Part shown: piece after piece, positions 1 to 64,000 of the stretch
Layout of the letters: each line of letters begins with the position of its first letter
How positions within the stretch are numbered: position 1 is the stretch's first letter
Virus record (IMG/VR): IMGVR_UViG_3300027974_001530
DNA: 64,000 nucleotides
Source of the DNA: a virus
Taxonomy: Duplodnaviria > Caudoviricetes
Strand: one strand, 5' to 3'
Notes under the pieces: model-generated
What the model saw: the letters and a program-made list of their open reading frames with translations, nothing else
Database searches by the model: none
What the model was told of the DNA's origin: nothing
Made by a program: the position numbers and the translations under genes

Positions 1-259
1 GAGTTCCTTTAGGTCCAAATATATCAACCCCAATATGTCCGTTTAAATGACCTCCCGCACCTGCGTGAGTTGCTTGTCTTGAATAGTCAGAATTGGCAGT
101 CCCCATAGGGTTATTCCAATCATCCCATTTTTGATCATAACCAATATTATATCTTCCCCCATCAATTGGGAATGCCTCTAAATCGGGTAAGGACTCATTT
201 AGATTATGGGTTTTTAAAATATATTTTTTTTCTTCTTCAGAAATTATTAATCTTTTCAT
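1..259 (-). CDS. M23-family metallopeptidase, 5' part only (runs off window edge), with N-terminal tag
   Basis: Not in ORF track. Manual translation MKRLIISEEEKKYILKTHNLNES...GGHLNGHIGVDIFGPKGT; HxxxD plus G.P.GT is typical of M23; TATTTAT at 272-278. Confidence 0.7.
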   Translation of the reverse strand, partial: MKRLIISEEEKKYILKTHNLNESLPDLEAFPIDGGRYNIGYDQKWDDWNNPMGTANSDYSRQATHAGAGGHLNGHIGVDIFGPKGT

Positions 260-280
260 TTGGCTTTTTATATAAATACT

Positions 281-760
281 TCAATCTACATAAAATATCA
301 TATTACCTATACCAACTTTTTTTGGTTCTTCAAAGGTGTGTTTAAGAAGGTCCATTACTTCGTCTTTTTTTGGGTGGTTCTCATGACAATTTATTCTAAA
401 CTCTTTTGGTAATTGACTATAAACTTTAAACATGTATTCTTCAATTTTACGATTAAATTTATATCCTAAACTATCATCTATATCATCAAAAAAATGTGCT
501 ACATAAGATAATCCCCATTTGTTCCAATCAAATATAACGTCTCTTAATTTTTCAATATCCATATCTTTAAATTTTTCAGAAAAAGGAATCCCAACATATT
601 TTGATAACTCCAAAAGGTTTATATGTAAATCAACATCAAAAGAATAAATCCAATGGTAAACATTTTCTCTTTGAGGTACTATCTTTTTTATAAATGGAAA
701 TTCCGTTGTTACAACAGAATTTAACACCTTAAAACCTTGTTCTTGTTTATTTGTTATCAT
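281..760 (-). CDS. hypothetical protein, similar to 6018..6428 (FPFIK motif)
   Basis: ORF track; TATTTAT at 767-773. Confidence 0.8.
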   Translation of the reverse strand: MITNKQEQGFKVLNSVVTTEFPFIKKIVPQRENVYHWIYSFDVDLHINLLELSKYVGIPFSEKFKDMDIEKLRDVIFDWNKWGLSYVAHFFDDIDDSLGYKFNRKIEEYMFKVYSQLPKEFRINCHENHPKKDEVMDLLKHTFEEPKKVGIGNMIFYVD

Positions 761-766
761 ATACTT

Positions 767-773
767 ATAAATA
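767..773 (-). promoter_or_regulatory. TATTTAT motif (putative phage late promoter), representative copy
   Basis: Same motif close upstream of about 30 gene starts; listed in findings. Confidence 0.5.
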
Positions 774-863
774 TACTAACTTTAAAATGAATGATTTTGT
801 AACGGTTCTTATAATAGGGTGGATTATTATAGGGATTTCTTTTTTTAACAATACTAAAGATAA

Positions 864-1562
864 TTAATCTAAAGTATCTGCGGTAACCTCAATATCTAAA
901 CCGACATTATCCCATTCTTCTCTATTCCAATTATGATCAACTATTAATGAATCATTGGTAATAACTATTTCCCCACTAGATCCTTCATTTATTTCCCAAC
1001 CAGAAAACTCTTCTAATTGACTGTAACAAATGTCTTCAATGTCTGAAGGTATATCAACACTCCTACCGTCTGATGTTATTCCATTTTGTTCTAAGGCTCC
1101 ACTATCTCCTGAACCATCATAAGATATTGTAACACTATCAGGATCCCCTAAATTAGATAAAAACTCACGACATTTAATTACAATGTTATCGTCCTCATCT
1201 TGTTCGTCAAATTCATATTCTGTAGATTCTTCTTCTTTTCCGTATGATTGTATGTCGGCATTTGAATAAACCAATAAACCTTTCTTTGGAAATATCTCTA
1301 CATGGAGGTCAAATCTTGATATATCATCATTATACCTATATACATCACTTTCAATTTCTTGAACCGTGTGATCTAGAATATCTTCTAAAAGACTATATAA
1401 CGCCTTTGGGGTCGCAATATACTTTGTCTCTCCAGATTTTTCACAACCCAATTCTTGCAATCCCCAATCATAACCGGAGTCATAAAATGTGTATGTTTGT
1501 GTAATTTTATCACAATCAAATTGTTTTAAAAACTCCATTAAATAAATAAACTTTCTTTTCAT
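864..1562 (-). CDS. DUF6878-like protein (YDGSGDSG...GWEINEGSSG)
   Basis: Motif shared with 39038..39724 and 41959..42642. Confidence 0.7.
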   Translation of the reverse strand: MKRKFIYLMEFLKQFDCDKITQTYTFYDSGYDWGLQELGCEKSGETKYIATPKALYSLLEDILDHTVQEIESDVYRYNDDISRFDLHVEIFPKKGLLVYSNADIQSYGKEEESTEYEFDEQDEDDNIVIKCREFLSNLGDPDSVTISYDGSGDSGALEQNGITSDGRSVDIPSDIEDICYSQLEEFSGWEINEGSSGEIVITNDSLIVDHNWNREEWDNVGLDIEVTADTLD

Positions 1563-1584
1563 ATCATTAAATATTATCTACACC

Positions 1585-1902
1585 TTACATGTAATCGTCG
1601 TTATCATACTCATCATTAACATCATAAAAATCATCAAAACAAGATTCTTCTTGTAATAAGTTTTCAAACACTTTTCTTATATGAGTATGAAAATTATTTC
1701 TAACCCACATATGTATAAGGTCATTATATCCTATACCACTTAATTGTAATAATTCTTTTTTATCTGAAACTTGCCAACAAATCTCGGTTAAAAATTCACT
1801 AAAGGTATAATCACAAACATCACCCTCAAGAACGTCAAATGACTCCTCAATTAGTTCTTTAATAATAGTATATCTTCTAATAAAAAGTATATTTTTATCC
1901 AT
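1585..1902 (-). CDS. small acidic 'RR-family' protein
   Basis: FIRRY and VCDYTF motifs shared with paralogs. Confidence 0.75.
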   Translation of the reverse strand: MDKNILFIRRYTIIKELIEESFDVLEGDVCDYTFSEFLTEICWQVSDKKELLQLSGIGYNDLIHMWVRNNFHTHIRKVFENLLQEESCFDDFYDVNDEYDNDDYM

Positions 1903-1908
1903 ACTTAA

Positions 1909-2286
1909 TTAACAATCATAATTATCCTTATCTTCATTCCAAAGATTTGACAGATAATCAAAATACTCTTCATACATCATATCTGTTATCTCATCTCTTA
2001 AATGGTCTTCTTCTTCGTCTTTAAAAATTTCATCTTCTCTTTCGTAACCTTCATCACCATAAAAAAAACTTAATCCTTCTCCAATACAAAAATCTGCATA
2101 TTCTTCCCCATCATCAAAATTGCAAGGGTCTTGAACTTCTGTTTGAAACTCTATTGTATTTCTTACTTCTTGAATTCTTCTGAGTCTTTTTAGTTCTTCA
2201 GGAGTTATTGATTCATACAAACCATTTATTTGGTTATACTCTTTATTTAAAACAGATCTTACAATTTTTTCTATAATAGTACTCAT
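1909..2286 (-). CDS. small acidic 'RR-family' protein, tag-like N-terminus
   Basis: LYES, LRRIQ, DPCNF motifs; TATTTAT directly upstream. Confidence 0.75.
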   Translation of the reverse strand: MSTIIEKIVRSVLNKEYNQINGLYESITPEELKRLRRIQEVRNTIEFQTEVQDPCNFDDGEEYADFCIGEGLSFFYGDEGYEREDEIFKDEEEDHLRDEITDMMYEEYFDYLSNLWNEDKDNYDC

Positions 2287-2307
2287 ATAAATAAATATAA
2301 TAAAAAT

Positions 2308-2341
2308 AAAAAACCCCTAAACAATTTATTTAAGGGTTTTA
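2308..2341 (-). terminator. intrinsic terminator
   Basis: AAAACCC...GGGTTTT hairpin downstream of 2397..2975. Confidence 0.65.
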
Positions 2342-2396
2342 ATATTTAATTTACTTTTTTTATTACCATTTTGATATGTCAATATAGTTTTTAAAG

Positions 2397-2975
2397 TTAA
2401 AACATGGGTTTTTTTCTTTTAAATCTAAGATTTCTAAATACTCTATTTAATTTTCTTTTAAATTTTCTAGCGTTTCTTCTTAATTTGTTCATGAACATTT
2501 CAACGTCATGACCCGCAGCCTCAATTTTATCAATTAACATTTGTAATGGTCCAGGATCTGGACTATTTTCATCCATAGAATCCAAAGCAGAATCAATTTC
2601 ATCAACCAAAGCATCTTCAGATTCTCTTAATAAGTATTGTAATTCTCTATGACGAGGAATGTTAAAAGATTCATTCATTCCACCAAAACCATTCTTTATC
2701 CACTTACCCATTTTAGATCGTTTGAATTTTCGTTTTAAATTCATTTCTAATTTTCTACGATTCCTTCTTAGTTTTTTAATGAACATTTCAACGTCATGAC
2801 CCGCATCTTGTATTTTATTAATAATTCTTTCTAAAATTCCTGGATCAGGATTGTTCTCATCCACAGAATCTAACTCAGTATCAATTTCATCAACCAAAAC
2901 ATCTTCAGATTCTCTTATTACTCTTTTTACGATTCTTGCCAAATCATTTTCATTTAGTCTAACTATCCTTTTCAT
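2397..2975 (-). CDS. tagged protein with internal duplication of an acidic/basic module
   Basis: MKRIVRLNENDL tag; two copies of RESEDxLVDEID...AGHDVEMF...KLRRN. Confidence 0.85.
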   Translation of the reverse strand: MKRIVRLNENDLARIVKRVIRESEDVLVDEIDTELDSVDENNPDPGILERIINKIQDAGHDVEMFIKKLRRNRRKLEMNLKRKFKRSKMGKWIKNGFGGMNESFNIPRHRELQYLLRESEDALVDEIDSALDSMDENSPDPGPLQMLIDKIEAAGHDVEMFMNKLRRNARKFKRKLNRVFRNLRFKRKKPMF

Positions 2976-2977
2976 TA

Positions 2978-3289
2978 TTATATAAGATTTCTAAGATTAG
3001 TTTGATACCCAGGATTTTTTTGGATGTATCCAACGGAAAGTATTCCGTTTGAAGTTGGGATATTATATCCTGTAGACTTATTTAAAGTCGCTATAATATT
3101 AGCATCTTTAATGGCAGTTCCTGGTACCGTTAGATCAACATACCCGATATTCCCATCACCAAATTTTTGTGCTACATATGTTTTAGGTCCAATTTTCATT
3201 GGTTTACCTAATTGTGATGCACCTTCGTTTATTACTCTTCTTACAATTCTTGCAAGATCTGATTCTGTTAGTCTAACTATCCTTTTCAT
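2978..3289 (-). CDS. tagged hypothetical protein
   Basis: MKRIVRLTESDLARIVRRVINE tag. Confidence 0.85.
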   Translation of the reverse strand: MKRIVRLTESDLARIVRRVINEGASQLGKPMKIGPKTYVAQKFGDGNIGYVDLTVPGTAIKDANIIATLNKSTGYNIPTSNGILSVGYIQKNPGYQTNLRNLI

Positions 3290-3383
3290 GTTTTTTTATT
3301 TTTAATTTTTAATTTCTTTAATAATAAATATGTACTATTAAAAAAAAAAATCATTTTATGGCGCAATTAATGGAAATAAACAT

Positions 3384-3391
3384 TATATTTG
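3384..3391 (+). promoter_or_regulatory. Bacteroidota sigma-A -7 element (TATATTTG)
   Basis: Matches TAnnTTTG upstream of 3421. Confidence 0.65.
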
Positions 3392-3420
3392 TAATATATT
3401 AATCACTAAATAATTAAACC

Positions 3421-3978
3421 ATGAAAAATTTAATATCTTTTGTTTTTACTTTTTTGATTGTTTTTGTTTCAAATTCACAAACATATGAGATGTATTCTGA
3501 CGTTTGGGAGTATGTAAGTAAAGATAGTAAGATGATTGTCCCAAAAGGTGGTGGTTCATTTTCATTCCCATCTGAAGAGATGATTGGAAAAATTGACACA
3601 AACAAAATTAATTCTTACATGTTGGAATCATTTAACAACTTTAGAAAATCTTATGGTAAATCTCCCGTAACTGAAGATAAGGATTTAACAAAAAAATCTA
3701 AATCATACGCTAAATGTTTGGTGTCTGAATTTAAACATGACCCTAATTTACCAAATAATAATTCTGAAAATATTGCCGAATTAAATTTCATGTTATTTAC
3801 AAAAATTGATCTAAATAAATACGATATAAATAAAGTTATTGCCGACTGTTGTTTTGATATATTTATTAGATCTAAAGGCCACATGGAGATGTTGTTAAGT
3901 GAAAGATCAAACAAATATGGTTTTGGTATCTACAAGTCAACTCATTCTATTATGATCTGTCTTAGATATAAAGCATAA
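3421..3978 (+). CDS. secreted CAP/SCP-like domain protein
   Basis: Signal peptide; FNNFRKSYG, ENIA, SKGH, YGFG motifs; own promoter and terminator. Confidence 0.75.
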   Translation: MKNLISFVFTFLIVFVSNSQTYEMYSDVWEYVSKDSKMIVPKGGGSFSFPSEEMIGKIDTNKINSYMLESFNNFRKSYGKSPVTEDKDLTKKSKSYAKCLVSEFKHDPNLPNNNSENIAELNFMLFTKIDLNKYDINKVIADCCFDIFIRSKGHMEMLLSERSNKYGFGIYKSTHSIMICLRYKA

Positions 3979-4004
3979 AAAAAGAGGACTAAGTCCTCTT
4001 TTTT
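3977..4004. terminator. bidirectional intrinsic terminator
   Basis: AAAAAAGAGGAC-TAA-GTCCTCTTTTTT between convergent genes. Confidence 0.85.
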
Positions 4005-4018
4005 GTATTATAAATAAC

Positions 4019-5968
4019 TTATAGTTTGCTTCCAAACGCCTCACATTTTGTCGCTCCGTTTTTCTTACCTGCCGGAGGTCCGTATGTTCCTCTTGCCCTT
4101 CTTTTAAATGTAAAAAGTTGTTTCCATTTAATTCTTAATCCGGGGATTGGAATTTTAAACGGTTTTTTACCAGGTGCGTAGAAATAAATTGGGTAAAGAT
4201 TAGTTTCTATAACTTCAACTTCTGGGTCAAAATCTTTTTTCTTATCATCCGGTGGTGTATTATCGGGTTCTGGTTTATAGTCGTCATTAAATATTAGTTT
4301 AACCGATCCATTAATAAATTTATATTTATCATATTCTAATATGTTAGTATGTGGGGTTCCGCACTCAGTTCTAAGTACGGTTTTTCCATTTAACGTACAT
4401 GATGGGTCATTTGGACCACAATTTGGTGTCATAGGAAAATTACCTTTCGCAATAAATCCTTTGCCCATTGGTGGGTTAGGTCCAGATGAACCGTCTCCGT
4501 TACCCTTGGGGTTTGTGTCCGTTGGATTTGCGTCCGTGTCAAAATAATATTTTGTATTACCGTCAATTAAAACACCAATCGCCGATAATTCTCTTATCAT
4601 TATTGCTTTACCTGTTGCCAATCTATTTTCTGATAATTGTTTAAATGATAATGTTGCAGCTTTTCCCCCATTTCTTAATCTTGATGCTGATGCCTGTAGA
4701 TACATAGCTTCAAGGTAGGCCTTAGGTTTACCTTCAGGTGGAGTTAATCCTGACATTTGTTTTTGTATTAACGAACAAAGATCTTTCATTTCTTGTACGA
4801 AAATTTGTGCAAAAGACTCATCCCACTCATTATCTTTAAATAAATTTTTATCGTTATCAGGATTTAACGGAAATTCAAAAGTTTCCGTAGGGTATAGTTT
4901 TTCTTCTTGAGGAATGTTATTAACTATAGGGTCCTCTTCACACTCTCTGATGAATGTTTCTTGATCAATACCAACACCAACTTTTCGCCATTTTTTTTCT
5001 TCATAAGTGTCATTAAATCTTTCTAACACGGCAACCGCATATGCGATTTCTTCAGGATCTGCCTTTAATGTTGCCCAATTAGATTTAGATGTTTTAGACA
5101 TAAGACTAACCATTTTAGATTCATTCTCTTTTAAATAAGATACGTACTCATCCTCCCCAATTGAAGGTTCCATTTCTTCTTCCGAACTAAAGTCTTCTGA
5201 TGCCGAACCTCTACCTTTACCAAATGTTAACCAACCTACTCTACCAATTTTTATCGTACCTCTTTTATTTTTTGCCCATACTTTATCTAATGATTTAATT
5301 TTACGACTATTCTTACGTTTGTAATTTTTACCTTTTTTTCTACGTTTTTTATGTTCAATGTTAAGATCAATACCTTTTACATTTTTCATGAATTTTCTAA
5401 AACCGTTTTTTACTTTTTTACCAAATTTTTCCATTGCTTCTTTGGTAGGTCTACCAATTTTTCTTTTAAACCATCGAGCAAATTTAGTTCTTTTAAATTT
5501 TTTACCCCACTGTTTAAAACAGTCAGCTAAATATTCGGGACATCTTTCTATTAATAGGTCGGCTTCAATTAATAATCTTTGATCTGATTCGGTTAAAGTT
5601 TCACCCTCATCCTCATCACCAAGGAAATCTTTAAATGTTGTTCTAAGATATTCATCATATTCTTCAGGGTAATACGCAATTATTGCGTCATAATCCTCGT
5701 CTGATTCAAGATCAGGGATACCTGATAAATCCTCTTCACCTTCAGGATCTTCCTCTTCTTGTTCTAAGATAAAATTTTTAGTACCACCATATTTAAGTTG
5801 TTCCTCAATTAATCTTTGTTTTTCCAATAGATTTAAAAAGGTTTTCTTTTCTCCTTGTTCAGAGATAAACCCGACTGAAGAATTTGTTATCTTTTCTTCA
5901 ATTAATTTATTATCCATTCTTTTATTAATTTCTTGGATATATCGTATTTTACTATAACTCCTATTCAT
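4019..5968 (-). CDS. large protein with acidic and very basic blocks; possible OmpA-C-like segment
   Basis: Start reassigned from 6082 to ATG 5968 (TATTTAT at 5981-5987; longer start overlaps upstream gene); QASASR...LSENR resembles OmpA-like fold (weak). Confidence 0.75.
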   Translation of the reverse strand: MNRSYSKIRYIQEINKRMDNKLIEEKITNSSVGFISEQGEKKTFLNLLEKQRLIEEQLKYGGTKNFILEQEEEDPEGEEDLSGIPDLESDEDYDAIIAYYPEEYDEYLRTTFKDFLGDEDEGETLTESDQRLLIEADLLIERCPEYLADCFKQWGKKFKRTKFARWFKRKIGRPTKEAMEKFGKKVKNGFRKFMKNVKGIDLNIEHKKRRKKGKNYKRKNSRKIKSLDKVWAKNKRGTIKIGRVGWLTFGKGRGSASEDFSSEEEMEPSIGEDEYVSYLKENESKMVSLMSKTSKSNWATLKADPEEIAYAVAVLERFNDTYEEKKWRKVGVGIDQETFIRECEEDPIVNNIPQEEKLYPTETFEFPLNPDNDKNLFKDNEWDESFAQIFVQEMKDLCSLIQKQMSGLTPPEGKPKAYLEAMYLQASASRLRNGGKAATLSFKQLSENRLATGKAIMIRELSAIGVLIDGNTKYYFDTDANPTDTNPKGNGDGSSGPNPPMGKGFIAKGNFPMTPNCGPNDPSCTLNGKTVLRTECGTPHTNILEYDKYKFINGSVKLIFNDDYKPEPDNTPPDDKKKDFDPEVEVIETNLYPIYFYAPGKKPFKIPIPGLRIKWKQLFTFKRRARGTYGPPAGKKNGATKCEAFGSKL

Positions 5969-5980
5969 ATAATTTTTATT

Positions 5981-5987
5981 ATAAATA
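5981..5987 (-). promoter_or_regulatory. TATTTAT motif
   Basis: 12 nt upstream of ATG 5968. Confidence 0.5.
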
Positions 5988-6017
5988 TCGTGGAGTTTAA
6001 AAAAAAATAAATGTTTT

Positions 6018-6428
6018 TTAAATTTCTTTGAGTTCAGATACATTAATACCGGCAGCTTCACTTGGCCATGTTGGGTGATCATCAGGGTAATTGTATCTTA
6101 CATTTTTAGGTAATCTATCGTATATTTTTCCTAAAAGATCTTCAAGGAGATCTTTATTCCATTCACCACTACGACTATATTCATCTCCACCATCACCAAC
6201 AAAAAGATAATTTTCCATTTCATCTTTATTTACAGTAATATTAATATAAATAATGTAATATTTACTTTGATCTCTATAATCATTAGAAGTCTTAAATTCA
6301 TTAAAAGACAAATTTTTAATAAAAGGATATTTTGACCTAACCATATCTTTAAATAAATTAAAACCAAAATCATATTTGGTTTTATTTTTTAAATCATTAA
6401 ATTGACCTTCTGTTATTATTATTTTCAT
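6018..6428 (-). CDS. tagged hypothetical protein
   Basis: MKIIITEGQ tag; YPFIK similarity to 281..760. Confidence 0.85.
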   Translation of the reverse strand: MKIIITEGQFNDLKNKTKYDFGFNLFKDMVRSKYPFIKNLSFNEFKTSNDYRDQSKYYIIYINITVNKDEMENYLFVGDGGDEYSRSGEWNKDLLEDLLGKIYDRLPKNVRYNYPDDHPTWPSEAAGINVSELKEI

Positions 6429-6433
6429 ATCTT

Positions 6434-7291
6434 TTATCCAAATACCACTTCACCCATTACACAAAGTTGTAGGAATACATCGGCATCTCCGGCATCTCCT
6501 TCTTCTAACAGGATTCGTTCCCATATCTCAGGGTAATCTTTTTTTATAATAGGAATTGATTCCAATATTTTATCCATATCAATATAACCTAATTTTGTTT
6601 CTTCTAAATCACTATAATAACTTTTATCGTCTTTTAAATCACCAGTAATATCATAATCACCATCAATATAGTTACGTTTTACCTCCCTGTACTCCTCAAT
6701 ATCATAAACTTCAATATTACCACCTTGTAGGATATATTCACCAACGGCCTCTGATGTTGATTGTCCATAGGATCTTATATTTTTAGGTAAATCCATGTAA
6801 TACCAATAGTTTGATCCTCCTTCTAAGGCGGTAACAAATAAATCAATTAAATTATCCTTTGTTAAACTTTTTTTCAACGCCTCTTCTCGATATCTATTGT
6901 ATCTAAATGACCACCCAAGACCACCGGCACTATAGATATTCCAATCCCTTATTCTTTCTTTTGTTTTTTCAATATCGTGTTCAGAAAGATATTTTTTTAA
7001 ACGTTCAAGTTCTTTTTTTGCTGGTTCGACAATTTCTTTTTTTATGTGATCTAAAACATACTCATCTTTTATGTGTGAGGTGTCAAAATTTGAGTAATGT
7101 TCAACGTCTTTCTCCTTCTCTTTAATATTTTTTTTTAGATTTTCAAGATCTTCTAAAGCCTCTTTTTCTGCCAATTCCTCAACTTGACGCATTTCATCGG
7201 CAGTTAAACCATATTTATTAAGTTCTTCACTTTCATTTAAAAAATTACTTTTTAAAGTATTATATTGATCCTCACTTACTATTATTTTCAT
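6434..7291 (-). CDS. tagged hypothetical protein, coiled-coil N-half
   Basis: MKIIVSEDQ tag; ALEGGSNYW and DADVFLQLCVMGEVVFG segments. Confidence 0.85.
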   Translation of the reverse strand: MKIIVSEDQYNTLKSNFLNESEELNKYGLTADEMRQVEELAEKEALEDLENLKKNIKEKEKDVEHYSNFDTSHIKDEYVLDHIKKEIVEPAKKELERLKKYLSEHDIEKTKERIRDWNIYSAGGLGWSFRYNRYREEALKKSLTKDNLIDLFVTALEGGSNYWYYMDLPKNIRSYGQSTSEAVGEYILQGGNIEVYDIEEYREVKRNYIDGDYDITGDLKDDKSYYSDLEETKLGYIDMDKILESIPIIKKDYPEIWERILLEEGDAGDADVFLQLCVMGEVVFG

Positions 7292-7293
7292 AA

Positions 7294-7854
7294 TTAATCT
7301 TTTCTTAGTTCTTCAAAAACCTCATCACACCTTTCTGATAACATTTTTAGGTAATCATTTTCTAACCATCTTTTAATGTCATTAAAACTATTAAACTCTG
7401 TTGGAGCGTCCTCCATATGGTTAAAATCTCCATTTATATCTTCTTCTCTTAACTCTTGACCATCGTAATTCCAACTATAAAATTCAAAATCAATAGGAAT
7501 GTAACACTCACCATTCCAATAAGGGGTTGCCCACCCTGATAAAGATTCATTGGATTCTGAGTCTAATTTTTTACATGTAAACTCAAGAGACCCTGCCATA
7601 CGATCAAATCCAAAATCAAAGTTATGGTTGTTAAAAATTTTTGGTTCTGAGGTTAATATTTTTATTTGATCTCGTATCATATCATAAAGATCTTGACATG
7701 ATATTTCAGGCATATCCCCATTAAAAATTACCGATAATGCCCTTAAATTAAGATTATATCTTTTTAAAGTTTGGTAAACACCAACATCGTCAATTGAATC
7801 CTCTAAAGTTTTTTTTAGACCACCAAGTTGATTTTCGTTTAAGATAATTTTCAT
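7294..7854 (-). CDS. tagged hypothetical protein, paralog of 56365..56967
   Basis: MKIILNENQ tag; SCQDL/SCQEL and GWATP/GYAQP shared. Confidence 0.85.
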   Translation of the reverse strand: MKIILNENQLGGLKKTLEDSIDDVGVYQTLKRYNLNLRALSVIFNGDMPEISCQDLYDMIRDQIKILTSEPKIFNNHNFDFGFDRMAGSLEFTCKKLDSESNESLSGWATPYWNGECYIPIDFEFYSWNYDGQELREEDINGDFNHMEDAPTEFNSFNDIKRWLENDYLKMLSERCDEVFEELRKD

Positions 7855-7897
7855 ATAAATAAATATATGGGAGAATGATTATAAGTTTAATTTCATT

Positions 7898-8377
7898 TTA
7901 TAATCTAAATTCTTCATCAGTTACATTACTGTCATATACGTCACTATCAACAATTGTCCATTCCCAAGGACGGATTTCCTCACTTTCTCTTAAAGACCAA
8001 AGATAAGAGGAATCAAAATCATCCCCATCTAAATAAGTTGTCATATTTTCGGAATATGTGTTTTGTTGATATAAGGTCTCTTCCACAACATATTCAACGG
8101 AACGTTCTTTATTTTCAGGTCTATTAATAACGTCTCCTTCTATTTTTTCTTCATTATTATATTTTATAAGGCACCAAATATATTCAATATCCATACGACT
8201 TCCTCCTGCAATAGGAGTAAAAATTTTTTTAAATAGATTATTGTTATCTGAAATTTCTGAAGAGAATTCCGAGATTTCAGTACTATCGATATATGACTGT
8301 ATTACCATTGGGTATATAAAATTATAATATCTTATAATAGCGGAGTCCGATAATTTTTCTAATTTAGATTTTTCCAT
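7898..8377 (-). CDS. acidic hypothetical protein, tandem paralog of 8389..8877
   Basis: MEKSKLEKL start (reassigned to 8377, TATTTAT 8382-8388). Confidence 0.8.
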   Translation of the reverse strand: MEKSKLEKLSDSAIIRYYNFIYPMVIQSYIDSTEISEFSSEISDNNNLFKKIFTPIAGGSRMDIEYIWCLIKYNNEEKIEGDVINRPENKERSVEYVVEETLYQQNTYSENMTTYLDGDDFDSSYLWSLRESEEIRPWEWTIVDSDVYDSNVTDEEFRL

Positions 8378-8388
8378 AATAATAAATA

Positions 8389-8877
8389 TCAATTAAAGTC
8401 AAACCAATCATCTCTTTGGTCCCAATCTAATTCCTCTCTATCGGTCTCATCCCAATCGTAAGGTTCAAAATCGGACGCACCCCTTAAATCAAATAAGTAA
8501 CCACTATCTAAATTGTCAGGAATATACGTGTCAATACCACCAGATCGTGTTATTCTAGTCAATATTCTTTCTTCTGTGATATATTCGATCTCTTTATATT
8601 CAAATGTGGGTCTTGTTATTTTACCATCATCTTGATTTGAGACGTATAATATATAATATAGATACTCAATGTCGGTTCGTTTAAAAGAACCCCCCACAGG
8701 TGACATTATTGATCTTTTTAACCCATTTTGTTCTGTCCTGTAATTCGAACTTAAAAAACCATAGAAATCACTAATGTCCTCAAAGCCAATGTTGGCGTCA
8801 GATAATAATTTTTTTACATGATTTCGGTACCTAATCAAACCATCATCACCTATTCTTTCAAATTTAGATTTTTCCAT
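8389..8877 (-). CDS. acidic hypothetical protein, tandem paralog of 7898..8377
   Basis: MEKSKFERI start; shared DIEY and P(W/Y)xW motifs. Confidence 0.8.
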   Translation of the reverse strand: MEKSKFERIGDDGLIRYRNHVKKLLSDANIGFEDISDFYGFLSSNYRTEQNGLKRSIMSPVGGSFKRTDIEYLYYILYVSNQDDGKITRPTFEYKEIEYITEERILTRITRSGGIDTYIPDNLDSGYLFDLRGASDFEPYDWDETDREELDWDQRDDWFDFN

Positions 8878-8900
8878 GTTAATAAATATTATAAAAAATT

Positions 8901-8925
8901 AAAAACCCCTCCGGTTAGAGGGGTA
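8901..8925 (-). terminator. intrinsic terminator
   Basis: AAAAACCCCT-CCGGTT-AGAGGGG. Confidence 0.65.
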
Positions 8926-8932
8926 TAATGTA

Positions 8933-9112
8933 TTACAATCTAGATGCGGTTTCCATAATAAGTCTCAATTTGTTCTCAAGTTCTCTAATTTCTCTAAGTT
9001 GACTTTCATTTGGTTCCAAAGATTCACCTCTAATAGATGAAATTTTGTTTTGTGTTCTCGTATACTCATACATCAGTTGATTATACTTTTCGGCTTTTTG
9101 TGAATCGTTCAT
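8933..9112 (-). CDS. 59-aa coiled-coil protein, similar to 52308..52493
   Basis: Manual translation MNDSQKAEKYNQLMYEYTRTQNKISSIRGESLEPNESQLREIRELENKLRLIMETASRL; TATTTAT 9129-9135. Confidence 0.7.
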   Translation of the reverse strand: MNDSQKAEKYNQLMYEYTRTQNKISSIRGESLEPNESQLREIRELENKLRLIMETASRL

Positions 9113-9175
9113 AATTATTATATAGTTAATAAATAGAGAAAGGAAATAAAATTTTGTTTATATTAAAAATAATTG

Positions 9176-9183
9176 TACATTTG
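9176..9183 (+). promoter_or_regulatory. Bacteroidota sigma-A -7 element (TACATTTG)
   Basis: TAnnTTTG with TTTG about 19 nt upstream. Confidence 0.7.
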
Positions 9184-9206
9184 TTTTATAATTAAACAAA
9201 ATACCA

Positions 9207-9704
9207 ATGAAACCACTAATGACCTTTTTAATTCTATTTTTATCATTTTTAAATTTTTCACAAAATGTAATTGATGTTTCGATTTCTAAGATTGGAATAT
9301 TTTCTAAGTATGGGAAGGACTCTTTACATTTAATGATTAAGAAATCAGAGTGTGGAGAATACTCTAAAACATATACTCCAGTCAACTTGAAACTTGTGAT
9401 CAATAAATCTGAAAAAAGAATTTATAGATTTAAAAACAATTTACCTTTAGATACTTTGATGGTTAAAAAAATCTTTTTTAAAGATTCAATATACTCAATT
9501 ACTACACAAGAATTATGTGATCCAAATTACGCTGAATATGAAGGACAAATTATTGATTGTTTTTTAGTGTTAGACACAAGAAAAAATCAAACAAATAAAA
9601 ACACTCCGACTATGTGCTACTATTGGAATTGGAATTTTTCTTTAAATGATGTTCCTGTTGATTACTTTACAGGTCGGGTTAGTGATTATGTAACTATAAA
9701 ATAA
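9207..9704 (+). CDS. secreted protein
   Basis: Signal peptide; TACATTTG promoter at 9176-9183. Confidence 0.8.
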   Translation: MKPLMTFLILFLSFLNFSQNVIDVSISKIGIFSKYGKDSLHLMIKKSECGEYSKTYTPVNLKLVINKSEKRIYRFKNNLPLDTLMVKKIFFKDSIYSITTQELCDPNYAEYEGQIIDCFLVLDTRKNQTNKNTPTMCYYWNWNFSLNDVPVDYFTGRVSDYVTIK

Positions 9705-9725
9705 AAGGGTCTAACGATCCTTTTA
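9704..9725. terminator. bidirectional intrinsic terminator
   Basis: AAAAGGGTC-TAAC-GATCCTTTT between convergent genes. Confidence 0.7.
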
Positions 9726-10388
9726 TTATGCAACGTCTTGAATCCCATTCCACGTTAAAGAATTTGGTAAGGCCGGAAATCCCATTCTACCTAATTCGGC
9801 ATTTATATCATTTCGTAATGAACCCATCCATCCGTCTAAATCTTTTAACGCCATAGAAAGACTTAATTCTACAGACGCTCTAGCACCACCTTTTGTTGTG
9901 TCCATTGATTGTTTTTTAAATTGTTCGGTAAATGACGGCATAGTTAAAATTTGAAACTTTCCACTTTTTAATTTCGCACATTTAACGGTAAAATAATCGG
10001 CCTGATGAGGTTTGTTGTTAGGATACCCTTTTGAATCTTGTTCATCGGCTAAAAAAAATGATAAATAATAACCAAATGGAGCACTTAATGCCATATTTGG
10101 GGACTCAACAGGTTTTACTAATGGTTGATTTTGTGCTTGTATCATTACCCCAACATATATAGGCGTTTTTTTGTCAACAAAAATCAATGAACCTTTTCCT
10201 GGATACGTTAAAGGATTTGACGCCGCAATTTCTTTTATAACTTGTTTTTTACCTTGGGGGTTATTTGATATTCCTTGTACTGCATTCCAATACTCTGAGT
10301 TTTGTTCATTAATTAAAGGAAGGACAATACCATGTTGTGATTCCATTAAGTTTAACATTCTATTTATATTTTCTTTTATTGTTTTCAT
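9726..10388 (-). CDS. tagged hypothetical protein
   Basis: MKTIKENINRMLNLMES...LINEQ tag. Confidence 0.85.
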   Translation of the reverse strand: MKTIKENINRMLNLMESQHGIVLPLINEQNSEYWNAVQGISNNPQGKKQVIKEIAASNPLTYPGKGSLIFVDKKTPIYVGVMIQAQNQPLVKPVESPNMALSAPFGYYLSFFLADEQDSKGYPNNKPHQADYFTVKCAKLKSGKFQILTMPSFTEQFKKQSMDTTKGGARASVELSLSMALKDLDGWMGSLRNDINAELGRMGFPALPNSLTWNGIQDVA

Positions 10389-10415
10389 ATTAAATAAATA
10401 TCATTAAATTTTATT

Positions 10416-10745
10416 TTAAAACCTTGACACCGAACACTTACGGGTAAAAAGATTTCTAATATAATTACCGTAGTTCTCCTCAACTATTTTATTTAACATA
10501 CTGATGTCCATTTCTGAACCACCCTTTTCGGAAGTATCGTGAAAGAAATTCCAATTCTGATTAACAAATTCCTCAATAGATCTGCCTACAAGATTATCAT
10601 AAAATGCATATGGGCTATTATTACGACACCACCATGCACCATCTTCATTTAATTCATACCCCTCAATCTGACCTTCAACAATTTCAATAAATTGTTGTAT
10701 TCGTCTAATAAGATAGTTTTGGTTTTCTGTTATAATGATTTTCAT
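10416..10745 (-). CDS. tagged RR-family protein
   Basis: MKIIITENQ; YLIRRI. Confidence 0.85.
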   Translation of the reverse strand: MKIIITENQNYLIRRIQQFIEIVEGQIEGYELNEDGAWWCRNNSPYAFYDNLVGRSIEEFVNQNWNFFHDTSEKGGSEMDISMLNKIVEENYGNYIRNLFTRKCSVSRF

Positions 10746-10758
10746 AGTTTATTAATAG

Positions 10759-11109
10759 TTAATAATCCGATTCATCTTCATCATCGTCTTCATTACAATA
10801 ACGGTCCCGATATTCCCGTTGAATTAATCCACGGTACTTACCAATTATTAGTTTACGTATAAACTCATCAAGTTCTTTGTCTTCAACATACACATTACCA
10901 GAAAGTTCAGTATATGAATTAATAAATGTTGGTATAGACCCATTTACTACGTTAGTTTCATAACTATAATACGTATTGTATTCACAAGCATTAGTGTAAT
11001 CAAAACCCTCAATAACAATATCTTTTAATTGATCATTAATTTCAGGATAATGCAATCTCCTAAGTAGCCATTGAATTTTACTTTGAGACTCAGTTATGAT
11101 TATTCGCAT
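10759..11109 (-). CDS. tagged RR-family protein
   Basis: MRIIITESQ; WLLRRL; ACEY. Confidence 0.85.
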   Translation of the reverse strand: MRIIITESQSKIQWLLRRLHYPEINDQLKDIVIEGFDYTNACEYNTYYSYETNVVNGSIPTFINSYTELSGNVYVEDKELDEFIRKLIIGKYRGLIQREYRDRYCNEDDDEDESDY

Positions 11110-11405
11110 GATTCAAATGATTTGTGAAAAAATTTTTTTAGTTTGTCGTAATAACCATAATCCTCAAAAAATCTATACAGATCTTTATTGTGATACGAAT
11201 TTTTAATTCCAAGTGTTTGATTAATTTCCCATACAATTCCCAAAATAACGTCATCAGCAAAAAATAATGCGTCCTTTTCTGTGTTCGACCATATTCTACA
11301 AATGTCTTTAGGGTTTAATCTAGAAATAATTTCGTCAGCAATACTAAGTCTTCGAATAAATGAAAGAATTTGTTTATGTTGATCTTCGGTTATAATTATC
11401 CTCAT
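11100..11405 (-). CDS. tagged RR-family protein
   Basis: Start reassigned to MRIIITEDQ (11405); FIRRL. Confidence 0.85.
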   Translation of the reverse strand: MRIIITEDQHKQILSFIRRLSIADEIISRLNPKDICRIWSNTEKDALFFADDVILGIVWEINQTLGIKNSYHNKDLYRFFEDYGYYDKLKKFFHKSFESCE

Positions 11406-11470
11406 ATAGGATAAATACATTTAAAAATAAAAAATAATACCCTATAGTTGTTTGAACCAAAAAAATCCAT

Positions 11471-11478
11471 TACATTTG
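11471..11478 (+). promoter_or_regulatory. Bacteroidota sigma-A -7 element (TACATTTG)
   Basis: TTG-N20-TAnnTTTG upstream of 11501. Confidence 0.7.
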
Positions 11479-11500
11479 TAATAACCTTAAAAAAAATATT

Positions 11501-11968
11501 ATGAAAACTTTTATTATCTCTTTCTTGTTCTTTGTCTTCACTTCATTTATTGTAAAAGACGTAAATTTAAATGACAATGTTAATTATAAAACAGAACCAA
11601 ATGATTCTTTAATTAGTATTTCAGTTAGAAAAATTAATTACACAAGAAATATAGATTCGGTTGTTTATAACAAAGAAATTAGAGAAACAAATACAGAATA
11701 CTTTATTGATTTAAAAAATAACACCCTTAATGTAAATTTTTCTGATGGTTCTTCAGTTTTTATCGATTCAATTAAAGTTGTGAAAAATATTAATTCATAT
11801 GAAGTCTATTTTTTTGATAATGATTTGATGGGTAACGTACCATCAATCTACACAAAAATAAAAATCGACCCTGTATTAAACAAGGTCGACTATATTGAAA
11901 GAAATTTAGAGTACAATAACGACTATAATCGATATGAATTCTTAGATTTTAAAATGGATATTAAATAA
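11501..11968 (+). CDS. secreted or membrane-anchored protein
   Basis: Hydrophobic N-terminus; TACATTTG at 11471-11478. Confidence 0.8.
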   Translation: MKTFIISFLFFVFTSFIVKDVNLNDNVNYKTEPNDSLISISVRKINYTRNIDSVVYNKEIRETNTEYFIDLKNNTLNVNFSDGSSVFIDSIKVVKNINSYEVYFFDNDLMGNVPSIYTKIKIDPVLNKVDYIERNLEYNNDYNRYEFLDFKMDIK

Positions 11969-12478
11969 TTATCTTGGACTTGCGGACCCTCTGAATACTT
12001 TTTCAAGTTGAGCGTTAATACCACCGATATCTTGAGCTTTTTGTCGTTCATCTGCACCTAATTTAAAAGTTGCATTTGCTTGTGATGGGTTAACACCATA
12101 ATTTCCTTGTCTAACGGCATATAATTGATAGGCTAACGTTTTATCGTCTAATCCCATACCAGGTGTTGCCATATCAAACATTGAAGTATATGTGTGGTTA
12201 TCAAACCAAGGTCCGTCAAGTTTATATGTTAATATAACGTCTGGTATCTTACCTTTTTTCATCATATCGTAATAAGGTTTTCTGTTTGTAACACAACCCA
12301 AATTTTGTCCTGTTGCAGACTTTGTGTCTTTACATCCAGGAACAGTACCACCCATGTTATTGCTCGCCTTGGACATGCTCATGGATTCGTCACCAGGACC
12401 ACCCATTTCTTCTTCTCTAATTACTCGTCTTACGATTCTTGCAAGATCGGACTCAGTTAATCTGATTATTTTTTTCAT
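11969..12478 (-). CDS. tagged hypothetical protein
   Basis: MKKIIRLTESDLARIVRRVIREE tag. Confidence 0.85.
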   Translation of the reverse strand: MKKIIRLTESDLARIVRRVIREEEMGGPGDESMSMSKASNNMGGTVPGCKDTKSATGQNLGCVTNRKPYYDMMKKGKIPDVILTYKLDGPWFDNHTYTSMFDMATPGMGLDDKTLAYQLYAVRQGNYGVNPSQANATFKLGADERQKAQDIGGINAQLEKVFRGSASPR

Positions 12479-12696
12479 AATTATTTTTCTTTATTTATAA
12501 ATATATGTTATCTTAAAAAAATCATTTTTTTCATAATTAATTTATTAAGGATTCCTTTTTTCTGAGAGACCCATTAAGTAAACGACTTAAATAATTTAAA
12601 AATACCCGAAGGGGTCGGACGGTCAAAAAATTCCGACGAAGTCGGGTTCGGTTTCCGGACCCAATCAAAAAGGAAGAAAATTAAGATTTATTATAG

Positions 12697-13155
12697 TTAC
12701 CGATTAGACTCCCAAATTTCTTTTAAGTATTCATAAAAATTACTACGAATATACTGGATTATCTGATTTCTAAATATAACCTTTTCATCCCCACTTAAAT
12801 TAAGTTCGTTTGCCATTTGGCTACCAACATAATCAGATATATGTAATCTAAAATGTTCAAAAGGAGTAAATTTAAGTTCTTCATTATCAAAATTATTACG
12901 AACTATCCAATCCAATTTTTCTTTCATCATAGATTCTCTTCTACGCAAATGAAAGTTATTTTCTTTTAATATTCTAAATCTTAATAATGGTTTACCGTTA
13001 ATTGTAATATCACCCTTATCATTTTTTCCAATTGTTTTAACAACAACCTTTTTGTTTTTAAACTTACCCCCCATTATAGTGTCGCCAACTTTAATGTCAA
13101 GTTTAATCATCTCAGATAATAATCCGTATTGGTCCTCTGTAATTATTATTTTCAT
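12697..13155 (-). CDS. tagged two-module protein (small beta-barrel-like module plus RR module)
   Basis: Start reassigned to MKIIITEDQ (13155); IKVGDTIMGGKFKNKK; ILKEN junction then HLRRR. Confidence 0.8.
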   Translation of the reverse strand: MKIIITEDQYGLLSEMIKLDIKVGDTIMGGKFKNKKVVVKTIGKNDKGDITINGKPLLRFRILKENNFHLRRRESMMKEKLDWIVRNNFDNEELKFTPFEHFRLHISDYVGSQMANELNLSGDEKVIFRNQIIQYIRSNFYEYLKEIWESNR

Positions 13156-13460
13156 AATCCACCTTCCCCACATCCCTTTTTATGAATTTTATCAAAGTAT
13201 GATTTTATTTTACGAAAAAATATTTCTCTAATACTATTTTCCATCATGTATGAAAAATCATCAATCATGTCCATTGCCTTTTCCCATTCTAAATTAAGAT
13301 CAATATCAACAACTTCACGTATAACTGCAGTTGAAACATCATCAAAGTAATCATTAAATCCACCAATGTAGGTATAATCACACGGGGGATAATACATCAT
13401 CTTTTCATTAACAATTTCGTTAATGCGATCATACCTTCTTATTATAAAACTGTTATTCAT
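13152..13460 (-). CDS. RR-family protein
   Basis: FIIRRY, PPCDY; start 13460 preferred over 13487. Confidence 0.75.
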   Translation of the reverse strand: MNNSFIIRRYDRINEIVNEKMMYYPPCDYTYIGGFNDYFDDVSTAVIREVVDIDLNLEWEKAMDMIDDFSYMMENSIREIFFRKIKSYFDKIHKKGCGEGGL

Positions 13461-13467
13461 TATACTT

Positions 13468-13791
13468 TTAATTATAGTAATTTTCAAAATACTTTTTTAT
13501 AGTGTCATCATACCTTGAGTCCAAAAATCGTTTAATTGGTATAGAGAACTGTTCCCAAGTTTCATCCCCCCAACATATTTCAATACCATATTCTAAATCA
13601 AGTTTGTCATAGGTAAAATTACATACGGATTCAACAAAACTTTCAATCGAAGACCTAACACCAACCAACACTTCCATAGCTTTAATAACAATCTTATCAA
13701 GTGCATCAATATCCAACCTTCGTTTAATACAGTTAGATAATTGATAATAATCCAATGATTGTTTTTGACTTTCAGTTATAATGATTTTCAT
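13468..13791 (-). CDS. tagged RR-family protein
   Basis: Start reassigned to MKIIITESQ (13791); TATTTAT 13798-13804. Confidence 0.85.
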   Translation of the reverse strand: MKIIITESQKQSLDYYQLSNCIKRRLDIDALDKIVIKAMEVLVGVRSSIESFVESVCNFTYDKLDLEYGIEICWGDETWEQFSIPIKRFLDSRYDDTIKKYFENYYN

Positions 13792-13815
13792 ACAACAATA
13801 AATATATGGGGAAAC

Positions 13816-13843
13816 AAAAAACCCCACTGATGAGGTGGGGTTT
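13816..13843 (-). terminator. intrinsic terminator
   Basis: AAAAAACCCCAC-TGATGAG-GTGGGGTTT. Confidence 0.8.
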
Positions 13844-13860
13844 AAAATTTTAATTTTTAG

Positions 13861-14541
13861 TTAGTTTTTTTTCTTGTAGAATGTATGTGATGGGATCGGA
13901 GTTCCAACAGGGTAAGGGAAACCAACCTTAGCGGCGGTAACCGATGTCTGTCCGTTCTTTACAGGGATCGCTTTTCTCAATGGAACCGCAGCCTCATTAA
14001 GTGGACCATATACTTTAGCAAGTACAATACCTGAAGATGTTGTATCAAAGATAATCCCCGGCATAGCAAACATATTACTCTCACTTGTACTTGGTGAATC
14101 CAAGTTAATAACAAACGATCTGTTATATGGTGTCATATATTCCCACTCCTTAGTTGAAGGGTTAAATTGAGGGATAGTAGTAGTTGTATCATAATACCAA
14201 AATAAAGACCATACGGTATTACTTGTACCATCAGGAGTTTGGAAGTTTTTCTCAACATTGAACTTACCATAAGTTCCACTTACTCCTTCCATCGCCAAAC
14301 TTGAAAGAGATGGTCCGTTTAATACAGGACAGATTGCACAACCCTCGTCATACTCAACTCCTTGTACTATAATCTTTCTTCCCGTAGGAACTGCTGCCGA
14401 TGCCCCACAAAAAGCAAAAGACCCATCATGTACCATAACAATTTTATCAGACTCAACATCTTCTAACGTTTCAGTTTTTGTTTCTTTACCACAACTAAAT
14501 AACATAGTAGCAGTAACAATAAATAATAATAATTTTTTCAT
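13861..14541 (-). CDS. lipoprotein
   Basis: MKKLLLFIVTATMLFSC lipoprotein-type signal. Confidence 0.8.
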   Translation of the reverse strand: MKKLLLFIVTATMLFSCGKETKTETLEDVESDKIVMVHDGSFAFCGASAAVPTGRKIIVQGVEYDEGCAICPVLNGPSLSSLAMEGVSGTYGKFNVEKNFQTPDGTSNTVWSLFWYYDTTTTIPQFNPSTKEWEYMTPYNRSFVINLDSPSTSESNMFAMPGIIFDTTSSGIVLAKVYGPLNEAAVPLRKAIPVKNGQTSVTAAKVGFPYPVGTPIPSHTFYKKKN

Positions 14542-14580
14542 AAGTTTTTTATTATAAATATAAACATATAAAGTAAAAAG

Positions 14581-14609
14581 AAAACCCCACTCTTATTAGA
14601 GAATGGGGT
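14581..14609 (-). terminator. intrinsic terminator
   Basis: AAAACCCCACTCT...AGAATGGGGT. Confidence 0.7.
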
Positions 14610-14631
14610 AATTATCGTTTTTATTCTGTGG

Positions 14632-15372
14632 TTATAATCTTCTTGTCAATCTTACTGCATGACGACTAATATTACGGTCTTCACTTCCTCTTAAACTATA
14701 AAGATCGTCCATAATTTCTTCATCAGTTGCGTCACTAGATACGTTACCATATCTAAACACGAAATCTTTAATTTCATTTGGTAAATTTGACATATCAATC
14801 TCTCCATCATCTGCAGATTCTTTAATAACCCTTTTAATAAGTCTTGTTAAATCCGATTCTGTTAGTCTTATAATTTTTTTCATACTTTCATAAAGTTTTC
14901 CATATTTATTTTGTATCCTACGAACCTCCTCCCAATCTTGGGAATCAATCGCAGAATTTAACATGTCATTATATTCTGATTTTGATGGCATGTATTCTTT
15001 TTCATTTTCAATTCCAAGATACGATAATTTTGTATCATCATAGGCGGTTTTAATATAAGGTGAAACATTATTTTCAATTTCCTCAACTGAATCAAAAAAG
15101 GTTGGTTTTAAAACAATACCTTCACTTGATTTTACATATAAAAGATATTTAAACTCACCGTTAGAAAAATTACATAATCCAACATAAACTGTAACATTAC
15201 CCATATTAAAGTTTACCATTAGAGTATCTTTTTCTCCATCTTTATTTATATCAGCATAACTTTTGTCTGAGTTTGAATCCATTCCTATGGAATATAGAAA
15301 ATTAAATAGTTCTTCTTTTCTATCCAAAAATTCATAGTCCTGAAATACATTTTCAAATATAAGTCTTCTCAT
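14632..15372 (-). CDS. two-module protein with an internal MKKIIRLTESDL tag
   Basis: Internal tag with its own ATG at 14883. Confidence 0.85.
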   Translation of the reverse strand: MRRLIFENVFQDYEFLDRKEELFNFLYSIGMDSNSDKSYADINKDGEKDTLMVNFNMGNVTVYVGLCNFSNGEFKYLLYVKSSEGIVLKPTFFDSVEEIENNVSPYIKTAYDDTKLSYLGIENEKEYMPSKSEYNDMLNSAIDSQDWEEVRRIQNKYGKLYESMKKIIRLTESDLTRLIKRVIKESADDGEIDMSNLPNEIKDFVFRYGNVSSDATDEEIMDDLYSLRGSEDRNISRHAVRLTRRL

Positions 15373-15433
15373 AATATTATTTTAATTATAAATATACCGA
15401 ACTATAAAATAAAGATGGGGTTGTGTTTATACA

Positions 15434-15474
15434 AACGAGAGTAATAAACGCCCTTGTTTAAAGAACGAGAGTAA
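15434..15474 (+). repeat. 11-bp direct repeat pair, period 30
   Basis: AACGAGAGTAA at 15434 and 15464 in an intergenic gap. Confidence 0.7.
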
Positions 15475-15477
15475 ATG

Positions 15478-15852
15478 TTACCCCATTGATTTTCTTTTTT
15501 CCCAAGATTGTAATATCATATCCTTATATCGTTTTTCAAGAAAGGGGATTATTTTCCAATATATCTCCATAGCTCTATTTCTACTTAGGTCTACATAAAC
15601 TTCCCCATACTCAGGATCGTGTTCGGTTTCAATTTCATCGTACTTTTCGTGTAAAACAAATTCGTGAACAAGGTTAGTGATTATAGAATTTAAATAATCC
15701 TCAAAATCATTATAAACCGGGATATACCTCATATTAAGTATTACTTCTTTATCAAGATACTCCAAGTCCTTTCGAGTTATTCTTCTTTTAAGAAGAACAG
15801 GAAGATCCTTAAATAATTGTTCGTACTGATTTTCTGTAATTATGATTTTCAC
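15478..15852 (-). CDS. tagged RR-family protein
   Basis: MKIIITENQ; LLKRRI. Confidence 0.85.
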   Translation of the reverse strand: MKIIITENQYEQLFKDLPVLLKRRITRKDLEYLDKEVILNMRYIPVYNDFEDYLNSIITNLVHEFVLHEKYDEIETEHDPEYGEVYVDLSRNRAMEIYWKIIPFLEKRYKDMILQSWEKRKSMG

Positions 15853-15857
15853 ATTAT

Positions 15858-16250
15858 TTAATTTTCAGTATAAAATTTCATATTATAATTTGAATCCATT
15901 TTAAACATAAGGGTAAATGGATGGTCGTATTTTAAATTAAACTCATCAACAAAGTTACTAATTTTATCTGAATACCTGTTTAAAACATCAACACCTTCAT
16001 CGTATTCATTTCTCCACATATAAGGATCTTTATAAAAATCCATTAAGTCCAAACTTTCTCCATCTTCCGAAACCATAAAATCAAGACCACCAAAACTATA
16101 TACCGGATCCGAAGGGAAATGAAAACTTTGTGATAATCTTCTTAACTTAAACCAAATATCCTCCCATGAAATTTCTTTAAAGTTTTCATTAACTAATCGT
16201 TTAACAATAAGAGCCAAATCTTGTTCTGTTAATCTTATAATTTTTTTCAT
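15858..16250 (-). CDS. tagged hypothetical protein
   Basis: MKKIIRLTEQDL tag. Confidence 0.85.
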   Translation of the reverse strand: MKKIIRLTEQDLALIVKRLVNENFKEISWEDIWFKLRRLSQSFHFPSDPVYSFGGLDFMVSEDGESLDLMDFYKDPYMWRNEYDEGVDVLNRYSDKISNFVDEFNLKYDHPFTLMFKMDSNYNMKFYTEN

Positions 16251-16255
16251 AATTT

Positions 16256-16984
16256 TTAACGTTGTAGTTTTGTTTTAACTTTAGACACCATATTTTGTAT
16301 TCCTTGTTTGGCCTTGTCAACCACAGGTGCCGCAAGTGATTTAAGTTCTTGACCAACAATCTTAACTTGTCCTTTTAAATCTGCATTATTAAAATTTTGA
16401 TATTTTTGAGCGGTAATACCCATAGCATAGAAGTCCTTCATGTAGTTGTAAATGTTTGTGGTTTCCTTTGATTGTCCTAAAGTTGTAAGATTAAGATCCC
16501 CCAGACTAGATCTCCACATATAGAATCCTGGTTTTTTTTCTGTGGGACCACTAGTTGTCATCTCCCACTTATCTTTTCTAGATAAGGTATTTAAAAACTC
16601 CTTATCTTCTTCAGTTGGTTTAGTATAAATCGGACCAACATATTTTCCACTCTGATCAACACCAGTAAATGTGGTTAGTAGATCAGGTGTAATCTTTTCA
16701 ACATTAAGATCAACTGCCGACTGATAATCTATTAAAATTAGTTTATAATATTTCTGTTGTTGAGAATCAACCTGTAGTTGAAATGAAAGTGAAAGAGTTC
16801 CTTTTTTGGCTTCAACAAGTTTAGCGTTAGAATTATTAATAGTAAAACCGTTTTTCTTTAGGTCTTCAAAAATTTCATTCGAAAAGTCTTTAACTTCTTG
16901 TTCAGAAATAAGTGGCCTAACATCCCCCATTGTGGATTCCATCAATTGGTTAAATCTATTTTTATAATCTCGAATTGTGTTCAT
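16256..16984 (-). CDS. tagged hypothetical protein
   Basis: LMESTMGDVRPLISEQ shared with 16995..17435; start 16984. Confidence 0.8.
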   Translation of the reverse strand: MNTIRDYKNRFNQLMESTMGDVRPLISEQEVKDFSNEIFEDLKKNGFTINNSNAKLVEAKKGTLSLSFQLQVDSQQQKYYKLILIDYQSAVDLNVEKITPDLLTTFTGVDQSGKYVGPIYTKPTEEDKEFLNTLSRKDKWEMTTSGPTEKKPGFYMWRSSLGDLNLTTLGQSKETTNIYNYMKDFYAMGITAQKYQNFNNADLKGQVKIVGQELKSLAAPVVDKAKQGIQNMVSKVKTKLQR

Positions 16985-16994
16985 ATTATTTTTA

Positions 16995-17435
16995 TTAATC
17001 AATCTTTAGTGAATTTAGTGAAGATGAAGACATAGATGTACTTAATGCTGATGGTGAGGTATTTGTGGGGGTAAATTTCACATTTTTCTTAATGGACTCC
17101 AATCCAGCTCCCGTGGCCTCCACAGGTTTAGGGTATTTTTTATTTGCCGGAGTATTTGGTTGTCCCATAAAATAATATTTGCCAGTTAAAGGCAGATAAA
17201 TGTAGATGTAATTCTTATCGTGAGTTTTATTAATTATAGGACGCATTGATTTTTGTGTTTGAGTTCCTCCAGATGTGGTAACAGTACCTCCCGTTGTTTG
17301 TGTAGATCCTGTGGTAACAGTTCCCCCTGTAGTTTGAGTGGTTCCTGACTGTTCCATTATTAACGGTCTAACATCACCCATTGTGGATTCCATTAAGTTG
17401 TAAAATCTTTTTTTATAATCGTTAATGTTTTTCAT
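16995..17435 (-). CDS. tagged protein with Thr/Gly-rich linker
   Basis: LMESTMGDVRPLIMEQ; (TQTTGGTVTT) repeats. Confidence 0.85.
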   Translation of the reverse strand: MKNINDYKKRFYNLMESTMGDVRPLIMEQSGTTQTTGGTVTTGSTQTTGGTVTTSGGTQTQKSMRPIINKTHDKNYIYIYLPLTGKYYFMGQPNTPANKKYPKPVEATGAGLESIKKNVKFTPTNTSPSALSTSMSSSSLNSLKID

Positions 17436-17471
17436 ATTATTTTTATTAATAAATACATGGGACTTACAAAG

Positions 17472-17663
17472 TTATTTAACCTTTAAACTATTATGATCCA
17501 ATAAAAAATCATATAGTTCATCCTTGGTTGGAATTTCCATTAGATTAAATGTCTTTATGTATTCATCCGATAGATGATTTGGTACGTGGACAATCTCAAT
17601 TTGATTGACTTCATTAATAACCATAATGTTCATATGGTTTTTTCTTCTTCTGACTTTACGCAT
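17472..17663 (-). CDS. small hypothetical protein
   Basis: ORF track; TATTTAT at 17681-17687. Confidence 0.65.
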   Translation of the reverse strand: MRKVRRRKNHMNIMVINEVNQIEIVHVPNHLSDEYIKTFNLMEIPTKDELYDFLLDHNSLKVK

Positions 17664-17782
17664 AATTTTGTTATATACAAATAAATATCAAAATTTTCCA
17701 AAAATTTTTTTTAGAAATGGGGGGTTAATTAAAATAGGGGGTCGACTTTACAGATTAGAAGGGTTTTACTTTACATATTATA

Positions 17783-18061
17783 TTAACAATTACGTTCGTA
17801 GTATATTTCAGTTAACTCAACATAGAACATATCCTTTAGTTCAGACATAATCCCATCGTAGTCAAAATCATCCATCAAATAATATACAGGGTGAAGTTCA
17901 TCCATCATAATGTTTACAAATCTTCTTTCGTATTCATCAAAAGATTTAAACTTACAAGGAGTAATAGTGTCAAGGGTTTCTTCAAAACTATTCTCAACTA
18001 ACTTATATCTTCTTAGTAACCACCATCTATTATTTTGTGCTTCCGTAATAATAATCCTCAT
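17783..18061 (-). CDS. tagged RR-family protein
   Basis: MRIIITEAQ; WLLRRY; TPCKF. Confidence 0.85.
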   Translation of the reverse strand: MRIIITEAQNNRWWLLRRYKLVENSFEETLDTITPCKFKSFDEYERRFVNIMMDELHPVYYLMDDFDYDGIMSELKDMFYVELTEIYYERNC

Positions 18062-18193
18062 AGTAATAAATATACCACCAATTAGTATGGGGGAATATTT
18101 CCGATTTTTCCCAAAAATTTTTCCAGAATTTTTTTACGAATATTTCATTTTTGGGATTGAACCCCCTTTTCCCCCTGTCAATATGTCATATAA

Positions 18194-18249
18194 GGGGGCA
18201 TACGGGAGGGGGGAGGGGGTAGTTCTTATATACCCCCATAGGGGAGGGG
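18194..18249 (+). other. G-tract cluster (potential G-quadruplex)
   Basis: G5-CATAC-G3-A-G6-A-G5, then G4-A-G4, in an otherwise very AT-rich genome. Confidence 0.6.
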
Positions 18250-18356
18250 TATGCCAAACCCATTTGACCCCCGTCCTATGTCAGTCTGTCATGTTGATAA
18301 CTTTATGATCCCCTATGGGTTGTTAATATCTTTTAATGAATAAACATGGGGGATAG

Positions 18357-18388
18357 TTTGGTGGTGTCAATTAAATCCCGTACCTTTA
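18357..18388 (+). promoter_or_regulatory. near-consensus sigma-A promoter (TTTG-N20-TACCTTTA)
   Basis: One mismatch to TAnnTTTG; precedes the candidate ncRNA. Confidence 0.45.
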
Positions 18389-18392
18389 TATT

Positions 18393-18565
18393 GTCAGTGG
18401 TTCATATACCGAGACGGGTCAGGGAAACAAGTTCTTCTCTAAGAGGGTAGACTCCACCCTGCTTTATATTATAGTATGGGGAAAAGTATAAGGCAGGTTG
18501 GAGTCCACTTGCTTCTCATCTTTCAGAGTAGTCGTCTAGAGTATAACCCCCAAACCAATACTCTA
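18393..18565 (+). ncRNA. candidate structured non-coding RNA, unknown class
   Basis: Nested stems found by eye (20-bp 18450-69/18486-505; 18422-32/18507-17; 18412-17/18532-37; 18537-44/18558-65) downstream of a near-consensus promoter. Confidence 0.45.
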
Positions 18566-18746
18566 AGATACGATATATATTTGACATGGCAAAACAATTA
18601 GGCATAAAAAAATTCCCCATCATAAATAGGAAAGTGACATTGTTATTTGGTTGACCTCATCTTAATCTTTATGGTCCCTTGGGATCCTGATTAACTAACT
18701 CCCTACTGTGGGGAAAATAAGTTCTATAATAAATATAACGTAGATC

Positions 18747-18777
18747 TTGAAAAGGTAAATTGTATCCATTATATTTG
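18747..18777 (+). promoter_or_regulatory. sigma-A promoter, leaderless type
   Basis: TTG-N20-TATATTTG-N4-ATG. Confidence 0.7.
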
Positions 18778-18781
18778 TACC

Positions 18782-18934
18782 ATGGAAAATCTTTTAACTG
18801 TATATCTTATTCTTATCTGTCTCTTACTTTGGGGGATGACACTGTGTGCCTTCTTCTTGAAATACTTCCCCAAGTCAAAGGTCTCAGACTTTATTCGTCG
18901 TCACATTGTAGATGAGATTGATGATCATGAATAA
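18782..18934 (+). CDS. 50-aa single-pass membrane protein
   Basis: Manual translation MENLLTVYLILICLLLWGMTLCAFFLKYFPKSKVSDFIRRHIVDEIDDHE; TTG-N20-TATATTTG promoter 4 nt upstream. Confidence 0.7.
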   Translation: MENLLTVYLILICLLLWGMTLCAFFLKYFPKSKVSDFIRRHIVDEIDDHE

Positions 18935-19202
18935 GACTGAGGGAATAGTCCTGTAGTTCAGATCCTATCTTATTGAAGTCCCCATCTTTTACCATCCCTT
19001 GTTGATACATATACTCTATTACATCTCCCATGTCTGCTGACTGTAGTGTGTAGAACCTTTGTCTTATTGGTTTATTCTGCCCCACAATGTTGTGTTCTTT
19101 GTACACACACGTGCCAGAAAAGTTATGGTGACAATATGTCAGGGTTATGGTATCACCACTTTTGTTAATAACTTTATTGAAAACTTCTAATAACTGTGTC
19201 AT
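18891..19202 (-). CDS. hypothetical protein
   Basis: ORF track; 3' end overlaps the convergent small gene. Confidence 0.5.
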   Translation of the reverse strand: MTQLLEVFNKVINKSGDTITLTYCHHNFSGTCVYKEHNIVGQNKPIRQRFYTLQSADMGDVIEYMYQQGMVKDGDFNKIGSELQDYSLSLIHDHQSHLQCDDE

Positions 19203-19773
19203 AAGGGGGAATTGTTAATAAATAAATATGTTAATTTTCTTGTTTTTGTCAAAATGTCATGCTCGTTCGCGTCACTACACAATGCTTTTCCCACTTTCTA
19301 CCACTTATATTATGGTATATACTTACCACTTCTTCCCACCACTATTGGTCCTGTTGCTATCGTAAGAGTTAAAAAAACCCTTCTAGTGGTACCTGTAGAG
19401 GGGATTTTTTTACTATAGACAAACTCCAGCGAAAAACATCTAGTTATGGTACAGTAGCCGTGGACAGACATTTATGTCGTTAGTAGATCACTTATAGATA
19501 ACTTCAACGAACCATAAGTGTCCAACTTATGACCCTTTTAACCTTTGACCCCATAACAATAGACAACTTATATAGACATGTAAACATATTATTAAGTGGT
19601 AATAAGCGGTAATAAGTGGGGAACATAATGTATTTTATACTACTCATTGTTCCCCCTTCATCTACCAACTAATAACACACCATAACAATTACCTCATCAA
19701 GACCATTGGTCTTACATACAATTACACATAATGTGTTACACAAAATGTATATTAATTTTGTCTACTTAATAGG

Positions 19774-19811
19774 GACCGATTAAATGGTGAGGTCGAAGAC
19801 CGATTAAATGG
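19774..19811 (+). repeat. 14-bp direct repeats flanking a GGTC-GAA-GACC hairpin
   Basis: GACCGATTAAATGG at 19774 and 19798. Confidence 0.85.
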
Positions 19812-19919
19812 AGAACGAAACGAAGTGTAGTGATTAAAAGGGGGGGACTTATTATAAGGTTATATCCTTACATTACTGTTTAAGATATGTCCCAATAATT
19901 ACCACATATCCTTTATAGA

Positions 19920-19970
19920 AAGGTAAAGATTACTCTTGTTTTTAATACGAAGGTAAAGATTACTCTTGTT
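19920..19970 (+). repeat. 21-bp direct repeat pair, period 30
   Basis: AAGGTAAAGATTACTCTTGTT at 19920 and 19950. Confidence 0.9.
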
Positions 19971-20098
19971 AAGAGTATAAGATTAAATTATGAGGTGAAT
20001 TCCGTAGTGATAACGGAGGACTATGAACCGAATGAATTAATCTTATACTGAACCATTATTTGTTCTTGTAGTTTCATATCATATAATTATCAATTTAC

Positions 20099-20452
20099 TC
20101 ATCTTTTATTTTTATGATATAATTTGTAAATTTCATCAGAATAATTTCCTTGAATATACTCCGCTAATACATTGTAATATGTGTCATATACCTTATCAAC
20201 AACTGACTGATCATATTTTTCATCTTCTTCATCTACAGTATAACCAATACTATCAATATAATCCGACAATAAATCATTTATTATTAAATCGGAAATTTCA
20301 TCAATAAGAGTTCTAAAACTACCTTTTAAATTGTGGTTACCATATGCTAATAAAATATTATTAACATATCCATCAATTCTTCTCAACATAGACGTTGGAA
20401 TAACTTCAGTTTCTTCAATCAGTATTCTTCTTATGTGTTCTTGTAGTTTCAT
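20099..20452 (-). CDS. tagged RR-family protein
   Basis: MKLQEHIRRILIEE; MLRRI. Confidence 0.85.
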   Translation of the reverse strand: MKLQEHIRRILIEETEVIPTSMLRRIDGYVNNILLAYGNHNLKGSFRTLIDEISDLIINDLLSDYIDSIGYTVDEEDEKYDQSVVDKVYDTYYNVLAEYIQGNYSDEIYKLYHKNKR

Positions 20453-20820
20453 ATTATTTCATTGTATCTTTCTTTTATTCTACTCCCATAATTTTTAAGA
20501 AGTGGTTTTCTAATTTTATCATAATAGAAATCGTCGTCCTCAAAATATATACGATTATCATCATTAAAATAATCTTGTTCTAAATATGTTACCATCTCAT
20601 CAATTACAAATTTAGCAAATAATCTTAATGTAGTTCCCTTTTCTTTATATATTACCGAATTTGGGTTTTCCATTGATCCTCCCATTCTATCTAACGCCGA
20701 TTCAAAAGCCTCTTCTATATTTTCAGCCGATACTCTTCTTCTAATAATTAAAGGTATATCGGATTCATTAATCGCCCCCATCATTGATTGTATCCTTGAT
20801 ATTTGTTCTTGTAGGTTCAT
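20449..20820 (-). CDS. tagged RR-family protein
   Basis: MNLQEQISRI...INES; IIRRRV. Confidence 0.85.
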   Translation of the reverse strand: MNLQEQISRIQSMMGAINESDIPLIIRRRVSAENIEEAFESALDRMGGSMENPNSVIYKEKGTTLRLFAKFVIDEMVTYLEQDYFNDDNRIYFEDDDFYYDKIRKPLLKNYGSRIKERYNEII

Positions 20821-21596
20821 TACTCTTTTATTTCAGGGAGTTTAGTGTCCTTCATAAATTTATTATGTGATGCTTTGTATGATTTTTGTGTCTCGTCATT
20901 CTCATCTTTGGTGTATTGCCAGTTCCAATATAAATTATCGTTTGGTTTGAACCCGTAGAATTCATGTACTTCTTTTTGTATTTTGGTTACATTCTCACCA
21001 TTCCAATTCTGTCCCACACAAATAAATCCTGTTTCAATATCTTTGATAATGTTAGATTCACCCAATGTTGTATGTCTATTCTCCAACCAGTTTAATCTCT
21101 CAATTAAATTTTGGTAATACATATTTGCTTGTCCCCATCTTATTGAACTAAAAAATATAACTGCGTCTGACTCAAATAACTCTTTTGATATCTTCCACAA
21201 CTCATCTGAAGGTTCATTAATATTAACCCAACATCTGTGATCCCCTGATGGGTTCTTTTTCTTATCTTTAAGTGCGGCTTTTAATACTCCACAACTGTTT
21301 CCATCTTTTCTTGATACATTACCCTCACAAGGTAATATTTTAAGTTCGGGAACATCAATCAATACTGACTTATCTCCCAACTCATCGTTCAAGTACATTG
21401 CTATCATCTTGGACTTTGGTATGTCTATATTCTTTTCATCAAAATTATATCTATTGGAACAACTAAGTAGTAATACTTTTTTCTTATCTTTAAGGATATC
21501 TAAAGTTTGTTTGATTGATTTCCATGCATCTGATTGAACCATCTCCTCAGATATCATCATTGATCTTATTTTTGATATTTGTTCTTGTAAGTTCAT
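20820..21596 (-). CDS. tagged flavodoxin-like protein (NADPH-dependent FMN reductase / iron-sulfur flavoprotein type)
   Basis: LLLSCSNR, ILPCEG, DAVIFFSSIRWG...LIERL. Confidence 0.75.
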   Translation of the reverse strand: MNLQEQISKIRSMMISEEMVQSDAWKSIKQTLDILKDKKKVLLLSCSNRYNFDEKNIDIPKSKMIAMYLNDELGDKSVLIDVPELKILPCEGNVSRKDGNSCGVLKAALKDKKKNPSGDHRCWVNINEPSDELWKISKELFESDAVIFFSSIRWGQANMYYQNLIERLNWLENRHTTLGESNIIKDIETGFICVGQNWNGENVTKIQKEVHEFYGFKPNDNLYWNWQYTKDENDETQKSYKASHNKFMKDTKLPEIKE

Positions 21597-21598
21597 AT

Positions 21599-22009
21599 TT
21601 ATATTTTTTCAAAAGTTACAAATGAAATGGTTAATGATTTTTTTTCGGTGTCATCAATAAAATCAAGTATTTTTTTTACATTTTGTACTTCTATCAATTT
21701 AACAGTTCCACTTTTACCTTTAAAATTATATCCTACTAATTTTTTACTGCCATCCCCAAAATCTTCTACAACATGATCCACATCCACAATGTTAATAAAT
21801 TTACCATTAGGTGCTTTAATTTGCATTTTGATCAAGGTTTTATTTTTGTCCTCAATTTGGAATTTGTGTGGTTCTTCTATGAGGTCCAATTTGAATTGTC
21901 TACCTAAAATTTTATCGGTACTCAAATCAATTGATTCTAATAATATTAAATCAGAATTATTATAATTTATCATTTCTCTAATTCTTTGTATGTTCTCTTG
22001 TATGTTCAT
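21599..22009 (-). CDS. tagged hypothetical protein
   Basis: Start reassigned to MNIQENIQRI (22009). Confidence 0.8.
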   Translation of the reverse strand: MNIQENIQRIREMINYNNSDLILLESIDLSTDKILGRQFKLDLIEEPHKFQIEDKNKTLIKMQIKAPNGKFINIVDVDHVVEDFGDGSKKLVGYNFKGKSGTVKLIEVQNVKKILDFIDDTEKKSLTISFVTFEKI

Positions 22010-22010
22010 A

Positions 22011-22370
22011 TTAATACTCATCATCACAGATTCTACCGTCAAATTGATTTATAAGGTAATTACCATATTTTTTAGTTAATAAGTGCCATATAATTTCTTC
22101 AATTTCTGACATTTCATGTTTAACATAAAGTTCATCACTAAAATGATTAATAAAATTAGAACTTGCAACTTCAAAAATTACATCTTTATAATCTTCAGAT
22201 GTACTATAACCACAAGGACTAATTTGATCGGTTAAACTATCAATTTGTTCATTTAGGTATTCTTTTATATCTTGGGTTTCCAGTCTTCTTAATAACCAAA
22301 TCTTATTTTTATATGACTCATTCAGATTCATCATGGATCTAATCCTTTGTATGTTTTCTTGTGGATTCAT
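22011..22370 (-). CDS. tagged RR-family protein
   Basis: MNPQENIQRI...LNES; WLLRRL; SPCGY. Confidence 0.85.
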   Translation of the reverse strand: MNPQENIQRIRSMMNLNESYKNKIWLLRRLETQDIKEYLNEQIDSLTDQISPCGYSTSEDYKDVIFEVASSNFINHFSDELYVKHEMSEIEEIIWHLLTKKYGNYLINQFDGRICDDEY

Positions 22371-22385
22371 AATGATAAATACTTT

Positions 22386-23099
22386 TTACATATAAATTAT
22401 TTTCCACTTACCTTTAAAATCCTCCACAAGACACGTAGAGTTCTCACAAAAGTCTCCACTGTTCATATAGTCCAAATCTAACTTAGGTTGATGGATGTGT
22501 CCACATACCGCAACATCACATCCTTTTTGTTTTGATAAACCTTTTGCATTCTCCTCAAAATCAGATACAAAGTTGATTGCTCCCTTTACAGATTGTTTAA
22601 TATCATTTGCCAAGGAATGGTATGGTAAGTTAAACTTTCTTCTAATATAGTTGTATATTGTATTTAATCTAATAACTAAATCATATGACCATCCACCAAG
22701 AACTGCCAACCATCTTACTTTCATAATAACAAAGTCTAATACGTCGCCATGAAAACAATAGTAACTCCTTCCGTCTGCTCCGATGTGTGTATATTTTCTA
22801 ACAATCTCTATGTTGTTTAATAAGAACGGAACAAATGGTTTTAAAAAGTCATCGTGGTTTCCCCTGATATACACTACCTTTGTTCCATCTTCTGATCGTT
22901 TCATAAAACGTCTGAATATCTTTGAACAATCTTTTTTCCATTTACCTCCACCCTTTAATGCCCATCCATCAATAATATCACCATTTAATATTAGTGTTTC
23001 AGATTCATTCTCTTCCAAGAACTTAATTATCTTGTCTGTTTGTGATTGTCTGGCACCTAAGTGCAAATCACTCATTATTATTGTTCTCCACTTTTTCAT
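22386..23099 (-). CDS. calcineurin-like metallophosphoesterase, UDP-2,3-diacylglucosamine diphosphatase (LpxH)-like
   Basis: SDLHLG, NGDIIDGW, RGNHD, FHGD, CGHIH, NSGD motifs. Confidence 0.85.
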   Translation of the reverse strand: MKKWRTIIMSDLHLGARQSQTDKIIKFLEENESETLILNGDIIDGWALKGGGKWKKDCSKIFRRFMKRSEDGTKVVYIRGNHDDFLKPFVPFLLNNIEIVRKYTHIGADGRSYYCFHGDVLDFVIMKVRWLAVLGGWSYDLVIRLNTIYNYIRRKFNLPYHSLANDIKQSVKGAINFVSDFEENAKGLSKQKGCDVAVCGHIHQPKLDLDYMNSGDFCENSTCLVEDFKGKWKIIYM

Positions 23100-23422
23100 A
23101 CAAATAAAGATATGTATTGTGCCAATTTATAACCTGTAAATGCCCCAATGGCTGCAGATCCAGGAAGGATAATAAATTTACCTAATTTTGTTTTATACTT
23201 TTCACGATTTACAATGTATGAGATTAATAAATAATATAATATAAAATTTATAAATACCATAAAATCAAGCTCCTTTGACATAAAAACAACAATTGAATTA
23301 CCAATAAGTCCCCACATAAAATTTATAATGGTTTCTCGTATTAACTCAAATGGTGTTGTAATGGCCCCAAATATATTAATTTGTTTGCTCATGGGATTTT
23401 GTTTATTTTTTTTCATTTCCAA
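23096..23422 (-). CDS. multi-pass membrane protein
   Basis: Three hydrophobic segments. Confidence 0.75.
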   Translation of the reverse strand: MEMKKNKQNPMSKQINIFGAITTPFELIRETIINFMWGLIGNSIVVFMSKELDFMVFINFILYYLLISYIVNREKYKTKLGKFIILPGSAAIGAFTGYKLAQYISLFV

Positions 23423-24135
23423 TAGTCTTTGTCGTTTGTAAAATATTCTTTATTTTTATTATTGAAGAATGATGACAACATTAGTCTTAACATATACATC
23501 ACACCTTTGTTTTCAAATCTTCTTGGTGGTGTAAATACAATATTGTTTATTCTTCCGAATTTCTTTGGTTTAATTTGTTTTGAGAATATATAATCTTCGG
23601 CTAATTTAATATCTTCATCAAAACCTCCGATTAATTTAAACGTATCTGAACGAACTAACATGTACCCACCCAAACAGAATGGTGTTGACCACTTTGAAAG
23701 TGACTGTATTAAATCAAATACCTTATACACATAATTAAATTTCCCATTGTCCGAACGGAACTTTGTTGTTACCAGATCTAAATGGTATCTATGTATTCTT
23801 ACTATTGATCTTTTTAGTACTTTTGGGTCTAATAGAAATACGTCAGCGTCCATAAACAACACATATGGTGTTGTCACAAGTTTGAATCCGTTGTTTCTTG
23901 CTATTGATGGGAGACCTCCATCCGTTAAATGTAAATCAAACATATCTGAATTATGTTCATATTCTAATCTACCCAATAGGTTAAGTTTTGTTACACCATC
24001 ATTTGATGCGTCACATACAACAACTTTTACGTTATTTATATCAACCTGATAGTTTAACAGGTCCAACGTTTTTAATATAATATCCTTCTCGTTCTTACAA
24101 GGTATTACAATCGTTACTAATTTACTTAAATCCAT
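23413..24135 (-). CDS. glycosyltransferase family 2
   Basis: VTIVIPCKNE, ARNNG, LFMDAD, GGFDE...AED. Confidence 0.9.
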   Translation of the reverse strand: MDLSKLVTIVIPCKNEKDIILKTLDLLNYQVDINNVKVVVCDASNDGVTKLNLLGRLEYEHNSDMFDLHLTDGGLPSIARNNGFKLVTTPYVLFMDADVFLLDPKVLKRSIVRIHRYHLDLVTTKFRSDNGKFNYVYKVFDLIQSLSKWSTPFCLGGYMLVRSDTFKLIGGFDEDIKLAEDYIFSKQIKPKKFGRINNIVFTPPRRFENKGVMYMLRLMLSSFFNNKNKEYFTNDKDYWK

Positions 24136-24198
24136 ATATAATAAATATAATTCACATTACACTTAACATATTAGTTAATAATTTAATAATCAAATTTA

Positions 24199-26529
24199 TT
24201 AATATCTTTTTTTAATTTCAACAGTATGAACAATATCCAAATAAAAATCTTCAAGGTCTCTTTCACCTGATGTAATTTTATTAATAACCTCATCTCTACG
24301 ATAAGCGGTATTATCTACAATAAACTCAAGCATTTCTTCATCAGTAATATCTTCAGGTTTAACTGGTTCAGGAATACAATCGTGGTTTCTATCAAATAAA
24401 TCAACATCATCAAAATAAAAACCTGTTTCACCAACTATTTGTTCAAACTTTGGGATCATAGTATCTTCATACCATTCCTCTATTATGCTCGTCACAAAGT
24501 TTTTTCTTGCGTTAAAAATTCTCATTATCTTTTCTACTAATGTTTTTGTTATCAGTAATGAACCACTATAAAATTTACCGTCTTCGTAATAGTATATTGC
24601 GGTAATAACTTCTTTACCGTTAACACACCAATCCTCACGAAGATTACCATAGTTACGAGATTTTTTACCTATTTCTCTATTACCACCCTCAATATAATCA
24701 TCAAGAAATAATGTGATAACTTTTCTAAGACTATCTGTGGATTTAAGGTATCTTTGTCTTTGGTCTTCTTCCCTCAATACTTTTATTATGTTTTCTTTTA
24801 AATCTGTTCCCCCACCATCTAACTTATCAGTAAACCCCATAAGTTTATCAAATGCTGGATGTGACATTATTGGTTCTTTTTTCTTATCTTTCATCTGATT
24901 CCAAGTTGACGGTTTAACTTTCATATGGTTCTTAACAAGATATTTAATTTCATCAACATCCATTCCTTCAAATGATTCAATCCAATCTTTATATCTTTCA
25001 ACATAGTCCGTTGATTTATCTTCGTGTCCGTACGCCGTTGGTTGATTTGTTTTTGGATTTATTTTATATGTGTCTATCTTACCTAAGTCGTGAAATAATG
25101 CCGCCATTACCATGTTTGGATCATCAGGATAGTGATGGTAAGCTCGTTTAATAACAACAATAATATGTTTAAGAGTATTCCCTTCAGGATGCCATTCAGG
25201 ATTTTGTTTTGCCCCCCATTGTTTGAATAAAAGTTCTTTTAATTCCTTTGGTAAGTTCTTAATTAACTCCTGTGGTGTCGCATGAAGTTTTTCTTCCCTC
25301 AATACTCTTCTTATAGATTCTTGCATATTTCTTGGTTCAAATTTTTCTCTATTTTTCCAAATCTGTCCACCTTGATCTAATTGATTTCGTCCTTTTGTTT
25401 TTGAATTAACAATTGGAAGGCCAAAGTAGTCTGATATTTTTTGATATACTATTGTTGCAATTCCTTGTCCTCTATATTTTTCAGGAATAACAATATCTCC
25501 TACATATATTTCACCATCATTAATTACAATGTTCATTTGTCCAAGATCAACAACACCGTCTTCACTGGTAATATCTTGGTCGTCAACCATAATAATAATA
25601 TTTTGAATTTTACCAAAATGATTATACATATTCCGACCTAAACGAATTTGAACTCTATCTTCTTCAATTCTTGTTGATGGGTCTGAAAGTTTAAATGGGT
25701 TTCTTATGTTATTTTTATGTTCATCGGATTCCCACATTTCTCGTTTATTAATATTCTCCTGTTCTTTAATATTAAAAATAAAATGTATTCTCCATTTATT
25801 AATTATTCTATCGGAAATATTATACATAAAATCATCATAATCAATCCCTCCCCAAATACCATTAAACGTCAGATTTACATCAACTTCAAACATAGGAATT
25901 CTACTTATACCTTTTTTTATTTCTATATTTAGAATACTTATTTTATCTATAGTATCAACAACATCGCAACCATCAAACGATAACCAATCAGGGAAAGTAT
26001 CCGCATCAGGCACTTCACAAATATTTTTAATTTCATCAAGTGTTTGATCAACGATGTTTTGGAATGTCCCAATCATTGTTTTTTTATTTAACTTATTATC
26101 ATTAGTTGATTCCATTAATCCCCAATCCTTACCTGTACCTTCATGTTTTAATGTTATTGCATTTGCAGGTATGTTTTCAAATGTTACTATATGTTTTGAT
26201 CTTGATTCATAGTGTTTATCTTTATACCACTTAACATCAGGTATCATTTCAGTATTAATTTCCCATACATCGTCATCGTATGTGGAATCAAAAGACGCTC
26301 TTTTATTTGTTGAGTTGGTTGCAAAGATTGCTGGTATACATTTTTCACCGTAACCCGCATAAATTTTATAACATTCTCCAGCTCTTACTTTTAAACCTTC
26401 ATTTGTTATTTTATCTCTAACCTTTGGATTAGATTTATGTATAACAATTTTGTTTGGTATTATTTCTTTACCCGCAGGACTATATTCATCTTCCCTTAAT
26501 ATTCTTCTTATGGATTCCTGTAGGTTCAT
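24199..26529 (-). CDS. polyvalent protein: ART-like + unknown + GNAT + HD + unknown domains, separated by tag repeats
   Basis: IHKS...EGL (ART-like), YRGQGIA (GNAT), WHPEG...KH...ALFHDLGK (HD); tag at N-terminus and twice internally. Confidence 0.8.
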   Translation of the reverse strand: MNLQESIRRILREDEYSPAGKEIIPNKIVIHKSNPKVRDKITNEGLKVRAGECYKIYAGYGEKCIPAIFATNSTNKRASFDSTYDDDVWEINTEMIPDVKWYKDKHYESRSKHIVTFENIPANAITLKHEGTGKDWGLMESTNDNKLNKKTMIGTFQNIVDQTLDEIKNICEVPDADTFPDWLSFDGCDVVDTIDKISILNIEIKKGISRIPMFEVDVNLTFNGIWGGIDYDDFMYNISDRIINKWRIHFIFNIKEQENINKREMWESDEHKNNIRNPFKLSDPSTRIEEDRVQIRLGRNMYNHFGKIQNIIIMVDDQDITSEDGVVDLGQMNIVINDGEIYVGDIVIPEKYRGQGIATIVYQKISDYFGLPIVNSKTKGRNQLDQGGQIWKNREKFEPRNMQESIRRVLREEKLHATPQELIKNLPKELKELLFKQWGAKQNPEWHPEGNTLKHIIVVIKRAYHHYPDDPNMVMAALFHDLGKIDTYKINPKTNQPTAYGHEDKSTDYVERYKDWIESFEGMDVDEIKYLVKNHMKVKPSTWNQMKDKKKEPIMSHPAFDKLMGFTDKLDGGGTDLKENIIKVLREEDQRQRYLKSTDSLRKVITLFLDDYIEGGNREIGKKSRNYGNLREDWCVNGKEVITAIYYYEDGKFYSGSLLITKTLVEKIMRIFNARKNFVTSIIEEWYEDTMIPKFEQIVGETGFYFDDVDLFDRNHDCIPEPVKPEDITDEEMLEFIVDNTAYRRDEVINKITSGERDLEDFYLDIVHTVEIKKRY

Positions 26530-27926
26530 ATTTCCTCTTCTATTTTTTTTTGTTTAAGTGGTGGATCCAATAAAAACTTATTATTAATCCAATTTCTTAA
26601 TTCATTTTCAACAAAAAATTCTGGAACTTCGTTATCTTCAGGCATAGTTGACGCTAGTTCAGCAATGTATCTGGCAAATTTAACTTTATATTTATTATCC
26701 ATTAAGGTCATTAATCCATCGGATATAAAAAAAATTCTAGATAATGGATCAGATAAATTTAATTCACCTTCAGTTAAATCAAACATTTTCATTACCACCT
26801 TACCCCACCAAGTCTTATAACTTGTTGTTTCTTCTAAGGTTGGTCTTAAAACTTTATTAACCGCTCTAACAATTGAACCTGTAAAACCGGCAATTGCCAA
26901 TTGTGGAATAAACCAAGGTAATAATCGTATTGTTGCTTTAACACCTCCCTCACCTACGTGTTGAAATAATCTTCTGCTAGTCGCGGAATCAACTATAGCC
27001 TTTAATTGACCAAATGTTATTTTACCTTGAGAACTACAAAATTTTTCTGAATCACAAATGTTTTTTAAAGCATTTTTGTCGGGATTTGTTTCATTTAACC
27101 CAATCAATGATTGTGATCTTAATGTTTGTTCAGTTAAAGGATCAAAGTATCTACCTTCTAAGTCAATGTCTCTAACTTCAAGACCTGAGTTATCCTCGAA
27201 CCATTTTTTAAAGACAGGAATCCATTTATCTCCAAATAATAATGTTAACCCATTGTTTACCCATTTTGTGATCACTAAGGCATATAAATAATCATACCCA
27301 TCCCACTCACCAAGATAAGCGTAAGCAAAGAGATCGTTTATCTCAAAGTCATAACTCCCATGTTTATTTACATCATCCCTATAAAAATCATGTAATTCTG
27401 GACCCCAATTATAATCAGGATGATATTCTTCTTTTAAATATTGATATATAAATTCATTAAGATCTTCTCCATCAAAATTTAATATCTTTATTAATCTTTC
27501 TACACTACCAACCGCCTTTGCCGTTTTTTTAATTCCTATAGTACGAATCATTCGGGACAAATTATCTTGTATTGTTTCTTCCCTCAGTATTTTTATTACT
27601 GATTCATTTATACCATATTTTCTTTTTATTAAGTCGTATCTTTCTTCTATTCTTTCATCATAATATTTTCTAAGAACATAAAAAACATCATCATACCATT
27701 GTAACTCATTTGGGAGGGTATATACCAATATATTGTGTATTCCGTCTATGGTCATTGATAATATGGTATTTCTAAATGTGACCAATGGTACAATACTACC
27801 ACTTTCTTTAAGATTTATTGAACATTTATTTGAAATCGTATCTAAACACTCGGTAAATTCCATTTCTAAATACTCAGGACTTACTCTACGTAAAATTAGA
27901 TTTAATGTTTTATCGTTTATGTTCAT
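26526..27926 (-). CDS. multi-module protein (RR module plus two further modules)
   Basis: Start reassigned to 27926; internal INESVIKILREE and LTEQ...LNE junctions. Confidence 0.8.
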   Translation of the reverse strand: MNINDKTLNLILRRVSPEYLEMEFTECLDTISNKCSINLKESGSIVPLVTFRNTILSMTIDGIHNILVYTLPNELQWYDDVFYVLRKYYDERIEERYDLIKRKYGINESVIKILREETIQDNLSRMIRTIGIKKTAKAVGSVERLIKILNFDGEDLNEFIYQYLKEEYHPDYNWGPELHDFYRDDVNKHGSYDFEINDLFAYAYLGEWDGYDYLYALVITKWVNNGLTLLFGDKWIPVFKKWFEDNSGLEVRDIDLEGRYFDPLTEQTLRSQSLIGLNETNPDKNALKNICDSEKFCSSQGKITFGQLKAIVDSATSRRLFQHVGEGGVKATIRLLPWFIPQLAIAGFTGSIVRAVNKVLRPTLEETTSYKTWWGKVVMKMFDLTEGELNLSDPLSRIFFISDGLMTLMDNKYKVKFARYIAELASTMPEDNEVPEFFVENELRNWINNKFLLDPPLKQKKIEEEI

Positions 27927-27985
27927 ATTAATAAATACGACCATAAGATAAAACTGACTATTTTATAATTAACATAGTTGTTGTA

Positions 27986-28279
27986 TTAATAAAAATCATA
28001 ATTTGTTTTATAGTACTCTACAAACTCTGATGTAATTTTTATTTTTTTTATATTAATGTTAAGTGTTGAGGATAGAAAACTTTTAATCTTGAATATGTTT
28101 GGTGTTTTAGATATTCTACCGAAAATACCATCTACAGGACCTAAAGTTATGACTAATTTTATGACGTATTGATCATCCCCAAAATCTTTAGGTTCTTTTA
28201 AAACATTTATTTGCACATCTTCCATTTCTTGGTAAACATGCGTATTAAGTAATTGTTTTATTAGTTTGGATTTGTCCAT
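27986..28279 (-). CDS. hypothetical protein
   Basis: Start reassigned to 28279 (TATATTTG 4 nt upstream). Confidence 0.7.
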   Translation of the reverse strand: MDKSKLIKQLLNTHVYQEMEDVQINVLKEPKDFGDDQYVIKLVITLGPVDGIFGRISKTPNIFKIKSFLSSTLNINIKKIKITSEFVEYYKTNYDFY

Positions 28280-28283
28280 ACTA

Positions 28284-28291
28284 CAAATATA
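28284..28291 (-). promoter_or_regulatory. sigma-A -7 element, leaderless type
   Basis: TATATTTG-N4-ATG. Confidence 0.65.
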
Positions 28292-28350
28292 CAAAATATT
28301 TTTTAATTTAATAATAATATAAATAAAAAACCCCATCCATGTGATGAGGT

Positions 28351-28488
28351 TTATTTTATTTTAATACCTGTAATTTTTTTAAATCTTTGTTTTAGTTTTA
28401 TTCTCAAATACCTATTAACAACTTTACTGATGTTTTTTTCTTTTTCTAACAACCTCATTTTTAGATCGTCCTCTGTTCTTATATTCAT
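28351..28488 (-). CDS. 45-aa basic protein
   Basis: Manual translation MNIRTEDDLKMRLLEKEKNISKVVNRYLRIKLKQRFKKITGIKIK; fills the gap between genes. Confidence 0.45.
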   Translation of the reverse strand: MNIRTEDDLKMRLLEKEKNISKVVNRYLRIKLKQRFKKITGIKIK

Positions 28489-28489
28489 A

Positions 28490-28723
28490 TTAAATTAATT
28501 TAAAATTTTCTGTAGTTAACAATTTAACTATTCGTTTCTCAGATACTGAGTTAATTGCTGGTCTTGTTGCAACTTCAGTTATCCCCTTGGAAAATACTAC
28601 TTGAAACTTCTCTGTGTTTTTAATGTAAAACCTTGATACATGACAGTATTCTCCTTTGTCATTAACAAAATTACCAAAAGATTTGGCCATTAATAGTTGT
28701 CCGAGTGTGATTTTATTTTCCAT
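28490..28723 (-). CDS. hypothetical protein
   Basis: Start reassigned to 28723 (TATCTTTG 4 nt upstream). Confidence 0.7.
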   Translation of the reverse strand: MENKITLGQLLMAKSFGNFVNDKGEYCHVSRFYIKNTEKFQVVFSKGITEVATRPAINSVSEKRIVKLLTTENFKLI

Positions 28724-28727
28724 ACCA

Positions 28728-28735
28728 CAAAGATA
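28728..28735 (-). promoter_or_regulatory. sigma-A -7 element, leaderless type
   Basis: TATCTTTG-N4-ATG. Confidence 0.65.
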
Positions 28736-28775
28736 TGTGAAATTTATTAACCCCACAAATAAATTTATTTATTTC

Positions 28776-29225
28776 TTAAGATTCTTCTATCTGTTCTGAA
28801 TCTAACACTACCGTTGTATTTCTACCGGCAAATGCTGGTTCGTAAGCAGCAACTGATTTAAATGGAAAAAATTTGTTCATTTCATCACGTAAAGTACCTA
28901 TAATCCAAGATTGCATATTACTGGCCATAAGATTTGTTTTAAAATATATTTTAATACGTACTTTATCCGGTCTATTTCTATTAACCTCAAGAAAAGATAT
29001 TTCAACATCATCAAATTCCACAAAATTAATAAAGTTTTTAACTAACATTTCTTGGGTTTCAATATCGGTAACATCCAAATTTAATATTTTTACAACATTT
29101 TTAAATCCTCCAACAACACTAGATACAAAATGAATACCTTTAGTTTCAAATAAATTTCTAACACTCTTTTGAATATCGGTATCTTCTTCCCTTAATATTT
29201 TTAATATTTTTTGATTGTCAAACAT
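28776..29225 (-). CDS. tagged hypothetical protein
   Basis: ILKILREE tag; VGGFKNV shared with 32646..33143. Confidence 0.8.
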   Translation of the reverse strand: MFDNQKILKILREEDTDIQKSVRNLFETKGIHFVSSVVGGFKNVVKILNLDVTDIETQEMLVKNFINFVEFDDVEISFLEVNRNRPDKVRIKIYFKTNLMASNMQSWIIGTLRDEMNKFFPFKSVAAYEPAFAGRNTTVVLDSEQIEES

Positions 29226-29280
29226 ATTAAATAAATACATCGTAAAAATAAAAATAAACCCAACTTTTTGGTTAGGTTTA

Positions 29281-29880
29281 TTAATCCAATGATTTTGGTA
29301 GATACAACAATGTTGGGTTCTTTTTTTGAATATCTACGTCAGGAAACTTCTCACTAAAAGTCTTAACATCAAATCTACCTGTAATCAAATGCCACCCGTT
29401 TTTTGTTGGTATAACCGCTTCAATTTTTTTACCTTCGGGTCTAAGATAATTAATAAATTGCGATAGTTCAGTGACCGCATGAAAATCAGTTACGTCAATA
29501 TCAACAATCCATCTTTTCTCTTGAGTTTTAATTTGTCCAACAACTGAATCAAATAGACCCTTTTGATTTGATACACCATCTCTAATACGTTCAGCAAGTG
29601 ATGCTAACATATTTAACGATACATCTTTATGATTTTGTTTTTGTACGTGAATGTATGCTCGTGCTTTAAAGATCTCACATAGTTCTTTAATCTCATCATA
29701 CCTACGTTCCAAGTGTTCAATAGATTCAATACAATATGTTTTAATTGTACGAACTGACTGATGGTTATCTCTTTCTCCTTCAGGTTGATCTTTCTTACGT
29801 TTAAAAACATATAACATATAGAAATCCCCCTGTTCAGAAAAATTCAATAAAGGTTTAATAATTTCTAAATTGTTTATCAT
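29281..29880 (-). CDS. AEP (primase-polymerase) superfamily-like protein
   Basis: WIVDID (DxD) and TKNGWHL motifs. Confidence 0.55.
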   Translation of the reverse strand: MINNLEIIKPLLNFSEQGDFYMLYVFKRKKDQPEGERDNHQSVRTIKTYCIESIEHLERRYDEIKELCEIFKARAYIHVQKQNHKDVSLNMLASLAERIRDGVSNQKGLFDSVVGQIKTQEKRWIVDIDVTDFHAVTELSQFINYLRPEGKKIEAVIPTKNGWHLITGRFDVKTFSEKFPDVDIQKKNPTLLYLPKSLD

Positions 29881-30184
29881 TTTTTATAATTTTATATCCA
29901 TTCAATTTTATCCACCCTAAAAAATCAAGTGCGGTCCATTTGTTTGGATCTAATTCACCTAAAGGTCCGTCACCAAACTGATCAATAAATCCTTGGAGGA
30001 TATCTTTTTCTATTTCAAATCCTCTATTTTCACTTTCATTTATTTTAATCTTAACCATTTCAATGGCACATTTTTCACATTGGACTGCCTTTTTATCTCC
30101 TGAAAAAGTATTCTTACATGTAATACAATTACAGTGATAAAATCCAGAAGCAAATCCACCTATTGGATATTTTACTTCTCCCAC
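29855..30184 (-). CDS. zinc-finger protein
   Basis: CITC...CEKC. Confidence 0.75.
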   Translation of the reverse strand: MGEVKYPIGGFASGFYHCNCITCKNTFSGDKKAVQCEKCAIEMVKIKINESENRGFEIEKDILQGFIDQFGDGPLGELDPNKWTALDFLGWIKLNGYKIIKNDKQFRNY

Positions 30185-30423
30185 TATTCTTCAATATTAT
30201 TTATAAATGATTGTCGTTTAATTTTAACCAAACTCTCAAGTGGTTCAATAACTGTGTATTGATAATTTCTCCAATATTTGGCATTTTCGTTATTTATTAA
30301 TTGTTTTGCAAAATTACTAATCAATGTTTTAGCGGTAATTGTTTGTTGGTATGTCTCACAAGAATCAATTACCTTTTCAATCCATTTTGATACGTCTCCG
30401 TAGTGTGTGCTTCTTTTTTCCAT
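30184..30423 (-). CDS. hypothetical protein, paralog of 51700..51927
   Basis: KWIEKVIxSC motif; start 30423 preferred. Confidence 0.75.
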   Translation of the reverse strand: MEKRSTHYGDVSKWIEKVIDSCETYQQTITAKTLISNFAKQLINNENAKYWRNYQYTVIEPLESLVKIKRQSFINNIEE

Positions 30424-30425
30424 TT

Positions 30426-30923
30426 TTATAATTTTTTTAATATTAAACAACCTTCTTCATCCAATTTTGGTTTACCTGTAGTAATACAAACACCTTTTTT
30501 ATTTATACCATCACAATTCTTGTCTAAACACTCTTCAACTATCTCAACATCCCATTCAGTTTGTTGATTAGCTAAACTAAGATATTGTATTGTCAATCCT
30601 GTTTTTCTACTTTTTTCAATTATAGAAATAACATCATCCTCACTAAACTTCTTATCACCCATCAACTCTATCATAACTTCAATAGTTCTTTCTACTGCGG
30701 CTAATGTAAATGAATCAGGACATCCATCAAAACCATTAAATATTTTTTTCTTTATATCAACCAAATCATAACCACGTTCAATTTCTTTGCAGTTTTTGAT
30801 GGATAACATACCAACCTGATCATCTCTTGTTGTTCCTAATAGATAACCGGTGTCGTAAGTTCCTTTGGTTGGGTCAATTAAAATGTAGTTACCCTTATCT
30901 GTCTTAATTAGTTTTGCTTTCAT
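30426..30923 (-). CDS. hypothetical protein
   Basis: ORF track. Confidence 0.8.
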   Translation of the reverse strand: MKAKLIKTDKGNYILIDPTKGTYDTGYLLGTTRDDQVGMLSIKNCKEIERGYDLVDIKKKIFNGFDGCPDSFTLAAVERTIEVMIELMGDKKFSEDDVISIIEKSRKTGLTIQYLSLANQQTEWDVEIVEECLDKNCDGINKKGVCITTGKPKLDEEGCLILKKL

Positions 30924-30955
30924 AAGTTAATAATACAAAACTTTTTTTAAAAAAC

Positions 30956-30989
30956 AAAATCCCACAACCTGTTAAAGTGTGGGATTTTT
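30956..30989 (-). terminator. intrinsic terminator
   Basis: AAAATCCCACA...TGTGGGATTTT. Confidence 0.8.
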
Positions 30990-31019
30990 ATTGTTTGGTG
31001 TTGTGTTAATCTTATTGTA

Positions 31020-32228
31020 TTATATTTTTCCAAAATTAATGTAACTTGAGATATCATCTGCTTGGTCTCTTATTTTGTTAAATTCATATTGTAGTTCGTT
31101 AACCTCGTAAGTTATGTTTTTTAATTTTTTATCTAAATTTTCTTTTATTTTTAATAAATTATAGTACTTATCTTTTATCCCGTTAAATTCTAAAAATTGA
31201 TCAAAACTTTTTGGTTCTATTTTCATTACTCTATAATAATTCATAACAATATCATACAATTCTAAAGTTTCTTTTACAAATCTTACAGATTTTGTTGCAT
31301 TATAACTTCTTTTTGCGGTGTTCAACACTTTGTATTTTTCTTTAAGTAAATTATCTAACTCTTCATACCTAGACTTATTAAATTCTTGTTCCTTTTTATA
31401 CTGTTGATCATAATATTTTAAATAAAGATTATATGTATAATCTCTAATAAGTTCAATAAATGAACCTAAAATATTACTACCAATATATTTTCTAACAGTT
31501 CCAGGAGTTACCTCATCATCAATTGCATTCCAAAAAGCAAAATCACCTTTTTTACTATTTGCCAAAAAATTCTCTTTATACCTCCAATCAGTACTTGTTG
31601 GGGGGTCGTACTGAATTGCAATTTTAAAGTAGTTTTTAGATTTTTTCTTTCCTGGTATTGGTTCTCTTAATTTATCTATAACAAAGAAAAATAAATTTAC
31701 ATCACTATAATTTTCAAAATAATTGTTTGTGTTTGATGCAATACACCATTTAGTATTTGATCCATATTTACAGGAAGCCTCTTTATTTTTTGGTCTTACC
31801 AAAACATACTTATCGTCTTCATATAATTTTTCAACACCGGATAATTCAAGTTCTTTTTTTGTGATTTTTGTTATTGCCTCTTCATATTTTTTTTCAAATT
31901 CCTCATAACTATATTGGTAAATGTCTTTTTTTTCAAACTTATGTTGATTTTTATCAAAATAATTAATCATTAATATTAAATCTTCAATTTCTGTGGTTAA
32001 ATCTTTTTGATCTCTTTCAATTAATACTTTTGATATCCAATTAAAATATTTTTTGGTTGGGGATGGGTCTAAATTATAAGCATCTTTTATAATATCATTA
32101 TATGTGTCATTATATTTTTTTTCATAATATTTAAGTAAATCGTCAAGTTTACTTTCAGATAAAATGGTTTTATTTGATAAGAAATTTGTTAAACCATTAA
32201 TTCTTTTTATCTCTTCTCTTAAATTCAT
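31020..32228 (-). CDS. tagged protein with SCxYG..TKWC domain, paralog of 58866..59912
   Basis: MNLREEIKRI...ILSES; ASCKYGSNTKWCIA. Confidence 0.85.
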   Translation of the reverse strand: MNLREEIKRINGLTNFLSNKTILSESKLDDLLKYYEKKYNDTYNDIIKDAYNLDPSPTKKYFNWISKVLIERDQKDLTTEIEDLILMINYFDKNQHKFEKKDIYQYSYEEFEKKYEEAITKITKKELELSGVEKLYEDDKYVLVRPKNKEASCKYGSNTKWCIASNTNNYFENYSDVNLFFFVIDKLREPIPGKKKSKNYFKIAIQYDPPTSTDWRYKENFLANSKKGDFAFWNAIDDEVTPGTVRKYIGSNILGSFIELIRDYTYNLYLKYYDQQYKKEQEFNKSRYEELDNLLKEKYKVLNTAKRSYNATKSVRFVKETLELYDIVMNYYRVMKIEPKSFDQFLEFNGIKDKYYNLLKIKENLDKKLKNITYEVNELQYEFNKIRDQADDISSYINFGKI

Positions 32229-32248
32229 ATTAATAAATATCCCTTATA

Positions 32249-32641
32249 CTAATAATTGTATTCATCATCATCATCGTCTTCTTCATCCCAAGTGATAGGC
32301 TCATCATCGTCTTCAATAGTACCTAAATTACTACCTGATTCAACCCAAACTTCAAAAGGTGTTGAAAGTCCACAATTTTCAACATACTGAATAAAAAATT
32401 CTTCCAAATATGAATCGTCTTTAAAAATTCTAGATATTTGGTCATAGATTTCTTTTTGTACCGATAATGATTTATCTGGTTTAACTATTAAAAATATAAC
32501 AGTGTTTCCCGGAGTTGCAAGATATTCCATTCCATAACGTTTGTTTTCCCAAGGTCTTAAATCCAACCTTGAGAGGAATAGTTTTGCGATCTCTTGTTTA
32601 TCTATAGTTTCTTTTAATATATGTCTAATATTTTCTTTCAT
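32249..32641 (-). CDS. tagged hypothetical protein
   Basis: MKENIRHILKE. Confidence 0.8.
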   Translation of the reverse strand: MKENIRHILKETIDKQEIAKLFLSRLDLRPWENKRYGMEYLATPGNTVIFLIVKPDKSLSVQKEIYDQISRIFKDDSYLEEFFIQYVENCGLSTPFEVWVESGSNLGTIEDDDEPITWDEEDDDDDEYNY

Positions 32642-32645
32642 AGTC

Positions 32646-33143
32646 TTACATATTTAATAATTCTGCACTAAACCCATTAAAAAAATTTAATTTAATTTCT
32701 TTAAAATATCTTCTAAAATACTCATCCACAATTTCACTAACTTCATTTTTTATTTGCCAATATTCTTCAAAATCTTGCATTTCTTTACTTAAAAGATCAT
32801 AAGTTTTATCTGTTGTCATAATTAAAGTTACCTTACCATATAAAACATCAAAATTAACTTCTAAAAAATCATCTTCATCATAATTATTAATTTCCCTAAC
32901 TTTAAAAGTAAAATCATATCCACCAACTTGTATTTTAAATTCTAACTTTCTAACGTCAATTTCTTTACCTATAAACTCTTTTTTTAAAAGATCTATTTCT
33001 GACATTTTAACTATTTTAGAAACGTTTTTGATTCCTCCAACTTTTCTACAAACCATTAACAATCCTTCATTATTAATCATTTTTAAAAATTGATCACCTA
33101 AATTTAATTCTTCTTTTAAAATATTTCTTATTAGATTTTTCAT
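32646..33143 (-). CDS. tagged hypothetical protein
   Basis: MKNLIRNILKEE. Confidence 0.85.
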   Translation of the reverse strand: MKNLIRNILKEELNLGDQFLKMINNEGLLMVCRKVGGIKNVSKIVKMSEIDLLKKEFIGKEIDVRKLEFKIQVGGYDFTFKVREINNYDEDDFLEVNFDVLYGKVTLIMTTDKTYDLLSKEMQDFEEYWQIKNEVSEIVDEYFRRYFKEIKLNFFNGFSAELLNM

Positions 33144-34009
33144 CCCTCTGTAATCTCTATATAATTGAAATGTTTATCTATATTAAAACCAAAGGATTCA
33201 ATAACATTATGAACAAACTGTTCAACCAATCCTACAATACCTTCTTTAAATTCATGATAAGAATAAAAATCATCAAATGGATTATTACCTGTTGAAAAAT
33301 TTATGTCTTGTCCTGATTCTGGATCATAAAATGTACCTTCTAATACAATAAAATTGGCGTCTAAATCTATATAATTTTTAGTTGGGTTTAATAGGTTTTC
33401 TTCATCCTCTTCACTAAATTCAACTTTATCAAATTTAATAGTTAGTTTACCATCAAAAAAATCACCCATGACTTGTATCATTTCTCTTTCAGTAAATGTA
33501 TTATCCATTAGGTATTTAGTTATTATTTCAGTTCTACTATTACCATCATAACCCATATATTCCATAAAAAATAGAATTATCTCATTTTTTTTTGAACCCA
33601 ATCCAAGTTTACTTATATCATATATGTTTGGTATTTTACCTTGTTTTTTTTCTTGGTCCCATTTATTGAAAAAGAATTTTTTAAGTTGGTCTATATTATT
33701 AGACTCCTGTATTTGATTTTTTCCTGTTTTTCTAAAATTATAATAATATGCCTTTAATAAAGGATCATAAATCTCAATCATATATACTATATACCCATCA
33801 ACTTCATTTGTTGGTAACTCATCTATATTGATATTGTATTTGTAAAAAATGTAATTTTCTAATGTTGCTTTAACTAATCTCCATTTAAACTCCTCAAGAG
33901 ATTCGGATTCATAAAAAATATAACTAGTTCCTTTCCTCATCATTTTTTCAAATTTATGATGATCAATTCTTCTCACAAAAAAAGGCGAAATATTATGATT
34001 GTTATCCAT
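33140..34009 (-). CDS. two-module protein (RR module plus module paralogous to 40152..40718)
   Basis: Start reassigned to 34009; IQES junction; KKFFFNKW..GKIP. Confidence 0.8.
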   Translation of the reverse strand: MDNNHNISPFFVRRIDHHKFEKMMRKGTSYIFYESESLEEFKWRLVKATLENYIFYKYNINIDELPTNEVDGYIVYMIEIYDPLLKAYYYNFRKTGKNQIQESNNIDQLKKFFFNKWDQEKKQGKIPNIYDISKLGLGSKKNEIILFFMEYMGYDGNSRTEIITKYLMDNTFTEREMIQVMGDFFDGKLTIKFDKVEFSEEDEENLLNPTKNYIDLDANFIVLEGTFYDPESGQDINFSTGNNPFDDFYSYHEFKEGIVGLVEQFVHNVIESFGFNIDKHFNYIEITEG

Positions 34010-34105
34010 ATAGTATATAAATACCTTAATGAATATATTTGTCACTGTGTTTTACTCATAAATCTTTTTAATCAACTAACATGGTAAAAGAATGTAAAAA
34101 AGGTA

Positions 34106-34132
34106 AAAACCCATCTTAAAGTGGATTTTTTT
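34106..34132. terminator. probable intrinsic terminator
   Basis: AAAAACCCA-TCTTAAAG-TGGATTTTT. Confidence 0.5.
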
Positions 34133-34182
34133 ATTGTGATTATCCTATTGAATCTAACTTATAAAATATCTAATTTTAATTT

Positions 34183-34521
34183 ATGGATGACGTTACAAAA
34201 TATTTCCCAATATTTGATAAATTTTTAAATGAAATGTCGTATGGGTCTATATCCAATGTTGAGTTTATTAATGTAGAAAAGTTCTTTGACCGTACTGTTT
34301 TTATTGCCGAAACAAAGTTTGGTGAAGAGTTTGTGGTTAACCAAAGACGTATTAATTGTAAAATGGTTATTGGTGTTAATACATATAATTACCGTTGGTC
34401 TTACAATAAAAGTTTATTAGAAAAACAATTTGTTTCGATGTTTAAAAGACAATTTAAAAGTATAGACTTTGATTATTGTCAGGTCGTTATTGAATCTGCT
34501 AATATGATTTCAAGTTATTAA
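34183..34521 (+). CDS. hypothetical protein
   Basis: ORF track; occupies its own intergenic slot. Confidence 0.6.
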   Translation: MDDVTKYFPIFDKFLNEMSYGSISNVEFINVEKFFDRTVFIAETKFGEEFVVNQRRINCKMVIGVNTYNYRWSYNKSLLEKQFVSMFKRQFKSIDFDYCQVVIESANMISSY

Positions 34522-34972
34522 CAAATCTTTTTATTTCACGATTTGATATAAATTCCTCAGTGTCTTTTTTTACTTGTTCTTGATCACATTCGTTATTATC
34601 AAAGAACAAGTTAGGTATCCCATTACTTTCACCTTCTTTAATTGTTAGTTCTATAAAATCAGGAAGATATTTTACTGCTTCTGATTCATATTTTTCTATT
34701 TTATTAATTACGTCATCATAATCATGTACTCCTTTTGAATCGATATAATGGTCCCCTATTTTTATGTAAACGTGTATTAAATGATATTCAATAACTTCAT
34801 TTGTGTCCAAGACTAATTCTTCGGCAATAACCAAATAATAAGTTATATCTTTATTGGGTAATAGTTTTTGCAATTTTTCTTTAACATTCATTGCAAAATA
34901 ATGACAAAAACCAAACTGATAATCGTAAAAATTCCGATTTTCTCTTAAAATTTTTACAATTAAGTTTTTCAT
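34499..34972 (-). CDS. tagged papain/transglutaminase-like Cys-His-Asp protein
   Basis: MKNLIVKILREN; GFCHYFA...HVYIKIGDHYIDSKG. Confidence 0.6.
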   Translation of the reverse strand: MKNLIVKILRENRNFYDYQFGFCHYFAMNVKEKLQKLLPNKDITYYLVIAEELVLDTNEVIEYHLIHVYIKIGDHYIDSKGVHDYDDVINKIEKYESEAVKYLPDFIELTIKEGESNGIPNLFFDNNECDQEQVKKDTEEFISNREIKRFVNNLKSY

Positions 34973-35691
34973 AACTTGGAATCTATTTCTCTCCCTATTG
35001 TTTCGTATATTTTTAAATTACCGTGTGGATCTGAAACTTTACCAATTGGCGTATTTATAATTTTTGCTCCTTGGTTTTTGAATACGTTATAATACCTCTC
35101 AACATTTGATTCTTTAGTATCTTTGTTTCCTCCCCATCCCCAAGATCCCTGAACAACGTAAAAATTGGCCTTAGGGAAAGTTTTTTCTAAGTTGTCAAAC
35201 AACCCACTGATGTCGTCATTGGTGTTGAATCCTCCGTTGGTACCAATACTTATGATCACATTTTTAACGGTGTCATCCGTCTCATATTTTTTAACTGCAT
35301 TTTTTAACCAACTTACACCTATTCCACCTAACCATAAAGACTCTTCGCTACCTTTAGTTGATATTCTACTTGCCTTATCGGTCTTATTATCAATGTATGG
35401 AACCTGTGAGTCACCAATTATAATGTTTTTATTTTCTATTTTAGAGTTTTCAGACGAAAATGATTTCTTTTCTACTTCTTTTTTTATTTCTTTTTCAACC
35501 TCATCTTTGGTGGGTTCTTTTCCTTTAAACTTACTCATTATTTTTTTAAGAATATACCCCACCGCGGCACCTCCCAAAACATATTTACCTATTGTACCTA
35601 AAATACTAAATAAACCTTCATTAATTGGTTGATTTTTTAACTTGTTATTAACAAGTTTTTTAAATTGTTCTTCTGTTATTTTTATTTTCAT
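34969..35691 (-). CDS. tagged SGNH/GDSL-type hydrolase with N-terminal hydrophobic helix
   Basis: IIGDSQ, SIGTNG, SDPH motifs. Confidence 0.7.
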   Translation of the reverse strand: MKIKITEEQFKKLVNNKLKNQPINEGLFSILGTIGKYVLGGAAVGYILKKIMSKFKGKEPTKDEVEKEIKKEVEKKSFSSENSKIENKNIIIGDSQVPYIDNKTDKASRISTKGSEESLWLGGIGVSWLKNAVKKYETDDTVKNVIISIGTNGGFNTNDDISGLFDNLEKTFPKANFYVVQGSWGWGGNKDTKESNVERYYNVFKNQGAKIINTPIGKVSDPHGNLKIYETIGREIDSKL

Positions 35692-35755
35692 TTTTTTATT
35701 TAATAAATATTTGGTTAATCTTTTTAAATACTTTATTTTTGTATAAAATATAATT

Positions 35756-35884
35756 ATGAAAAAAAATTCTTGGTCTTTTATTTTTACAATCTGTGAGATG
35801 TTAATAATGTTTTTACTATCAATGGGATTGACCGCTGCGTTGTATTCTATTTTTTTTATTGTTTATGTTTTTTTGATTAAATAA
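35756..35884 (+). CDS. 42-aa membrane peptide
   Basis: Manual translation MKKNSWSFIFTICEMLIMFLLSMGLTAALYSIFFIVYVFLIK; TATTTTTG at 35734-35741. Confidence 0.6.
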   Translation: MKKNSWSFIFTICEMLIMFLLSMGLTAALYSIFFIVYVFLIK

Positions 35885-35904
35885 AAATTAGTGACCAAAA
35901 TATT

Positions 35905-38349
35905 TTAATATTTAATTCCGTCATAAATTAAAGAATTCTTCTCAACTGTTGTTGGTCCTGGTGTGTTCCTAAACATTGGTTCGTTATAATTAATTTGATT
36001 GGTGGTTTTATCTAACCTACCTTGAGGTGGAAAAATAATAATATTATTTTTTGAGTCAACTACTGCTGCCAATCCACTATTTAATGGTATACCTGGTGAC
36101 CTAAAATTAATAACTTTATTACCTGTTATGGGTGATACTTCATTTTTGAAAAAATTATAATAAGAGTCTTCGGATATTGATTTAACTGAAACAACGTCAA
36201 CTTTACCGTTTGGTGATTTAACAATCATATCAACACCAGCTTTATCTAAAGCATTACCTTTTCCTCCTCTCCATAAAACACTATACCCTAAATCCTCAAA
36301 TTTTTTTGCAATCAAATCTTCACCAAAATCTCCTCTTTTTGTATTCACAATAGAATTTTTTGTATATCTTTTTGTATTTTTAGAAATTTTTTCTTTCATT
36401 TTGGTTTTATTATTTTTCATGTAGTCCATAGTGTCTTTAAATAATTTTTCTATTTCTTTTTCATCTAAAAGTTGCATATCATTTATATTCTTTATTCGAT
36501 AATTACCTTCATTCAATTTATCTTGTAAAACATCTCTGAAAAATGTTTTTCTATCACCAGAATTTGTATTTAACATATTTATTGGTAACCATTCTTCATT
36601 TTCAGTAACATATTTATATTTTCCATTATCTAAGTTTTTAAAAAAGTTTTTTAATTCTGGAACTGATTCTATCGCATTTTTAATATCTTCCGTTACTCCG
36701 TTTGGAAAGGTATTGTCCACATCCGAAACTACTAATTTGACTTTTACACCATCTTCTAATTCGGATAAAATATCTTGGATTGTTTTTGTAAATTCTGTTC
36801 CATTATATCCTCGTAAATAATCACCGATTGATTTATTTAAATTATTTAATGAGGTTTCAGTTCTAAAAACATTATCAGTAAGATCAACTTCCTCACCTCG
36901 TAAATATTTTTCTACATCGTCAACTAAATTTTGTTGGAACTTTCCTAATTTTTTTTGGTTTTTTAAATATAGATAATTATTTGTTACTACTTCGCCTAAA
37001 TCCTCTAAACTTCTACTTTCACCGGGTAAATTTTTATTCATCATAGATAGATATTCTTCCATTGTACTTAATCCCATTTCAGATCTTTTAGCATTAAGTT
37101 TAGTTAAAAAATTAACATCATCTAATAATTTTTGTGGAGTTTCAAAAAAATAAAGTTTACCATCCATTTCTATTGGTCTAGGTATCCAATAATTACCATC
37201 AGAAGTAACACCCCCTTGTGATCCATATTTTTGTACTCCACTTGAAATTTCTGAAAAATTTAAATCTCCCGTTTTATTTACACTTATTCTGTCTTCCAAC
37301 ATTGCCATCCCTTTTTTAATTTTTAACTCTTGGTCAGGAAATTTATTTATAAAGTTTTCTTTATTTGTATCAAATAAGTTAAACATACTTTTTTGGAACT
37401 CTAAATCGTTGTCAGCATGTTGGGTTATTAACCAAATTGCTTCAATGTCTTCAATTTTATCTATACTTGATATAAAATTTTGTGGGTCGTCCCCCATTAT
37501 TTTTTTTAATTGTTCTTGATTTTTTATATCAACAGTTATGTCAAAAATTTCACTTTGTCTCATTGTTTGATCTAACTCAATCATTTTTGATAAATCTTGA
37601 CTATTTTTTTTAGGATTAACTATATCGTTTATTTGATTAACAACATTATTGTCTATTTTGTTTGCAAAATCTAATTCTTCATTTTTAATTTTTAATAAAT
37701 GTTCGTCAGGGCTTGTTTTTTTTAAAATATCATCACTTATTTTTTTTAAATAATCGTAAAGACCATCTGTTTTATTTTTATAATTAAGTTTTAAATTTTC
37801 TAAATTGACATTAAAAATGCCCCACAACTCGTCTTGACCTCCAAATATATCTGATTTCTCAACTCCACCTTTTTGTTCAATGTTAGATAACACATCAAAT
37901 ACCGTCAAATTTCCTCCTGTATTTGGTTTTGTGTTTTTTAAAAATTTTTGTACATCTGCGGATGTTTTTATAAGATTAGACCCTATTTTTGCACTTTTTT
38001 CTGATAATTCTTTTGCTAATAATCTTTCGGTTTTGGCTAAAACTGATTTTATTGTGTCTGTTCCTCCGTTCTTTAAAAAGTTTTTTAAACTTGCTATTGT
38101 TACCGCATCAGTTAAATTACCAGTAATTTTACCGTCCGAAGAATTAATTAAAGCCCTAAGTAAATTTTGATCCTCTTCTGATAAATTTTTAAAAAATACG
38201 GTTGCCTCATCATCTGATAATTTTAAAAGACTAATTAAAAGTTCTTGTAATCTTGGTCCTCCTGAAGAAGATAAAGATTCATTTAAAACCTCAGATTTAA
38301 TTCCCATTAACTCACGTATCCTACTTATTTCCGTTAAAAGTTTACTCAT
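35905..38349 (-). CDS. tagged 814-aa multidomain protein: DUF6624-like domain plus C-terminal PD-(D/E)xK-like nuclease
   Basis: WLITQHADNDLEFQ...QKYGSQ; GDFGEDL...GVDMI...VSVKS. Confidence 0.7.
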   Translation of the reverse strand: MSKLLTEISRIRELMGIKSEVLNESLSSSGGPRLQELLISLLKLSDDEATVFFKNLSEEDQNLLRALINSSDGKITGNLTDAVTIASLKNFLKNGGTDTIKSVLAKTERLLAKELSEKSAKIGSNLIKTSADVQKFLKNTKPNTGGNLTVFDVLSNIEQKGGVEKSDIFGGQDELWGIFNVNLENLKLNYKNKTDGLYDYLKKISDDILKKTSPDEHLLKIKNEELDFANKIDNNVVNQINDIVNPKKNSQDLSKMIELDQTMRQSEIFDITVDIKNQEQLKKIMGDDPQNFISSIDKIEDIEAIWLITQHADNDLEFQKSMFNLFDTNKENFINKFPDQELKIKKGMAMLEDRISVNKTGDLNFSEISSGVQKYGSQGGVTSDGNYWIPRPIEMDGKLYFFETPQKLLDDVNFLTKLNAKRSEMGLSTMEEYLSMMNKNLPGESRSLEDLGEVVTNNYLYLKNQKKLGKFQQNLVDDVEKYLRGEEVDLTDNVFRTETSLNNLNKSIGDYLRGYNGTEFTKTIQDILSELEDGVKVKLVVSDVDNTFPNGVTEDIKNAIESVPELKNFFKNLDNGKYKYVTENEEWLPINMLNTNSGDRKTFFRDVLQDKLNEGNYRIKNINDMQLLDEKEIEKLFKDTMDYMKNNKTKMKEKISKNTKRYTKNSIVNTKRGDFGEDLIAKKFEDLGYSVLWRGGKGNALDKAGVDMIVKSPNGKVDVVSVKSISEDSYYNFFKNEVSPITGNKVINFRSPGIPLNSGLAAVVDSKNNIIIFPPQGRLDKTTNQINYNEPMFRNTPGPTTVEKNSLIYDGIKY

Positions 38350-38536
38350 AACTTTCCCAAAATTTTAATAATTCTTTGTCTTTATATCTTTTTACTTTTT
38401 GATCCCAACCACATATATAACAGATAAAAGGATGATCATCATTTTTTTTCATTTTCCATGAATGATCACACTTTTTACAAACTATGTTATCTCCAAATAA
38501 TTTATCTGACTGTCTTTCTGTAATTATAATTTTCAT
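38342..38536 (-). CDS. tagged zinc-ribbon protein
   Basis: MKIIITERQ; CKKC...CYIC. Confidence 0.8.
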   Translation of the reverse strand: MKIIITERQSDKLFGDNIVCKKCDHSWKMKKNDDHPFICYICGWDQKVKRYKDKELLKFWESYE

Positions 38537-39033
38537 CTTTTTAAAGTGTTAATTATTTCTTCTTGGAAGAAGTTTTGAATTTCAGATTCACTGTCTTCAC
38601 TTTTTAATGTGTCTTGTAATCTTACGTCATCATCATTTAATACACTATAAAAATCATAGTCAGTTAAATACCCTCTTTTATCTGTAACAATAACTCCAAG
38701 AAACTCATCTCCATTGAATGTTATTTCTCCATAATATTCTACCTCATCACCTTTATTAATTTCTTCGGAGAATTCAAATCTAAATGGTCTACCTTTTAGA
38801 TTATATTTAAATCTCATTCCCTCTCTTTCATCAACCTTGTGAACATCTTCAATATCAAATATGAAATCTTCTGGATTACCTCCTCTTTCCGTAAAACTTT
38901 TAAAGGCTCTCAATATATCTTTTTCTGATGGTTTTAAATCTTCACCTTTATTCATTTTTGAATATAGGTCAAGTACCTGATCAAGATTTTCTTTTAGGTA
39001 ATTAAACTGTGATTCTGTAAGAATTATTTTCAT
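38533..39033 (-). CDS. tagged hypothetical protein
   Basis: MKIILTESQ. Confidence 0.85.
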   Translation of the reverse strand: MKIILTESQFNYLKENLDQVLDLYSKMNKGEDLKPSEKDILRAFKSFTERGGNPEDFIFDIEDVHKVDEREGMRFKYNLKGRPFRFEFSEEINKGDEVEYYGEITFNGDEFLGVIVTDKRGYLTDYDFYSVLNDDDVRLQDTLKSEDSESEIQNFFQEEIINTLKR

Positions 39034-39037
39034 TTTT

Positions 39038-39724
39038 TTATTTAAAATCGTCTCTTGTGATTATTTTTTCCATTCCAGAATCATACCATTCTCTTGATGA
39101 CCAAATGTGTGAACTACTAATAAATCCATTATTACTTATTTGTAATGTCCCTGTTGATCCATCATCAATTTCCCATCCACCATATTCCGATTCTAAGTAA
39201 TCATATGCCATGTTTATAATAGACATAGTTTTCTCATTACGTTCCCAAGTGTGAATATTCTCTTCTTTACCATCAACAGACACTGAATTTATTTGCCCAC
39301 TATCACCACCACCATCATATGAAAAATTAATAATTGATATTTTTTTTTCATTCATATATTTTATTGTATCTGAAGTTTCAATAGGAAATTTACGTTCATT
39401 ATATATATCCTGATCAACATATTCTTCAACAGAAACTCTTAATTCAAGTGTTTTATTTTTTGGTCTAAATATTGCCACTAACTGATACCCTTCAGTTTCA
39501 CTATATGCGTTATCTAATAAATTGTCAGTTGCAAATTCTTCAATAATACTAACAATAATATTCATTATAGATGACGGTATTTTTTTTCTACCTAAATCAT
39601 TACTTCCATATTCCCAATCTACATTTTCAATACCTGCCTCCCACATTGTCCATTCAAATCTTATCTCATTTTGTTCATAAGATGATAAAAAGTTCATAAT
39701 ATTATCAAAAATTCTTTTTTCCAT
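39038..39724 (-). CDS. DUF6878-like protein
   Basis: YDGGGDSG...YGGWEIDDGSTG. Confidence 0.75.
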   Translation of the reverse strand: MEKRIFDNIMNFLSSYEQNEIRFEWTMWEAGIENVDWEYGSNDLGRKKIPSSIMNIIVSIIEEFATDNLLDNAYSETEGYQLVAIFRPKNKTLELRVSVEEYVDQDIYNERKFPIETSDTIKYMNEKKISIINFSYDGGGDSGQINSVSVDGKEENIHTWERNEKTMSIINMAYDYLESEYGGWEIDDGSTGTLQISNNGFISSSHIWSSREWYDSGMEKIITRDDFK

Positions 39725-39736
39725 AGTTATAAATAT

Positions 39737-40090
39737 CTAATCATCAAATTTAAGATCCAAAGTTCTAATCATCCACATTGGTTTTTCTTTTTCTTGTAAT
39801 GCTTTTATCCATTCTTTCGCAGATGGTACGTGATTAAAGCAGTCTTCTTTAACATGATCCTCACCAACATATCTGGTATAAACCGTTTTTCCATCACTGT
39901 TTTGAAATGATGGTCCGAACACTTTTTCACATTCAAATATACCCTCACTATGGTGTCTAAACACCCTATGATATGAGTGCCCAATCCATGCTTTTGTTTC
40001 ATCAAACCATTCATGTATCTTTATGTAATCTTCAACTTTTCCTCCATATTTTTTAACAGAACTTTTTGCGTGTATTTGTGGGTGTGCCAT
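39737..40090 (-). CDS. DUF6915-like His-rich protein
   Basis: MAHPQIHAKSS...IHEWFDETK...HRVFRHHSEG...HVKED. Confidence 0.75.
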   Translation of the reverse strand: MAHPQIHAKSSVKKYGGKVEDYIKIHEWFDETKAWIGHSYHRVFRHHSEGIFECEKVFGPSFQNSDGKTVYTRYVGEDHVKEDCFNHVPSAKEWIKALQEKEKPMWMIRTLDLKFDD

Positions 40091-40105
40091 AATTTTTACT
40101 TTTTA

Positions 40106-40145
40106 ATAAATATAGTTTTTTACTTCATGTTTTTGTAGTATTTAT
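40106..40145. promoter_or_regulatory. back-to-back TATTTAT motifs for divergent genes
   Basis: Minus copy 40106-40112 (gene 39737..40090), plus copy 40139-40145 (gene 40152..40718). Confidence 0.55.
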
Positions 40146-40151
40146 TTAAAT

Positions 40152-40718
40152 ATGAAAGATCTTGTTAGGACTATACTTAGAGAAAATTCTCATTTAGAAA
40201 CGTTAAAAAAATATTTTTGGGATATTTGGACTAACGAAGTAAATTCAGGTAAAATACCTAAAATAGGTTACGTAGATATTCGTAGAAAAAACCTATCTAA
40301 ATATATTAAACAAATAGATAAGTGGTATAATGAATTTGTTGGTGGTAGTGATGAGTCTTTTAAATTATTTGATCGTTACATGACAAATTTAACTGTTACG
40401 GATGTTGACATGCGAAAAGCGAATCAACCTATTAACCCTGAAGACAAATTTGAAATTTTGATTACTCGTATTTTTAATAAATCTTATGACGAAAACATTG
40501 TAAAACAAACTTTAGATTTTGGTTTTATGATTAAAGATGCGACATTATTAACTGATGAAGGTAGATTGACTTGGGATGAACTTTGGGACGAAAAGTACGA
40601 TGATCTCTGGAATGATATTGAGAATTGGTTAAGAGGAGAACTTGAGGGTTATGTTCACACGATTCAATTAGATTTTGGTTTAGACTACCTATATATTGAT
40701 TCCCAATGGGATGATTAA
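40152..40718 (+). CDS. tagged protein on the plus strand
   Basis: MKDLVRTILREN; TATTTAT at 40139-40145 on +. Confidence 0.85.
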   Translation: MKDLVRTILRENSHLETLKKYFWDIWTNEVNSGKIPKIGYVDIRRKNLSKYIKQIDKWYNEFVGGSDESFKLFDRYMTNLTVTDVDMRKANQPINPEDKFEILITRIFNKSYDENIVKQTLDFGFMIKDATLLTDEGRLTWDELWDEKYDDLWNDIENWLRGELEGYVHTIQLDFGLDYLYIDSQWDD

Positions 40719-40720
40719 AA

Positions 40721-40752
40721 AATAAAAAAGTCGAACTTTCATCCGACTTTAT
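40721..40752. terminator. bidirectional terminator between convergent genes
   Basis: AAAAAGTCG(A)A...TCCGACTTT. Confidence 0.65.
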
Positions 40753-40756
40753 CTTT

Positions 40757-40987
40757 TTATTTCTTTATCATATGGTATTCCATCATTTCGGTTGCTTTAG
40801 CCACCGCTTGGTCTTTGGTTTTAAACCCACGTTCTTTAATATTTTTAGCGTGTATGATTTGATAAGTAGTTGAGGCAACTTCTTTGTTTTCTCCTCTTCC
40901 TGGTTTTTTTCTCATTGCATCTGCCGCGTAAACATCTAAAAAACCAACTTTACAAATGTAACGACCTTTTGTTGTGCCCTTTCCCAT
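40757..40987 (-). CDS. small basic protein
   Basis: ORF track; TATATTTG at 41021-41028. Confidence 0.75.
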   Translation of the reverse strand: MGKGTTKGRYICKVGFLDVYAADAMRKKPGRGENKEVASTTYQIIHAKNIKERGFKTKDQAVAKATEMMEYHMIKK

Positions 40988-41033
40988 TTTTTTATTTTTT
41001 TGTTTTAATTAATACTTCTACAAATATAGTATT

Positions 41034-41402
41034 TTATTTTTGATCTGACAATATGAAATTTAAAAAATTTCTAATTGTTTTCATAAATTTTTGTCTTTCT
41101 GGGTTGTTGACATTATTTGAACCAAAAAACCAATCACCAACCATATCAGTTTCCTCAACTAACATTTCAACAATTTTAAGTTCCATTTGTTTTTTATTAT
41201 TAAAATTATTAAATCCAAATCCAGGAAATCCTTCAAATGAATATTCGGTAGATTTTAATGGTTCCATATCAACCCATTCTCTGCCAAACTCTCGTTCAAC
41301 AACTTTAATCCTTCTTAATAAAAAGTTTAATAATGAACGATCAATCTCCTCGTGTTGTGAGGAGATTTGATCCTTTTCATTTTCATTTATTATTATTTTC
41401 AT
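41034..41402 (-). CDS. tagged RR-family protein
   Basis: MKIIINENE; FLLRRI. Confidence 0.8.
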   Translation of the reverse strand: MKIIINENEKDQISSQHEEIDRSLLNFLLRRIKVVEREFGREWVDMEPLKSTEYSFEGFPGFGFNNFNNKKQMELKIVEMLVEETDMVGDWFFGSNNVNNPERQKFMKTIRNFLNFILSDQK

Positions 41403-41932
41403 TTAAGAAATTTCAATTTATAGATTGTTGAGTTAATTAACTCCTGTACCGTATCAATTTGATTTTGAATATAACTATCTTCAATAGATTCTCTATTTTC
41501 ATCAATTATATCTAATAATTTTTCAAAATAAGAGATTGTTTTTTTACAGTTTTTATATTGTTCAATTTTAAATGTTTTGAAGTTTTTAATAATTCCGTAT
41601 TTACCTTGGTAAGATTCTATAATCCCATCAAATAAATCAACAACACCATCATAGTAATTGTTTAATGCATTGTGTTCAGCAAATGATTGTGTTTGAAGGT
41701 GAAATACGTGTGCTTGGTTTCTTGAATGTAAGATATTACAAACCATTTCACAAAAATCTTCATTACCGTCATCTTCTTGGTCATCCTCACCATCCTCCTC
41801 ATCATCATCGTCTTCTTCTTGATCGTTATCATCATCGTCTTGATCATCCTCGTCCTCATCTTCTTCGAACAATCTACGTTTTTTTAATTCTTCAAATAAT
41901 TTATTGGTTAGATCTTTTTCATTAATTTTCAT
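41399..41932 (-). CDS. ferritin/Dps-like protein (DUF5856-like) with poly-acidic linker
   Basis: HSRNQAHVFHLQT.SFAEHNAL..YYD...D...ESYQG. Confidence 0.75.
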   Translation of the reverse strand: MKINEKDLTNKLFEELKKRRLFEEDEDEDDQDDDDNDQEEDDDDEEDGEDDQEDDGNEDFCEMVCNILHSRNQAHVFHLQTQSFAEHNALNNYYDGVVDLFDGIIESYQGKYGIIKNFKTFKIEQYKNCKKTISYFEKLLDIIDENRESIEDSYIQNQIDTVQELINSTIYKLKFLK

Positions 41933-41958
41933 AGTTTTTTTTATTATAAATATATTGT

Positions 41959-42642
41959 TTATTTATAGTCTTCAGGTTTTATTGTTAAATTTAAATTAGT
42001 TGGTTCATATTCTTCAGTATAATCAAATCCATCTATTAAAATATCATCACCCCATAATCTTACTTCACCTTTAGATCCAACACCTTCATTCCAAAATCTA
42101 CCTTGACGTAAAGTCATTAATTCGTTAACAACTGTCCAGTAATCTTCATCATCATAAGAGTCATGTTTCTTATTATTAACATAAACTTTTGTGATTTGTC
42201 CGTCATCCCACCTTCCATAGAATTCTATATCAACAATGTTTTCATTGTTATTTGTTAATACATTAATAATATTTCTTGTATCTTCTTTTAAGTCATTTAA
42301 AATGTATTCCCTTTCAAATTCATCCTCTTTTTCCTGTTTACAGGAACTTCGGAAGTTTATTTCTTTTATTTCTGTATTAATAAGAATAGTTAAATACCAA
42401 TATTCATCAATATCGTAATTATTGTATCTATTAAACTTGTATTCGTATTCTTCCAATAGATCTTTAATTACCTTAACTAAAAAATTTGGTAACTTTCTTG
42501 ATTGTCTTCGATCTTTTACATCATATATTATTGATTCATCCCATTCCTCAATAGTATTTACATCCAAAGTCATATTGATTTCACCAAGAAGAACTCCCAT
42601 TTGTTTTAAAAGTTCAAAAAATAATATAAGTCTTTTATTCAT
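41959..42642 (-). CDS. divergent DUF6878-like protein
   Basis: Same architecture as 864..1562 (FYGRWDDG...FWNEGVGSKG). Confidence 0.65.
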   Translation of the reverse strand: MNKRLILFFELLKQMGVLLGEINMTLDVNTIEEWDESIIYDVKDRRQSRKLPNFLVKVIKDLLEEYEYKFNRYNNYDIDEYWYLTILINTEIKEINFRSSCKQEKEDEFEREYILNDLKEDTRNIINVLTNNNENIVDIEFYGRWDDGQITKVYVNNKKHDSYDDEDYWTVVNELMTLRQGRFWNEGVGSKGEVRLWGDDILIDGFDYTEEYEPTNLNLTIKPEDYK

Positions 42643-42671
42643 ATTTCTATAAATATAAGGCTTATATTATT

Positions 42672-43364
42672 TTAAATAAATTCAATCTCATTTGTTTCTG
42701 GATCCCAATCAATGGTTATTGGTTTGTTTCGGAACTCATATCGTCCGTTTAACACCGCTGCGTTGATAAAGTGAGTATTACCATCAAACACATAACCATA
42801 ACCTTCGTGGATGTGTCCAAATACGTGGATTTTAGGTTTGATTTCTTGAACTCGTTTCATAAGTTCTTCACAACCAACACTTACACTATCATATGGTACA
42901 TAATCCAATTTACCAAATGGTGGTCCGTGAGTGATAAGGATGTCAGTATCAACAGGTATCATATCCCATTTTTCTTTTATCTTTTTACCACGAGGAAGAT
43001 TGAATGCCCAATTATTAAACTCAGGTTGCCAAGGTGTTCCCCATATTTTAACCATAGTATCATAATCTTCACCAACCATCAATAAGTCATCTTGAAGATA
43101 CTCTATAGTTTTGTAACCGGTAAGTAATCCTTTAACTTTTTCGTTATCATTTTCAAATCCAAAATCGTGATTACCACATATGAATACTTTGGTATCGTAG
43201 TTATTGATTTTATCATACCACTTAGTAAAGTTTTCTATTTCAGTGATATAACCACGGCTAGTTAAATCTCCGGCGTGGACAAGAATATCTCCACCAGTCA
43301 AGAACCCACTAATCTTGTCGTGTTTGGTGTGGGTGTCGCTTATAAATGTGATTCTTTTTTTCAT
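42672..43364 (-). CDS. calcineurin-like metallophosphoesterase
   Basis: ISDTH, HAGD, CGNHD, ITHGPP, FGHIHE. Confidence 0.9.
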   Translation of the reverse strand: MKKRITFISDTHTKHDKISGFLTGGDILVHAGDLTSRGYITEIENFTKWYDKINNYDTKVFICGNHDFGFENDNEKVKGLLTGYKTIEYLQDDLLMVGEDYDTMVKIWGTPWQPEFNNWAFNLPRGKKIKEKWDMIPVDTDILITHGPPFGKLDYVPYDSVSVGCEELMKRVQEIKPKIHVFGHIHEGYGYVFDGNTHFINAAVLNGRYEFRNKPITIDWDPETNEIEFI

Positions 43365-43368
43365 AAAA

Positions 43369-43376
43369 CAAATATA
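43369..43376 (-). promoter_or_regulatory. sigma-A -7 element, leaderless type
   Basis: TATATTTG-N4-ATG. Confidence 0.65.
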
Positions 43377-43400
43377 AGTAATTTTATTAAATAAAAAAAA

Positions 43401-43637
43401 TTAACTTATTATTTTAATTTCACTTTCTGTTTCAATAACCACTCTTGCACCACAACTAATAATTGGTTTTTTATCTCCACTACCACAATACTTTATTTTA
43501 CTTGGTCCAAGTATTTCTACTTCATTACAGTACGTATTTGTTTTACCCTCCTTAATTGTGATAACAGGAAGATCTGTGTCCTTTGTTTTATTGGACCTGA
43601 CGTGGTGTTGGTTAACGTGGATTCTTTTTATCCCCAT
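43401..43637 (-). CDS. conserved phage-type hypothetical protein
   Basis: IHVNQH...SCGARVVIET. Confidence 0.75.
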   Translation of the reverse strand: MGIKRIHVNQHHVRSNKTKDTDLPVITIKEGKTNTYCNEVEILGPSKIKYCGSGDKKPIISCGARVVIETESEIKIIS

Positions 43638-43714
43638 CCTCTACCCGATTGTGACATCGCGTTTATTCTTTGTTGTTCTAACCAACCTAAAAATTTAAAT
43701 AGTTTTTTAATCAT
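43628..43714 (-). CDS. 28-aa peptide
   Basis: Manual translation MIKKLFKFLGWLEQQRINAMSQSGRGWG; overlaps both neighbours as in translational coupling. Confidence 0.5.
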   Translation of the reverse strand: MIKKLFKFLGWLEQQRINAMSQSGRGWG

Positions 43715-43923
43715 TTTTTATTTCTGTTAAATGGTTCTTTTTTAAAAACGTATCCTGAAATATCCAAGTATCTCAATAACTCCCTATCCCCCTCAATTAT
43801 TGTGTGAGGTATAAAAGACTCTCCTCTATCATGTTTCTTATTACCATCAATTTTAATCATTCCTATTTTATATCCAAAACGGTTTGCTAACCATTTAATA
43901 AATAATGCGGGGTATCTTTTCAT
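43711..43923 (-). CDS. hypothetical protein
   Basis: ORF track. Confidence 0.7.
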   Translation of the reverse strand: MKRYPALFIKWLANRFGYKIGMIKIDGNKKHDRGESFIPHTIIEGDRELLRYLDISGYVFKKEPFNRNKK

Positions 43924-43930
43924 ATTTTAA

Positions 43931-44305
43931 TTATTTTATTGTTTTAACTGCTCTAGCGTTAATATGACCTTCTTTTAAAGTTATTGCTATAAGTTTGTGT
44001 GTAAAAACTTGCATCCAAGCATAATCAGAATTATGGTCGGTAGAACTCCAATAATTAGTATTAACAAAATTACCGATAAGGTCCTTATTTTCATACATTT
44101 TTTCTAATTCGTCTTTAGTTGGTAATCTCCAACCTTTACCTAATTCTTTACACTCTCTTTTAGCATTATACCATGTTACCTCTGTTGGTAAATCATATTG
44201 TGCAATTTCTATACTATCAAGCTTATATGTTGTTCCTATTATCTGAGATACAGATGTGAATGTAATAAAAAACAAAAGGATGATCAATATTGTTTTTAAT
44301 TTCAT
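43931..44305 (-). CDS. secreted DUF1566 (Lcl C-terminal)-like protein
   Basis: Signal peptide; TWYNA...C...GWRLPTKDEL...YWSST. Confidence 0.8.
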   Translation of the reverse strand: MKLKTILIILLFFITFTSVSQIIGTTYKLDSIEIAQYDLPTEVTWYNAKRECKELGKGWRLPTKDELEKMYENKDLIGNFVNTNYWSSTDHNSDYAWMQVFTHKLIAITLKEGHINARAVKTIK

Positions 44306-44321
44306 AATTTTTTATTTAAAT

Positions 44322-44567
44322 TTAATCTTCTAAATTTAAACTATAACCATTAAGTATTTCTCTCATTTGTTCTCTTATTTTTTCACAAATCTCTATTTCC
44401 TCACTTGATGCTTCATCGTTGGAATAAAACTTAATTCCGTGTTTGGTTGTTGTTCTTAACTTTTGGTCAAGATCCCACATTGACATCTTCCATTTCATGG
44501 CATCAAGTGCCACTCTTGCGTCTTGTGATTCTTCTACCGAATCAAATTCTATTGTTATTTTTCCCAT
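44322..44567 (-). CDS. hypothetical protein
   Basis: ORF track; TAACTTTG 4 nt upstream. Confidence 0.8.
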   Translation of the reverse strand: MGKITIEFDSVEESQDARVALDAMKWKMSMWDLDQKLRTTTKHGIKFYSNDEASSEEIEICEKIREQMREILNGYSLNLED

Positions 44568-44571
44568 AAAA

Positions 44572-44579
44572 CAAAGTTA
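44572..44579 (-). promoter_or_regulatory. sigma-A -7 element, leaderless type
   Basis: TAACTTTG-N4-ATG. Confidence 0.6.
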
Positions 44580-44807
44580 TGAATTTTTTTCTAATGAATC
44601 AACAAACTCGTTGAATTCTATTTTAGATGGTGGTCTTCCATCAATATCACAACAGGTATTGTAATAATTTCTGATTTTATTGATTACCTCTTCTTTGTCA
44701 ATATTTTCTAACCCATCCATTAAAGTATTATCCCATAAGTTCATTTCGTCGTCTTCCATATAAAAATCACCATCCGACCCTATGTAAGGTGTTGTGTCTT
44801 CACTCAT
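44577..44807 (-). CDS. hypothetical protein
   Basis: ORF track. Confidence 0.7.
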   Translation of the reverse strand: MSEDTTPYIGSDGDFYMEDDEMNLWDNTLMDGLENIDKEEVINKIRNYYNTCCDIDGRPPSKIEFNEFVDSLEKNS

Positions 44808-44819
44808 AATATTTTTAAT

Positions 44820-45071
44820 TCAATTCTGTATTTCTTTATTTTCAAATTGATCCAATAAAGCAACTACACTTTCATCAACCAAACTAACGTTATGTAATTC
44901 TTTTGATGTTTTATAATCGGAAACATTAATTTTTGATTTTATTTTTTTTTCTCCATCTGTAATGGTAATTTTAATTTCAAAATCTTGTTTCGGTTTTGTT
45001 TTTTTATCTACCGGTGGTTTGTAACCAAATTCTTTCTCTTGTCTTATTTCGTTGAGTGTTCTTTTTTTCAT
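44820..45071 (-). CDS. hypothetical protein
   Basis: ORF track. Confidence 0.7.
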   Translation of the reverse strand: MKKRTLNEIRQEKEFGYKPPVDKKTKPKQDFEIKITITDGEKKIKSKINVSDYKTSKELHNVSLVDESVVALLDQFENKEIQN

Positions 45072-46081
45072 TTAATATTATTTTTTAATTTGTTTATATA
45101 TCCTTCAAGTAATACAATCTTTCTTCTAATACCAATATTATCCATATCAGATAACATTTTCAAGTAATCGTTTAGTTCATCAAGTTGTGTTTGTGGCTCA
45201 ACTTCCTTTTGAATCTCTAAGTCAGGAAATGTGTTTTTAATTGCGTTCTGTTGTCTGATTGGCATATCACCATCTGATAATTGGGGATCATCCCACGATG
45301 TGTCTCTTTCCATAGTGTTTTCTTTTATAAAGTTTTCTATCTCTTCTGTTGTTGCGGTAGCAATACCACCATTATTGGTAAATATTCTTATAAATTCGTC
45401 TTTTAGGTGTCTTGGTATTGGTTTACTTTTTAATGTTAAACTAAGTTGATTTGGTGTTTGATCTAGTGTTTTTTCCATATAATACGCCATATAACTATCA
45501 GAATCCATAGGTGTTCCTGTTAAATATGGTGGTTCTTTTCTATCAACACTTTTAGTTTTAAAAACACCTCTTACCATAATACCTCTCTCACCTTTTACTT
45601 TATATTCTTCAGGATTGTCCAATACGTCATCTAATAACTTATGAATATCATTTCTCAATGTTAATTCATTATTAGCTCCTGATACATCTTGAGCCATTTC
45701 AGGTGACCAAGTTAATACAATTTTTTTTCTTGGTTCAAATGTCATTGGATCATATAATGCTGGAGTAATTAATGCACCATTTTTAACCGGTGTATGTAAT
45801 GAGTTTGGATCAAACATTTCAGGAGTAAAACTTAAATTATATAAGAAAACTTTCCCATCAAATTTTGTATTATCACCAAGTTTCATTGTTTGTGCGGAAT
45901 ATGTTTTTCCCTCAATTTCTTGTACCGGTATATCCATAAATTCAATTCCCTCACATTCAGAAAATTCATCACATTTTAATAGTTCTTCTTTTAGTGGTTC
46001 TAAGTCCTTTTTTAAAAATTGATCGTTTGGATAAGACAGATTTTCACCAAATGTGTTAGTTAGTAATTCTTTTAGTTTCAT
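45068..46081 (-). CDS. hypothetical protein
   Basis: ORF track. Confidence 0.8.
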   Translation of the reverse strand: MKLKELLTNTFGENLSYPNDQFLKKDLEPLKEELLKCDEFSECEGIEFMDIPVQEIEGKTYSAQTMKLGDNTKFDGKVFLYNLSFTPEMFDPNSLHTPVKNGALITPALYDPMTFEPRKKIVLTWSPEMAQDVSGANNELTLRNDIHKLLDDVLDNPEEYKVKGERGIMVRGVFKTKSVDRKEPPYLTGTPMDSDSYMAYYMEKTLDQTPNQLSLTLKSKPIPRHLKDEFIRIFTNNGGIATATTEEIENFIKENTMERDTSWDDPQLSDGDMPIRQQNAIKNTFPDLEIQKEVEPQTQLDELNDYLKMLSDMDNIGIRRKIVLLEGYINKLKNNIK

Positions 46082-46316
46082 ATTTTAATCCCCATTTTTC
46101 ACTTATCTCAGTGAATTTATCGTTTATTGTTTCTTCTTTAATTCCATTTAAAGATGAGAAATCTTTTTCAAATTGTAAACCGTGTTCTCGGTTTGCATCC
46201 ATAATTTTTTGTCCAAGAATAGAAAGTTCATTTGAAGTATAAAATTCTGTTCCGTGATCAATGATTTTTAGTTCCACAAGAACTTTTTTGTCAAAGGTTT
46301 TTATTTGGTGTATCAT
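46056..46316 (-). CDS. hypothetical protein
   Basis: ORF track. Confidence 0.7.
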   Translation of the reverse strand: MIHQIKTFDKKVLVELKIIDHGTEFYTSNELSILGQKIMDANREHGLQFEKDFSSLNGIKEETINDKFTEISEKWGLKYETKRITN

Positions 46317-46318
46317 AA

Positions 46319-47596
46319 TTAATTTGATAACGGTGCTTTAATTGGTGGGTGTGATTGATAGTTACCTAATTGAATGTCATCTTCTAATAAACATTTACAA
46401 AAATTATCATCTTTAAATGATTCAAATACCTTAACGGCATCTATAGATCCTACACCGCACTCACCTGATTCAGTTGGCCAGAACTCAGTGTTGATGTTTA
46501 GGATTGGTAGTGTATATGGTTCTCTTGTTCGGGTTGGTACATTCCATTGATCAATTTCAGAATGTGATAATGTGCTACTGTCTCCACCATTATAGATTTG
46601 ATTAAACATTTCTTGAGTAACCATTTCTCTTCTTTCATCTAAATCTAATTTTTGACCAATTTGTTCTTTCGTTTGTTCAATATGATTCAAATACAAATGT
46701 GTATCACCCAAGTTGCCAATCAATTCATCAGGAATCATATTAACTGCCTTAGCAATTATTTCCAATAACAGGCCGTAAGATGCAATGTTGAATGGTAGAC
46801 CTAAGAATGTATCTACTGAACGTTGATTCCACATTAGGGAGATTGCTCTGGTTGGTATTGTATCTTTGTATTTTTCATAGTCCATACCACCATCCCCATA
46901 TTTTTCAATATACAAATCGACTCTTTCATCTAAACTCAACTCTCTTGTATAAACTTGAAATCCATAATGACAAGGTGGAAGCATCATTTGATCCAATTCT
47001 CCAACATTCCAAGCATTAACCATTAAACGTCTTGAGTCTGGGTTTGTTTTAAGGTCGTTGATTAGGTTCGCAATTTGGTCATTCTTAGGGACTTCTTTAT
47101 AATGGGTTACAGAACCATGATTCCAACCAGAAGGGACTTTTTTATAACCACCCCAATTTCTCCATTGCTTACCATAAATTGGACCTAACTCACCCCACTT
47201 CTTAGCAAACTCATCATCTGTTTTGATTTCGTTGATGAATTCTTCCTGAGTCATCTTTCTCACTTCAATGTTACTACCTTCATATTGAAATGTTTTTTCA
47301 ACCTCAGGGTAAATTTTACAATAGTTCTTATAAGCATCACCATCCCAAATATGACAATTGTTATCAACAAGGAATTTAATGTTTGTATCACCACGTAGGA
47401 ACCATAGTAATTCAGTCACCATAGTTTTCCAAGCCATCTTCTTGGTTGTGAGTAATGGAAACCCATCACTCATTTTATGACGGATCTGTCTACCAAAAAC
47501 ACTAATTGTGCCGGTCTTTGTACGATCCATTTTACGGGTACCATTATCTAAAATGTCCTGTAATAAATCTGTGTATTGCCTATCTAAATTATTCAT
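46319..47596 (-). CDS. thyA: thymidylate synthase with several insertions
   Basis: DRTKTGT, FPLLTTKK, ELLWFLRG, GPIYGKQWR, MLPPCH, QRSVDTFLGLPFNIASY, DTHLY. Confidence 0.97.
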   Translation of the reverse strand: MNNLDRQYTDLLQDILDNGTRKMDRTKTGTISVFGRQIRHKMSDGFPLLTTKKMAWKTMVTELLWFLRGDTNIKFLVDNNCHIWDGDAYKNYCKIYPEVEKTFQYEGSNIEVRKMTQEEFINEIKTDDEFAKKWGELGPIYGKQWRNWGGYKKVPSGWNHGSVTHYKEVPKNDQIANLINDLKTNPDSRRLMVNAWNVGELDQMMLPPCHYGFQVYTRELSLDERVDLYIEKYGDGGMDYEKYKDTIPTRAISLMWNQRSVDTFLGLPFNIASYGLLLEIIAKAVNMIPDELIGNLGDTHLYLNHIEQTKEQIGQKLDLDERREMVTQEMFNQIYNGGDSSTLSHSEIDQWNVPTRTREPYTLPILNINTEFWPTESGECGVGSIDAVKVFESFKDDNFCKCLLEDDIQLGNYQSHPPIKAPLSN

Positions 47597-47720
47597 CTTT
47601 GTTTAGTAATTTACGACCTTCTTCCCATATTGGTGATCCGTACATATAAGGATGTTCAATAACATCTTCAAGAAATTCCTCAAGTTCTTTTATTCTATTA
47701 TCCTTTTCTTCTTCCGTCAT
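47589..47720 (-). CDS. 43-aa protein
   Basis: Manual translation MTEEEKDNRIKELEEFLEDVIEHPYMYGSPIWEEGRKLLNKDE. Confidence 0.55.
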   Translation of the reverse strand: MTEEEKDNRIKELEEFLEDVIEHPYMYGSPIWEEGRKLLNKDE

Positions 47721-47803
47721 CTTTTAAAATATGATTTAATTTTCATCCAAACTATTTCGGGATAATTCCGTAACCACCAAAAAAATATATAAAATTTTCT
47801 CAT
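47717..47803 (-). CDS. 28-aa aromatic/basic peptide
   Basis: Manual translation MRKFYIFFWWLRNYPEIVWMKIKSYFKR; start and stop overlap neighbours. Confidence 0.45.
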   Translation of the reverse strand: MRKFYIFFWWLRNYPEIVWMKIKSYFKR

Positions 47804-48081
47804 CAGTCAATCATTTTATAAGTTGTTGATTTAACTTTATTGTTTTCGTCAATTTGGTATCTATTCTTATATCCTTCAATTACTTTTAGAGCATCTTCTT
47901 CATTACCATACCTCACAGTAATTGTTTTTGATATTCCAAATGCCTCTCCAATCTTATGGATATTATACCAAACAAGTTCTTGTGTTTGTTTGAATAATCT
48001 TTTTTTGATTTCTAATTTACAAGCTTGTGGTATGTAACCCTTCTCTCCGTTATTTTTTTCTTCAATTTTAATTCTGTACAT
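47803..48081 (-). CDS. hypothetical protein
   Basis: ORF track. Confidence 0.75.
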   Translation of the reverse strand: MYRIKIEEKNNGEKGYIPQACKLEIKKRLFKQTQELVWYNIHKIGEAFGISKTITVRYGNEEDALKVIEGYKNRYQIDENNKVKSTTYKMID

Positions 48082-48090
48082 ATTAGTTAT

Positions 48091-48300
48091 TTAAATATAA
48101 TTTTTTAAAAAATAATTTGTTTTTCCAACAGGAACTCTTAAAACCGAAATAAGTTTTGAGGTACCATTTAATAGTACCATAACACTATATAGTTTATCTG
48201 TGTATTCAACACTATGAACATTTTCAATGGTATATACAAATGCCGATTCATTTGATAAAAATACCTTTTTTTCATTTTTGTCGTAAGTAAGTGTTTGCAT
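48091..48300 (-). CDS. hypothetical protein
   Basis: ORF track. Confidence 0.65.
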   Translation of the reverse strand: MQTLTYDKNEKKVFLSNESAFVYTIENVHSVEYTDKLYSVMVLLNGTSKLISVLRVPVGKTNYFLKNYI

Positions 48301-48303
48301 AAC

Positions 48304-48639
48304 TTATTGTTTTTCAATATTAATTTCTTTTTTAATCTTTGGTTTACGTCCTCGTTTTTTTGGTTTTTTTGATGTAAATTTTTCTTGAAACTTTTTATCT
48401 TTTTCAATGATTTCAATAAATTCTTCCAATGTAAATTCTCTTACTTTATGTTCGTTTGGGTCGTCCATCAAATAATCATAATCTGGTTCTTCCAATGTTT
48501 TACAAAACTCAAGATATCTTTCATAAGATTTTTTAAGTTTTTCATAATCTGTATCGTCTTCAATAACAATCTTTATTGTTTCAGGGAATAACATATTCAT
48601 TCCAATTCCTAAATTCACTTCAATTTTTTTCATTTCCAT
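48304..48639 (-). CDS. hypothetical protein with basic C-terminal tail (KKRGRKPK)
   Basis: ORF track. Confidence 0.75.
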   Translation of the reverse strand: MEMKKIEVNLGIGMNMLFPETIKIVIEDDTDYEKLKKSYERYLEFCKTLEEPDYDYLMDDPNEHKVREFTLEEFIEIIEKDKKFQEKFTSKKPKKRGRKPKIKKEINIEKQ

Positions 48640-48736
48640 ATTTTTTTCTTAAGTATTCTGCCCACGCAGCTTGTTTCCTACCATTAACGAAGAACCACCC
48701 AAAGTCCATCTCAAACCATTTTACAATTTTTCCCAT
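48620..48736 (-). CDS. 38-aa protein
   Basis: Manual translation MGKIVKWFEMDFGWFFVNGRKQAAWAEYLRKKYGNEKN. Confidence 0.55.
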   Translation of the reverse strand: MGKIVKWFEMDFGWFFVNGRKQAAWAEYLRKKYGNEKN

Positions 48737-48740
48737 AATA

Positions 48741-49943
48741 TTATTTATTTTTTAAATCAAATTTTATTTCTTCTGTCAGTACATTTGTTTTTGACCCCAT
48801 AACTTCTTCCGACATTTCATATTTAACATCGTCAGAATAATCTTTTAGTAATTCTTCAGATGTTAATGTACCGTACTTACCTTCAAAACCATTAACATCA
48901 ATCTTTACATTAATATTTTTATACATTCTTTCCCAATATTGTGTTCCATTCAATGAGATTGAAATTTCATTAATAATCTTATATGGGTCCGCATTTGATC
49001 CTGGTCTTCTATCTTCCAAATAACCTTTCCAATTATCTGCGGTTGTTTTTGGGACTCTGATTGATGATCCTCTATCCGATACACCCCAACTAAATTTATC
49101 AATTGATTGTGTCTCAAAATTTCCGGTTAATCTTAAATTATTATCGGAACCATATGATTCAATATGTTCTTTATGTCTATTTTCAAATGATGTGAATATT
49201 GATTTGAAGTATTCTTCCTTGCCATCATTTCTCATTTTGTCGTTTGAAAAGTTAGTATGTAAACCAGATCCGTTCCATTCTCCGTATTTAAGTGGTTTTG
49301 GATGTAGATTAACCCCATAATTATATTTTTCGGAAATTTTATATAAAAAGTACCTGGTCATCCACAAATCATCACCCGCCTTTAATTTACCTTTTGAAAA
49401 TACTTGGTATTCCCATTGACCTAATGCAACCTCAGCGTTGATCCCTGTAATATCAATTCCGTATTTTAAACACATATCCATATGTTCTTCAACAAAATCT
49501 CTTCCTGCAACATATTCACCTACACCACAATAATATTTACCTTGTGGTTCCAAGTTGTTTTCATCGTGACCTAAAATACATTTATTTTTTATATCCTGTA
49601 TAAAATATTCTTGTTCAAACCCAAACCATAAATCTTCTTGTTCTTCAATTAGTTTTGATCTTGTATTAGTTTTGTGTGGAGTACCATCAGAATTCATTAC
49701 TTCACACAACACGTAAATTGTGTTTGTATGATTGTAAAAATAATGTCTAACAGGTATTAAAATACAATCAGAACTACCTGTCTGAGCTTGTTTTGTTGAT
49801 GACCCATCAAAGTTCCATTTTGGAAAATTACCTAAAACCAAACAATTTCTAATTTCTTCGTATTCAACAATTTTAATTTTACTTCTCAAATTTGGTTCTG
49901 GTGTATACCCATCTAACCAAACATATTCTAATTTACACTTCAT
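48741..49943 (-). CDS. glnII: glutamine synthetase type II
   Basis: EYVWLDG, WNFDGSST, WFGFEQEY, GINAEV..GQWEYQV, WNGSGLHTNFS, RLTG..ET, DRGSSIR, YLEDRRP. Confidence 0.95.
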   Translation of the reverse strand: MKCKLEYVWLDGYTPEPNLRSKIKIVEYEEIRNCLVLGNFPKWNFDGSSTKQAQTGSSDCILIPVRHYFYNHTNTIYVLCEVMNSDGTPHKTNTRSKLIEEQEDLWFGFEQEYFIQDIKNKCILGHDENNLEPQGKYYCGVGEYVAGRDFVEEHMDMCLKYGIDITGINAEVALGQWEYQVFSKGKLKAGDDLWMTRYFLYKISEKYNYGVNLHPKPLKYGEWNGSGLHTNFSNDKMRNDGKEEYFKSIFTSFENRHKEHIESYGSDNNLRLTGNFETQSIDKFSWGVSDRGSSIRVPKTTADNWKGYLEDRRPGSNADPYKIINEISISLNGTQYWERMYKNINVKIDVNGFEGKYGTLTSEELLKDYSDDVKYEMSEEVMGSKTNVLTEEIKFDLKNK

Positions 49944-50122
49944 TTATTCTCGTTTATATATTTTATTATTTCCTCTTTTGTTTTTCCCTCATTAAATATT
50001 TTGTAGACATTATGTGAAAATTCATCTGTACTGATAACCGCATCAGCATCCAAATAGGTCATAATATTGTCAACGTTTAACAATATTCCTTCTTTTCTTA
50101 AAAATCTTTTATTAAAACCCAT
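49940..50122 (-). CDS. hypothetical protein
   Basis: ORF track. Confidence 0.7.
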   Translation of the reverse strand: MGFNKRFLRKEGILLNVDNIMTYLDADAVISTDEFSHNVYKIFNEGKTKEEIIKYINENK

Positions 50123-50163
50123 TTGTTAAAAAATAAGAATAATTTATATTAAATTCAATTATT

Positions 50164-51429
50164 TTAAAAATATTTTTTAGATTGTTTTTGTCTGTGGAAT
50201 TTAATGGCAAATCTGTGTACTTCTTCTTGTATTTTACCAAAAAGTGTAAAGTTCTTATAATCCTTTATGTTAAATTCCGTACCGTCTATCTTATGAATAA
50301 CTGAAGACTTATGGTTAGAGTCCTTAGATATTGAAATTAAATCTATCTTATCAGTTAAATTAAGTTTTTCAAACACTCTTTTTGCAACACCTAATTGTCC
50401 TTTACCCCCATCAATTAAAATAAGATCAGGTAGTTTTTGTTTTTCATCAATAAGTCTTTTTAGTCTTCTTTGTAAGATCTCATCAAAAGATGCGTAGTCA
50501 TCAATACCAACAAAACTTTTAATATTGTATTTACGATACTCAGATTTTAATGGAACACCATCATCAAACCTAACCGAAGCCGCAACATTAGAATCTCCTT
50601 GGTTATGTGAATTATCAAAAGCCTCAATAACCTGCGGTATATTTTTCAGATTTAAAATATCCTTTATTTCAAAGATATTTTTTTTGCGTTTCTGAATTCT
50701 TATTACCTCTAACTTATTATCAATTGTTTCCAATACTGTAAGTTTCGATAATATAGTCTGAGCTTTTTCATATTCCGTATTATTTGAATAATGTTTCATT
50801 AATTTTTTTATCTTTGACTTTAATCCATCCAAATCAAGAGAAAGAACTTTTTTAACGTCACGAACTATTTCATTATAGTAAAACTTTTTAATACCATTTA
50901 CGCAAGGGGCATTACATCTACCAAGATGAAATTCTAAACAATTTTTAAATTTTTCTTTTAGAATATTTTCTTCTGTAAGATCGTAAGAACAACTACGAAG
51001 TTCAAAGATATCATGAATAAGATCATATACTTCACGACACAACATTCCTGAAGTAAAATCAAGACTTACTCTATCGTCTTGTTTATCTCTTACTATTTCA
51101 AGTTTAGGAAATTCTTCGTCCGTAAAACATAAGGACCATTTTCTAGTCTTATCATCTTTACCCTTGATATTAAACTTTGGTTTGTATAGTTTAATTAATT
51201 CTTCTTCAAGGATTATTGCCTCTTGTTCTGATGAGGTAATTTTAAACTCAACATCGTGAATGTTCTCAACGAGGGTTTTTGTTTTACCAGTTTGATTTTT
51301 TTGGAAATAAGAGGAGACTCTTTTTGGTAAGAACTTTGACATACCAACATAAATTATTTGCCCTTTGTTGTTTTTAAACAAATAGCAACCTGAATTTTTT
51401 GGTATGTCCTTAAGTCTTTCTAAAATCAT
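50164..51429 (-). CDS. uvrC: excinuclease UvrC-like (GIY-YIG + UVR + RNase H-like), no C-terminal HhH domain
   Basis: GCYLF...IYVGMSK, IEAFDNSH, DDYAS, PDLILIDGGKGQL, EVHRFA; start reassigned to 51429. Confidence 0.9.
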   Translation of the reverse strand: MILERLKDIPKNSGCYLFKNNKGQIIYVGMSKFLPKRVSSYFQKNQTGKTKTLVENIHDVEFKITSSEQEAIILEEELIKLYKPKFNIKGKDDKTRKWSLCFTDEEFPKLEIVRDKQDDRVSLDFTSGMLCREVYDLIHDIFELRSCSYDLTEENILKEKFKNCLEFHLGRCNAPCVNGIKKFYYNEIVRDVKKVLSLDLDGLKSKIKKLMKHYSNNTEYEKAQTILSKLTVLETIDNKLEVIRIQKRKKNIFEIKDILNLKNIPQVIEAFDNSHNQGDSNVAASVRFDDGVPLKSEYRKYNIKSFVGIDDYASFDEILQRRLKRLIDEKQKLPDLILIDGGKGQLGVAKRVFEKLNLTDKIDLISISKDSNHKSSVIHKIDGTEFNIKDYKNFTLFGKIQEEVHRFAIKFHRQKQSKKYF

Positions 51430-51433
51430 ATCA

Positions 51434-51441
51434 CAAAGATA
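51434..51441 (-). promoter_or_regulatory. sigma-A -7 element for uvrC, leaderless type
   Basis: TATCTTTG-N4-ATG. Confidence 0.65.
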
Positions 51442-51450
51442 CAATTTTTT

Positions 51451-51696
51451 TTAGATACTATCAAATAATTTTTCGGGATCTGTGTACATAGTTCCACATT
51501 GGATACAAACTAAAATGTCCAAAGGTTTTACTTTATTTCCATCAATTCTTCTTACACTTTGGATTTTTATTTTATTGTTTTCTCTACAAGAAGGACAATT
51601 CATTAGATCAATCTTTAATACTTCTTCTTGCTCGTTTTCTTGAGTCTCTTGGTTTAATTCTTCATTTTGATTTTCAGGGGTAATGTTTTCTTCCAT
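51451..51696 (-). CDS. zinc-ribbon protein
   Basis: CPSC...CIQC. Confidence 0.75.
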   Translation of the reverse strand: MEENITPENQNEELNQETQENEQEEVLKIDLMNCPSCRENNKIKIQSVRRIDGNKVKPLDILVCIQCGTMYTDPEKLFDSI

Positions 51697-51699
51697 TTT

Positions 51700-51927
51700 T
51701 TAATTTTTAAAGGTGTTATTTATTTCCACAAGTTCTTTACGTTTTAAAGTAATCTTATATTCTAAATCAACAATATAAGGTAAGGATATCATATCATCAT
51801 AATCACACTTACTCATTTGTGTTTTGAAATTTTTTATCAGTTTTTCACAAGTAGTTATTTGATCCCAAGTATTACAGGACTTAATAACCTTTTCTATCCA
51901 TTTTTTTGTTTTACTAAAATCTGTCAT
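51700..51927 (-). CDS. hypothetical protein, paralog of 30184..30423
   Basis: KWIEKVIKSC. Confidence 0.75.
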   Translation of the reverse strand: MTDFSKTKKWIEKVIKSCNTWDQITTCEKLIKNFKTQMSKCDYDDMISLPYIVDLEYKITLKRKELVEINNTFKN

Positions 51928-51930
51928 TTA

Positions 51931-52308
51931 TTAATAATTTATAAATACACAATTCTCTAATTCATAAAGGTGATTTCTTCCTCTTGTCGATCTTACATAT
52001 AAATTTACTATATGTCCATATATTTCAAACTTTTTACGTTCTTCACCTTCTTTAACTGGTTTTAATGATTCCTTAAAATTGGTATGAATTCCCATTATTG
52101 TTTCAACATTTTTAACTTTGTCTGTCCAGTTGGATAACCCATACTTACCGTTATATCTAAACTCTTTACCTATGAGTGATGACAAATCAAAACAATAGTT
52201 ATCATCCTTGTTATCGGATATTAATGGATTTTTTTTACCTGTTAATTCCTCATAGTACGGATTTAACTCACCGGTATATGGATCATGTGTAGGTATTTCT
52301 GTTTTCAT
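51931..52308 (-). CDS. hypothetical protein
   Basis: HDPYTGELNPYYEELTG motif. Confidence 0.75.
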   Translation of the reverse strand: MKTEIPTHDPYTGELNPYYEELTGKKNPLISDNKDDNYCFDLSSLIGKEFRYNGKYGLSNWTDKVKNVETIMGIHTNFKESLKPVKEGEERKKFEIYGHIVNLYVRSTRGRNHLYELENCVFINY

Positions 52309-52493
52309 TATTTATAAAGATTATATAAACTATTTGCAATTAACTTTAATTCTCTTTCAAGTTGTGCAATTTTTTTTCTATCTTCTTCTAAAGTGGTTTC
52401 AGTACTAGCTGCTCTTATTTCAGAAACCTCATTTAATATAAGTCTATGGGTATTCATTAATTTACCCTGTAATATTTTTTTATCTTCACTCAT
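52308..52493 (-). CDS. small coiled-coil protein, similar to 8933..9112
   Basis: ORF track. Confidence 0.7.
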   Translation of the reverse strand: MSEDKKILQGKLMNTHRLILNEVSEIRAASTETTLEEDRKKIAQLERELKLIANSLYNLYK

Positions 52494-52512
52494 GTTTTTT
52501 ATTTATTTTTTA

Positions 52513-52761
52513 TCATTTAACTATTGCCAGTGTGAGTTGATTTATTAAAGTTTGTAACTCACCAAATTCGTGGAATCTTACTGATGGATCCGTATTAAAA
52601 AACTCAACATACCAATTCCCTTCTTTTATTTCCTCGTTAGTTGGTGTAATGAATGTCAACCCATCAACAATGTCCAACACGTAGTAATAAGAGTCATCTT
52701 CATCGTGCTCTTCTATTAGTTCACTTTTAAATCCTAAAAGGATTAGTTCTTTTTCTGTCAT
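52513..52761 (-). CDS. hypothetical protein
   Basis: ORF track. Confidence 0.75.
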   Translation of the reverse strand: MTEKELILLGFKSELIEEHDEDDSYYYVLDIVDGLTFITPTNEEIKEGNWYVEFFNTDPSVRFHEFGELQTLINQLTLAIVK

Positions 52762-52773
52762 ATTATTTATTTT

Positions 52774-52989
52774 TTAATGTGTTCCATTTGTTAAACTTAC
52801 CCCATGTTTAAAACCGTGAATAAAATCGGTTATATCCTCATCAGTCATATCTTTAAATGTCAATCCAACAACAACACCAATTTCATTACCAAGATCCAAA
52901 ATATCACCTGTATAGTTCATTCTGTTAACGGTTTCTTTTAATGAGTTTGCAATGTAATTAAGTTTTGTGTTATCAAATTCCCTACTCAT
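52774..52989 (-). CDS. hypothetical protein
   Basis: Start 52989 preferred to avoid overlap. Confidence 0.7.
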   Translation of the reverse strand: MSREFDNTKLNYIANSLKETVNRMNYTGDILDLGNEIGVVVGLTFKDMTDEDITDFIHGFKHGVSLTNGTH

Positions 52990-52990
52990 A

Positions 52991-53254
52991 TTATTTAGTT
53001 TCAATAATTGTGTATGTTCCTTCAATTACTCCCCAAGAAGATTCTTCGTGAAATTTATAAATCTGACAAGAATCTTGTGGTGACATTTCTCTTGTCAAAT
53101 ACCAAACTTGGGTTTCCTTCCAAGTAACATTAATTAATTTTTGTCCTTTTGGTAATGTAATTGTTCCGTCTCCGCCCCAACTTTTTACTCTACTGTTTTC
53201 TGTACAAGATGTTACCATAACACCCAACATAATTGCCAATAATACTTTCTTCAT
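52991..53254 (-). CDS. small lipoprotein
   Basis: MKKVLLAIMLGVMVTSC. Confidence 0.8.
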   Translation of the reverse strand: MKKVLLAIMLGVMVTSCTENSRVKSWGGDGTITLPKGQKLINVTWKETQVWYLTREMSPQDSCQIYKFHEESSWGVIEGTYTIIETK

Positions 53255-53265
53255 TTTACTATTTT

Positions 53266-53496
53266 TTATTTAAATCTATTATCTTTTAAAACATAAGGTG
53301 GATTAATTCTTACCTCAGATCCGTCACTATTAAAGTAATATGCGGTATCACCATCAAAACTAATTGTATCTGTATACCAAATAGCCGGATGAGGACCTTT
53401 ATTGGTAATAACACTACCTTTTATTTTATACCTATAATCGTTTCTTCCACAGGAAACTACGAGTAATACTATAAGAACACTAATTAACTTTTTCAT
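53266..53496 (-). CDS. small lipoprotein
   Basis: MKKLISVLIVLLVVSC. Confidence 0.8.
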   Translation of the reverse strand: MKKLISVLIVLLVVSCGRNDYRYKIKGSVITNKGPHPAIWYTDTISFDGDTAYYFNSDGSEVRINPPYVLKDNRFK

Positions 53497-53686
53497 CTTT
53501 CATTATTTTATCTGTAAACATATTATTTTCAGGATCATGTTTCCCTAAGTTATATGTTGTAAATGTACCATTTTCAAAGTATATTCTCAACATTAGATAA
53601 CCTAATTCAGAAACATAAATTTTATCAACAGTACCTAATCCTTTAAGGGTTTCTATTAGAACCGGATCTTTCATATTATTCAACAA
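53480..53686 (-). CDS. hypothetical protein
   Basis: ORF track. Confidence 0.7.
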   Translation of the reverse strand: MLNNMKDPVLIETLKGLGTVDKIYVSELGYLMLRIYFENGTFTTYNLGKHDPENNMFTDKIMKDEKVN

Positions 53687-54032
53687 TTATTTTTACTTTT
53701 TTGGTTGGTGCAAATGATACTCCCCAATCTTTTTTTACTTCTTCTTTACTTTCTTCTTCATCTATTTGACAAAACCATTGATTTTGTTCGATTATTACCA
53801 TTTCTTGATCTGTTATGTCAAGTTGTTCAGGTAAAGCGACAATTTTAAATGCCTTTGTTAGTGATAATTTTGAATCAATAATTAAGTTCAGGACTTGTTC
53901 GTTTTCACATTTAACCACACTTGGGAATTCTCCTCCTACGGTAACAACCGCATTGTCCCCTACTTTTATTGGATCAGCGGAAACTAAATAAGTTTTTTGA
54001 TCTATGTTGAATAATCTTACTGTTTTTTTCAT
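53676..54032 (-). CDS. hypothetical protein
   Basis: ORF track. Confidence 0.75.
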   Translation of the reverse strand: MKKTVRLFNIDQKTYLVSADPIKVGDNAVVTVGGEFPSVVKCENEQVLNLIIDSKLSLTKAFKIVALPEQLDITDQEMVIIEQNQWFCQIDEEESKEEVKKDWGVSFAPTKKVKIIVE

Positions 54033-54335
54033 TTATTTTTTATTATATACGTATTTATGGTTGTAGTTTCCGCATTGATCGCAAGATGTTCCTTCATCGG
54101 ATTCTTCAACATTATATTCATATTCATCAGACAAATTAACAATAATTTCGGCAATCACAGTCCAATCATTCATCCCCATTCCACCTTTTAATTCGTGTAG
54201 TCTTGAGATTAACTCATCTTGTATGTCCTCAACTACCTTTGGATCTCTATTGTCGTATTCGTGTATGAACAAAGACTCTCCATCAATTTCTACATCAGGA
54301 CCAAAACAATTTTCCTTTAAAATAATTTCTTTCAT
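54033..54335 (-). CDS. hypothetical protein with CDQC motif
   Basis: ORF track. Confidence 0.75.
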   Translation of the reverse strand: MKEIILKENCFGPDVEIDGESLFIHEYDNRDPKVVEDIQDELISRLHELKGGMGMNDWTVIAEIIVNLSDEYEYNVEESDEGTSCDQCGNYNHKYVYNKK

Positions 54336-54712
54336 TTTTTAAAGTTTAATAAAATACCAACTTCTTGGTTTTTTGTTTCCGTTATCGGTCCCCATTCGCC
54401 TTTATAGGTAATACCTCTTACTGGTTTATTATCAATCCAAACATATTCTTCATCCTCTAAACATCTTGGTTTATCTGTAATCAAGTCATGAAACTTGAAT
54501 CCGTGTCTCCATAACCAAGCAAGAGTGGTCCCTTTATCTTTATACTCTCTAGCGGTAAAAAAAACAATTTTGTTTCCTTCATCGTAAAGTTTATTTATCT
54601 CTTCCTTGGATCCTTCGTATGGTTTTGCAATTGAGTATAGATCACTATCCTCGTTTTTTATGTCATCACATACCGTTCCGTCAATATCAATCAAATAAAC
54701 TCTTTTTTTCAT
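54332..54712 (-). CDS. HAD-superfamily phosphatase
   Basis: LIDIDGT, FFTAR, DKP, WIDNK. Confidence 0.85.
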   Translation of the reverse strand: MKKRVYLIDIDGTVCDDIKNEDSDLYSIAKPYEGSKEEINKLYDEGNKIVFFTAREYKDKGTTLAWLWRHGFKFHDLITDKPRCLEDEEYVWIDNKPVRGITYKGEWGPITETKNQEVGILLNFKK

Positions 54713-55023
54713 AAACTTAAATTATTCATAAAACTCATATCTAAAATATAATCTTTTAAATTTTTTACTAAAGATTCTGCATCACTTTTTTCATACATAC
54801 CAGGGTATCTTTCAGCAAGTTTGTTTGTTTCCTCCATATCACGACAACTATTTAATATATCCTGCAACATAGATTTTAACATATGTTCCTTACTATAATT
54901 GTCCTCAATGTTTTTTTCAAACACCTTACCTTCAAGTTCTTGAGTATATTCTATTAACTCATCAACAGGAGTTAGATCCATTAGATGTTCATTATTTTTG
55001 AATATTTGTCTTATATTTTTCAT
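54709..55023 (-). CDS. hypothetical protein
   Basis: ORF track. Confidence 0.75.
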   Translation of the reverse strand: MKNIRQIFKNNEHLMDLTPVDELIEYTQELEGKVFEKNIEDNYSKEHMLKSMLQDILNSCRDMEETNKLAERYPGMYEKSDAESLVKNLKDYILDMSFMNNLSL

Positions 55024-55204
55024 TTAAAAAATTTTATAGTTCCCAAATACTTTTTTTTTATTAGGGAATTTATAATAAAACCATAACATTACTTTTAATA
55101 TCTGTCTTATATTTTTCATTTAAAAAATTTTATAGTTCCCAAATACTTTTTTTTTATTAGGGAATTTATAATAAAACCATAACATTACTTTTAATATCTG
55201 TCTT
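55007..55204. repeat. perfect 96-bp tandem duplication
   Basis: Sequence from 55007 repeats exactly at 55103; flanked by AATAT(T/C)TGTCTT microhomology. Confidence 0.95.
55024..55119 (-). CDS. 31-aa chimeric peptide created by the duplication
   Basis: MKNIRQILKVMLWFYYKFPNKKKVFGNYKIF; stop abuts next ATG. Confidence 0.35.
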   Translation of the reverse strand: MKNIRQILKVMLWFYYKFPNKKKVFGNYKIF

Positions 55205-55209
55205 TTCAC
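55120..55209 (-). CDS. 29-aa peptide (GTG start)
   Basis: MKRQILKVMLWFYYKFPNKKKVFGNYKIF; GTGA overlap with upstream stop. Confidence 0.4.
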   Translation of the reverse strand: MKRQILKVMLWFYYKFPNKKKVFGNYKIF

Positions 55210-55556
55210 TTCCAAAGTAGTTGTATTATTAATATCATAAATGATAAAAATAAACAAACGTATGTTTTTGTTGTTAGAGGTTCACTAAATACCGCCCAAC
55301 TTAACCACGTAAATACCATTGCCCCTATACTAAAACCTATTAATCTGGAGGGCCACATTTCACCACCAAACGCAGAAATCATATTTTTTACTGAAAACAT
55401 AAATAACATAGATATTGGTATACCTGTTAATACTGTCAACCAATAGTGATCTTTAATCCAATCAAATTTTAGTTGTCCTTGTAGTTGAAAAAATGTTAGT
55501 ATCTGAGCCAAACCCCCAAAAACAATACCGATTAAAAGATTATTTATATTTACCAT
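55206..55556 (-). CDS. four-helix membrane protein (DMT/SMR-like size)
   Basis: Four hydrophobic segments. Confidence 0.75.
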   Translation of the reverse strand: MVNINNLLIGIVFGGLAQILTFFQLQGQLKFDWIKDHYWLTVLTGIPISMLFMFSVKNMISAFGGEMWPSRLIGFSIGAMVFTWLSWAVFSEPLTTKTYVCLFLSFMILIIQLLWK

Positions 55557-55744
55557 ATTTTAATTACCTCAATTATTCTTTTAAAAAAAGTTTTTAATTT
55601 ATTATTTTTTTTTATTTCTTTTTTTGAAAATCTTCCATGATTACCCATACTATCGTAATCAGCACAATCCATATACGCCATTGGTGACGGCATATCGCTA
55701 TATTCGCACCACAAATCTTCTTTATTTATTTTTTTATTTTTCAT
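55550..55744 (-). CDS. hypothetical protein
   Basis: LWCEYSDMPSP motif. Confidence 0.65.
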   Translation of the reverse strand: MKNKKINKEDLWCEYSDMPSPMAYMDCADYDSMGNHGRFSKKEIKKNNKLKTFFKRIIEVIKIW

Positions 55745-56319
55745 CCTAAGTAGTTTAAAATCTTTTCTTTAACTCCTGATTGTTTAATACCTTCATTTGA
55801 TTTTGGTGTTAATACAAAATTATCAATTGCCCATTCATCCTTCCAAGGCTCCCCAATCTTACCCATATTTAAATCATCTATAGAAACCCAGTGAGTTATT
55901 TCAGGGTGATCGTGAAGATATTGTTTAATTTCAATAGTTCGTAATTGTTCTGACTCCCATCGTGGTGACCACATAAATAAATTACCATGAACCGTACAAT
56001 GTTGTATGTTAGGTGTCAAAGCAATTGGTCGTTTGATAATACCCTGACTTTCGTAGTAATCTCCAAGTTCTTCAAGAGTTGCGTGTAATTTCCAATCTGA
56101 ACTTACAACAATTTCAGCTCCCGTTTCTTCAAGTATCTCATTAAGTACCTTAATAGCCTTTGTGTCAAAATCATCAAAACGATATTCAACAGGTGAGTCT
56201 TTTTTTTCTTTACTACCATCAGGGTTTTCACTACGGTATTTTGCCCATTTCTTAGTTCGTCCACCCCAATTGTTGGAGAGACATATAACTCCGTCGTTGT
56301 CTAAAAATATAACCTTCAT
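55741..56319 (-). CDS. HAD phosphatase, Swiss-Army-Knife RNA-repair-like type
   Basis: IFLDNDGV, VVSSDW, WVSIDD. Confidence 0.8.
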   Translation of the reverse strand: MKVIFLDNDGVICLSNNWGGRTKKWAKYRSENPDGSKEKKDSPVEYRFDDFDTKAIKVLNEILEETGAEIVVSSDWKLHATLEELGDYYESQGIIKRPIALTPNIQHCTVHGNLFMWSPRWESEQLRTIEIKQYLHDHPEITHWVSIDDLNMGKIGEPWKDEWAIDNFVLTPKSNEGIKQSGVKEKILNYLG

Positions 56320-56324
56320 AGATA

Positions 56325-56332
56325 CAAATATA
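56325..56332 (-). promoter_or_regulatory. sigma-A -7 element
   Basis: TATATTTG-N5-ATG. Confidence 0.6.
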
Positions 56333-56364
56333 ATAAAAAAATTTTGATTTTACAAATAAAATAA

Positions 56365-56967
56365 TTACGAATGTTTTTCGTTATAACTTTTTGCCTTTTT
56401 AAAATACTCCTTTGCGGACATTTTAACTATTTTTGGGTATTCGTTTAAATACCAAGATATTACCTGATCTAAAGTTTTAAACTCAATGTCACTCATATCG
56501 TATGTGAATTCAAGATGAAATTCATCTTCTTCAATATAATTATTATCAGGTTCTTTCCAATCACCTCTCGTATAGTATTCAAAACGAAAACTAATTATCA
56601 TTGACCGCCTACTTGAACATAAAAATGGTTGAGCGTATCCATAAGTAGTTTCTACAACCTCAGACCCATTAATAATTGATGTATTCCAATGAAATCCATT
56701 ACCATCATACTCTTCATTTGTTATTTCTATTTCATCAACTTTTAATATTTCTGGTATATCTTTAGTTTGAAAAATGTAATAAAACATTATCTCAGTTAGT
56801 TCTTGACAACTAAAGTTATTTCCATTTTTTGGTTTTAAAAAAATCTTAGCTGCAGATAAAGGTAATTTAAATCCCCTTAATGTTTCATAATAACCAACAT
56901 TATCTGACATTTTAATTAGTTGTTTTGATATATCATTTGCTTGTGATTCATTAAGAATATATTTCAT
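56365..56967 (-). CDS. tagged protein isolated in the early-gene region; paralog of 7294..7854
   Basis: MKYILNESQ; TATTTAT 56972-56978; terminator upstream. Confidence 0.85.
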   Translation of the reverse strand: MKYILNESQANDISKQLIKMSDNVGYYETLRGFKLPLSAAKIFLKPKNGNNFSCQELTEIMFYYIFQTKDIPEILKVDEIEITNEEYDGNGFHWNTSIINGSEVVETTYGYAQPFLCSSRRSMIISFRFEYYTRGDWKEPDNNYIEEDEFHLEFTYDMSDIEFKTLDQVISWYLNEYPKIVKMSAKEYFKKAKSYNEKHS

Positions 56968-56971
56968 AACA

Positions 56972-56978
56972 ATAAATA
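56972..56978 (-). promoter_or_regulatory. TATTTAT motif
   Basis: 4 nt upstream of the isolated tagged gene. Confidence 0.5.
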
Positions 56979-56989
56979 TGGTATTAAAT

Positions 56990-57016
56990 TAAAAACCCCA
57001 CTTAGATGGAGTTTTA
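56990..57016 (-). terminator. intrinsic terminator
   Basis: AAAAACCCCAC-TTAG-ATGGAGTTTT. Confidence 0.6.
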
Positions 57017-57565
57017 TATAACTTCATGGGCTTTTAAAGACCAAGGATCAAAAAAATTATTAACATCACAAACCATAATCTCATTAGTCTTGGCGTTGTA
57101 ATATAAATCACCATTATTTATTGGTTCCAATAATTTTGTCAAATATGTTTTTCCTTGGTATTCAATATATAGTTTTTCGTCTCTATGATTTTCACATAAA
57201 GTATAAACCCAACCTTTAATTCTATTTTGTTCTCCCGGTTCTCCACAAACTTCACAAACAGAAAATGTTTCTTTTTCCGCTTCCACCACAAAGTAAAACC
57301 CATTTTCTGGTAGGTTATCCAAAAATATGCTCATACCGCCAAATTTTTGTTTAACGTTAATAAAACTTTTGTCCCATCCCATTTTTATTAGTACATCAAA
57401 AAGTCTTTGGAGGATCCCTAACCATCCATTTTCAACACCAAATCGTTTTCTTTCTGTTATTGGTTCCAAGTGTGGTTTATGTGAAATTTTTATACCACCA
57501 ATATTTTTCAAAAAGTTTTCAAATTCCTGATCTGTCCTGTGATTATCATTCATTCTTACCCCCAT
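57014..57565 (-). CDS. zinc-binding hypothetical protein
   Basis: GWLGIL...KQKFGG...CEVCG...TLCENH. Confidence 0.75.
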   Translation of the reverse strand: MGVRMNDNHRTDQEFENFLKNIGGIKISHKPHLEPITERKRFGVENGWLGILQRLFDVLIKMGWDKSFINVKQKFGGMSIFLDNLPENGFYFVVEAEKETFSVCEVCGEPGEQNRIKGWVYTLCENHRDEKLYIEYQGKTYLTKLLEPINNGDLYYNAKTNEIMVCDVNNFFDPWSLKAHEVI

Positions 57566-57974
57566 TTTTTCTTTCTATTTTAACCATGGTTAAAGCGTTT
57601 GTCAATATCCAATAATTGTCCCAAAAACCACCTCTATCATCAAGGAATATATTAGCGTATATCTTACCATTTACGCCATATGGTTTATCCCATTCAGGAT
57701 GCATTTTATTTACTCCGTGTACGGTGATCCCAAGTTCTTCAACTTGTTCTTTTGCTTTTTCTAATTGGTATTCACTTCTTGCGGTATTGATTAAAAATAT
57801 AATACCTTCCTTTTGGCATTCCAAAATTAAATCAACCATTTTTTTACAGTTGTCTTTAATTTCTTCATTATAAGGAATAATTGTATCATCAAGATCACAA
57901 CCAATTATAATTTTACCATTTTTTAACCATTCGGTAACTAACCTATTTGTGTAAAAGTTTACGTGATGTCTCAT
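57546..57974 (-). CDS. HAD-like phosphatase
   Basis: GCDLDDT, INTAR, KIYANIFLDDR. Confidence 0.75.
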   Translation of the reverse strand: MRHHVNFYTNRLVTEWLKNGKIIIGCDLDDTIIPYNEEIKDNCKKMVDLILECQKEGIIFLINTARSEYQLEKAKEQVEELGITVHGVNKMHPEWDKPYGVNGKIYANIFLDDRGGFWDNYWILTNALTMVKIERKNGGKNE

Positions 57975-58124
57975 TTAATCAATTTTAATAACGCCCATAA
58001 TTCTTAATTGTGCAAGTAATGCACAACCCCAACCTCCACTGGCAATCCAATTCTCTAATACAATACACATTCCAACGTTTAATACATAAAGTATTGCCAA
58101 AAATGTTTCAATTTTTCTATTCAT
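57975..58124 (-). CDS. 49-aa membrane peptide
   Basis: Manual translation MNRKIETFLAILYVLNVGMCIVLENWIASGGWGCALLAQLRIMGVIKID. Confidence 0.55.
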   Translation of the reverse strand: MNRKIETFLAILYVLNVGMCIVLENWIASGGWGCALLAQLRIMGVIKID

Positions 58125-58127
58125 AAT

Positions 58128-58661
58128 TTAAAGATAATGTTTATTTTCTTCGAACCAAAGTTCTTTTATTTTTTTGACCGATATTTTTTCTTTTGTCGTA
58201 TCACAAACCAATTCTTTAATACCAACAGATTCTAATTTTTTATCCCATTCAATACAGGACTCTATATTATCGTAATTAAAATTCCATTCATGTTTGAATA
58301 CTTTACTGTTATTCAATGCCTTTTCTATCGGTAATAAAACATTTAAAGCCTTTAAAGTTTTCTTAAAGTCTTCCACCGATTTCCATTTTTTATGTAAACC
58401 TTTTTTGTGTATATATAAAACAATATTACTCATTCCAATCAGGTGATCATCCGTTTCCTTTTCCATATTCTCAACATGGAATGGTAATTTTGATTTAACC
58501 TCTTTAACGTTATTATCAAATATAATAGGGTTTCTTAACATTGTAGCACAAGTCTCCAAAATTTGATGGTTATCATTAAAGTCCTCAGTTAATGAATCCA
58601 TAACTGACATCAATCTTCTAACACATTGATATCTATTTTCCCATTCTTCTTTAGTCCTCAT
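58128..58661 (-). CDS. hypothetical protein
   Basis: ORF track. Confidence 0.75.
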   Translation of the reverse strand: MRTKEEWENRYQCVRRLMSVMDSLTEDFNDNHQILETCATMLRNPIIFDNNVKEVKSKLPFHVENMEKETDDHLIGMSNIVLYIHKKGLHKKWKSVEDFKKTLKALNVLLPIEKALNNSKVFKHEWNFNYDNIESCIEWDKKLESVGIKELVCDTTKEKISVKKIKELWFEENKHYL

Positions 58662-58857
58662 TTGTATTTTCTATTAATGTTTCTTCCTTTATTAATTTAA
58701 CACTACCCATAGTTTTTGAGTAATATTCTTCAAGATCATAACCACTTTTACCACAGTCACATATTTGCATGTCCCAACGTCTATTTGAGAATGACTCGTG
58801 TTGTGTTTTACATTCACCACATTCCCAAGTTACTTTTTTATATGTATTATTTTTCAT
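58651..58857 (-). CDS. zinc-binding small protein
   Basis: CGEC...CDCG. Confidence 0.75.
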   Translation of the reverse strand: MKNNTYKKVTWECGECKTQHESFSNRRWDMQICDCGKSGYDLEEYYSKTMGSVKLIKEETLIENTNED

Positions 58858-58865
58858 TCTTTATT

Positions 58866-59912
58866 TCAATTATAATCATCATTGTCCTCATTAATATGGT
58901 CAACGATACATTTGGTTAGATATTCTTCCGTTGTTTCTTCTCTTCTAACAATAGTAGGTAAAGGAATAGTTTGTCCTATATGTCTTCTTAATCTTGGTAA
59001 AACTCGTAGTCGTGGTGCAAAGTCTTCCACCTGTGTCGGCATTGGTAATTCATCAACCAATTCTTCTGTTACAGTATCATAACCATTGTATTTTCTAAAA
59101 ATAATTTTTTCCTCTTCCGAAAATAACTTATAGTTAGGTAATGTTGTTGGTAAACTAGTGTCCGCCTCCATTAAAATGATCTTAATAATATTAATTGGTA
59201 GACCTGTTTGGATTGTGTCTATTTGTTTATCTTCTTGATTATACGTTTTAAATACAAGATTTTCATGTGAATCCATGTCGTAAAATTCTTTAACAGGACT
59301 ATGGAATGCAAATTTTCTATTTTCTTTTTTATCAATTAAATAAATTAAAACTCCTCTTGAATGACTGTAGAAATACGATGCGTCATTAACCATTGCAGTA
59401 CACCATTTTGTTTGATACCCGTAAGAACAAGATGCCATATAACTTAATGGTCTAAAAATTAAATAATTCTCGTCCTCAAAAATAATACTAATTTCTTTTT
59501 TTGACTTTTTGAACATGTCTTTATTCTTAGCCTCAAAAAGTTGCATTTCTAACATATCCCAAGAATCGTATTTACTAATGTCTTTTTCATCAACTAATCC
59601 TTTATCCATTAATTTACAAAATTCAACAAATCTTTCCATAGCATCATGACTAAAAAGACTATCACAAACATAATGTCTTATCATATTATTATCAAAATCA
59701 GAACTAGGAATAACTTCATCCAAATGATTATTTTGTAAATTACGTATGTAATTTTCTTTAGTTTCATTATTAAAAATCTCCCTTCTTTTATTTATCATTT
59801 TAACCAAAAATTGAGTATATTTTTTGGTCTTACTTGTATCGAACTTTCCTAACATTTCAACTAATGTCATGTTAAGATAATCATTTTCTTTTTTTAATTG
59901 TTTAATTCCCAT
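58866..59912 (-). CDS. untagged SCxYG..TKWC domain protein, paralog of 31020..32228
   Basis: ASCSYGYQTKWCTA. Confidence 0.8.
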   Translation of the reverse strand: MGIKQLKKENDYLNMTLVEMLGKFDTSKTKKYTQFLVKMINKRREIFNNETKENYIRNLQNNHLDEVIPSSDFDNNMIRHYVCDSLFSHDAMERFVEFCKLMDKGLVDEKDISKYDSWDMLEMQLFEAKNKDMFKKSKKEISIIFEDENYLIFRPLSYMASCSYGYQTKWCTAMVNDASYFYSHSRGVLIYLIDKKENRKFAFHSPVKEFYDMDSHENLVFKTYNQEDKQIDTIQTGLPINIIKIILMEADTSLPTTLPNYKLFSEEEKIIFRKYNGYDTVTEELVDELPMPTQVEDFAPRLRVLPRLRRHIGQTIPLPTIVRREETTEEYLTKCIVDHINEDNDDYN

Positions 59913-60111
59913 TTTCTTCTTTATTTTCTATTAGACATGAACTAAATATAAAAAATTCAAATATAACAAACAATACCCCACCCCAAAAATATTGGGAGAT
60001 CCACCAATCTATTGGGTTAAATGATTTATTAACTATTACCATGATGGAATACCAAAAAAGGTTTTTTGATAGGAACGGTATTAGATCTAAGTTAAATTTT
60101 TTATTCATCAT
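59902..60111 (-). CDS. small membrane protein
   Basis: Two hydrophobic segments. Confidence 0.65.
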   Translation of the reverse strand: MMNKKFNLDLIPFLSKNLFWYSIMVIVNKSFNPIDWWISQYFWGGVLFVIFEFFIFSSCLIENKEENGN

Positions 60112-60350
60112 CTTAAAACAAAATTATGTATAATGATTAATAACTCCTCTACTCTATCTGTTTTCAGTATAACGGCTCTATCTTCTTTAACCACAATGTC
60201 CATATATCCAAGATCTTCTTTTAATCTGTTTGCTTGGATTTTAATTTCTTTTTTTGCATCATCTTCATTTTTGAAGAATCCAAAGTACGAATCACATTTT
60301 CCTGTTTTATCGCACACACCATAAATGATGTCTCTTGACGGTTGTATCAT
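60108..60350 (-). CDS. hypothetical protein
   Basis: ORF track. Confidence 0.7.
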   Translation of the reverse strand: MIQPSRDIIYGVCDKTGKCDSYFGFFKNEDDAKKEIKIQANRLKEDLGYMDIVVKEDRAVILKTDRVEELLIIIHNFVLR

Positions 60351-60383
60351 AATTGTTTATTTATATATTTTTATAAAGTTAAT

Positions 60384-60413
60384 AAAAAAAGGTGACTCTT
60401 AGTGAGAGTCACC
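60384..60413 (-). terminator. intrinsic terminator after RNA ligase
   Basis: AAAAAAAGGTGACTCT-TAGTG-AGAGTCACC. Confidence 0.85.
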
Positions 60414-61526
60414 AACATTATTTTTTTCACCGTATATTAAGTAGTCGGGATTTATCACTTTGGATACTTTTCTACGATCACCAGTTACTGATTTAACCAC
60501 TATACCTTCGTGTGGTACTTTGGTACCTTCTATGTTATTATTGAACACAAACTTATCTTGTTCCTCCTTATTCCAATTACCTTGGTATAATAATTCTACT
60601 TGTGGTAATTGTAGGCAATCAAAGTGTATAGTTTCATTTATGTATGGTTGGTATTCACCATCAACTTCAACATCAAACCCAACAAACTTAACATCAGTTA
60701 AACCGTATTCATAGTTTTTTTGTATTCCCGCTCCGTATATCTCACCGTATATAACAACACCTTCAGTTAACATAGATGGTTCGTAAGTATCCTTTACGTG
60801 GTCCCATAACTTACCTCTTATGTCGTAAGTGTTAGCCACAGTTTTCCACACATCGGTATCATAGAAACCTTGAGAGTCAGATCCTTTTTCAACGTTATGG
60901 GATCCATAAACATACTCAAATGCCACCCACTCATTTCCAAAAAACATTTTAACTCGGTCCCACAAAGAAAGTGTTTTCTTTCTAACTATCCCGTAACGAG
61001 CATTGGTTCCGTGTAACTTACGAGTTATAACAACCTCATCTTCCTCACTGAACATATCAGGTACGTTCTTTTGATTAGGAAACTTGTAGTAAACTTTGAA
61101 GTTAGGATTTTGGTGGTATTTTACTTTACGTCCACCTACACTTAACTGTATAGTTTTTACAGGTGGTTCATACTTATGTATTCCCATTTTTTCCATTAAG
61201 TCCATCCCCACATAATATACATCTCCAAAACCTGGTATGTATTTGTTAGGTATTAAAAGACATTCAGAATAAACCCCACGAAGTTTTACAGTCCTAACTC
61301 TTTGACCTTTACGTAAATAATTAGTAACACCCAATTTATCTGATAATTCTTTTGGTATTACCGCATCAGTAGTTGCAACAACTACAAGATCATCAACCTT
61401 ATATTCACCTTTTTTAGTTATGGCATTCCAACCACCAACAGTTACTAATTCTATGTTGTCGGCACCTGGTATTTCAGATACTGAACCTATTACCCCTACG
61501 TATGATACACTATTTTGATTTTCCAT
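60399..61526 (-). CDS. ATP-dependent RNA ligase, DRB0094/Rnl2-like, with N-terminal OB-like domain
   Basis: Motif I KLHGTN, III YGEIYG, IIIa VGFDV, IV EGIVVK, V KVIN. Confidence 0.9.
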   Translation of the reverse strand: MENQNSVSYVGVIGSVSEIPGADNIELVTVGGWNAITKKGEYKVDDLVVVATTDAVIPKELSDKLGVTNYLRKGQRVRTVKLRGVYSECLLIPNKYIPGFGDVYYVGMDLMEKMGIHKYEPPVKTIQLSVGGRKVKYHQNPNFKVYYKFPNQKNVPDMFSEEDEVVITRKLHGTNARYGIVRKKTLSLWDRVKMFFGNEWVAFEYVYGSHNVEKGSDSQGFYDTDVWKTVANTYDIRGKLWDHVKDTYEPSMLTEGVVIYGEIYGAGIQKNYEYGLTDVKFVGFDVEVDGEYQPYINETIHFDCLQLPQVELLYQGNWNKEEQDKFVFNNNIEGTKVPHEGIVVKSVTGDRRKVSKVINPDYLIYGEKNNVGDSH

Positions 61527-61528
61527 AT

Positions 61529-61789
61529 TTATATATTTTCAAATTCTTTGTTCACTAACTTTATTTCCTCATTTATTCTCTCAAGTTCTTTAGACAACAT
61601 CTCCCTAATTGATCCTGTGTTATAAATATTAACTTCACCTTTACTTCGGAATTCTCCACCTTTTGAGTATGCAATTGTTGCCCCTAAAGAACAAGATTTA
61701 AGTGCATATTCTAATTTAGATTTTTGTGTTTCCAACCTATCAAGTGTTTCTTTTATTTTTTTTGCTTGTTCAAATTTTTCTAATTCCAT
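61529..61789 (-). CDS. hypothetical protein
   Basis: ORF track; TACCTTTG 4 nt upstream. Confidence 0.75.
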   Translation of the reverse strand: MELEKFEQAKKIKETLDRLETQKSKLEYALKSCSLGATIAYSKGGEFRSKGEVNIYNTGSIREMLSKELERINEEIKLVNKEFENI

Positions 61790-61793
61790 AATA

Positions 61794-61801
61794 CAAAGGT
61801 A
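61794..61801 (-). promoter_or_regulatory. sigma-A -7 element, leaderless type
   Basis: TACCTTTG-N4-ATG. Confidence 0.65.
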
Positions 61802-61813
61802 TAAATTATTTTT

Positions 61814-62338
61814 TTAATTATCACCATCTTCTTCAAGATAATTTATCTTCATAGATCTTGGTTCAGTAAAATCCCACTTCTTACTTTCAAACTCTGTAAC
61901 CCATTCACTAACATCTTCTCTTGTCCAATGTGGAGCAAAAGAAGGACGGTACTTAAATGGTAAATTTTTACTTTCATCCCATTCATCAAGTCGTTTTGTT
62001 ACATCTTCAATAAGGTTTTTAGTCTTAGTATGTTTAATCCACTCTCTGTAATCATCCTCGGATTTAATAAACATAACGTCACCATAATTTTCAAACTCCA
62101 TCTCAGGAAATTCCAAATTTGGGTTGTTAGTATAAACATCAACAATACCATTGTCTCCGTAATATGAATCACAAAGTTCTTTCAAACCATATAAACTACT
62201 TGGGTTTTCTTCCCATACACTACCGAACTGACGGACAGAACAGATATACAAATACCCATCTGTGTAGGAATGTATTCTTCCTTGTATCTCATTTCTTAAT
62301 GAAATAAGTTCGTCCATTGTTAATTTGTCTAAATTCAT
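61814..62338 (-). CDS. hypothetical protein
   Basis: ORF track. Confidence 0.8.
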   Translation of the reverse strand: MNLDKLTMDELISLRNEIQGRIHSYTDGYLYICSVRQFGSVWEENPSSLYGLKELCDSYYGDNGIVDVYTNNPNLEFPEMEFENYGDVMFIKSEDDYREWIKHTKTKNLIEDVTKRLDEWDESKNLPFKYRPSFAPHWTREDVSEWVTEFESKKWDFTEPRSMKINYLEEDGDN

Positions 62339-62583
62339 ATTGTTCGTGTACTGTTTGCGTTTTTAATCATTTTAATTTTTACAATAATTTCTTCTGGGGT
62401 TTCTTTAACTTTAAAATCACTTTTATCATTAACCACTAAACCTATCCAAGTATGTTTCATCTCGATTGGTTTACCCTCAAACCAATCATCACTTTGTTTT
62501 CCTTCATAGAAATATCCGATTTGATTCACATTAATGTAAATCGGTTTATCGTCTTTATATGATGTTAATTTAATTAGTTTCAT
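62335..62583 (-). CDS. hypothetical protein (FlbD-like N..YIN..I...VKETPEEI pattern)
   Basis: ORF track. Confidence 0.7.
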   Translation of the reverse strand: MKLIKLTSYKDDKPIYINVNQIGYFYEGKQSDDWFEGKPIEMKHTWIGLVVNDKSDFKVKETPEEIIVKIKMIKNANSTRTI

Positions 62584-62584
62584 A

Positions 62585-63007
62585 TTACAAAGATAAATGT
62601 TTTTTTGCGTTTTCTAAAAATTTCTCAATATTTTCTTTTCCTGCAGGATTTGCCGAATGAACCAAATATTTTGGTAATGGTACGTTCTTGTTTACACAAT
62701 ACTCAACAAGGAACTTTGCACAATCAAGTCCAGTTTTTTCCATAGAACCAAATTTCATATTCATTTCATCTTCAGACATACCTTCATAATCTTCAGGTTT
62801 AAAGTCGTAGTGAAAATCAGCCAGGTCGTGGTCAAATGAAACAAACTCCGGAACACCGTTATCTTCAAGGTACTGAACAAAATTATCGTAGTTTGTTACT
62901 ATATCCCAATCATTCTCCCAATAAAATTTATTGAATTCTGATGGTATTAATCTTATTGCGTCTTTTGGAATTCTGATATCATCCAAAAATAATTTATTAT
63001 TTTTCAT
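62585..63007 (-). CDS. cyclic-phosphate-processing receiver-like domain protein
   Basis: LFLDDIR, SFDHDL, TGLDCAKFL, VHSANP. Confidence 0.8.
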   Translation of the reverse strand: MKNNKLFLDDIRIPKDAIRLIPSEFNKFYWENDWDIVTNYDNFVQYLEDNGVPEFVSFDHDLADFHYDFKPEDYEGMSEDEMNMKFGSMEKTGLDCAKFLVEYCVNKNVPLPKYLVHSANPAGKENIEKFLENAKKHLSL

Positions 63008-63444
63008 CTTTTAATTTTTTTTAATTGTTGTTCAAACTCTTTTCTGAGAATATCCACTTCATCTGTTAGGTAATCTTTACTATCTAACCATTCAAATACT
63101 TCAATCTGTGCCTTTAACTTTTCAGTTTGTAACCACTTCGCCTTTTTAACATACTTTCGTATGAGTTTGAATATTTCTTCAATATCTGTAAATTCAGATA
63201 CGGGACTATCGTTTCTACCAGGAAGAAATATCAAGGTAAACCCATGATTTGCAAGAAATGTTTCAGTAACCCTCACACCACAAATCTCATCAATATAAAC
63301 CCAAGGAAAGTTTCCTGATAGTTTTACATCAATACCAATTTTTTTTAATCTCTCAACAAACCTTGTGATTTTATTGCCAGTTAGTTTTGTACTACTCTCT
63401 GTTTCCATTTTTATATATGTCCCAAATTTAGTTTTTACTTCCAT
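63004..63444 (-). CDS. hypothetical protein
   Basis: ORF track. Confidence 0.75.
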   Translation of the reverse strand: MEVKTKFGTYIKMETESSTKLTGNKITRFVERLKKIGIDVKLSGNFPWVYIDEICGVRVTETFLANHGFTLIFLPGRNDSPVSEFTDIEEIFKLIRKYVKKAKWLQTEKLKAQIEVFEWLDSKDYLTDEVDILRKEFEQQLKKIKR

Positions 63445-63601
63445 AACATTCTAATTTTTTATCTTTAACATTCCACAAATCTTTTTTTCCTTCTGTCATA
63501 TGACAATTGTGTTTCTTACCGGTTCTCTCAGCAAAATCAACAATAGTATCGTTGTGACGATTACGAATGAAGTGTGGGCATTCTTTACAGGGTTTTTTCA
63601 T
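63428..63601 (-). CDS. 57-aa Cys/His metal-binding protein
   Basis: Manual translation MKKPCKECPHF...KHNCHMT...KLECYGSKN. Confidence 0.65.
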   Translation of the reverse strand: MKKPCKECPHFIRNRHNDTIVDFAERTGKKHNCHMTEGKKDLWNVKDKKLECYGSKN

Positions 63602-63838
63602 TTAACAATAAATTTTATAAATTAAAAACCCCTCAATATCTCTAAGAATTTGATTAATACCGTTTTTGGGTGAATCCAAATATAAAAAACCACCACCATT
63701 TTTAATGGTAACAATTTTTCCGTTTGATAGGTATATCCTTTTTTTTGTTTTTTTGGTAACAACAATATCATTATAACCTTCACCAACGTTCAAGGATAAT
63801 AAAAACTTCTCGGAATCTCTAAAATCTGTCATATTCAT
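63602..63838 (-). CDS. hypothetical protein
   Basis: ORF track; TATCTTTG 4 nt upstream. Confidence 0.75.
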   Translation of the reverse strand: MNMTDFRDSEKFLLSLNVGEGYNDIVVTKKTKKRIYLSNGKIVTIKNGGGFLYLDSPKNGINQILRDIEGFLIYKIYC

Positions 63839-63842
63839 ACCA

Positions 63843-63850
63843 CAAAGATA
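63843..63850 (-). promoter_or_regulatory. sigma-A -7 element, leaderless type
   Basis: TATCTTTG-N4-ATG. Confidence 0.65.
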
Positions 63851-63871
63851 TAAAAGTTTTTTTAATAAAAC

Positions 63872-63900
63872 AAAAAATCCCTCCGTAAAGAAGGGATTTA
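63872..63900 (-). terminator. intrinsic terminator
   Basis: AAAAATCCCT-CCGTAAAGA-AGGGATTT. Confidence 0.7.
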
Positions 63901-64000
63901 ATTTATTTTTATATCAAAAATATTAATATTTTTTTATTTAATTATTTGTTTTATTACTTGTGTTGAAAAATTTCCATTACTTACCTGAATATAATAGATT

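Follow-up and report, generated by a model that had tools for sequence, protein, structure and literature searches.

We analysed a 64,000-nucleotide stretch of phage DNA (hereafter the window) and found that about 38 of its ORFs begin with one of five or six classes of short leader. The best explanation, to which we give a probability of roughly 0.6, is that these leaders act as capsid-targeting sequences and propeptides of the T4 type, in five or six interchangeable classes carried by roughly a tenth of the genes. The tagged proteins would then probably be cargo that is loaded into the head, far more extensively than in T4. The initial annotation had proposed this interpretation; every computational check that it named was favourable, and the interpretation is partly supported. 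The window comes from an uncultured jumbo phage of the bS21-encoding huge phages of freshwater Bacteroidetes. Its complete relative G002 (304 kb) has 392 genes, 38 of which carry leaders, and tag B was found on more than 120 IMG/VR stretches. RNA ligase identity between the window and the relatives whose protease and head genes were read is 79-87%.

Leader classes in the window

Type A, M[KR]II[ILV][TSN]ExQ, is present on 15 window genes as had been claimed (17783-18061 among them), and type B, MK[KR][IV][IV]RL[TN]ExDLxR[IL][IV]xR[VL][IV]xE, has four N-terminal copies, with an extra copy, internal or at an alternative start, at residue 164 of 14632-15372. Type C (MNLQExIxRI...) occurs on seven genes plus two variants, C2 (MK[ND]L[IV]RxIL[KR]E) on four plus one variant and type D (..LMESTMGDVRPLIxEQ) on three, while an additional class E leader is carried by an M23 peptidase whose N-terminus is ORF 2-259. 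The count of 38 bears out the earlier estimate of 35-40, together with the tags and coordinates. The one tagged window gene on the plus strand is 40152..40718, all others being on the minus strand. When residues of 114 proteins were shuffled 2000 times, no class averaged more than 0.006 chance occurrences, whereas 15/4/7/5/3 were observed. HMMs of the tags, run over 1.68 Mb of relatives, matched at the N-terminus in 84/84 (A), 28/30 (B), 20/22 (C) and 19/19 (C2) cases; the tags are N-terminal in nearly all matches, as originally described, but also recur at internal module junctions. The features are as follows, a slash marking the position after the site Glu.

2..259, −, M23 peptidase, N-terminal 86 aa; class E leader MKRLIISEEEKKYILKTHNLNE/S; gene continues beyond the window
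1909..2286, −, hhRRRh-family protein; C2-variant leader MSTIIEKIVRSVLNKE
2397..2975, −, B-leader protein; second ..LLRE/SED.. repeat unit in body
2978..3289, −, B-leader protein
6018..6428, −, A-leader protein; MKIIITEGQ
6434..7291, −, A-leader protein; phrog_2355 match in C-terminal part
7294..7854, −, A-leader protein; paralogue of 56365-56967
9726..10388, −, D-leader protein; ..LMESQHGIVLPLINE/Q
10416..10745, −, A leader, hhRRRh family
10759..11109, −, A leader, hhRRRh family; predicted fold pLDDT 85, leader outside helical bundle
11100..11405, −, A-leader protein
11969..12478, −, B-leader protein; 20 orthologues compared; on RNA-library contigs in 3 studies
12697..13155, −, A-leader protein
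13152..13460, −, hhRRRh family, untagged; control, domain occurs without leader
13468..13791, −, A leader, hhRRRh family
14632..15372, −, ORF with complete B leader at residue 164; internal junction or alternative start at 14883
15478..15852, −, A leader, hhRRRh family; GTG start
15858..16250, −, B-leader protein
16256..16984, −, D-leader protein
16995..17435, −, D-leader protein; Thr/Gly-rich linker after leader
17783..18061, −, A leader, hhRRRh family; 15th A gene
20099..20452, −, C-leader protein; MKLQEHIRRILIE
20449..20820, −, C leader, hhRRRh family
20820..21596, −, C-leader protein; possible FMN-reductase-like body
21599..22009, −, C-leader protein
22011..22370, −, C leader, hhRRRh family; body homologous to A-tagged 10759-11109 (leader swap)
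24199..26529, −, 776-aa mosaic protein; C leader, several modules and internal leaders
28776..29225, −, C2-leader protein; MFDNQKILKILRE
31020..32228, −, C-leader protein
32249..32641, −, C/C2-variant leader; MKENIRHILKE
32646..33143, −, C2-leader protein
34499..34972, −, C2-leader protein; MKNLIVKILRE
34969..35691, −, A-leader protein; hydrophobic helix and GDSL/SGNH-like body (weak lead)
35905..38349, −, 814-aa protein; C-like leader MSKLLTEISRIRELMG..VLNE/S
38342..38536, −, A-leader small Cys-rich protein
38533..39033, −, A-leader protein
40152..40718, +, C2-leader protein; sole plus-strand tagged gene
41034..41402, −, A-variant leader; MKIIINENE
56365..56967, −, A-leader protein; MKYILNESQ; isolated in the nucleotide-metabolism half of the window

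The leaders end in a conserved T4-type motif

The leaders comply with the (I/L)-x-E rule of T4, as had been anticipated. In HMM-based logos, which are biased toward seed residues, the site Glu is invariant in 156 of 156 unique instances (A 64/64; the two B sites 27/27 and 27/27; C2 19/19; L-Q-E of C 19/19), and P3 is Ile or Leu in ~97% of leader sites. The looser tripeptide [ILVM]-x-E is frequent by chance, at ~2-3% of positions. In the MCPs of the clade, LINE/A is invariant with variable residues on either side, and it aligns opposite FLTE/A of T4 gp23. The scaffold-like protein begins ..DVIAE/N, resembling ..QLIAE/A of T4 gp22, and contains 12 [IL]xE sites against 6.3 expected (p=0.03). The T4 records give the propeptides MELITE for Alt, MAKINELLRE for gp24, MKTYQEFIAE/A for IPII/III and ..STITE/A for IPI; Alt is similar to type A (MKIIITE) and gp24 to C2 (MKNLIRNILKE).

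Relatives encode a T4-type head module and prohead protease

The initial annotation had looked to a gp21-like (S21/U9-type) prohead protease and scaffold or core genes as companions of the tags. Protease and head genes were read in the genomes of relatives only. The head module of G002 follows the T4 order: TerL, gp20 portal, S77 protease (scoring 80 bits against a cut-off of 27), a scaffold-like acidic protein and the gp23 MCP. We examined 12 large leader-bearing contigs, namely the ten largest tag-B carriers (242-412 kb), G002 and G004, and found the gp21-type U9/S77 protease in 11 (G002, G004 and nine of the ten); since all of these contigs may represent one clade, the co-occurrence of tag and protease is not an independent association. 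The S77 search of one 93%-complete tag-bearing contig gave no match. The His (ELNHP) and Ser (GxSSRGxGS) blocks of the protease do not vary among T4 and 11 of the leader-bearing genomes.

The late-type motif TATTTAT precedes the protease, scaffold and tail genes by 20-30 nt. In G002 it accompanies 20 of 38 tagged genes versus 85 of 354 others (p=4e-4), and in the window the difference is weak (13/32 versus 19/82, p=0.07). Contrary to an equal spread of tags over early or replication proteins, the recognisable nucleotide-metabolism and repair enzymes of the window are untagged; the untagged genes include ThyA, RNA ligase, UvrC-like, GS-like, two phosphoesterases and GT2.

A different reading, which we consider unlikely, is that the leaders stay uncleaved and, as helices or strands, dock the tagged proteins onto some common partner that is not the prohead core, such as a chaperone of the phage, a host hub protein, or a membrane or replication compartment; (I/L)-x-E would then form part of an amphipathic helix with a capping Glu. 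The B, C and C2 leaders are indeed amphipathic helices by prediction or residue pattern, and in type A the Gln two residues past the Glu, beyond the putative cut, is invariant (64/64), which a simple cut-and-discard leader does not explain. Furthermore, the late-type motif is missing from about half of the tagged genes, and leaders are optional on the hhRRRh family described below, nearly half of which has none (A 15, C 6, B 1, no leader 18). However, Asp never replaces the site Glu, even though the non-site acidic position B-11 mixes the two (D21 versus E6); Asp at position 10 of the T4 CTS blocks processing (PMC9026906). Moreover, the tripeptide rule extends to junctions that are neither helical nor related to each other. 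[ILVM]-x-E falls within three residues before 78 of 84 ART-fold module starts, compared with ~10% by chance, in at least five junction contexts including ..GS-INE/N, ..IYLRE/S and ..EELNE/N. The rule is also kept at the MCP position homologous to the proven T4 cut, and the leaders look like proven T4 propeptides.

Leaders and modules are exchanged between proteins

The bodies behind the leaders had been described as otherwise unrelated, which was overstated. A ~95-aa helical 'hhRRRh' family unites 8 window and 13 G002 proteins in jackhmmer searches; at least eight window proteins, tagged or untagged, belong to it, with leaders A, B, C, C2 or none, and several further pairs of tagged proteins are paralogues. 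Most other tagged bodies are mutually unrelated by BLASTP, and to that extent the description stands. The first suggestion that the tagged set includes enzymes is partly supported: HD, the only Pfam pass among 35 tagged proteins scanned; M23, backed by a precomputed Pfam match on the full-length product; and an ART-superfamily fold. The FMN-reductase-like (20820-21596, Atlas 0.92-0.96) and GDSL/SGNH-like (34969-35691, Atlas 0.82) assignments are leads only, and NlpC/P60 is located outside the window.

Across 20 orthologues of 11969..12478, conservation is 0.92 in the leader, 0.33 in the hypervariable linker that follows it and 0.73 in the body. One orthologue carries another leader class and retains ..VINE/E at the boundary. 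The 776-aa protein (24199..26529) comprises, in order, a C leader, an ART-superfamily module (Tpt1/KptA best, probability 1.0, E 4e-4), GLMES and EMWES junctions, a GNAT-like segment, an internal C leader (residues 403-414), an HD domain, an internal leader (residues 578-590) and a C-terminal module. Together with more than 300 homologues it forms a set of extreme mosaics, and its homology breakpoints coincide with the leader copies.

This mosaicism, the leader swaps between orthologues and the paralogy of several tagged bodies favour an alternative in which the leaders are remnants of common descent in a few fast-evolving paralogue families, their DNA serving as microhomology for cassette or domain shuffling with no targeting role. 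We think this distinctly improbable. Leader codons for Ile, Thr, Glu, Gln and Leu differ freely between tagged genes, and the 40 nt 5' of these genes are mutually unrelated; since synonymous sites vary and the flanking DNA is unrelated, selection acts on the leader peptide and not on DNA homology. In addition, most bodies lack detectable similarity, one body family bears four leader classes, and the leader is conserved above the body among orthologues. Module shuffling more plausibly follows from the modules being autonomous and cleavable than explains what the leaders are for. A third alternative, in which the leaders would set the amount or lifetime of accessory proteins as N-terminal degrons or optimisers of translation initiation (through an AT-rich MKII.. 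start or through recognition by a host AAA+ protease or a translational repressor), is very improbable: type A codons directly after the start are very AT-rich, Bacteroidetes are without Shine-Dalgarno-led initiation and the clade encodes its own bS21 (PMC9723584), but complete leader copies occur internally, distant from any start, synonymous codons vary, so that no RNA element is conserved, the B, C and D leaders are not low-complexity, and a search for an RNA family or structure signal found none.

A proposed model for cargo loading

Under the capsid-targeting reading, tagged proteins would be produced mainly late, and the short amphipathic leader would dock each of them on the prohead's scaffold core during assembly. 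Next, the prohead protease of gp21 type (S77) would cut after the Glu of (I/L)-x-E at the leader end and, in mosaic proteins, also at internal leader copies or at LME/INE/LNE junctions. Modules freed within the head (an ART-fold module, an HD domain, enzymes such as M23, and numerous small helical proteins) might leave with the DNA at the next infection. Docking, cleavage, presence in the virion, ejection and any anti-defence role are what we infer by analogy with T4; a link between the leaders and anti-restriction function is speculative.

Comparison with known systems

In T4, the CTS of IPI, IPII and IPIII and the propeptides of Alt and gp24 are cut by gp21 (Mullaney and Black 1996, reviewed in PMC9026906, PMC3012670), and Alt is itself an ART that is packaged and loses a short leader by cleavage (PMC9026906). 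The phage leaders resemble these in being N-terminal, Met-Lys-led, 7-22 aa long and ending in (I/L)-x-Glu, with unrelated mature parts; the S77 protease family, the T4-type head module and the MCP maturation site are likewise conserved, and as with Alt, ART-fold cargo follows a leader. T4 has ~4 cargo proteins of this kind and a single main CTS; the window, at 64 kb, has ~38 tagged genes and five or six leader classes. Further differences from T4 are that leaders are also found inside mosaic multi-module proteins, at their junctions, that the P2' Gln of type A is invariant, and that the system is known from sequence alone. As in T-even cargo loci, the genes are lineage-specific and rapidly exchanged, with only the leader kept; however, T-even genomes have one or two such loci, whereas here tens of genes are spread over ~100 kb and leader classes are exchanged on the same body family.

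The phiKZ-like giants (phiKZ, 201phi2-1, SPN3US) have a gp21-related protease and ~50 head proteins (PMC5694885, PMC7411985). They share with the present phages this protease type, and their cargo paralogues have conserved N-termini (SPN3US gp53, gp54). Their cleavage motif, however, is (S/A/G)-x-E and most of their propeptides exceed 100 aa, whereas the leaders described here end in (I/L)-x-E and are 7-22 aa long. Polyvalent proteins of phages and conjugative elements, the subject of Iyer et al. in 2017, are reportedly multi-domain effectors proposed to be co-delivered with DNA and processed. The 776-aa protein and its homologues similarly chain modules (ART-fold, GNAT-like, HD and others) whose order is shuffled. 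They differ in being without an embedded processing peptidase domain, and a defined leader or junction peptide, which fits the prohead-protease rule, recurs between their modules.

Leader peptides are numerous and end in an invariant glutamate

Inspection of the window ORFs showed that the N-terminal tags described in the initial annotation are located where it had placed them. Including two genes missed by the greedy gene call, about 38 genes in the window bear such a leader. These comprise 15 of class A (M[KR]II[ILV][TSN]ExQ), four of class B together with one complete internal copy, seven of class C (MNLQExIxRI...) with two variants, four of class C2 (MK[ND]L[IV]RxIL[KR]E) with one variant, three of class D and one further class on an M23 peptidase:

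2-259, N-terminus of the M23 peptidase with the further leader class

When residues were shuffled within the same set of 114 proteins, no more than 0.006 matches per class were expected. In 1.68 Mb of related loci, matches to the leader HMMs were N-terminal in 151 of 155 cases, at or no more than two residues from the initiator Met (A 84/84, B 28/30, C 20/22 and C2 19/19). The leaders are short (7-22 residues), charged and amphipathic; Sec or lipoprotein signal peptides, which require a hydrophobic core of at least 10 residues and a signal-peptidase or lipobox site, were ruled out on these grounds.

Counted over unique instances, Glu is invariant at all 156 sites (A 64/64, B 27/27 at each of two sites, C2 19/19 and the L-Q-E of class C 19/19), and the residue two positions before it (P3) is Ile or Leu in about 97%. 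Position 11 of class B, which is acidic but lies outside such a tripeptide, is Asp in 21 leaders and Glu in six. In type A (for example 10745, 11109 and 15852) the Gln two residues past the Glu is likewise invariant in 64/64 unique leaders, with [YF]-x-x-[LI] after it. Conservation past the cut is not accounted for by a propeptide that is simply cut off and discarded.

Leader copies mark the junctions of mosaic proteins

The same motif recurs within longer products, of which one was followed closely:

24199-26529 (minus strand), mosaic protein of 776 aa

More than 300 partial homologues of this protein (70-96% identity) differ from one another in architecture, and the BLAST segment boundaries gather at its leader copies (residues 1-13, 403-414 and 578-590) and at GLMES and EMWES. 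Its module 1 occurs in 84 contexts with at least five kinds of junction, namely an N-terminal C leader, an internal C leader, ..EELNE/N, ..IYLRE/SKEN, and ..GS-INE/N and ..EF[IL]NE (a slash within a peptide denotes a putative or known cut point). The start of the module lies no more than three residues from the end of an [ILVM]-x-E tripeptide in 78 of these 84 contexts; chance would give about 10%. Module 1 had no match in a Pfam scan. With its AF2 model (pLDDT 73) as query, the top Foldseek match was Tpt1/KptA (probability 1.0, E 4e-4, TM 0.43-0.46), followed by ART toxins and PARPs at E > 0.1, and this module is a candidate for an ADP-ribosyltransferase (ART)-superfamily fold.

When tag B alone was the query, many metagenomic proteins of varied lengths were recovered, and in several of them a second copy separates two segments that are unrelated. 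The body of 2397-2975 contains an internal repeat, ..RVIRESEDVLVDEIDTELDSVDENNPDP.. and then again ..YLLRESEDALVDEIDSALDSMDENSPDP.., and the end of the leader and the acidic linker have therefore been duplicated within one protein.

In relatives, the leaders co-occur with a gp21-type protease and matching capsid and scaffold sites

A prohead protease of the gp21 type (MEROPS family S77, formerly U9) was looked for in relatives. It was found above the Pfam cut-off in the complete 304-kb relative G002, in the further relative G004 and in nine of ten other leader-bearing jumbo contigs, which are the 10 largest (242-412 kb) of the more than 120 IMG/VR stretches with tag B. In 11 leader-bearing genomes the proteases keep the gp21 blocks ELNHP (His) and GxSSRGxGS (Ser) and, near the N-terminus, an IL[IV]E that can be compared with LIE-9 of T4.

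The head block of G002 is in T4 order: TerL, gp20 portal, an antisense 61-aa ORF, S77 protease (135771-136499), a very acidic scaffold-like protein and the gp23 major capsid protein (MCP). In the MCPs of five clade genomes LINE/A is unchanged and the residues on either side vary; in a MAFFT alignment it lies opposite the T4 maturation site FLTE/A, upstream of the V..VRR block aligned by BLAST. The scaffold-like protein starts ..DVIAE/N, as compared with ..LIAE/A in T4 gp22, and has 12 [IL]xE sites against 6.3 expected. The T4 sites on record are ..GSFLTE/AEIGG in gp23, MAKINELLRE/S in gp24, MELITE/L in Alt, MEGLIE/A in gp67, MLKEQLIAE/A in gp22, ..STITE/A in IPI and MKTYQEFIAE/A in IPII and IPIII. 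T4 propeptides of 7-20 residues target proteins to the prohead core and are removed by gp21; within the capsid targeting sequence (CTS), targeting is sensitive to residues 4 and 7 and processing to residues 8 and 10, Asp at position 10 being a block to processing, and the internal proteins of T-even phages are diverse, with the CTS alone in common (PMC9026906, PMC3012670, PMC5694885). Complex prediction for the G002 protease and residues 1-40 of a B-tagged protein, run without controls, scored 0.00, which speaks neither for nor against binding.

Two further observations concern the head block and a third an acidic protein of the window. The 61-aa antisense ORF of G002 (locus L093, 135003-135188, minus strand), between the portal-side gene and the protease, fits the phage bS21 gene of PMC9723584 in place and strand and is, by position, a candidate bS21. 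A head block of this architecture with a reverse-strand bS21 inside it is the signature of bS21-encoding huge phages of freshwater Bacteroidetes (PMC9723584); leaders or propeptides are not mentioned in that paper. A 432-aa protein beside the G002 MCP, with a C2-like leader, was considered as a vertex protein and dropped, as gp24–gp23 paralogy was not detectable. In the window, 41399-41932 encodes a 177-aa protein made mainly of Asp/Glu runs (..EEDEDEDDQDDDDNDQEEDDDDE..), like gp67 and gp68, which are acidic proteins of the T4 prohead core, and like the acidic scaffold-like protein in the G002 head block.

Taken together, the simplest account of these data would be an expanded T4-type capsid-targeting and propeptide system. 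An uncleaved helix by which the proteins dock onto some other partner seems unlikely, as it would leave unexplained both the invariance of Glu at non-helical junctions and the match to the MCP cut.

Leaders and bodies are combined in many ways

Synonymous codons vary inside the tags (Ile ATA/ATT/ATC, Thr ACA/ACT/ACC, Glu GAA/GAG, Leu TTA/CTA), and the 40 nt upstream of the tagged genes are unrelated to one another, which argues that selection acts on the peptide rather than on a DNA or RNA element.

The bodies had been described as otherwise unrelated. For most tagged pairs this holds, with alignment confined to the leader, but eight window proteins fall in one family. With the tag removed from the query, an iterative profile search united these eight with 13 G002 proteins in a family of about 95 aa that starts h-h-[RK]-R-R-h; over all loci it has 40 unique members, 15 with an A leader, six with C, one with B and 18 without a leader. 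Bodies of the A-tagged 10759-11109 and the C-tagged 22011-22370 are homologous. The predicted structure of 10759-11109 (model m387ab9a478ac, pLDDT 85) is a compact small helical bundle with the MRIIITE leader outside the fold, and Foldseek against the PDB gave no relative (best E 1.3). Two Arg residues in the h-h-[RK]-R-R-h start are invariant in 10759-11109 and about 20 paralogues. This family is the commonest candidate cargo. Twenty orthologues of the B-tagged 11969-12478 are most conserved by column in the leader (0.92), less so in the body (0.73) and least in a linker of variable length (0.33). An M23-type leader has taken the place of B in one of them, with the boundary still ..VINE/E.

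A single body family can bear four leader classes, or none. This finding and the free synonymous variation contradict the idea that the shared N-termini reflect paralogy and serve as recombination handles, which we regard as improbable. Degrons or translation signals are very improbable, being contradicted by the internal leader copies and by the absence of conservation at the RNA level.

As to function, few of the enzyme assignments in the initial annotation found backing in profile searches, and most are unsupported by Pfam. HD was the sole Pfam pass among 35 tagged proteins scanned, and M23 is backed by precomputed Pfam on the full-length product; for the FMN-reductase-like and GDSL-like bodies, the Atlas matches are no more than leads. 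Just past the start of the window, in locus L244, adjoining genes at 12336-13037 and 11304-12041 encode NlpC/P60 and M23 cell-wall hydrolases. The leaders of both belong to the rarer ..SE.EK..IL..H.. class and end in [IL]-x-E, and the two enzymes are candidates for virion-borne, peptidoglycan-degrading cargo.

Genomic setting and expression of the tagged genes

The window (64 kb, 29% G+C) has nearly every gene on the minus strand. No tRNA was found in it by scanning, and no Rfam match. Most of the identifiable genes are located between 41 and 64 kb; they include an RNA ligase, two calcineurin-type phosphoesterases and a GT2 glycosyltransferase; three adjoin the tagged block:

46319-47596, thymidylate synthase, 425 aa, with a long insertion (Pfam match split over 310 residues)
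48741-49943, glutamine-synthetase-like protein, 400 aa
50164-51444, UvrC-like nuclease with GIY-YIG and RNase H domains

Some untagged genes, such as 13861-14541 and 53266-53496, have Bacteroidetes-type lipoprotein or signal N-termini. Three plus-strand genes with classical signal peptides (3421-3978, 9207-9704 and 11501-11968) lie scattered between the tagged genes of the minus strand; for the first of them there is a weak precomputed match to a CAP domain in a JGI contig with identical genes.

The RNA ligase retrieved 160 IMG/VR loci on contigs of up to 304 kb. Among the records covered, the nearest to the window's genome (76 kb) is without head genes. Neither window segments nor tag B alone gave a match in nucleotide and protein searches of 50,697 GenBank phage records, a collection without a related cultured phage, and a full-text literature search with the leader strings found no paper.

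TATTTAT is the top-enriched upstream word in G002, where the protease, scaffold and tail genes are preceded by it at a distance of 20-30 nt. It precedes 20 of 38 tagged and 85 of 354 untagged G002 genes (Fisher p=4e-4), with a weaker trend in the window (13/32 tagged and 19/82 untagged, p=0.07). Three lake metatranscriptomes contained the region as short contigs only (7-8% of sampled words), covering parts of several tagged genes; these contigs tell neither level, strand nor timing, and may include DNA carry-over.

A 2-kb ORF-poor stretch at 17600-20100, of higher G+C (about 34%), has the top contig depth in one lake RNA library. The pieces concerned (18106-18630 and 18860-19101) come from relatives, because they show many differences and indels. 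Scans of the stretch for tRNAs and, with a cut-off as loose as E 0.1, for Rfam families gave no match; it may be a degraded gene or encode a structured non-coding RNA.

Proposed role of the leaders

In the expanded capsid-targeting system, leaders would dock cargo onto the prohead core, and the S77 protease would trim them and cut mosaic proteins at their internal leader copies, so that the freed modules could travel with the DNA. Untagged paralogues may act from inside the infected cell. T4 would offer a parallel, in that ModA and ModB are not known to be packaged and Alt is packaged.

If the leaders work as in T4, the motif alone would reveal the injected proteome of widespread uncultured lake phages, amounting to dozens of proteins per genome, nearly all without known function and including ART-fold, HD, M23 and NlpC/P60-type enzymes. 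Early host takeover and counter-defence in Bacteroidetes phages would thereby become directly accessible to study. Mosaic 'polyvalent' phage proteins could then be polyproteins matured by the head protease; tagged genes would shuffle freely because each module is autonomous once cut out. The leaders would also be natural packaging tags of several types for loading foreign proteins into capsids.

A bolder reading, which we hold tentatively and consider rather doubtful, is that the T4 CTS has become a combinatorial delivery platform, with leader classes as address codes, mosaic release of effectors and tens of proteins per virion. The classes could code copy number, position in the head or ejection order, and internal copies would let the head protease free many independent effectors from one gene. 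In that case the enzymes and small helical proteins that one virion brings into the host, all made beforehand, could be of tens of different kinds, and the tagged set would be a catalogue of first-minute host-takeover and counter-defence factors of Bacteroidetes phages.

Comparison with known systems

The leaders share the format of T4 CTS peptides and propeptides, being short, N-terminal and ending in (I/L)-x-Glu. As in T4-type systems, a common leader precedes unrelated mature parts, and MCP and scaffold carry the same cut motif at homologous maturation sites. Processing of the phiKZ-like type differs, with (S/A/G)-x-E sites and propeptides of more than 100 aa (PMC5694885), whereas here P3 is Ile or Leu and the leaders have 7-22 residues. 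The T4 CTS has been suggested as a general route by which T4-like phages load varied proteins (PMC9026906). The proposed system follows the T4 CTS principle. Its new features are the scale (about 10% of genes), the fact that several leader classes exist and can be exchanged, the way they double as internal junctions in mosaic proteins with many modules, and their occurrence in an abundant uncultured clade.

Follow-up and report, generated by a model that had tools for sequence, protein, structure and literature searches.

Tag-coding DNA and the shuffling of protein modules in a gene array of an uncultured Caudoviricetes phage

Dozens of unrelated small proteins encoded in the 64,000-nt stretch of DNA analysed here (the window, from IMG/VR record IMGVR_UViG_3300027974_001530; Duplodnaviria; Caudoviricetes) begin with one of a few short tags, each containing [LIVM]-x-E. 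Approximately 40 tags, belonging to roughly five families, are present in the window, and long ORFs carry such tags internally. This arrangement raises the question of whether the DNA encoding the tags is a place where protein modules are exchanged and fused, and what the tags themselves are for. The best explanation is that the window belongs to a hyperplastic array of "tag + cargo" genes carried by an uncultured giant, or jumbo, T4-like phage of the Bacteroidota, where "cargo", like "effector", is an interpretive label for the tagged modules. That this array is shuffled at its tags, and that the tags are most likely capsid leaders cut by the prohead protease, is the joint account that we favor and consider probable.

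Megablast searches of the window region against cultured phages returned no match, and tblastn searches with its 776-aa ORF against the same set yielded only distant HD or CCA-enzyme matches. A second ORF, of 246 aa, had no match in cultured phages or in viral contigs, but was matched in one metagenome scan. Pfam and PHROGs searches left most modules without a name, and no radical-SAM domain turned up in the 30 ORFs or modules that were run against Pfam. The tags, modules and ORFs of the window described below lie on the minus strand.

Modular composition of the long reading frames

The 776-aa ORF (24199..26529) contains five modules, in the order tag, module 1a, module 1b, GNAT-like module, internal tag, HD module, internal tag and module 3, and its residues 11-170, 138-266, 404-595 and 580-776 each match separately in relatives. 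The N-terminal tag, MNLQESIRRILRED (26488..26529), precedes module 1a (26110..26487), which terminates in the joint GLME|S and is predicted to adopt a Tpt1/KptA-like ADP-ribosyltransferase (ART) fold, the best Foldseek matches of its AF2 model (mean pLDDT 76.5) being tRNA 2'-phosphotransferases (E 1e-4, TM 0.52-0.59). In relative L005, module 1a is flanked by other modules. Module 1b (25702..26109), which closes with the joint EMWE|S, the half-tag DEHKNNI coming next, is free-standing behind a MKFIITESQ tag in L003 and L004, and is fused directly to module 3 in relative G002. The GNAT-like module (25330..25698; Pfam Acetyltransf_1, E 1e-3, below cut-off) is missing from G002, where the segment corresponding to window positions 24804-25699 is absent. 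Past the internal tag RNMQESIRRVLREE (25291..25332), the HD phosphohydrolase module (24808..25290; Pfam HD, E 1.4e-5, above cut-off) recurs in L003 and L004 as a free-standing 197-aa protein with 78% identity that wears a different tag, MNLRENIETIKNMM, homology beginning at EEKLHATPQ. The second internal tag, TDLKENIIKVLREE (24766..24807), is followed by module 3 (24202..24765; EEWYEDTM family), which was found in 60 clusters among 1.84 billion representatives, about 13 of them free-standing and about 11 fused; a recognisable tag precedes it in nearly all of the 30 clusters inspected (P0003 is not clear-cut). This ORF thus holds at least two conflict-type domains (HD, a weak GNAT-like match and the Tpt1/KptA-like ART fold), and its cargo looks enzymatic, judging from the HD match and the modeled ART fold.

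The 472-aa ORF (26526..27944) comprises an RRV-type module, the internal tag YGINESVIKILREE (27576-27617), a middle module and a C-module, the last two separated by a degenerate MKIIITE-type joint, PLTEQTLRSQ (27111-27137). Residues 16-108, 89-267, 162-260 and 272-466 match separate ORFs, and L015 encodes the C-module by itself, behind MKIIITEEQ. In the 301-aa ORF (33140..34045), an RRID-type helical module is linked to a C-module through the joint NQIQE|S. The RRID module is a free-standing, tagged protein of 118 aa in L003, L004, L041 and L042 and is elsewhere fused to 1a, 1b or other modules, while relatives of the C-module (24-31% identity) are free-standing behind MKELIRKILKEE. The 246-aa fusion (14632..15372) is made up of an N-part, the joint LYE|S, the complete tag MKKIIRLTESDLTRLIKRVIKE (14818-14883) and a 61-aa cargo. 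An initial annotation of this DNA had read it as holding a complete second tagged gene, and MKKIIRLTESDL is indeed encoded in frame from the ATG at 14883; over 50 clusters contain the C-part of the fusion as an 83-aa protein standing by itself. Finally, the 158-aa ORF (12697..13173) consists of a MKIIITEDQ tag, a 52-aa small conserved module, the joint RILKE|N and a second module, and, depending on the contig, its small module stands alone (66-83 aa) or takes the N-terminal or the C-terminal position.

Every module of these five ORFs was recovered in related contigs, both on its own behind an N-terminal tag and fused in varied orders. Where homology between modules and their relatives begins or ends, there is a tag or a minimal [LIVMW]-x-E joint, and successive modules of the fused forms stay separated by a tag, full or degenerate, or by a minimal joint of the x-E-S/N type. 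The initial annotation had described the 472-aa, 301-aa and 158-aa ORFs as joined single modules, and the modules are separable in relatives; a fixed domain architecture devoid of free-standing modules was also looked for in the relatives, and is clearly not what they display. It is barely credible that errors of assembly or sequencing, or decay into pseudogenes, gave rise to the fused ORFs. The data do stem from a single metagenomic assembly, although nothing specific points to an artefact, and the reading frames are open throughout. Moreover, the 246-aa fusion recurs in five independent metagenome contigs (L092-L096) at 90-98% identity, and G002 keeps the 301-aa fusion (92%), residues 1-286 of the 472-aa ORF (92%) and a rearranged counterpart of the 776-aa ORF, cut off by the end of the contig.

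Breakpoints and the DNA of the tags

Relatives that are 90-98% identical differ by gain, loss or replacement of cassettes whose ends lie in or beside tag DNA. Ten of the 18 rearrangement endpoints fall within 2 nt of tag DNA, which makes up 4.2% of the compared arrays (P 6e-10 against a uniform null), and two more are located at degenerate internal tags. At the locus of the GTG-initiated tag VKIIITENQ (15826-15852), L092 carries an extra 166-aa gene between two tag copies arranged as direct repeats, and the window tag is a chimera, its 5' part being that of one L092 copy and its 3' part that of the other. The second internal tag of the 776-aa ORF (24766..24807) is a crossover point between the window and G002, which there reads ...EYKNNI|IKVLREED, the shared stretch being AACATAA. 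The DNA of the N-terminal tag of the same ORF sits internally in G002 (TKLQESIRRILRED), behind a fused cyanophycin-synthase-N-like module, and homology starts at codon 3 of the tag. Further breaks follow this pattern: a different cargo stands behind the tag MKIIITESQ (13765..13791) in L094, L097 and L098 break inside the tag of the 246-aa fusion at 14868, and everything past residue 278 of the 472-aa ORF is replaced in G002. The 25-residue tag MSKLLTEISRIRELMGIKSEVLNES of an 814-aa ORF (38275..38349) lies within a 96%-identical HSP with G002 (23 of its 25 residues are common to both), and the cargo diverges directly past the tag (38273).

Comparative evidence from these sequences thereby supports module shuffling at tags. 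The initial annotation had attributed the fusions to recombination or stop-codon loss at tag sequences; the shuffled modules and the breakpoints support the former, whereas no case of the latter was seen, and no adjacent gene pair in relatives matches a fused pair in the window. The free-standing module 3 of L002 was considered as a stop-loss parent and rejected, as both its upstream gene and its tag subtype differ. Also discarded as a tag-sited event was a 720-nt indel (30184-30903), where there is no tag and G002 keeps a 7-codon remnant.

At the DNA level, the 26/30 identity that had been reported between 26491-26520 and 25294-25323 was reproduced by direct comparison. Most of it can be put down to peptide identity and codon bias, the two segments encoding QESIRRILRE and QESIRRVLRE, respectively. 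The related copies listed at 24769, 27579 and 29187 are all present, and TTCCCTYARTA has exactly five matches in the 64 kb, every one of them at a tag, against 0.30 expected; none of 100 shuffled sequences reached five matches. The fifth copy belongs to the tagged gene MFDNQKILKILREED (28776..29240). The eight ILREE-type tags of the window share codons at 122 of 162 identical-residue positions, more than the 86 expected, and tag Arg is encoded by AGG in 55% of 53 tags, compared with 15% of 498 other Arg-Glu pairs. In MKIIITE tags, codon sharing (235 versus 250 expected) shows no excess over codon bias. Exact identity between tag DNAs is short, with medians of 7-8 nt in the two largest families and 13-14 in the others, and the longest runs span 17-22 nt.

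Part of these data would also fit an alternative that we regard as unlikely, in which illegitimate recombination takes place anywhere, only in-frame joins at tags or linkers survive, and the likeness of tag DNAs is a by-product of the peptide. The short exact runs and the absence of excess codon sharing in MKIIITE tags speak for it, as do the several endpoints that lie at tag edges and not inside tags and the frequent indels away from tags between the window and G002 (at 30183/30904 and at many places past 43 kb). Selection alone, however, does not readily account for the chimeric tag with both parental copies present as direct repeats in L092, for a window/G002 crossover inside an internal tag, or for the enrichment of the rare AGG codon and the repetition of an 11-nt motif, and T4-type recombination is known to use patches of less than 50 bp (PMC2839356). 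Given how short the stretches of homology in tags are, part of the pattern may nonetheless reflect selection for in-frame joints.

If modules are shuffled at tags, the phage recombination machinery would use tag DNA as short, portable stretches of homology, at some loci along with a hairpin and a TATTTAT motif upstream. Some tagged genes present this hairpin and promoter-like motif, with (A/G)TATTTAT preceding 13 tagged genes in the window, and many others follow the preceding gene with no gap. Recombination between the tags at two gene starts would swap or delete a cargo, and a crossover with an internal or 3'-proximal tag-like sequence would generate an in-frame fusion. The AGG codon and the 11-nt motif hint at tag DNA as a dedicated recombination signal. 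We therefore put forward, tentatively and as a doubtful extension, that tags may be dual-purpose, selected at the peptide level as capsid address plus protease joint and at the DNA level as recombination signal for combinatorial enzyme assembly. If so, injected enzymes would be assembled, swapped and concatenated across a whole group of lake jumbo phages, much as integrons and polymorphic toxins exchange cassettes, but in a virus and inside coding sequence.

Tags as candidate capsid leaders

Head genes were read in relatives of the window phage (G003-G005). A Peptidase_S77 (PF03420) prohead protease is encoded by all three of these complete relatives (E 1e-23 to 1e-24), and the G003 head cluster comprises portal, protease, scaffold and gp23-like major capsid protein (MCP) genes. 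Alignment of the G003 MCP to mature T4 gp23* would place the cut at HLKE|N or LINE|A, and (A/G)TATTTAT also precedes the G003 terminase, protease, scaffold and MCP genes. A [LIVMW]-x-E motif is present in all tags and joints, although it is frequent by chance in these Ile/Leu/Glu-rich proteins. The tags would most likely be capsid-targeting leaders cut by a T4-type prohead protease. In that case, one address would bring a whole fused chain into the head, and the chain would be cut into its modules. The tags presumably bear no obvious resemblance to the T4 capsid targeting sequence.

An alternative role for the tags is that of a common N-terminal helix, or of a cassette for expression or translation start; the long ORFs would then be ordinary multidomain proteins that stay uncut, with internal tags left over from fusion. 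The chance frequency of [LIVM]-x-E favors this reading, which we hold to be rather improbable, as does the strong AT-richness of tags at the start codon, and some 40 tagged genes in 64 kb far exceed the handful of internal proteins in T4. Yet internal tags retain their peptide pattern in divergent fusions where translation no longer starts at them, a given module carries different tags from phage to phage, a promoter-like motif is common to tagged genes and a relative's head genes, and relatives encode an S77 protease as well as an MCP with a probable [LI]-x-E site. If tags are both address and crossover point, the phage would carry its own means of sampling new sets and chains of the proteins that it delivers alongside its DNA, which would explain the rapid turnover of jumbo-phage "dark matter" genes. 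Cutting at tags and x-E-S/N joints would further provide a rule for splitting hundreds of unannotated phage ORFs into modules, and the tags predict which proteins to seek in virions and could be used to load foreign proteins into Bacteroidota phage capsids.

Relation to known shuffling and packaging systems

Reports citing Repoila et al. 1994 (PMC12373910, PMC3012670) describe the T-even ip genes (T4 IPI, IPII and IPIII) as polymorphic loci with a capsid targeting sequence. As outlined in those reports, they resemble the tagged array in that unrelated, fast-changing proteins have only a short N-terminal leader in common and the loci are polymorphic between close relatives; the T4-type phage background and the protease family (in relatives of the window phage) are also alike, and the tags may likewise end at an [LI]-x-E protease site. 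Unlike the ip genes, which number about 3-10, the array of candidate capsid leaders described here packs about 40 tags into 64 kb, and its tags also serve as module joints inside long ORFs.

Promoter-early stem-loop (PeSL) cassettes mediate modular shuffling in T4-type phages (Arbiol et al. 2010, PMC2839356; Comeau et al. 2014, PMC4122927). In both systems, short repeats at gene starts are the crossover sites at which near-identical phages gain, lose or replace ORFan cassettes, indels arise with the crossover inside the repeated element that flanks the cassette (here the chimeric tag at 15826-15852 and the G002 crossover), and a hairpin and promoter-like motif lie upstream of at least some genes. 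Whereas PeSLs are intergenic, combining a promoter and a stem-loop, the repeated element here is mainly coding, and several crossovers map to the first 9-25 codons or to internal tags. Because these crossovers lie in coding sequence, their outcome can be a new protein chimera or fusion, and not merely a new gene order. The tag system is, in this respect, a larger, protein-coding version of the gene shuffling known from T4 relatives.

Polyvalent proteins of phages and conjugative elements string together conflict-type domains and are thought to be delivered with DNA and processed into separate units (Iyer et al. 2017, PMC5512222). The 776-aa ORF likewise combines several conflict-type enzyme domains in one polypeptide. 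In contrast to polyvalent proteins, Pfam scans of the ORFs and their modules detected no peptidase family, MPTase or other autoprocessing domains included, recurring leader tags compatible with the prohead protease rule form the joints, and most modules are small domains without a known function.

In the giant phages phiKZ and SPN3US, head-protein cleavage takes place at a short x-E motif, with paralogue families. The prohead protease of these phages cleaves many head-internal proteins (PMC5694885, PMC10052503). They represent a different phage lineage, and the accessible parts of these reports describe neither interchangeable N-terminal tag families nor tag-jointed chains. CDI and Rhs systems are bacterial toxins with a C-terminal variable part and no capsid or protease context, but their orphan toxin cassettes recombine at DNA encoding a conserved pre-toxin motif and, as with the tags, it is the DNA for a conserved peptide bounding a variable module that supplies the homology for the swap.

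Tags of the window and its relatives

The window has a G+C content of 27-33% and carries almost all of its genes on the minus strand; its thymidylate synthase has its nearest relatives in Flavobacterium phage vB_FspM_immuto and uncultured huge phages. The nearest record, a 76-kb IMG/VR contig (G002), is collinear with the window from 24254 onwards at 91-98% identity, and metagenome contigs L092-L098 span 11.6-17 kb at 90-98% identity.

Curation of the window yielded about 40 tags, short N-terminal or internal leader peptides common to otherwise unrelated proteins, with the family patterns M[KR]II[IL]TExQ, MK[KR]I[IV]RLTExDLxRIVxRVIxE, MNLQExIxRIxSMM (grouped with xxLIxxIL[KR]EE), xxxFxNLMESxxGxxxPLIxEQ and MSKLLTEISRIxELMG. 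Tags also occur inside ORFs, in frame, at residues ~401 and ~587 of a 776-aa ORF (24199-26529, minus strand), at residue ~121 of a 472-aa ORF (26526-27944, minus strand) and, with its own ATG, at residue 164 of a 246-aa ORF (14632-15372, minus strand); in every joint, S, N, D, E or T follows [LIVMW]-x-E. The initial annotation had proposed that tag DNA acts as a homology cassette fusing cargo modules, the parts behind the tags, and the sequence likeness on which it drew was confirmed: the 30-nt tag DNAs at 26491-26520 and 25294-25323, which encode QESIRRILRE and QESIRRVLRE, are identical at 26 of 30 positions, and related copies are present at 24769, 27579 and 29187. The pattern TTCCCTYARTA has five matches in the 64 kb, all at these tags, against 0.3 expected.

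In locus L105 of the complete related genome G003, a 358-aa basic protein encoded beside the MCP gene (12077-13153, plus strand) has a tag-like C-terminus (RITESHLVLLIKNILKEL), and the 448-aa ORF preceding the terminase gene begins MGHKELEKLIRRIVKE. Between two tagged-gene arrays of the window, ~2.4 kb of raised G+C (0.36; 17690-20100) holds no convincing ORFs and is partly matched (70-82%) by L098.

Free-standing and fused modules

As the cassette proposal predicts, comparison across relatives found modules both free-standing and fused in other arrangements, with joints at tags. The 776-aa ORF comprises five modules (1a, 1b, GNAT-like, HD and 3), each separately matched elsewhere. Module 1a, N-terminal in the window, follows a cyanophycin-synthase-N-like module (PF18921, E = 1e-45) in G002 and an RRID-type module in L002, and L005 has it midway along a 654-aa ORF. 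L003/L004 carry module 1b on its own with the tag MKFIITESQ, and the same loci encode the HD module as a free-standing 197-aa protein with another tag (MNLRENIETIKNMM), its homology to the window starting at EEKLHATPQ, the first residues past the tag. Module 3 stands alone in L002, where its tag is MRDLIKKILKEED, and in L006-L010, where it is MKIIITEEQ; in L011-L013 the joint NFVITEEQ links it to a preceding 120-aa module. Stripped of its tag and used to query 1.84 billion cluster representatives, module 3 matched 60 clusters, ~13 free-standing (191-216 aa) and ~11 fused (264-567 aa); a recognizable N-terminal or internal tag precedes the module in nearly all of 30 inspected, P0003 being doubtful.

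Parts 16-108, 89-267, 162-260 and 272-466 of the 472-aa ORF occur as separate ORFs elsewhere, and its PLTEQTLRSQ joint is the counterpart of IITEEQ in a free-standing form (L015). The RRID module of the 301-aa ORF (33140-34045, minus strand) is free-standing, N-terminal or C-terminal depending on the contig, and relatives of its C-module (24-31% identity) stand alone behind MKELIRKILKEE. More than 50 clusters contain the C-terminal part of the 246-aa ORF as a free-standing 83-aa protein (71-96% identity), one form of which bears another leader; the fusion itself is kept in five contigs. The small 52-aa module of the 158-aa ORF (12697-13173, minus strand) is likewise free-standing, N-terminal or C-terminal. 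This module (MIKLDIKVGDTIMGGKFKNKKVVVKTIGKNDKGDITINGKPLLRFRI; 12958-13119, minus strand), which had no match in Pfam, retains 85-94% identity across many otherwise diverged contigs, a conservation far above that of every other cargo.

Rearrangement breakpoints

Near-identical relatives provided direct breakpoint evidence, which is what is new here. G002 lacks 24804-25699, comprising the GNAT-like and HD modules, with a crossover between HKNNI|RNPF and LKENI|IKVLREED at which AACATAA is common to both. In the same contig 26527-27109 is replaced, the left boundary falling where the degenerate PLTEQTLRSQ tag ends and the right at codon 3 of the N-terminal tag of the 776-aa ORF, which is thereby internal in G002. 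An 814-aa ORF keeps its 25-residue tag between window and G002 (23/25 residues, tag DNA within a 96%-identical HSP) and diverges directly past NES. L092 carries an additional 166-aa gene between two copies of MKIIITENQ tag DNA; the single window tag (15826-15852) shares its GTG start and ATTACA with the first copy and AATCAG with the second, a mixture that identifies it as a crossover product. L094 keeps the upstream region and tag of gene 13468-13827, followed by different cargo from codon 10, and its homology to gene 12697-13173 starts at the ATG of that gene. L097 and L098 break at 14868 within an RLTESDL tag and then run into a terminator. Overall, of the 18 distinct endpoints in the tagged arrays, 10 fall no more than 2 nt from tag DNA, which makes up 4.2% of these arrays (P = 6e-10 against a uniform null), and two more lie at degenerate internal tags. 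Non-tag indels are also present, at 30184-30903 and in large number beyond 43 kb.

The closest described systems are the polymorphic T-even ip genes with a common leader, the shuffling of cassettes at PeSLs, and polyvalent proteins. The window differs from these in scale and in having several interchangeable tag families, and chiefly in that its crossover sites lie in coding sequence, leaving tags as joints within chains.

Tag DNA and possible late expression and cargo function

Since patches of <50 bp reportedly suffice for T4-type recombination (PMC2839356), the tags probably act as short-homology crossover sites, and selection favouring in-frame joins would sharpen the tag-breakpoint pattern. 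Counting for a role of the DNA itself are the chimeric tag with its flanking direct repeats, an excess of codon sharing among ILREE-type tags (122 versus 86 expected) and the use of the rare AGG, which encodes Arg in 55% of 53 [LIVM][LIVM]RE[ED] tags from many contigs (the window, e.g. 26491-26499, and loci L001-L043) versus 15% of 498 other Arg-Glu pairs. This enrichment points to nucleotide-level constraint or common descent of tag DNA. Counting against are the short exact runs between tags and the MKIIITE tags, which showed no excess codon sharing (235 versus 250 expected).

In the complete relatives, a T4-like head cluster includes a gene for a Peptidase_S77 prohead protease. Alignment of the G003 MCP to mature T4 gp23* predicts maturation cleavage at HLKE|N or LINE|A, which would match the tag joints in type. 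The motif (A/G)TATTTAT, a candidate late promoter, is found 5-25 nt ahead of the start codon in 13 tagged window genes (for instance upstream of 7854, 10388, 13791, 18061 and 32228) and also precedes the terminase, protease, scaffold and MCP genes of G003, which suggests that tagged and head genes may share late expression. Sometimes it follows a G+C hairpin and T run, in a PeSL-like layout. The modelled fold of module 1a resembles Tpt1/KptA and the fourth module of the 776-aa ORF is an HD domain; the cargo therefore appears to include enzymes. Taken together, the protease, the predicted MCP site, the shared motif and the enzymatic cargo would fit a system like the T4 capsid targeting sequence.

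Genes for an RNA ligase (PF09414 with a PHA02142 OB domain; 60402-61538, minus strand) and a UvrC-like GIY-YIG endonuclease (50167-51450, minus strand) share a region with the Tpt1-like and HD cargo modules, a possible RNA-repair theme. A glutamine-synthetase-like gene (Gln-synt_N and Gln-synt_C; 48744-49943, minus strand) is absent from the 96%-identical G002. The thyA region is a patchwork of blocks of 76-92% identity between the two, and G002 carries an 831-nt insertion (21248-22079; window position 46320) at the boundary before the thymidylate synthase gene.

What the first reader, a model, noticed from the sequence alone, without database searches (positions are those of the whole stretch)
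18357..18565. Candidate multi-stem non-coding RNA with its own promoter
Seen: after TTTG-N20-TACCTTTA, nested pairings form. P0 is 18412-17/18532-37. P1 is 18422-32/18507-17 (one mismatch). A small hairpin spans 18435-47. A 20-bp stem 18450-69/18486-505 has one mismatch and two G-U pairs, which favours the + strand. A 3' hairpin is 18537-44/18558-65. No ORF fits here, and it is not a tRNA cloverleaf. Inference: an unannotated phage sRNA, e.g. a regulatory or anti-defence decoy RNA or a packaging/replication RNA.
Basis: partly seen in the sequence, partly recalled or inferred. Interest (0 to 1): 0.68.

Follow-up and report, generated by a model that had tools for sequence, protein, structure and literature searches.

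The report
Paired small RNAs of Bacteroidota phages
This is not one large folded RNA but two tail-to-tail copies of an apparently undescribed ~70-base RNA gene, each with its own promoter, that unrelated viruses of Flavobacterium-like bacteria share and probably use as an early decoy for a host protein.

Summary
The pairings and the + promoter are real, but the single multi-stem RNA is not supported. The 20-bp stem arises because two copies of one small-RNA gene lie tail to tail: + 18393-18467 and - 18558-18489. I found 204 distinct copies in 188 loci of unrelated Bacteroidota phages, including cultured Larrie, phiST and immuto_2-6A; about 80% have no convergent partner. Each folds on its own: optional 5' hairpin, covarying middle hairpin, near-invariant RRAG-N-GURGAC core, and a short GUR/URC stem around a variable 7-nt segment. 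G-U pairs outnumber A-C 31:7. 43% point against the next gene, so they are not leaders. No Rfam family, no host homologue in the Bacteroidota genomes searched, and no match to one Cas13b repeat or to AbiF RNAs. Best reading (inferred, 0.45): an early, trans-acting decoy for a conserved host RNA-binding protein. Transcription is not shown. One unchecked scan note on another genome (e1-3284575) may touch the same family.

The parts
18357..18388 (+). Bacteroidota sigma-A type promoter of gene A (TTTG, N20, TACCTTTA); predicted start 18393
   Evidence: sequence; the TAnnTTTG box sits at -12 to -5 in Flavobacterium (PMC9723704); such a box lies upstream of 128/204 family copies vs 14% of control windows
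18393..18467 (+). small RNA gene A (class A; ~75 nt; 3' end inferred)
   Evidence: CM R1 hit 18413-18467 (this copy was in the training set); homologues
18393..18415 (+). gene A, 5' hairpin P1 (optional in the family), starting at the predicted start site
   Evidence: three base pairs at the foot of P1: 73.9% canonical vs 47.6+-2.4% shuffled, 74 copies, types GTC/GAC, GAC/GTC, GTT/AAC, GTA/TAC
18416..18442 (+). gene A, GGG followed by hairpin P2 (U18419-A18442 foot pair; 18421-26 with 18435-40)
   Evidence: foot pair canonical in 56/56 (CG 33, UA 22, UG 1); all five P2 columns show double-sided changes
18443..18462 (+). gene A, conserved core: RAG-N linker, GURGAC, variable 7-mer, URC; short stem P3 18447-50 with 18459-62
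   Evidence: unbiased downstream read-out: AAGAGU-GA in 32/32; U2-R15 paired 83/83, G1-Y16 81/83, one-sided changes only
18447..18508 (.).
18489..18558 (-). small RNA gene B (class C; ~70 nt; 3' end inferred)
   Evidence: CM R1 hit 18488-18552, E 9.6e-5, not in the training set; same class, without this class A partner, in L120, L127, L134, L166, L201, L232
18534..18555 (-). gene B, 5' hairpin P1
   Evidence: MFE fold; same hairpin in L127 and L183
18512..18531 (-). gene B, hairpin P2 with a T-loop-like UGAAA loop
   Evidence: comparison with class C copies; a T-loop-like word occurs in 44 of 77 P2 segments of the tail-unbiased set
18493..18511 (-). gene B, conserved core (CAA linker, GUGGAC, 7-mer, UGC)
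18563..18593 (-). Bacteroidota sigma-A type promoter of gene B (TTTG, N19, TATCTTAG); predicted start 18558
   Evidence: homologues carry TATCTTTG at the same place (L183)

Best explanation
SHOWN by comparison: the region holds two convergent genes of one family of ~50-75 nt structured RNAs. Each has its own host-polymerase promoter and folds within itself (P1 optional; P2 hairpin; RAG-N linker; GURGAC...URC stem around a 7-nt variable segment), followed by an A/T-rich tail. The family is shared by unrelated phages of Bacteroidota, in 1-4 copies per locus. INFERRED: host sigma-A polymerase makes the RNAs early in infection and stops in the A/T tail or at the hairpin formed with the partner gene. 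The free RNA acts in trans as a ligand: the P2 foot, linker and GURGAC form a surface bound by a host RNA-binding protein common to Bacteroidota (a defence RNase or sensor, or a transcription/translation factor), and the RNA titrates it. The lineage-specific 7-mer and the P2 loop would tune or stabilise the fold. The target is not identified.
For: Covariation in P2 (88.6% paired vs 75.7+-1.1 shuffled, 0/500; slid controls 35-72%) and P1. G-U outnumbers A-C 31:7 in P2, as expected for RNA on the promoter's strand. Promoter box upstream of 63% of copies vs 14% control. Stand-alone: next ORF is on the opposite strand for 65 of 151 copies; 3 of 4 Larrie copies face against all 22 annotated genes nearby; 39 of 107 non-convergent copies are followed within 90 nt by a new promoter. 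The core sequence is fixed while stems change freely, the pattern of a protein- or ligand-binding RNA rather than a guide. Carriers are unrelated (77-79 kb Cbastvirus, 160 kb immuto, ~300 kb bS21-encoding phages, 40-65 kb lake contigs, a 635 kb phage), and the cultured ones infect Flavobacteriaceae, which points to a host partner. Patchy presence (9 of 80 related loci; none in a 97% complete relative) and placement among small hypothetical genes fit an accessory counter-defence or takeover gene. Precedents for phage RNA decoys: pseudo-ToxI and Racr (PMC13670838).
Against: No transcript is shown; the only RNA-run contig over the locus spans both promoters and could be DNA. Each RNA alone folds no better than shuffles (z -0.4 and -0.1). 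P3 shows only one-sided changes. No host RNA that it could imitate was found. Related sequences inflate covariation counts. No partner protein has been identified.
Confidence: 0.45

Rival explanations
1. Base-pairing small RNA: the scaffold presents the 7-nt segment (UCCAACC, UCCGUCC, GGGCCGG) or the 3' tail to a host mRNA or rRNA, for example 16S h23a-h22 or Shine-Dalgarno-like GGAG sites.
For: The 7-mer falls into a few discrete GC-rich types by lineage. The common tail is complementary over 10-11 nt to Flavobacterium-type 16S just after h23. Relatives encode bS21.
Against: Shuffled cores reach 10 nt or more in about 7% of trials. The tail is not conserved once the search bias is removed. 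The two main 7-mer types are near-complements of each other, so they cannot share one target. Invariant bases lie outside the 7-mer.
Confidence: 0.15
2. Cis-acting nascent RNA like HK022 put: it folds right after an early promoter, binds the elongating polymerase and suppresses pausing or termination.
For: Two stem-loops, ~70 nt, directly behind early promoters, several copies per genome, and an A/U-rich tract after; put has this outline (PMC9378689). Gene B points into a long minus-strand gene block.
Against: 43% of copies face against the next ORF; Larrie copies oppose all local genes; convergent pairs point at each other; many are followed by a fresh promoter.
Confidence: 0.12
3. Small-molecule aptamer or ribozyme: a compact fold that soaks up a signalling nucleotide or metabolite, or cuts itself.
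For: Fixed purine-rich junction, T-loop-like P2 loop in 44/77, free stems: riboswitch-like anatomy.
Against: No Rfam riboswitch or ribozyme match even at E up to 5-10. No expression platform and no fixed downstream gene. The core is small (about 45 nt).
Confidence: 0.12
4. DNA-level element: a protein-binding or recombination site coupled to a promoter (polymerase trap, genome-entry aid, inversion site); the transcript is incidental.
For: Lies in a 2-kb non-coding hub with conserved boxes. In L004 the promoter plus gene is inverted relative to its flanks, and the match ends at the motif. Tail-to-tail pairs are common.
Against: Compensatory changes and the 31:7 G-U bias on the promoter's strand; P1 starts exactly at the predicted start site; the element occurs behind at least three promoter types.
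Confidence: 0.1
5. One reading: one ~170-nt + strand RNA with nested P0, P1 and a 20-bp stem as the functional form.
For: All stems can form; z -2.5; read-through from the + promoter could make this transcript.
Against: Cross-gene stems are not conserved; 80% of copies lack a partner; partners mix freely between classes; the long stem would bury both conserved cores.
Confidence: 0.05

Closest known systems
Phage RNA decoys: pseudo-ToxI of phage PhiTE and RNA anti-CRISPRs (Racr) (PMC13670838)
   Same: Phage-encoded small non-coding RNAs, often in several copies, thought to act in trans by binding a host protein.
   Different: Those copy a host RNA (ToxI repeat, CRISPR repeat). Here no host counterpart was found; the model does not match the one Cas13b repeat retrieved or the AbiF RNAs; ToxN is nearly absent from the Bacteroidota sample.
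HK022 put RNA (PMC9378689)
   Same: About 70 nt, two stem-loops, directly behind early promoters, more than one copy.
   Different: put acts in cis upstream of its operon. These copies often face away from neighbouring genes or at each other. No sequence likeness was tested or seen.
c4 / c4-2 antisense RNAs of P1-like prophages (Rfam RF02944 for c4-2)
   Same: Small multi-hairpin phage RNA with fixed scaffold and variable loops.
   Different: No Rfam match; the cultured carrier Larrie is lytic; variable parts are stems with compensatory changes, not guide loops.
tRNA and tRNA-like RNAs (YrlA, theta-ribozyme-linked or pseudo-tRNA genes)
   Same: T-loop-like loop in many P2 hairpins; GGUAGAC recalls the tRNA-Leu D-loop (from memory).
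   Different: No cloverleaf, no acceptor stem or CCA end, no ARAGORN or Rfam tRNA hit; the GGG/CYU closing stem is not general.

Membership tests
Any Rfam 15 family | score at the family's gathering threshold | tested here: not met
   0 hits in the window; no near-threshold hit at the element in the window or in 33 homologous loci at E up to 5-10
tRNA / pseudo-tRNA | cloverleaf with acceptor stem and T arm | tested here: not met
   closing stem at chance level in the tail-unbiased set (g2:m17 40% vs 38% expected)
RNA anti-CRISPR (solitary repeat unit) | similarity to a host CRISPR repeat | tested here: not met
   only one Cas13b repeat retrieved; it shares a GAGGGTA..CAAC stretch with class A, but model R2 gives no hit and the CAAC part is lost in most other lineages; Cas13b in 2/201 genomes of a Flavobacterium-type family; other CRISPR types covered only through Rfam
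RNA anti-CRISPR (solitary repeat unit) | inhibits a Cas effector | not testable with these tools
   needs an interference assay
Type III antitoxin mimic (pseudo-ToxI, AbiFr-like) | resembles the cognate antitoxin RNA next to the host toxin | tested here: not met
   RNAs upstream of 16 Abi_2 genes have a different motif; ToxN 0/301 above cut-off; CptIN and TenpIN loci not examined
Type III antitoxin mimic (pseudo-ToxI, AbiFr-like) | H-type pseudoknot in tandem repeats | tested here: not met
   copies are dispersed, not tandem; the candidate AG/CU stem is broken in the GGGCCGG type
put-like cis antiterminator | directly behind an early promoter, two stem-loops | tested here: met
put-like cis antiterminator | co-oriented upstream of the genes it serves | tested here: not met
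   65 of 151 face against the next ORF; Larrie
put-like cis antiterminator | binds elongating RNA polymerase | not testable with these tools
   needs in vitro transcription
Riboswitch / ribosomal-protein leader | sits in the 5' UTR of a consistent gene class | tested here: not met
   next genes are unrelated small ORFs, often behind their own promoter or on the other strand
Packaging RNA (phi29 pRNA type) | essential, single copy, in every member of one phage family | tested here: not met
   0-4 copies, unrelated phage types, patchy in the clade
Expressed small RNA (general) | discrete transcript detected | tested here: inconclusive
   contigs only; they cannot show ends, strand or level

The most novel reading that the evidence does not exclude
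A horizontally shared RNA effector of Bacteroidota phages that does not copy any host RNA sequence but works as an evolved aptamer against a conserved host machine (an undescribed defence RNase or sensor, RNA polymerase, or the bS21-S18-S6 ribosome platform), with a swappable 7-nt module that sets specificity by lineage.
Probability: 0.2. Interest if true: 0.88.

Novelty: new variant of a known kind. Interest (0 to 1): 0.62.

Why it matters
Few phage RNAs that counter host functions are known, and the ones I compared imitate a recognisable host RNA. This family has over 200 distinct copies, crosses unrelated phage lineages that appear to share only a Bacteroidota host, has no Rfam entry and no host counterpart in the genomes searched, and is unannotated in three cultured phage-host systems (Larrie, phiST, immuto_2-6A). 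That makes it directly testable: pulling down its partner could reveal a defence or takeover target in Flavobacteria, which dominate many waters. I could not check the supplement of the largest catalogue of phage structured RNAs (PMC10690425), so a bare computational listing may exist.

Tried and rejected
Single long RNA: rejected. Rfam, tRNA, tmRNA: no hit. Closing stem GGG/CYU: 96% paired in the first, tail-biased set but at chance in the unbiased set, so not general. Tail AACCUGCCUU as invariant: an artefact of my first query. UCC as invariant, and with it the tRNA-Trp anticodon, S6:S18 CCR and H-type pseudoknot ideas: broken by the GGGCCGG type. Antisense to 16S or copy of 16S h7: 10-12 nt matches, within reach of shuffles and not conserved. 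Host homologue: CM R1 gave 0/151 genomes of a Flavobacterium-type family and only a MAG's two short contigs plus two marginal hits among 151 Bacteroidota genomes; R2 gave 12/151 at E up to 0.1, about chance; a pattern search matched the reversed control except one genome with three phage-like copies. Cas13b repeat, ToxI, AbiFr mimicry: not supported. Likenesses recalled from memory (c-di-GMP-I, FMN, TPP, SRP, sarcin-ricin flank, group I intron S element) got no Rfam support and were dropped. Expression: RNA runs X20 and X24 gave no contig over the element, X19 gave one spanning both promoters; neither is evidence. Searches used mis-registered structure strings and are void; one search is the correct one. 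No whole genome was held for the window. The supplement of PMC10690425 is not held; the Cas13b paper I tried was not held.

Full report
1. Observation. The promoter TTTG-N20-TACCTTTA (18357-18388) and all five stems are present as described. The stretch 18400-18575 folds better than shuffles on + (z -2.5) and on - (z -3.75). There is no tRNA and no Rfam family. The window is a ~30% GC phage fragment with thymidylate synthase and RNA ligase genes. It is held by freshwater DNA runs. Relatives found through the protein at 20820-21596 lie on lake contigs up to ~320 kb, and two related genomes encode bS21, as in the Bacteroidetes-infecting phages of PMC9723584.

2. The long stem is two genes. Relatives usually keep only one arm of the 20-bp stem. 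The arm is an 18-nt motif that occurs twice in the window, in opposite orientation (18448-65 on +, 18507-490 on -). Upstream of the - copy lies a second promoter, TTTG-N19-TATCTTAG at 18593-18563. With the TAnnTTTG box at -12 to -5 (PMC9723704), the starts fall at 18393 and 18558, at the foot of each gene's 5' hairpin. A covariance model finds exactly these two copies in 64 kb; the - copy was not in its training set (E 9.6e-5). Of 133 promoter-bearing copies, 26 are in such convergent pairs, and partners mix between classes. In L200 the flanks are nearly identical but gene A's hairpin is exchanged, which removes P1.

3. The family. Cultured carriers are Tenacibaculum phage Larrie (4 copies, one convergent pair), Cellulophaga phage phiST (3 weaker copies) and Flavobacterium phage immuto_2-6A (1 copy); a 635-kb uncultured phage also has one. 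None is annotated as RNA. A TAnnTTTR box lies upstream of 128/204 copies vs 14% of control windows; other lineages appear to use different promoter words. Within the window's clade presence is patchy: 9 of 80 loci, many of which may not span the region, and none in one 97% complete genome.

4. Anatomy. (a) P1, optional, from the start site: foot pairs 73.9% canonical vs 47.6+-2.4% shuffled, 0/2000. (b) R-G-Y, then P2: the foot pair is canonical in 56/56 (CG 33, UA 22) and every P2 column has double-sided changes; overall 88.6% vs 75.7+-1.1%. G-U outnumbers A-C 31:7, which favours RNA on the promoter's strand. A T-loop-like word occurs in 44/77 P2 segments. (c) Linker RAG-N and GURGAC: read without query bias downstream of P2, AAGAGU-GA is present in 32/32. 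(d) A 7-nt segment that comes in types (UCCAACC 97, UCCGUCC 33, UCCAGCC 18, GGGCCGG 12 and others; counts reflect my queries), then URC. U2-R15 pairs in 83/83 and G1-Y16 in 81/83, with one-sided changes only. (e) An A/T-rich tail (U-rich in 56, A-rich in 21 of 133). Gene A is class A (GGGU...AGAGG). Gene B is class C, with GACUA before P2 and a CAA linker. Caveats: relatives inflate covariation counts, and neither RNA alone beats shuffles in folding energy (z -0.4, -0.1).

5. Cis or trans. The next ORF is co-oriented for 86 copies and opposed for 65. In Larrie three of four copies oppose all 22 annotated genes of the region. Thirty-nine of 107 non-convergent copies are followed at once by another promoter. 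There is no constant neighbour gene. This argues for stand-alone transcripts, not leaders, riboswitches or put-like antiterminators.

6. What it might bind. Unrelated phages share it, so the partner is more likely a host factor than a phage protein (inference). I looked for a host RNA that it copies and found none: CM and pattern searches of 150-300 Bacteroidota genomes and 150 genomes of a Flavobacterium-type family gave chance-level results. These are samples of partly incomplete genomes, so this means not found, not absent. rRNA matches are short and not conserved. One Cas13b repeat and the RNAs beside 16 AbiF genes do not match, and ToxN is nearly absent. Fixed unpaired sequence with free stems fits a protein-binding RNA best. 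The decoy role rests on analogy to pseudo-ToxI and Racr (PMC13670838) and on the position behind host-type promoters among small accessory genes; it is not shown.

7. Expression. One 2017 lake metatranscriptome has a 520-nt contig over 18106-18630 and a contig of a relative's copy. These include sequence upstream of the promoters and cannot show ends or strand. Transcription remains unproven.

8. Verdict. A real feature, read differently from the first stage: two convergent members of an apparently undescribed, widespread small-RNA family of Bacteroidota phages. My confidence in the two-gene, RNA-family reading is about 0.85; in the protein-decoy mechanism about 0.45. It fails the membership tests for every known family I tried. 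It is filed as a new variant of a known kind (phage small RNA effectors), interest 0.62.

Noticed in passing
window 19185-19310: A non-coding block with TGTTAATAA and TGTCA-N3-TGTCA words has blastn matches in 72 fetched loci, many of them loci that also carry an RNA gene. Candidate origin, terminus or regulator site.
   Followed up: partly
window 18062-20098: Two-kb gap with G/C tracts, 17- to 29-nt direct repeats at 19774-19970 and only a 50-codon + ORF (18782-18934) and a 103-codon - ORF (18891-19202); GC skew does not switch here.
   Followed up: no
L100:1436-1486 (-), also L120, L127, L134, L212: A different convergent partner RNA that keeps the AACCUGCUU tail but has UUCUAAGGG in place of the GURGAC core; may be a sister family.
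   Followed up: partly
L004:17956-18060: Promoter plus RNA gene is inverted relative to its flanks compared with the window, and the match ends at the motif. The pair may be a rearrangement hot spot.
   Followed up: no
L241:4957-5010: A perfect hairpin is inserted in the core with a duplicated TGGACTCC on both sides; this locus holds five copies.
   Followed up: no
window 18600-18611 (DNA run X8, record 25): A relative carries a 182-nt insertion right behind gene B's promoter.
   Followed up: no
L510-L521, upstream of Abi_2 genes: A conserved promoter-hairpin-U tract (CC..GC, CCC, AGAACAGC) precedes many AbiF genes in a Flavobacterium-type family, likely their antitoxin RNA.
   Followed up: partly
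window 24199-26529: 776-aa ORF with an internal tRNA-nucleotidyltransferase-like segment (PHROG 2244, E 2e-5) among other domains.
   Followed up: no
window 11969-22370: Many minus-strand ORFs begin with near-identical leaders (MKKIIRLTESDL, MKIIITE, MNLQE), possibly a shared targeting signal.
   Followed up: no
G302 contig C5 (L306): Three family copies on one contig of a Bacteroidota genome; probably a prophage or mis-binned phage, and a possible host link.
   Followed up: partly
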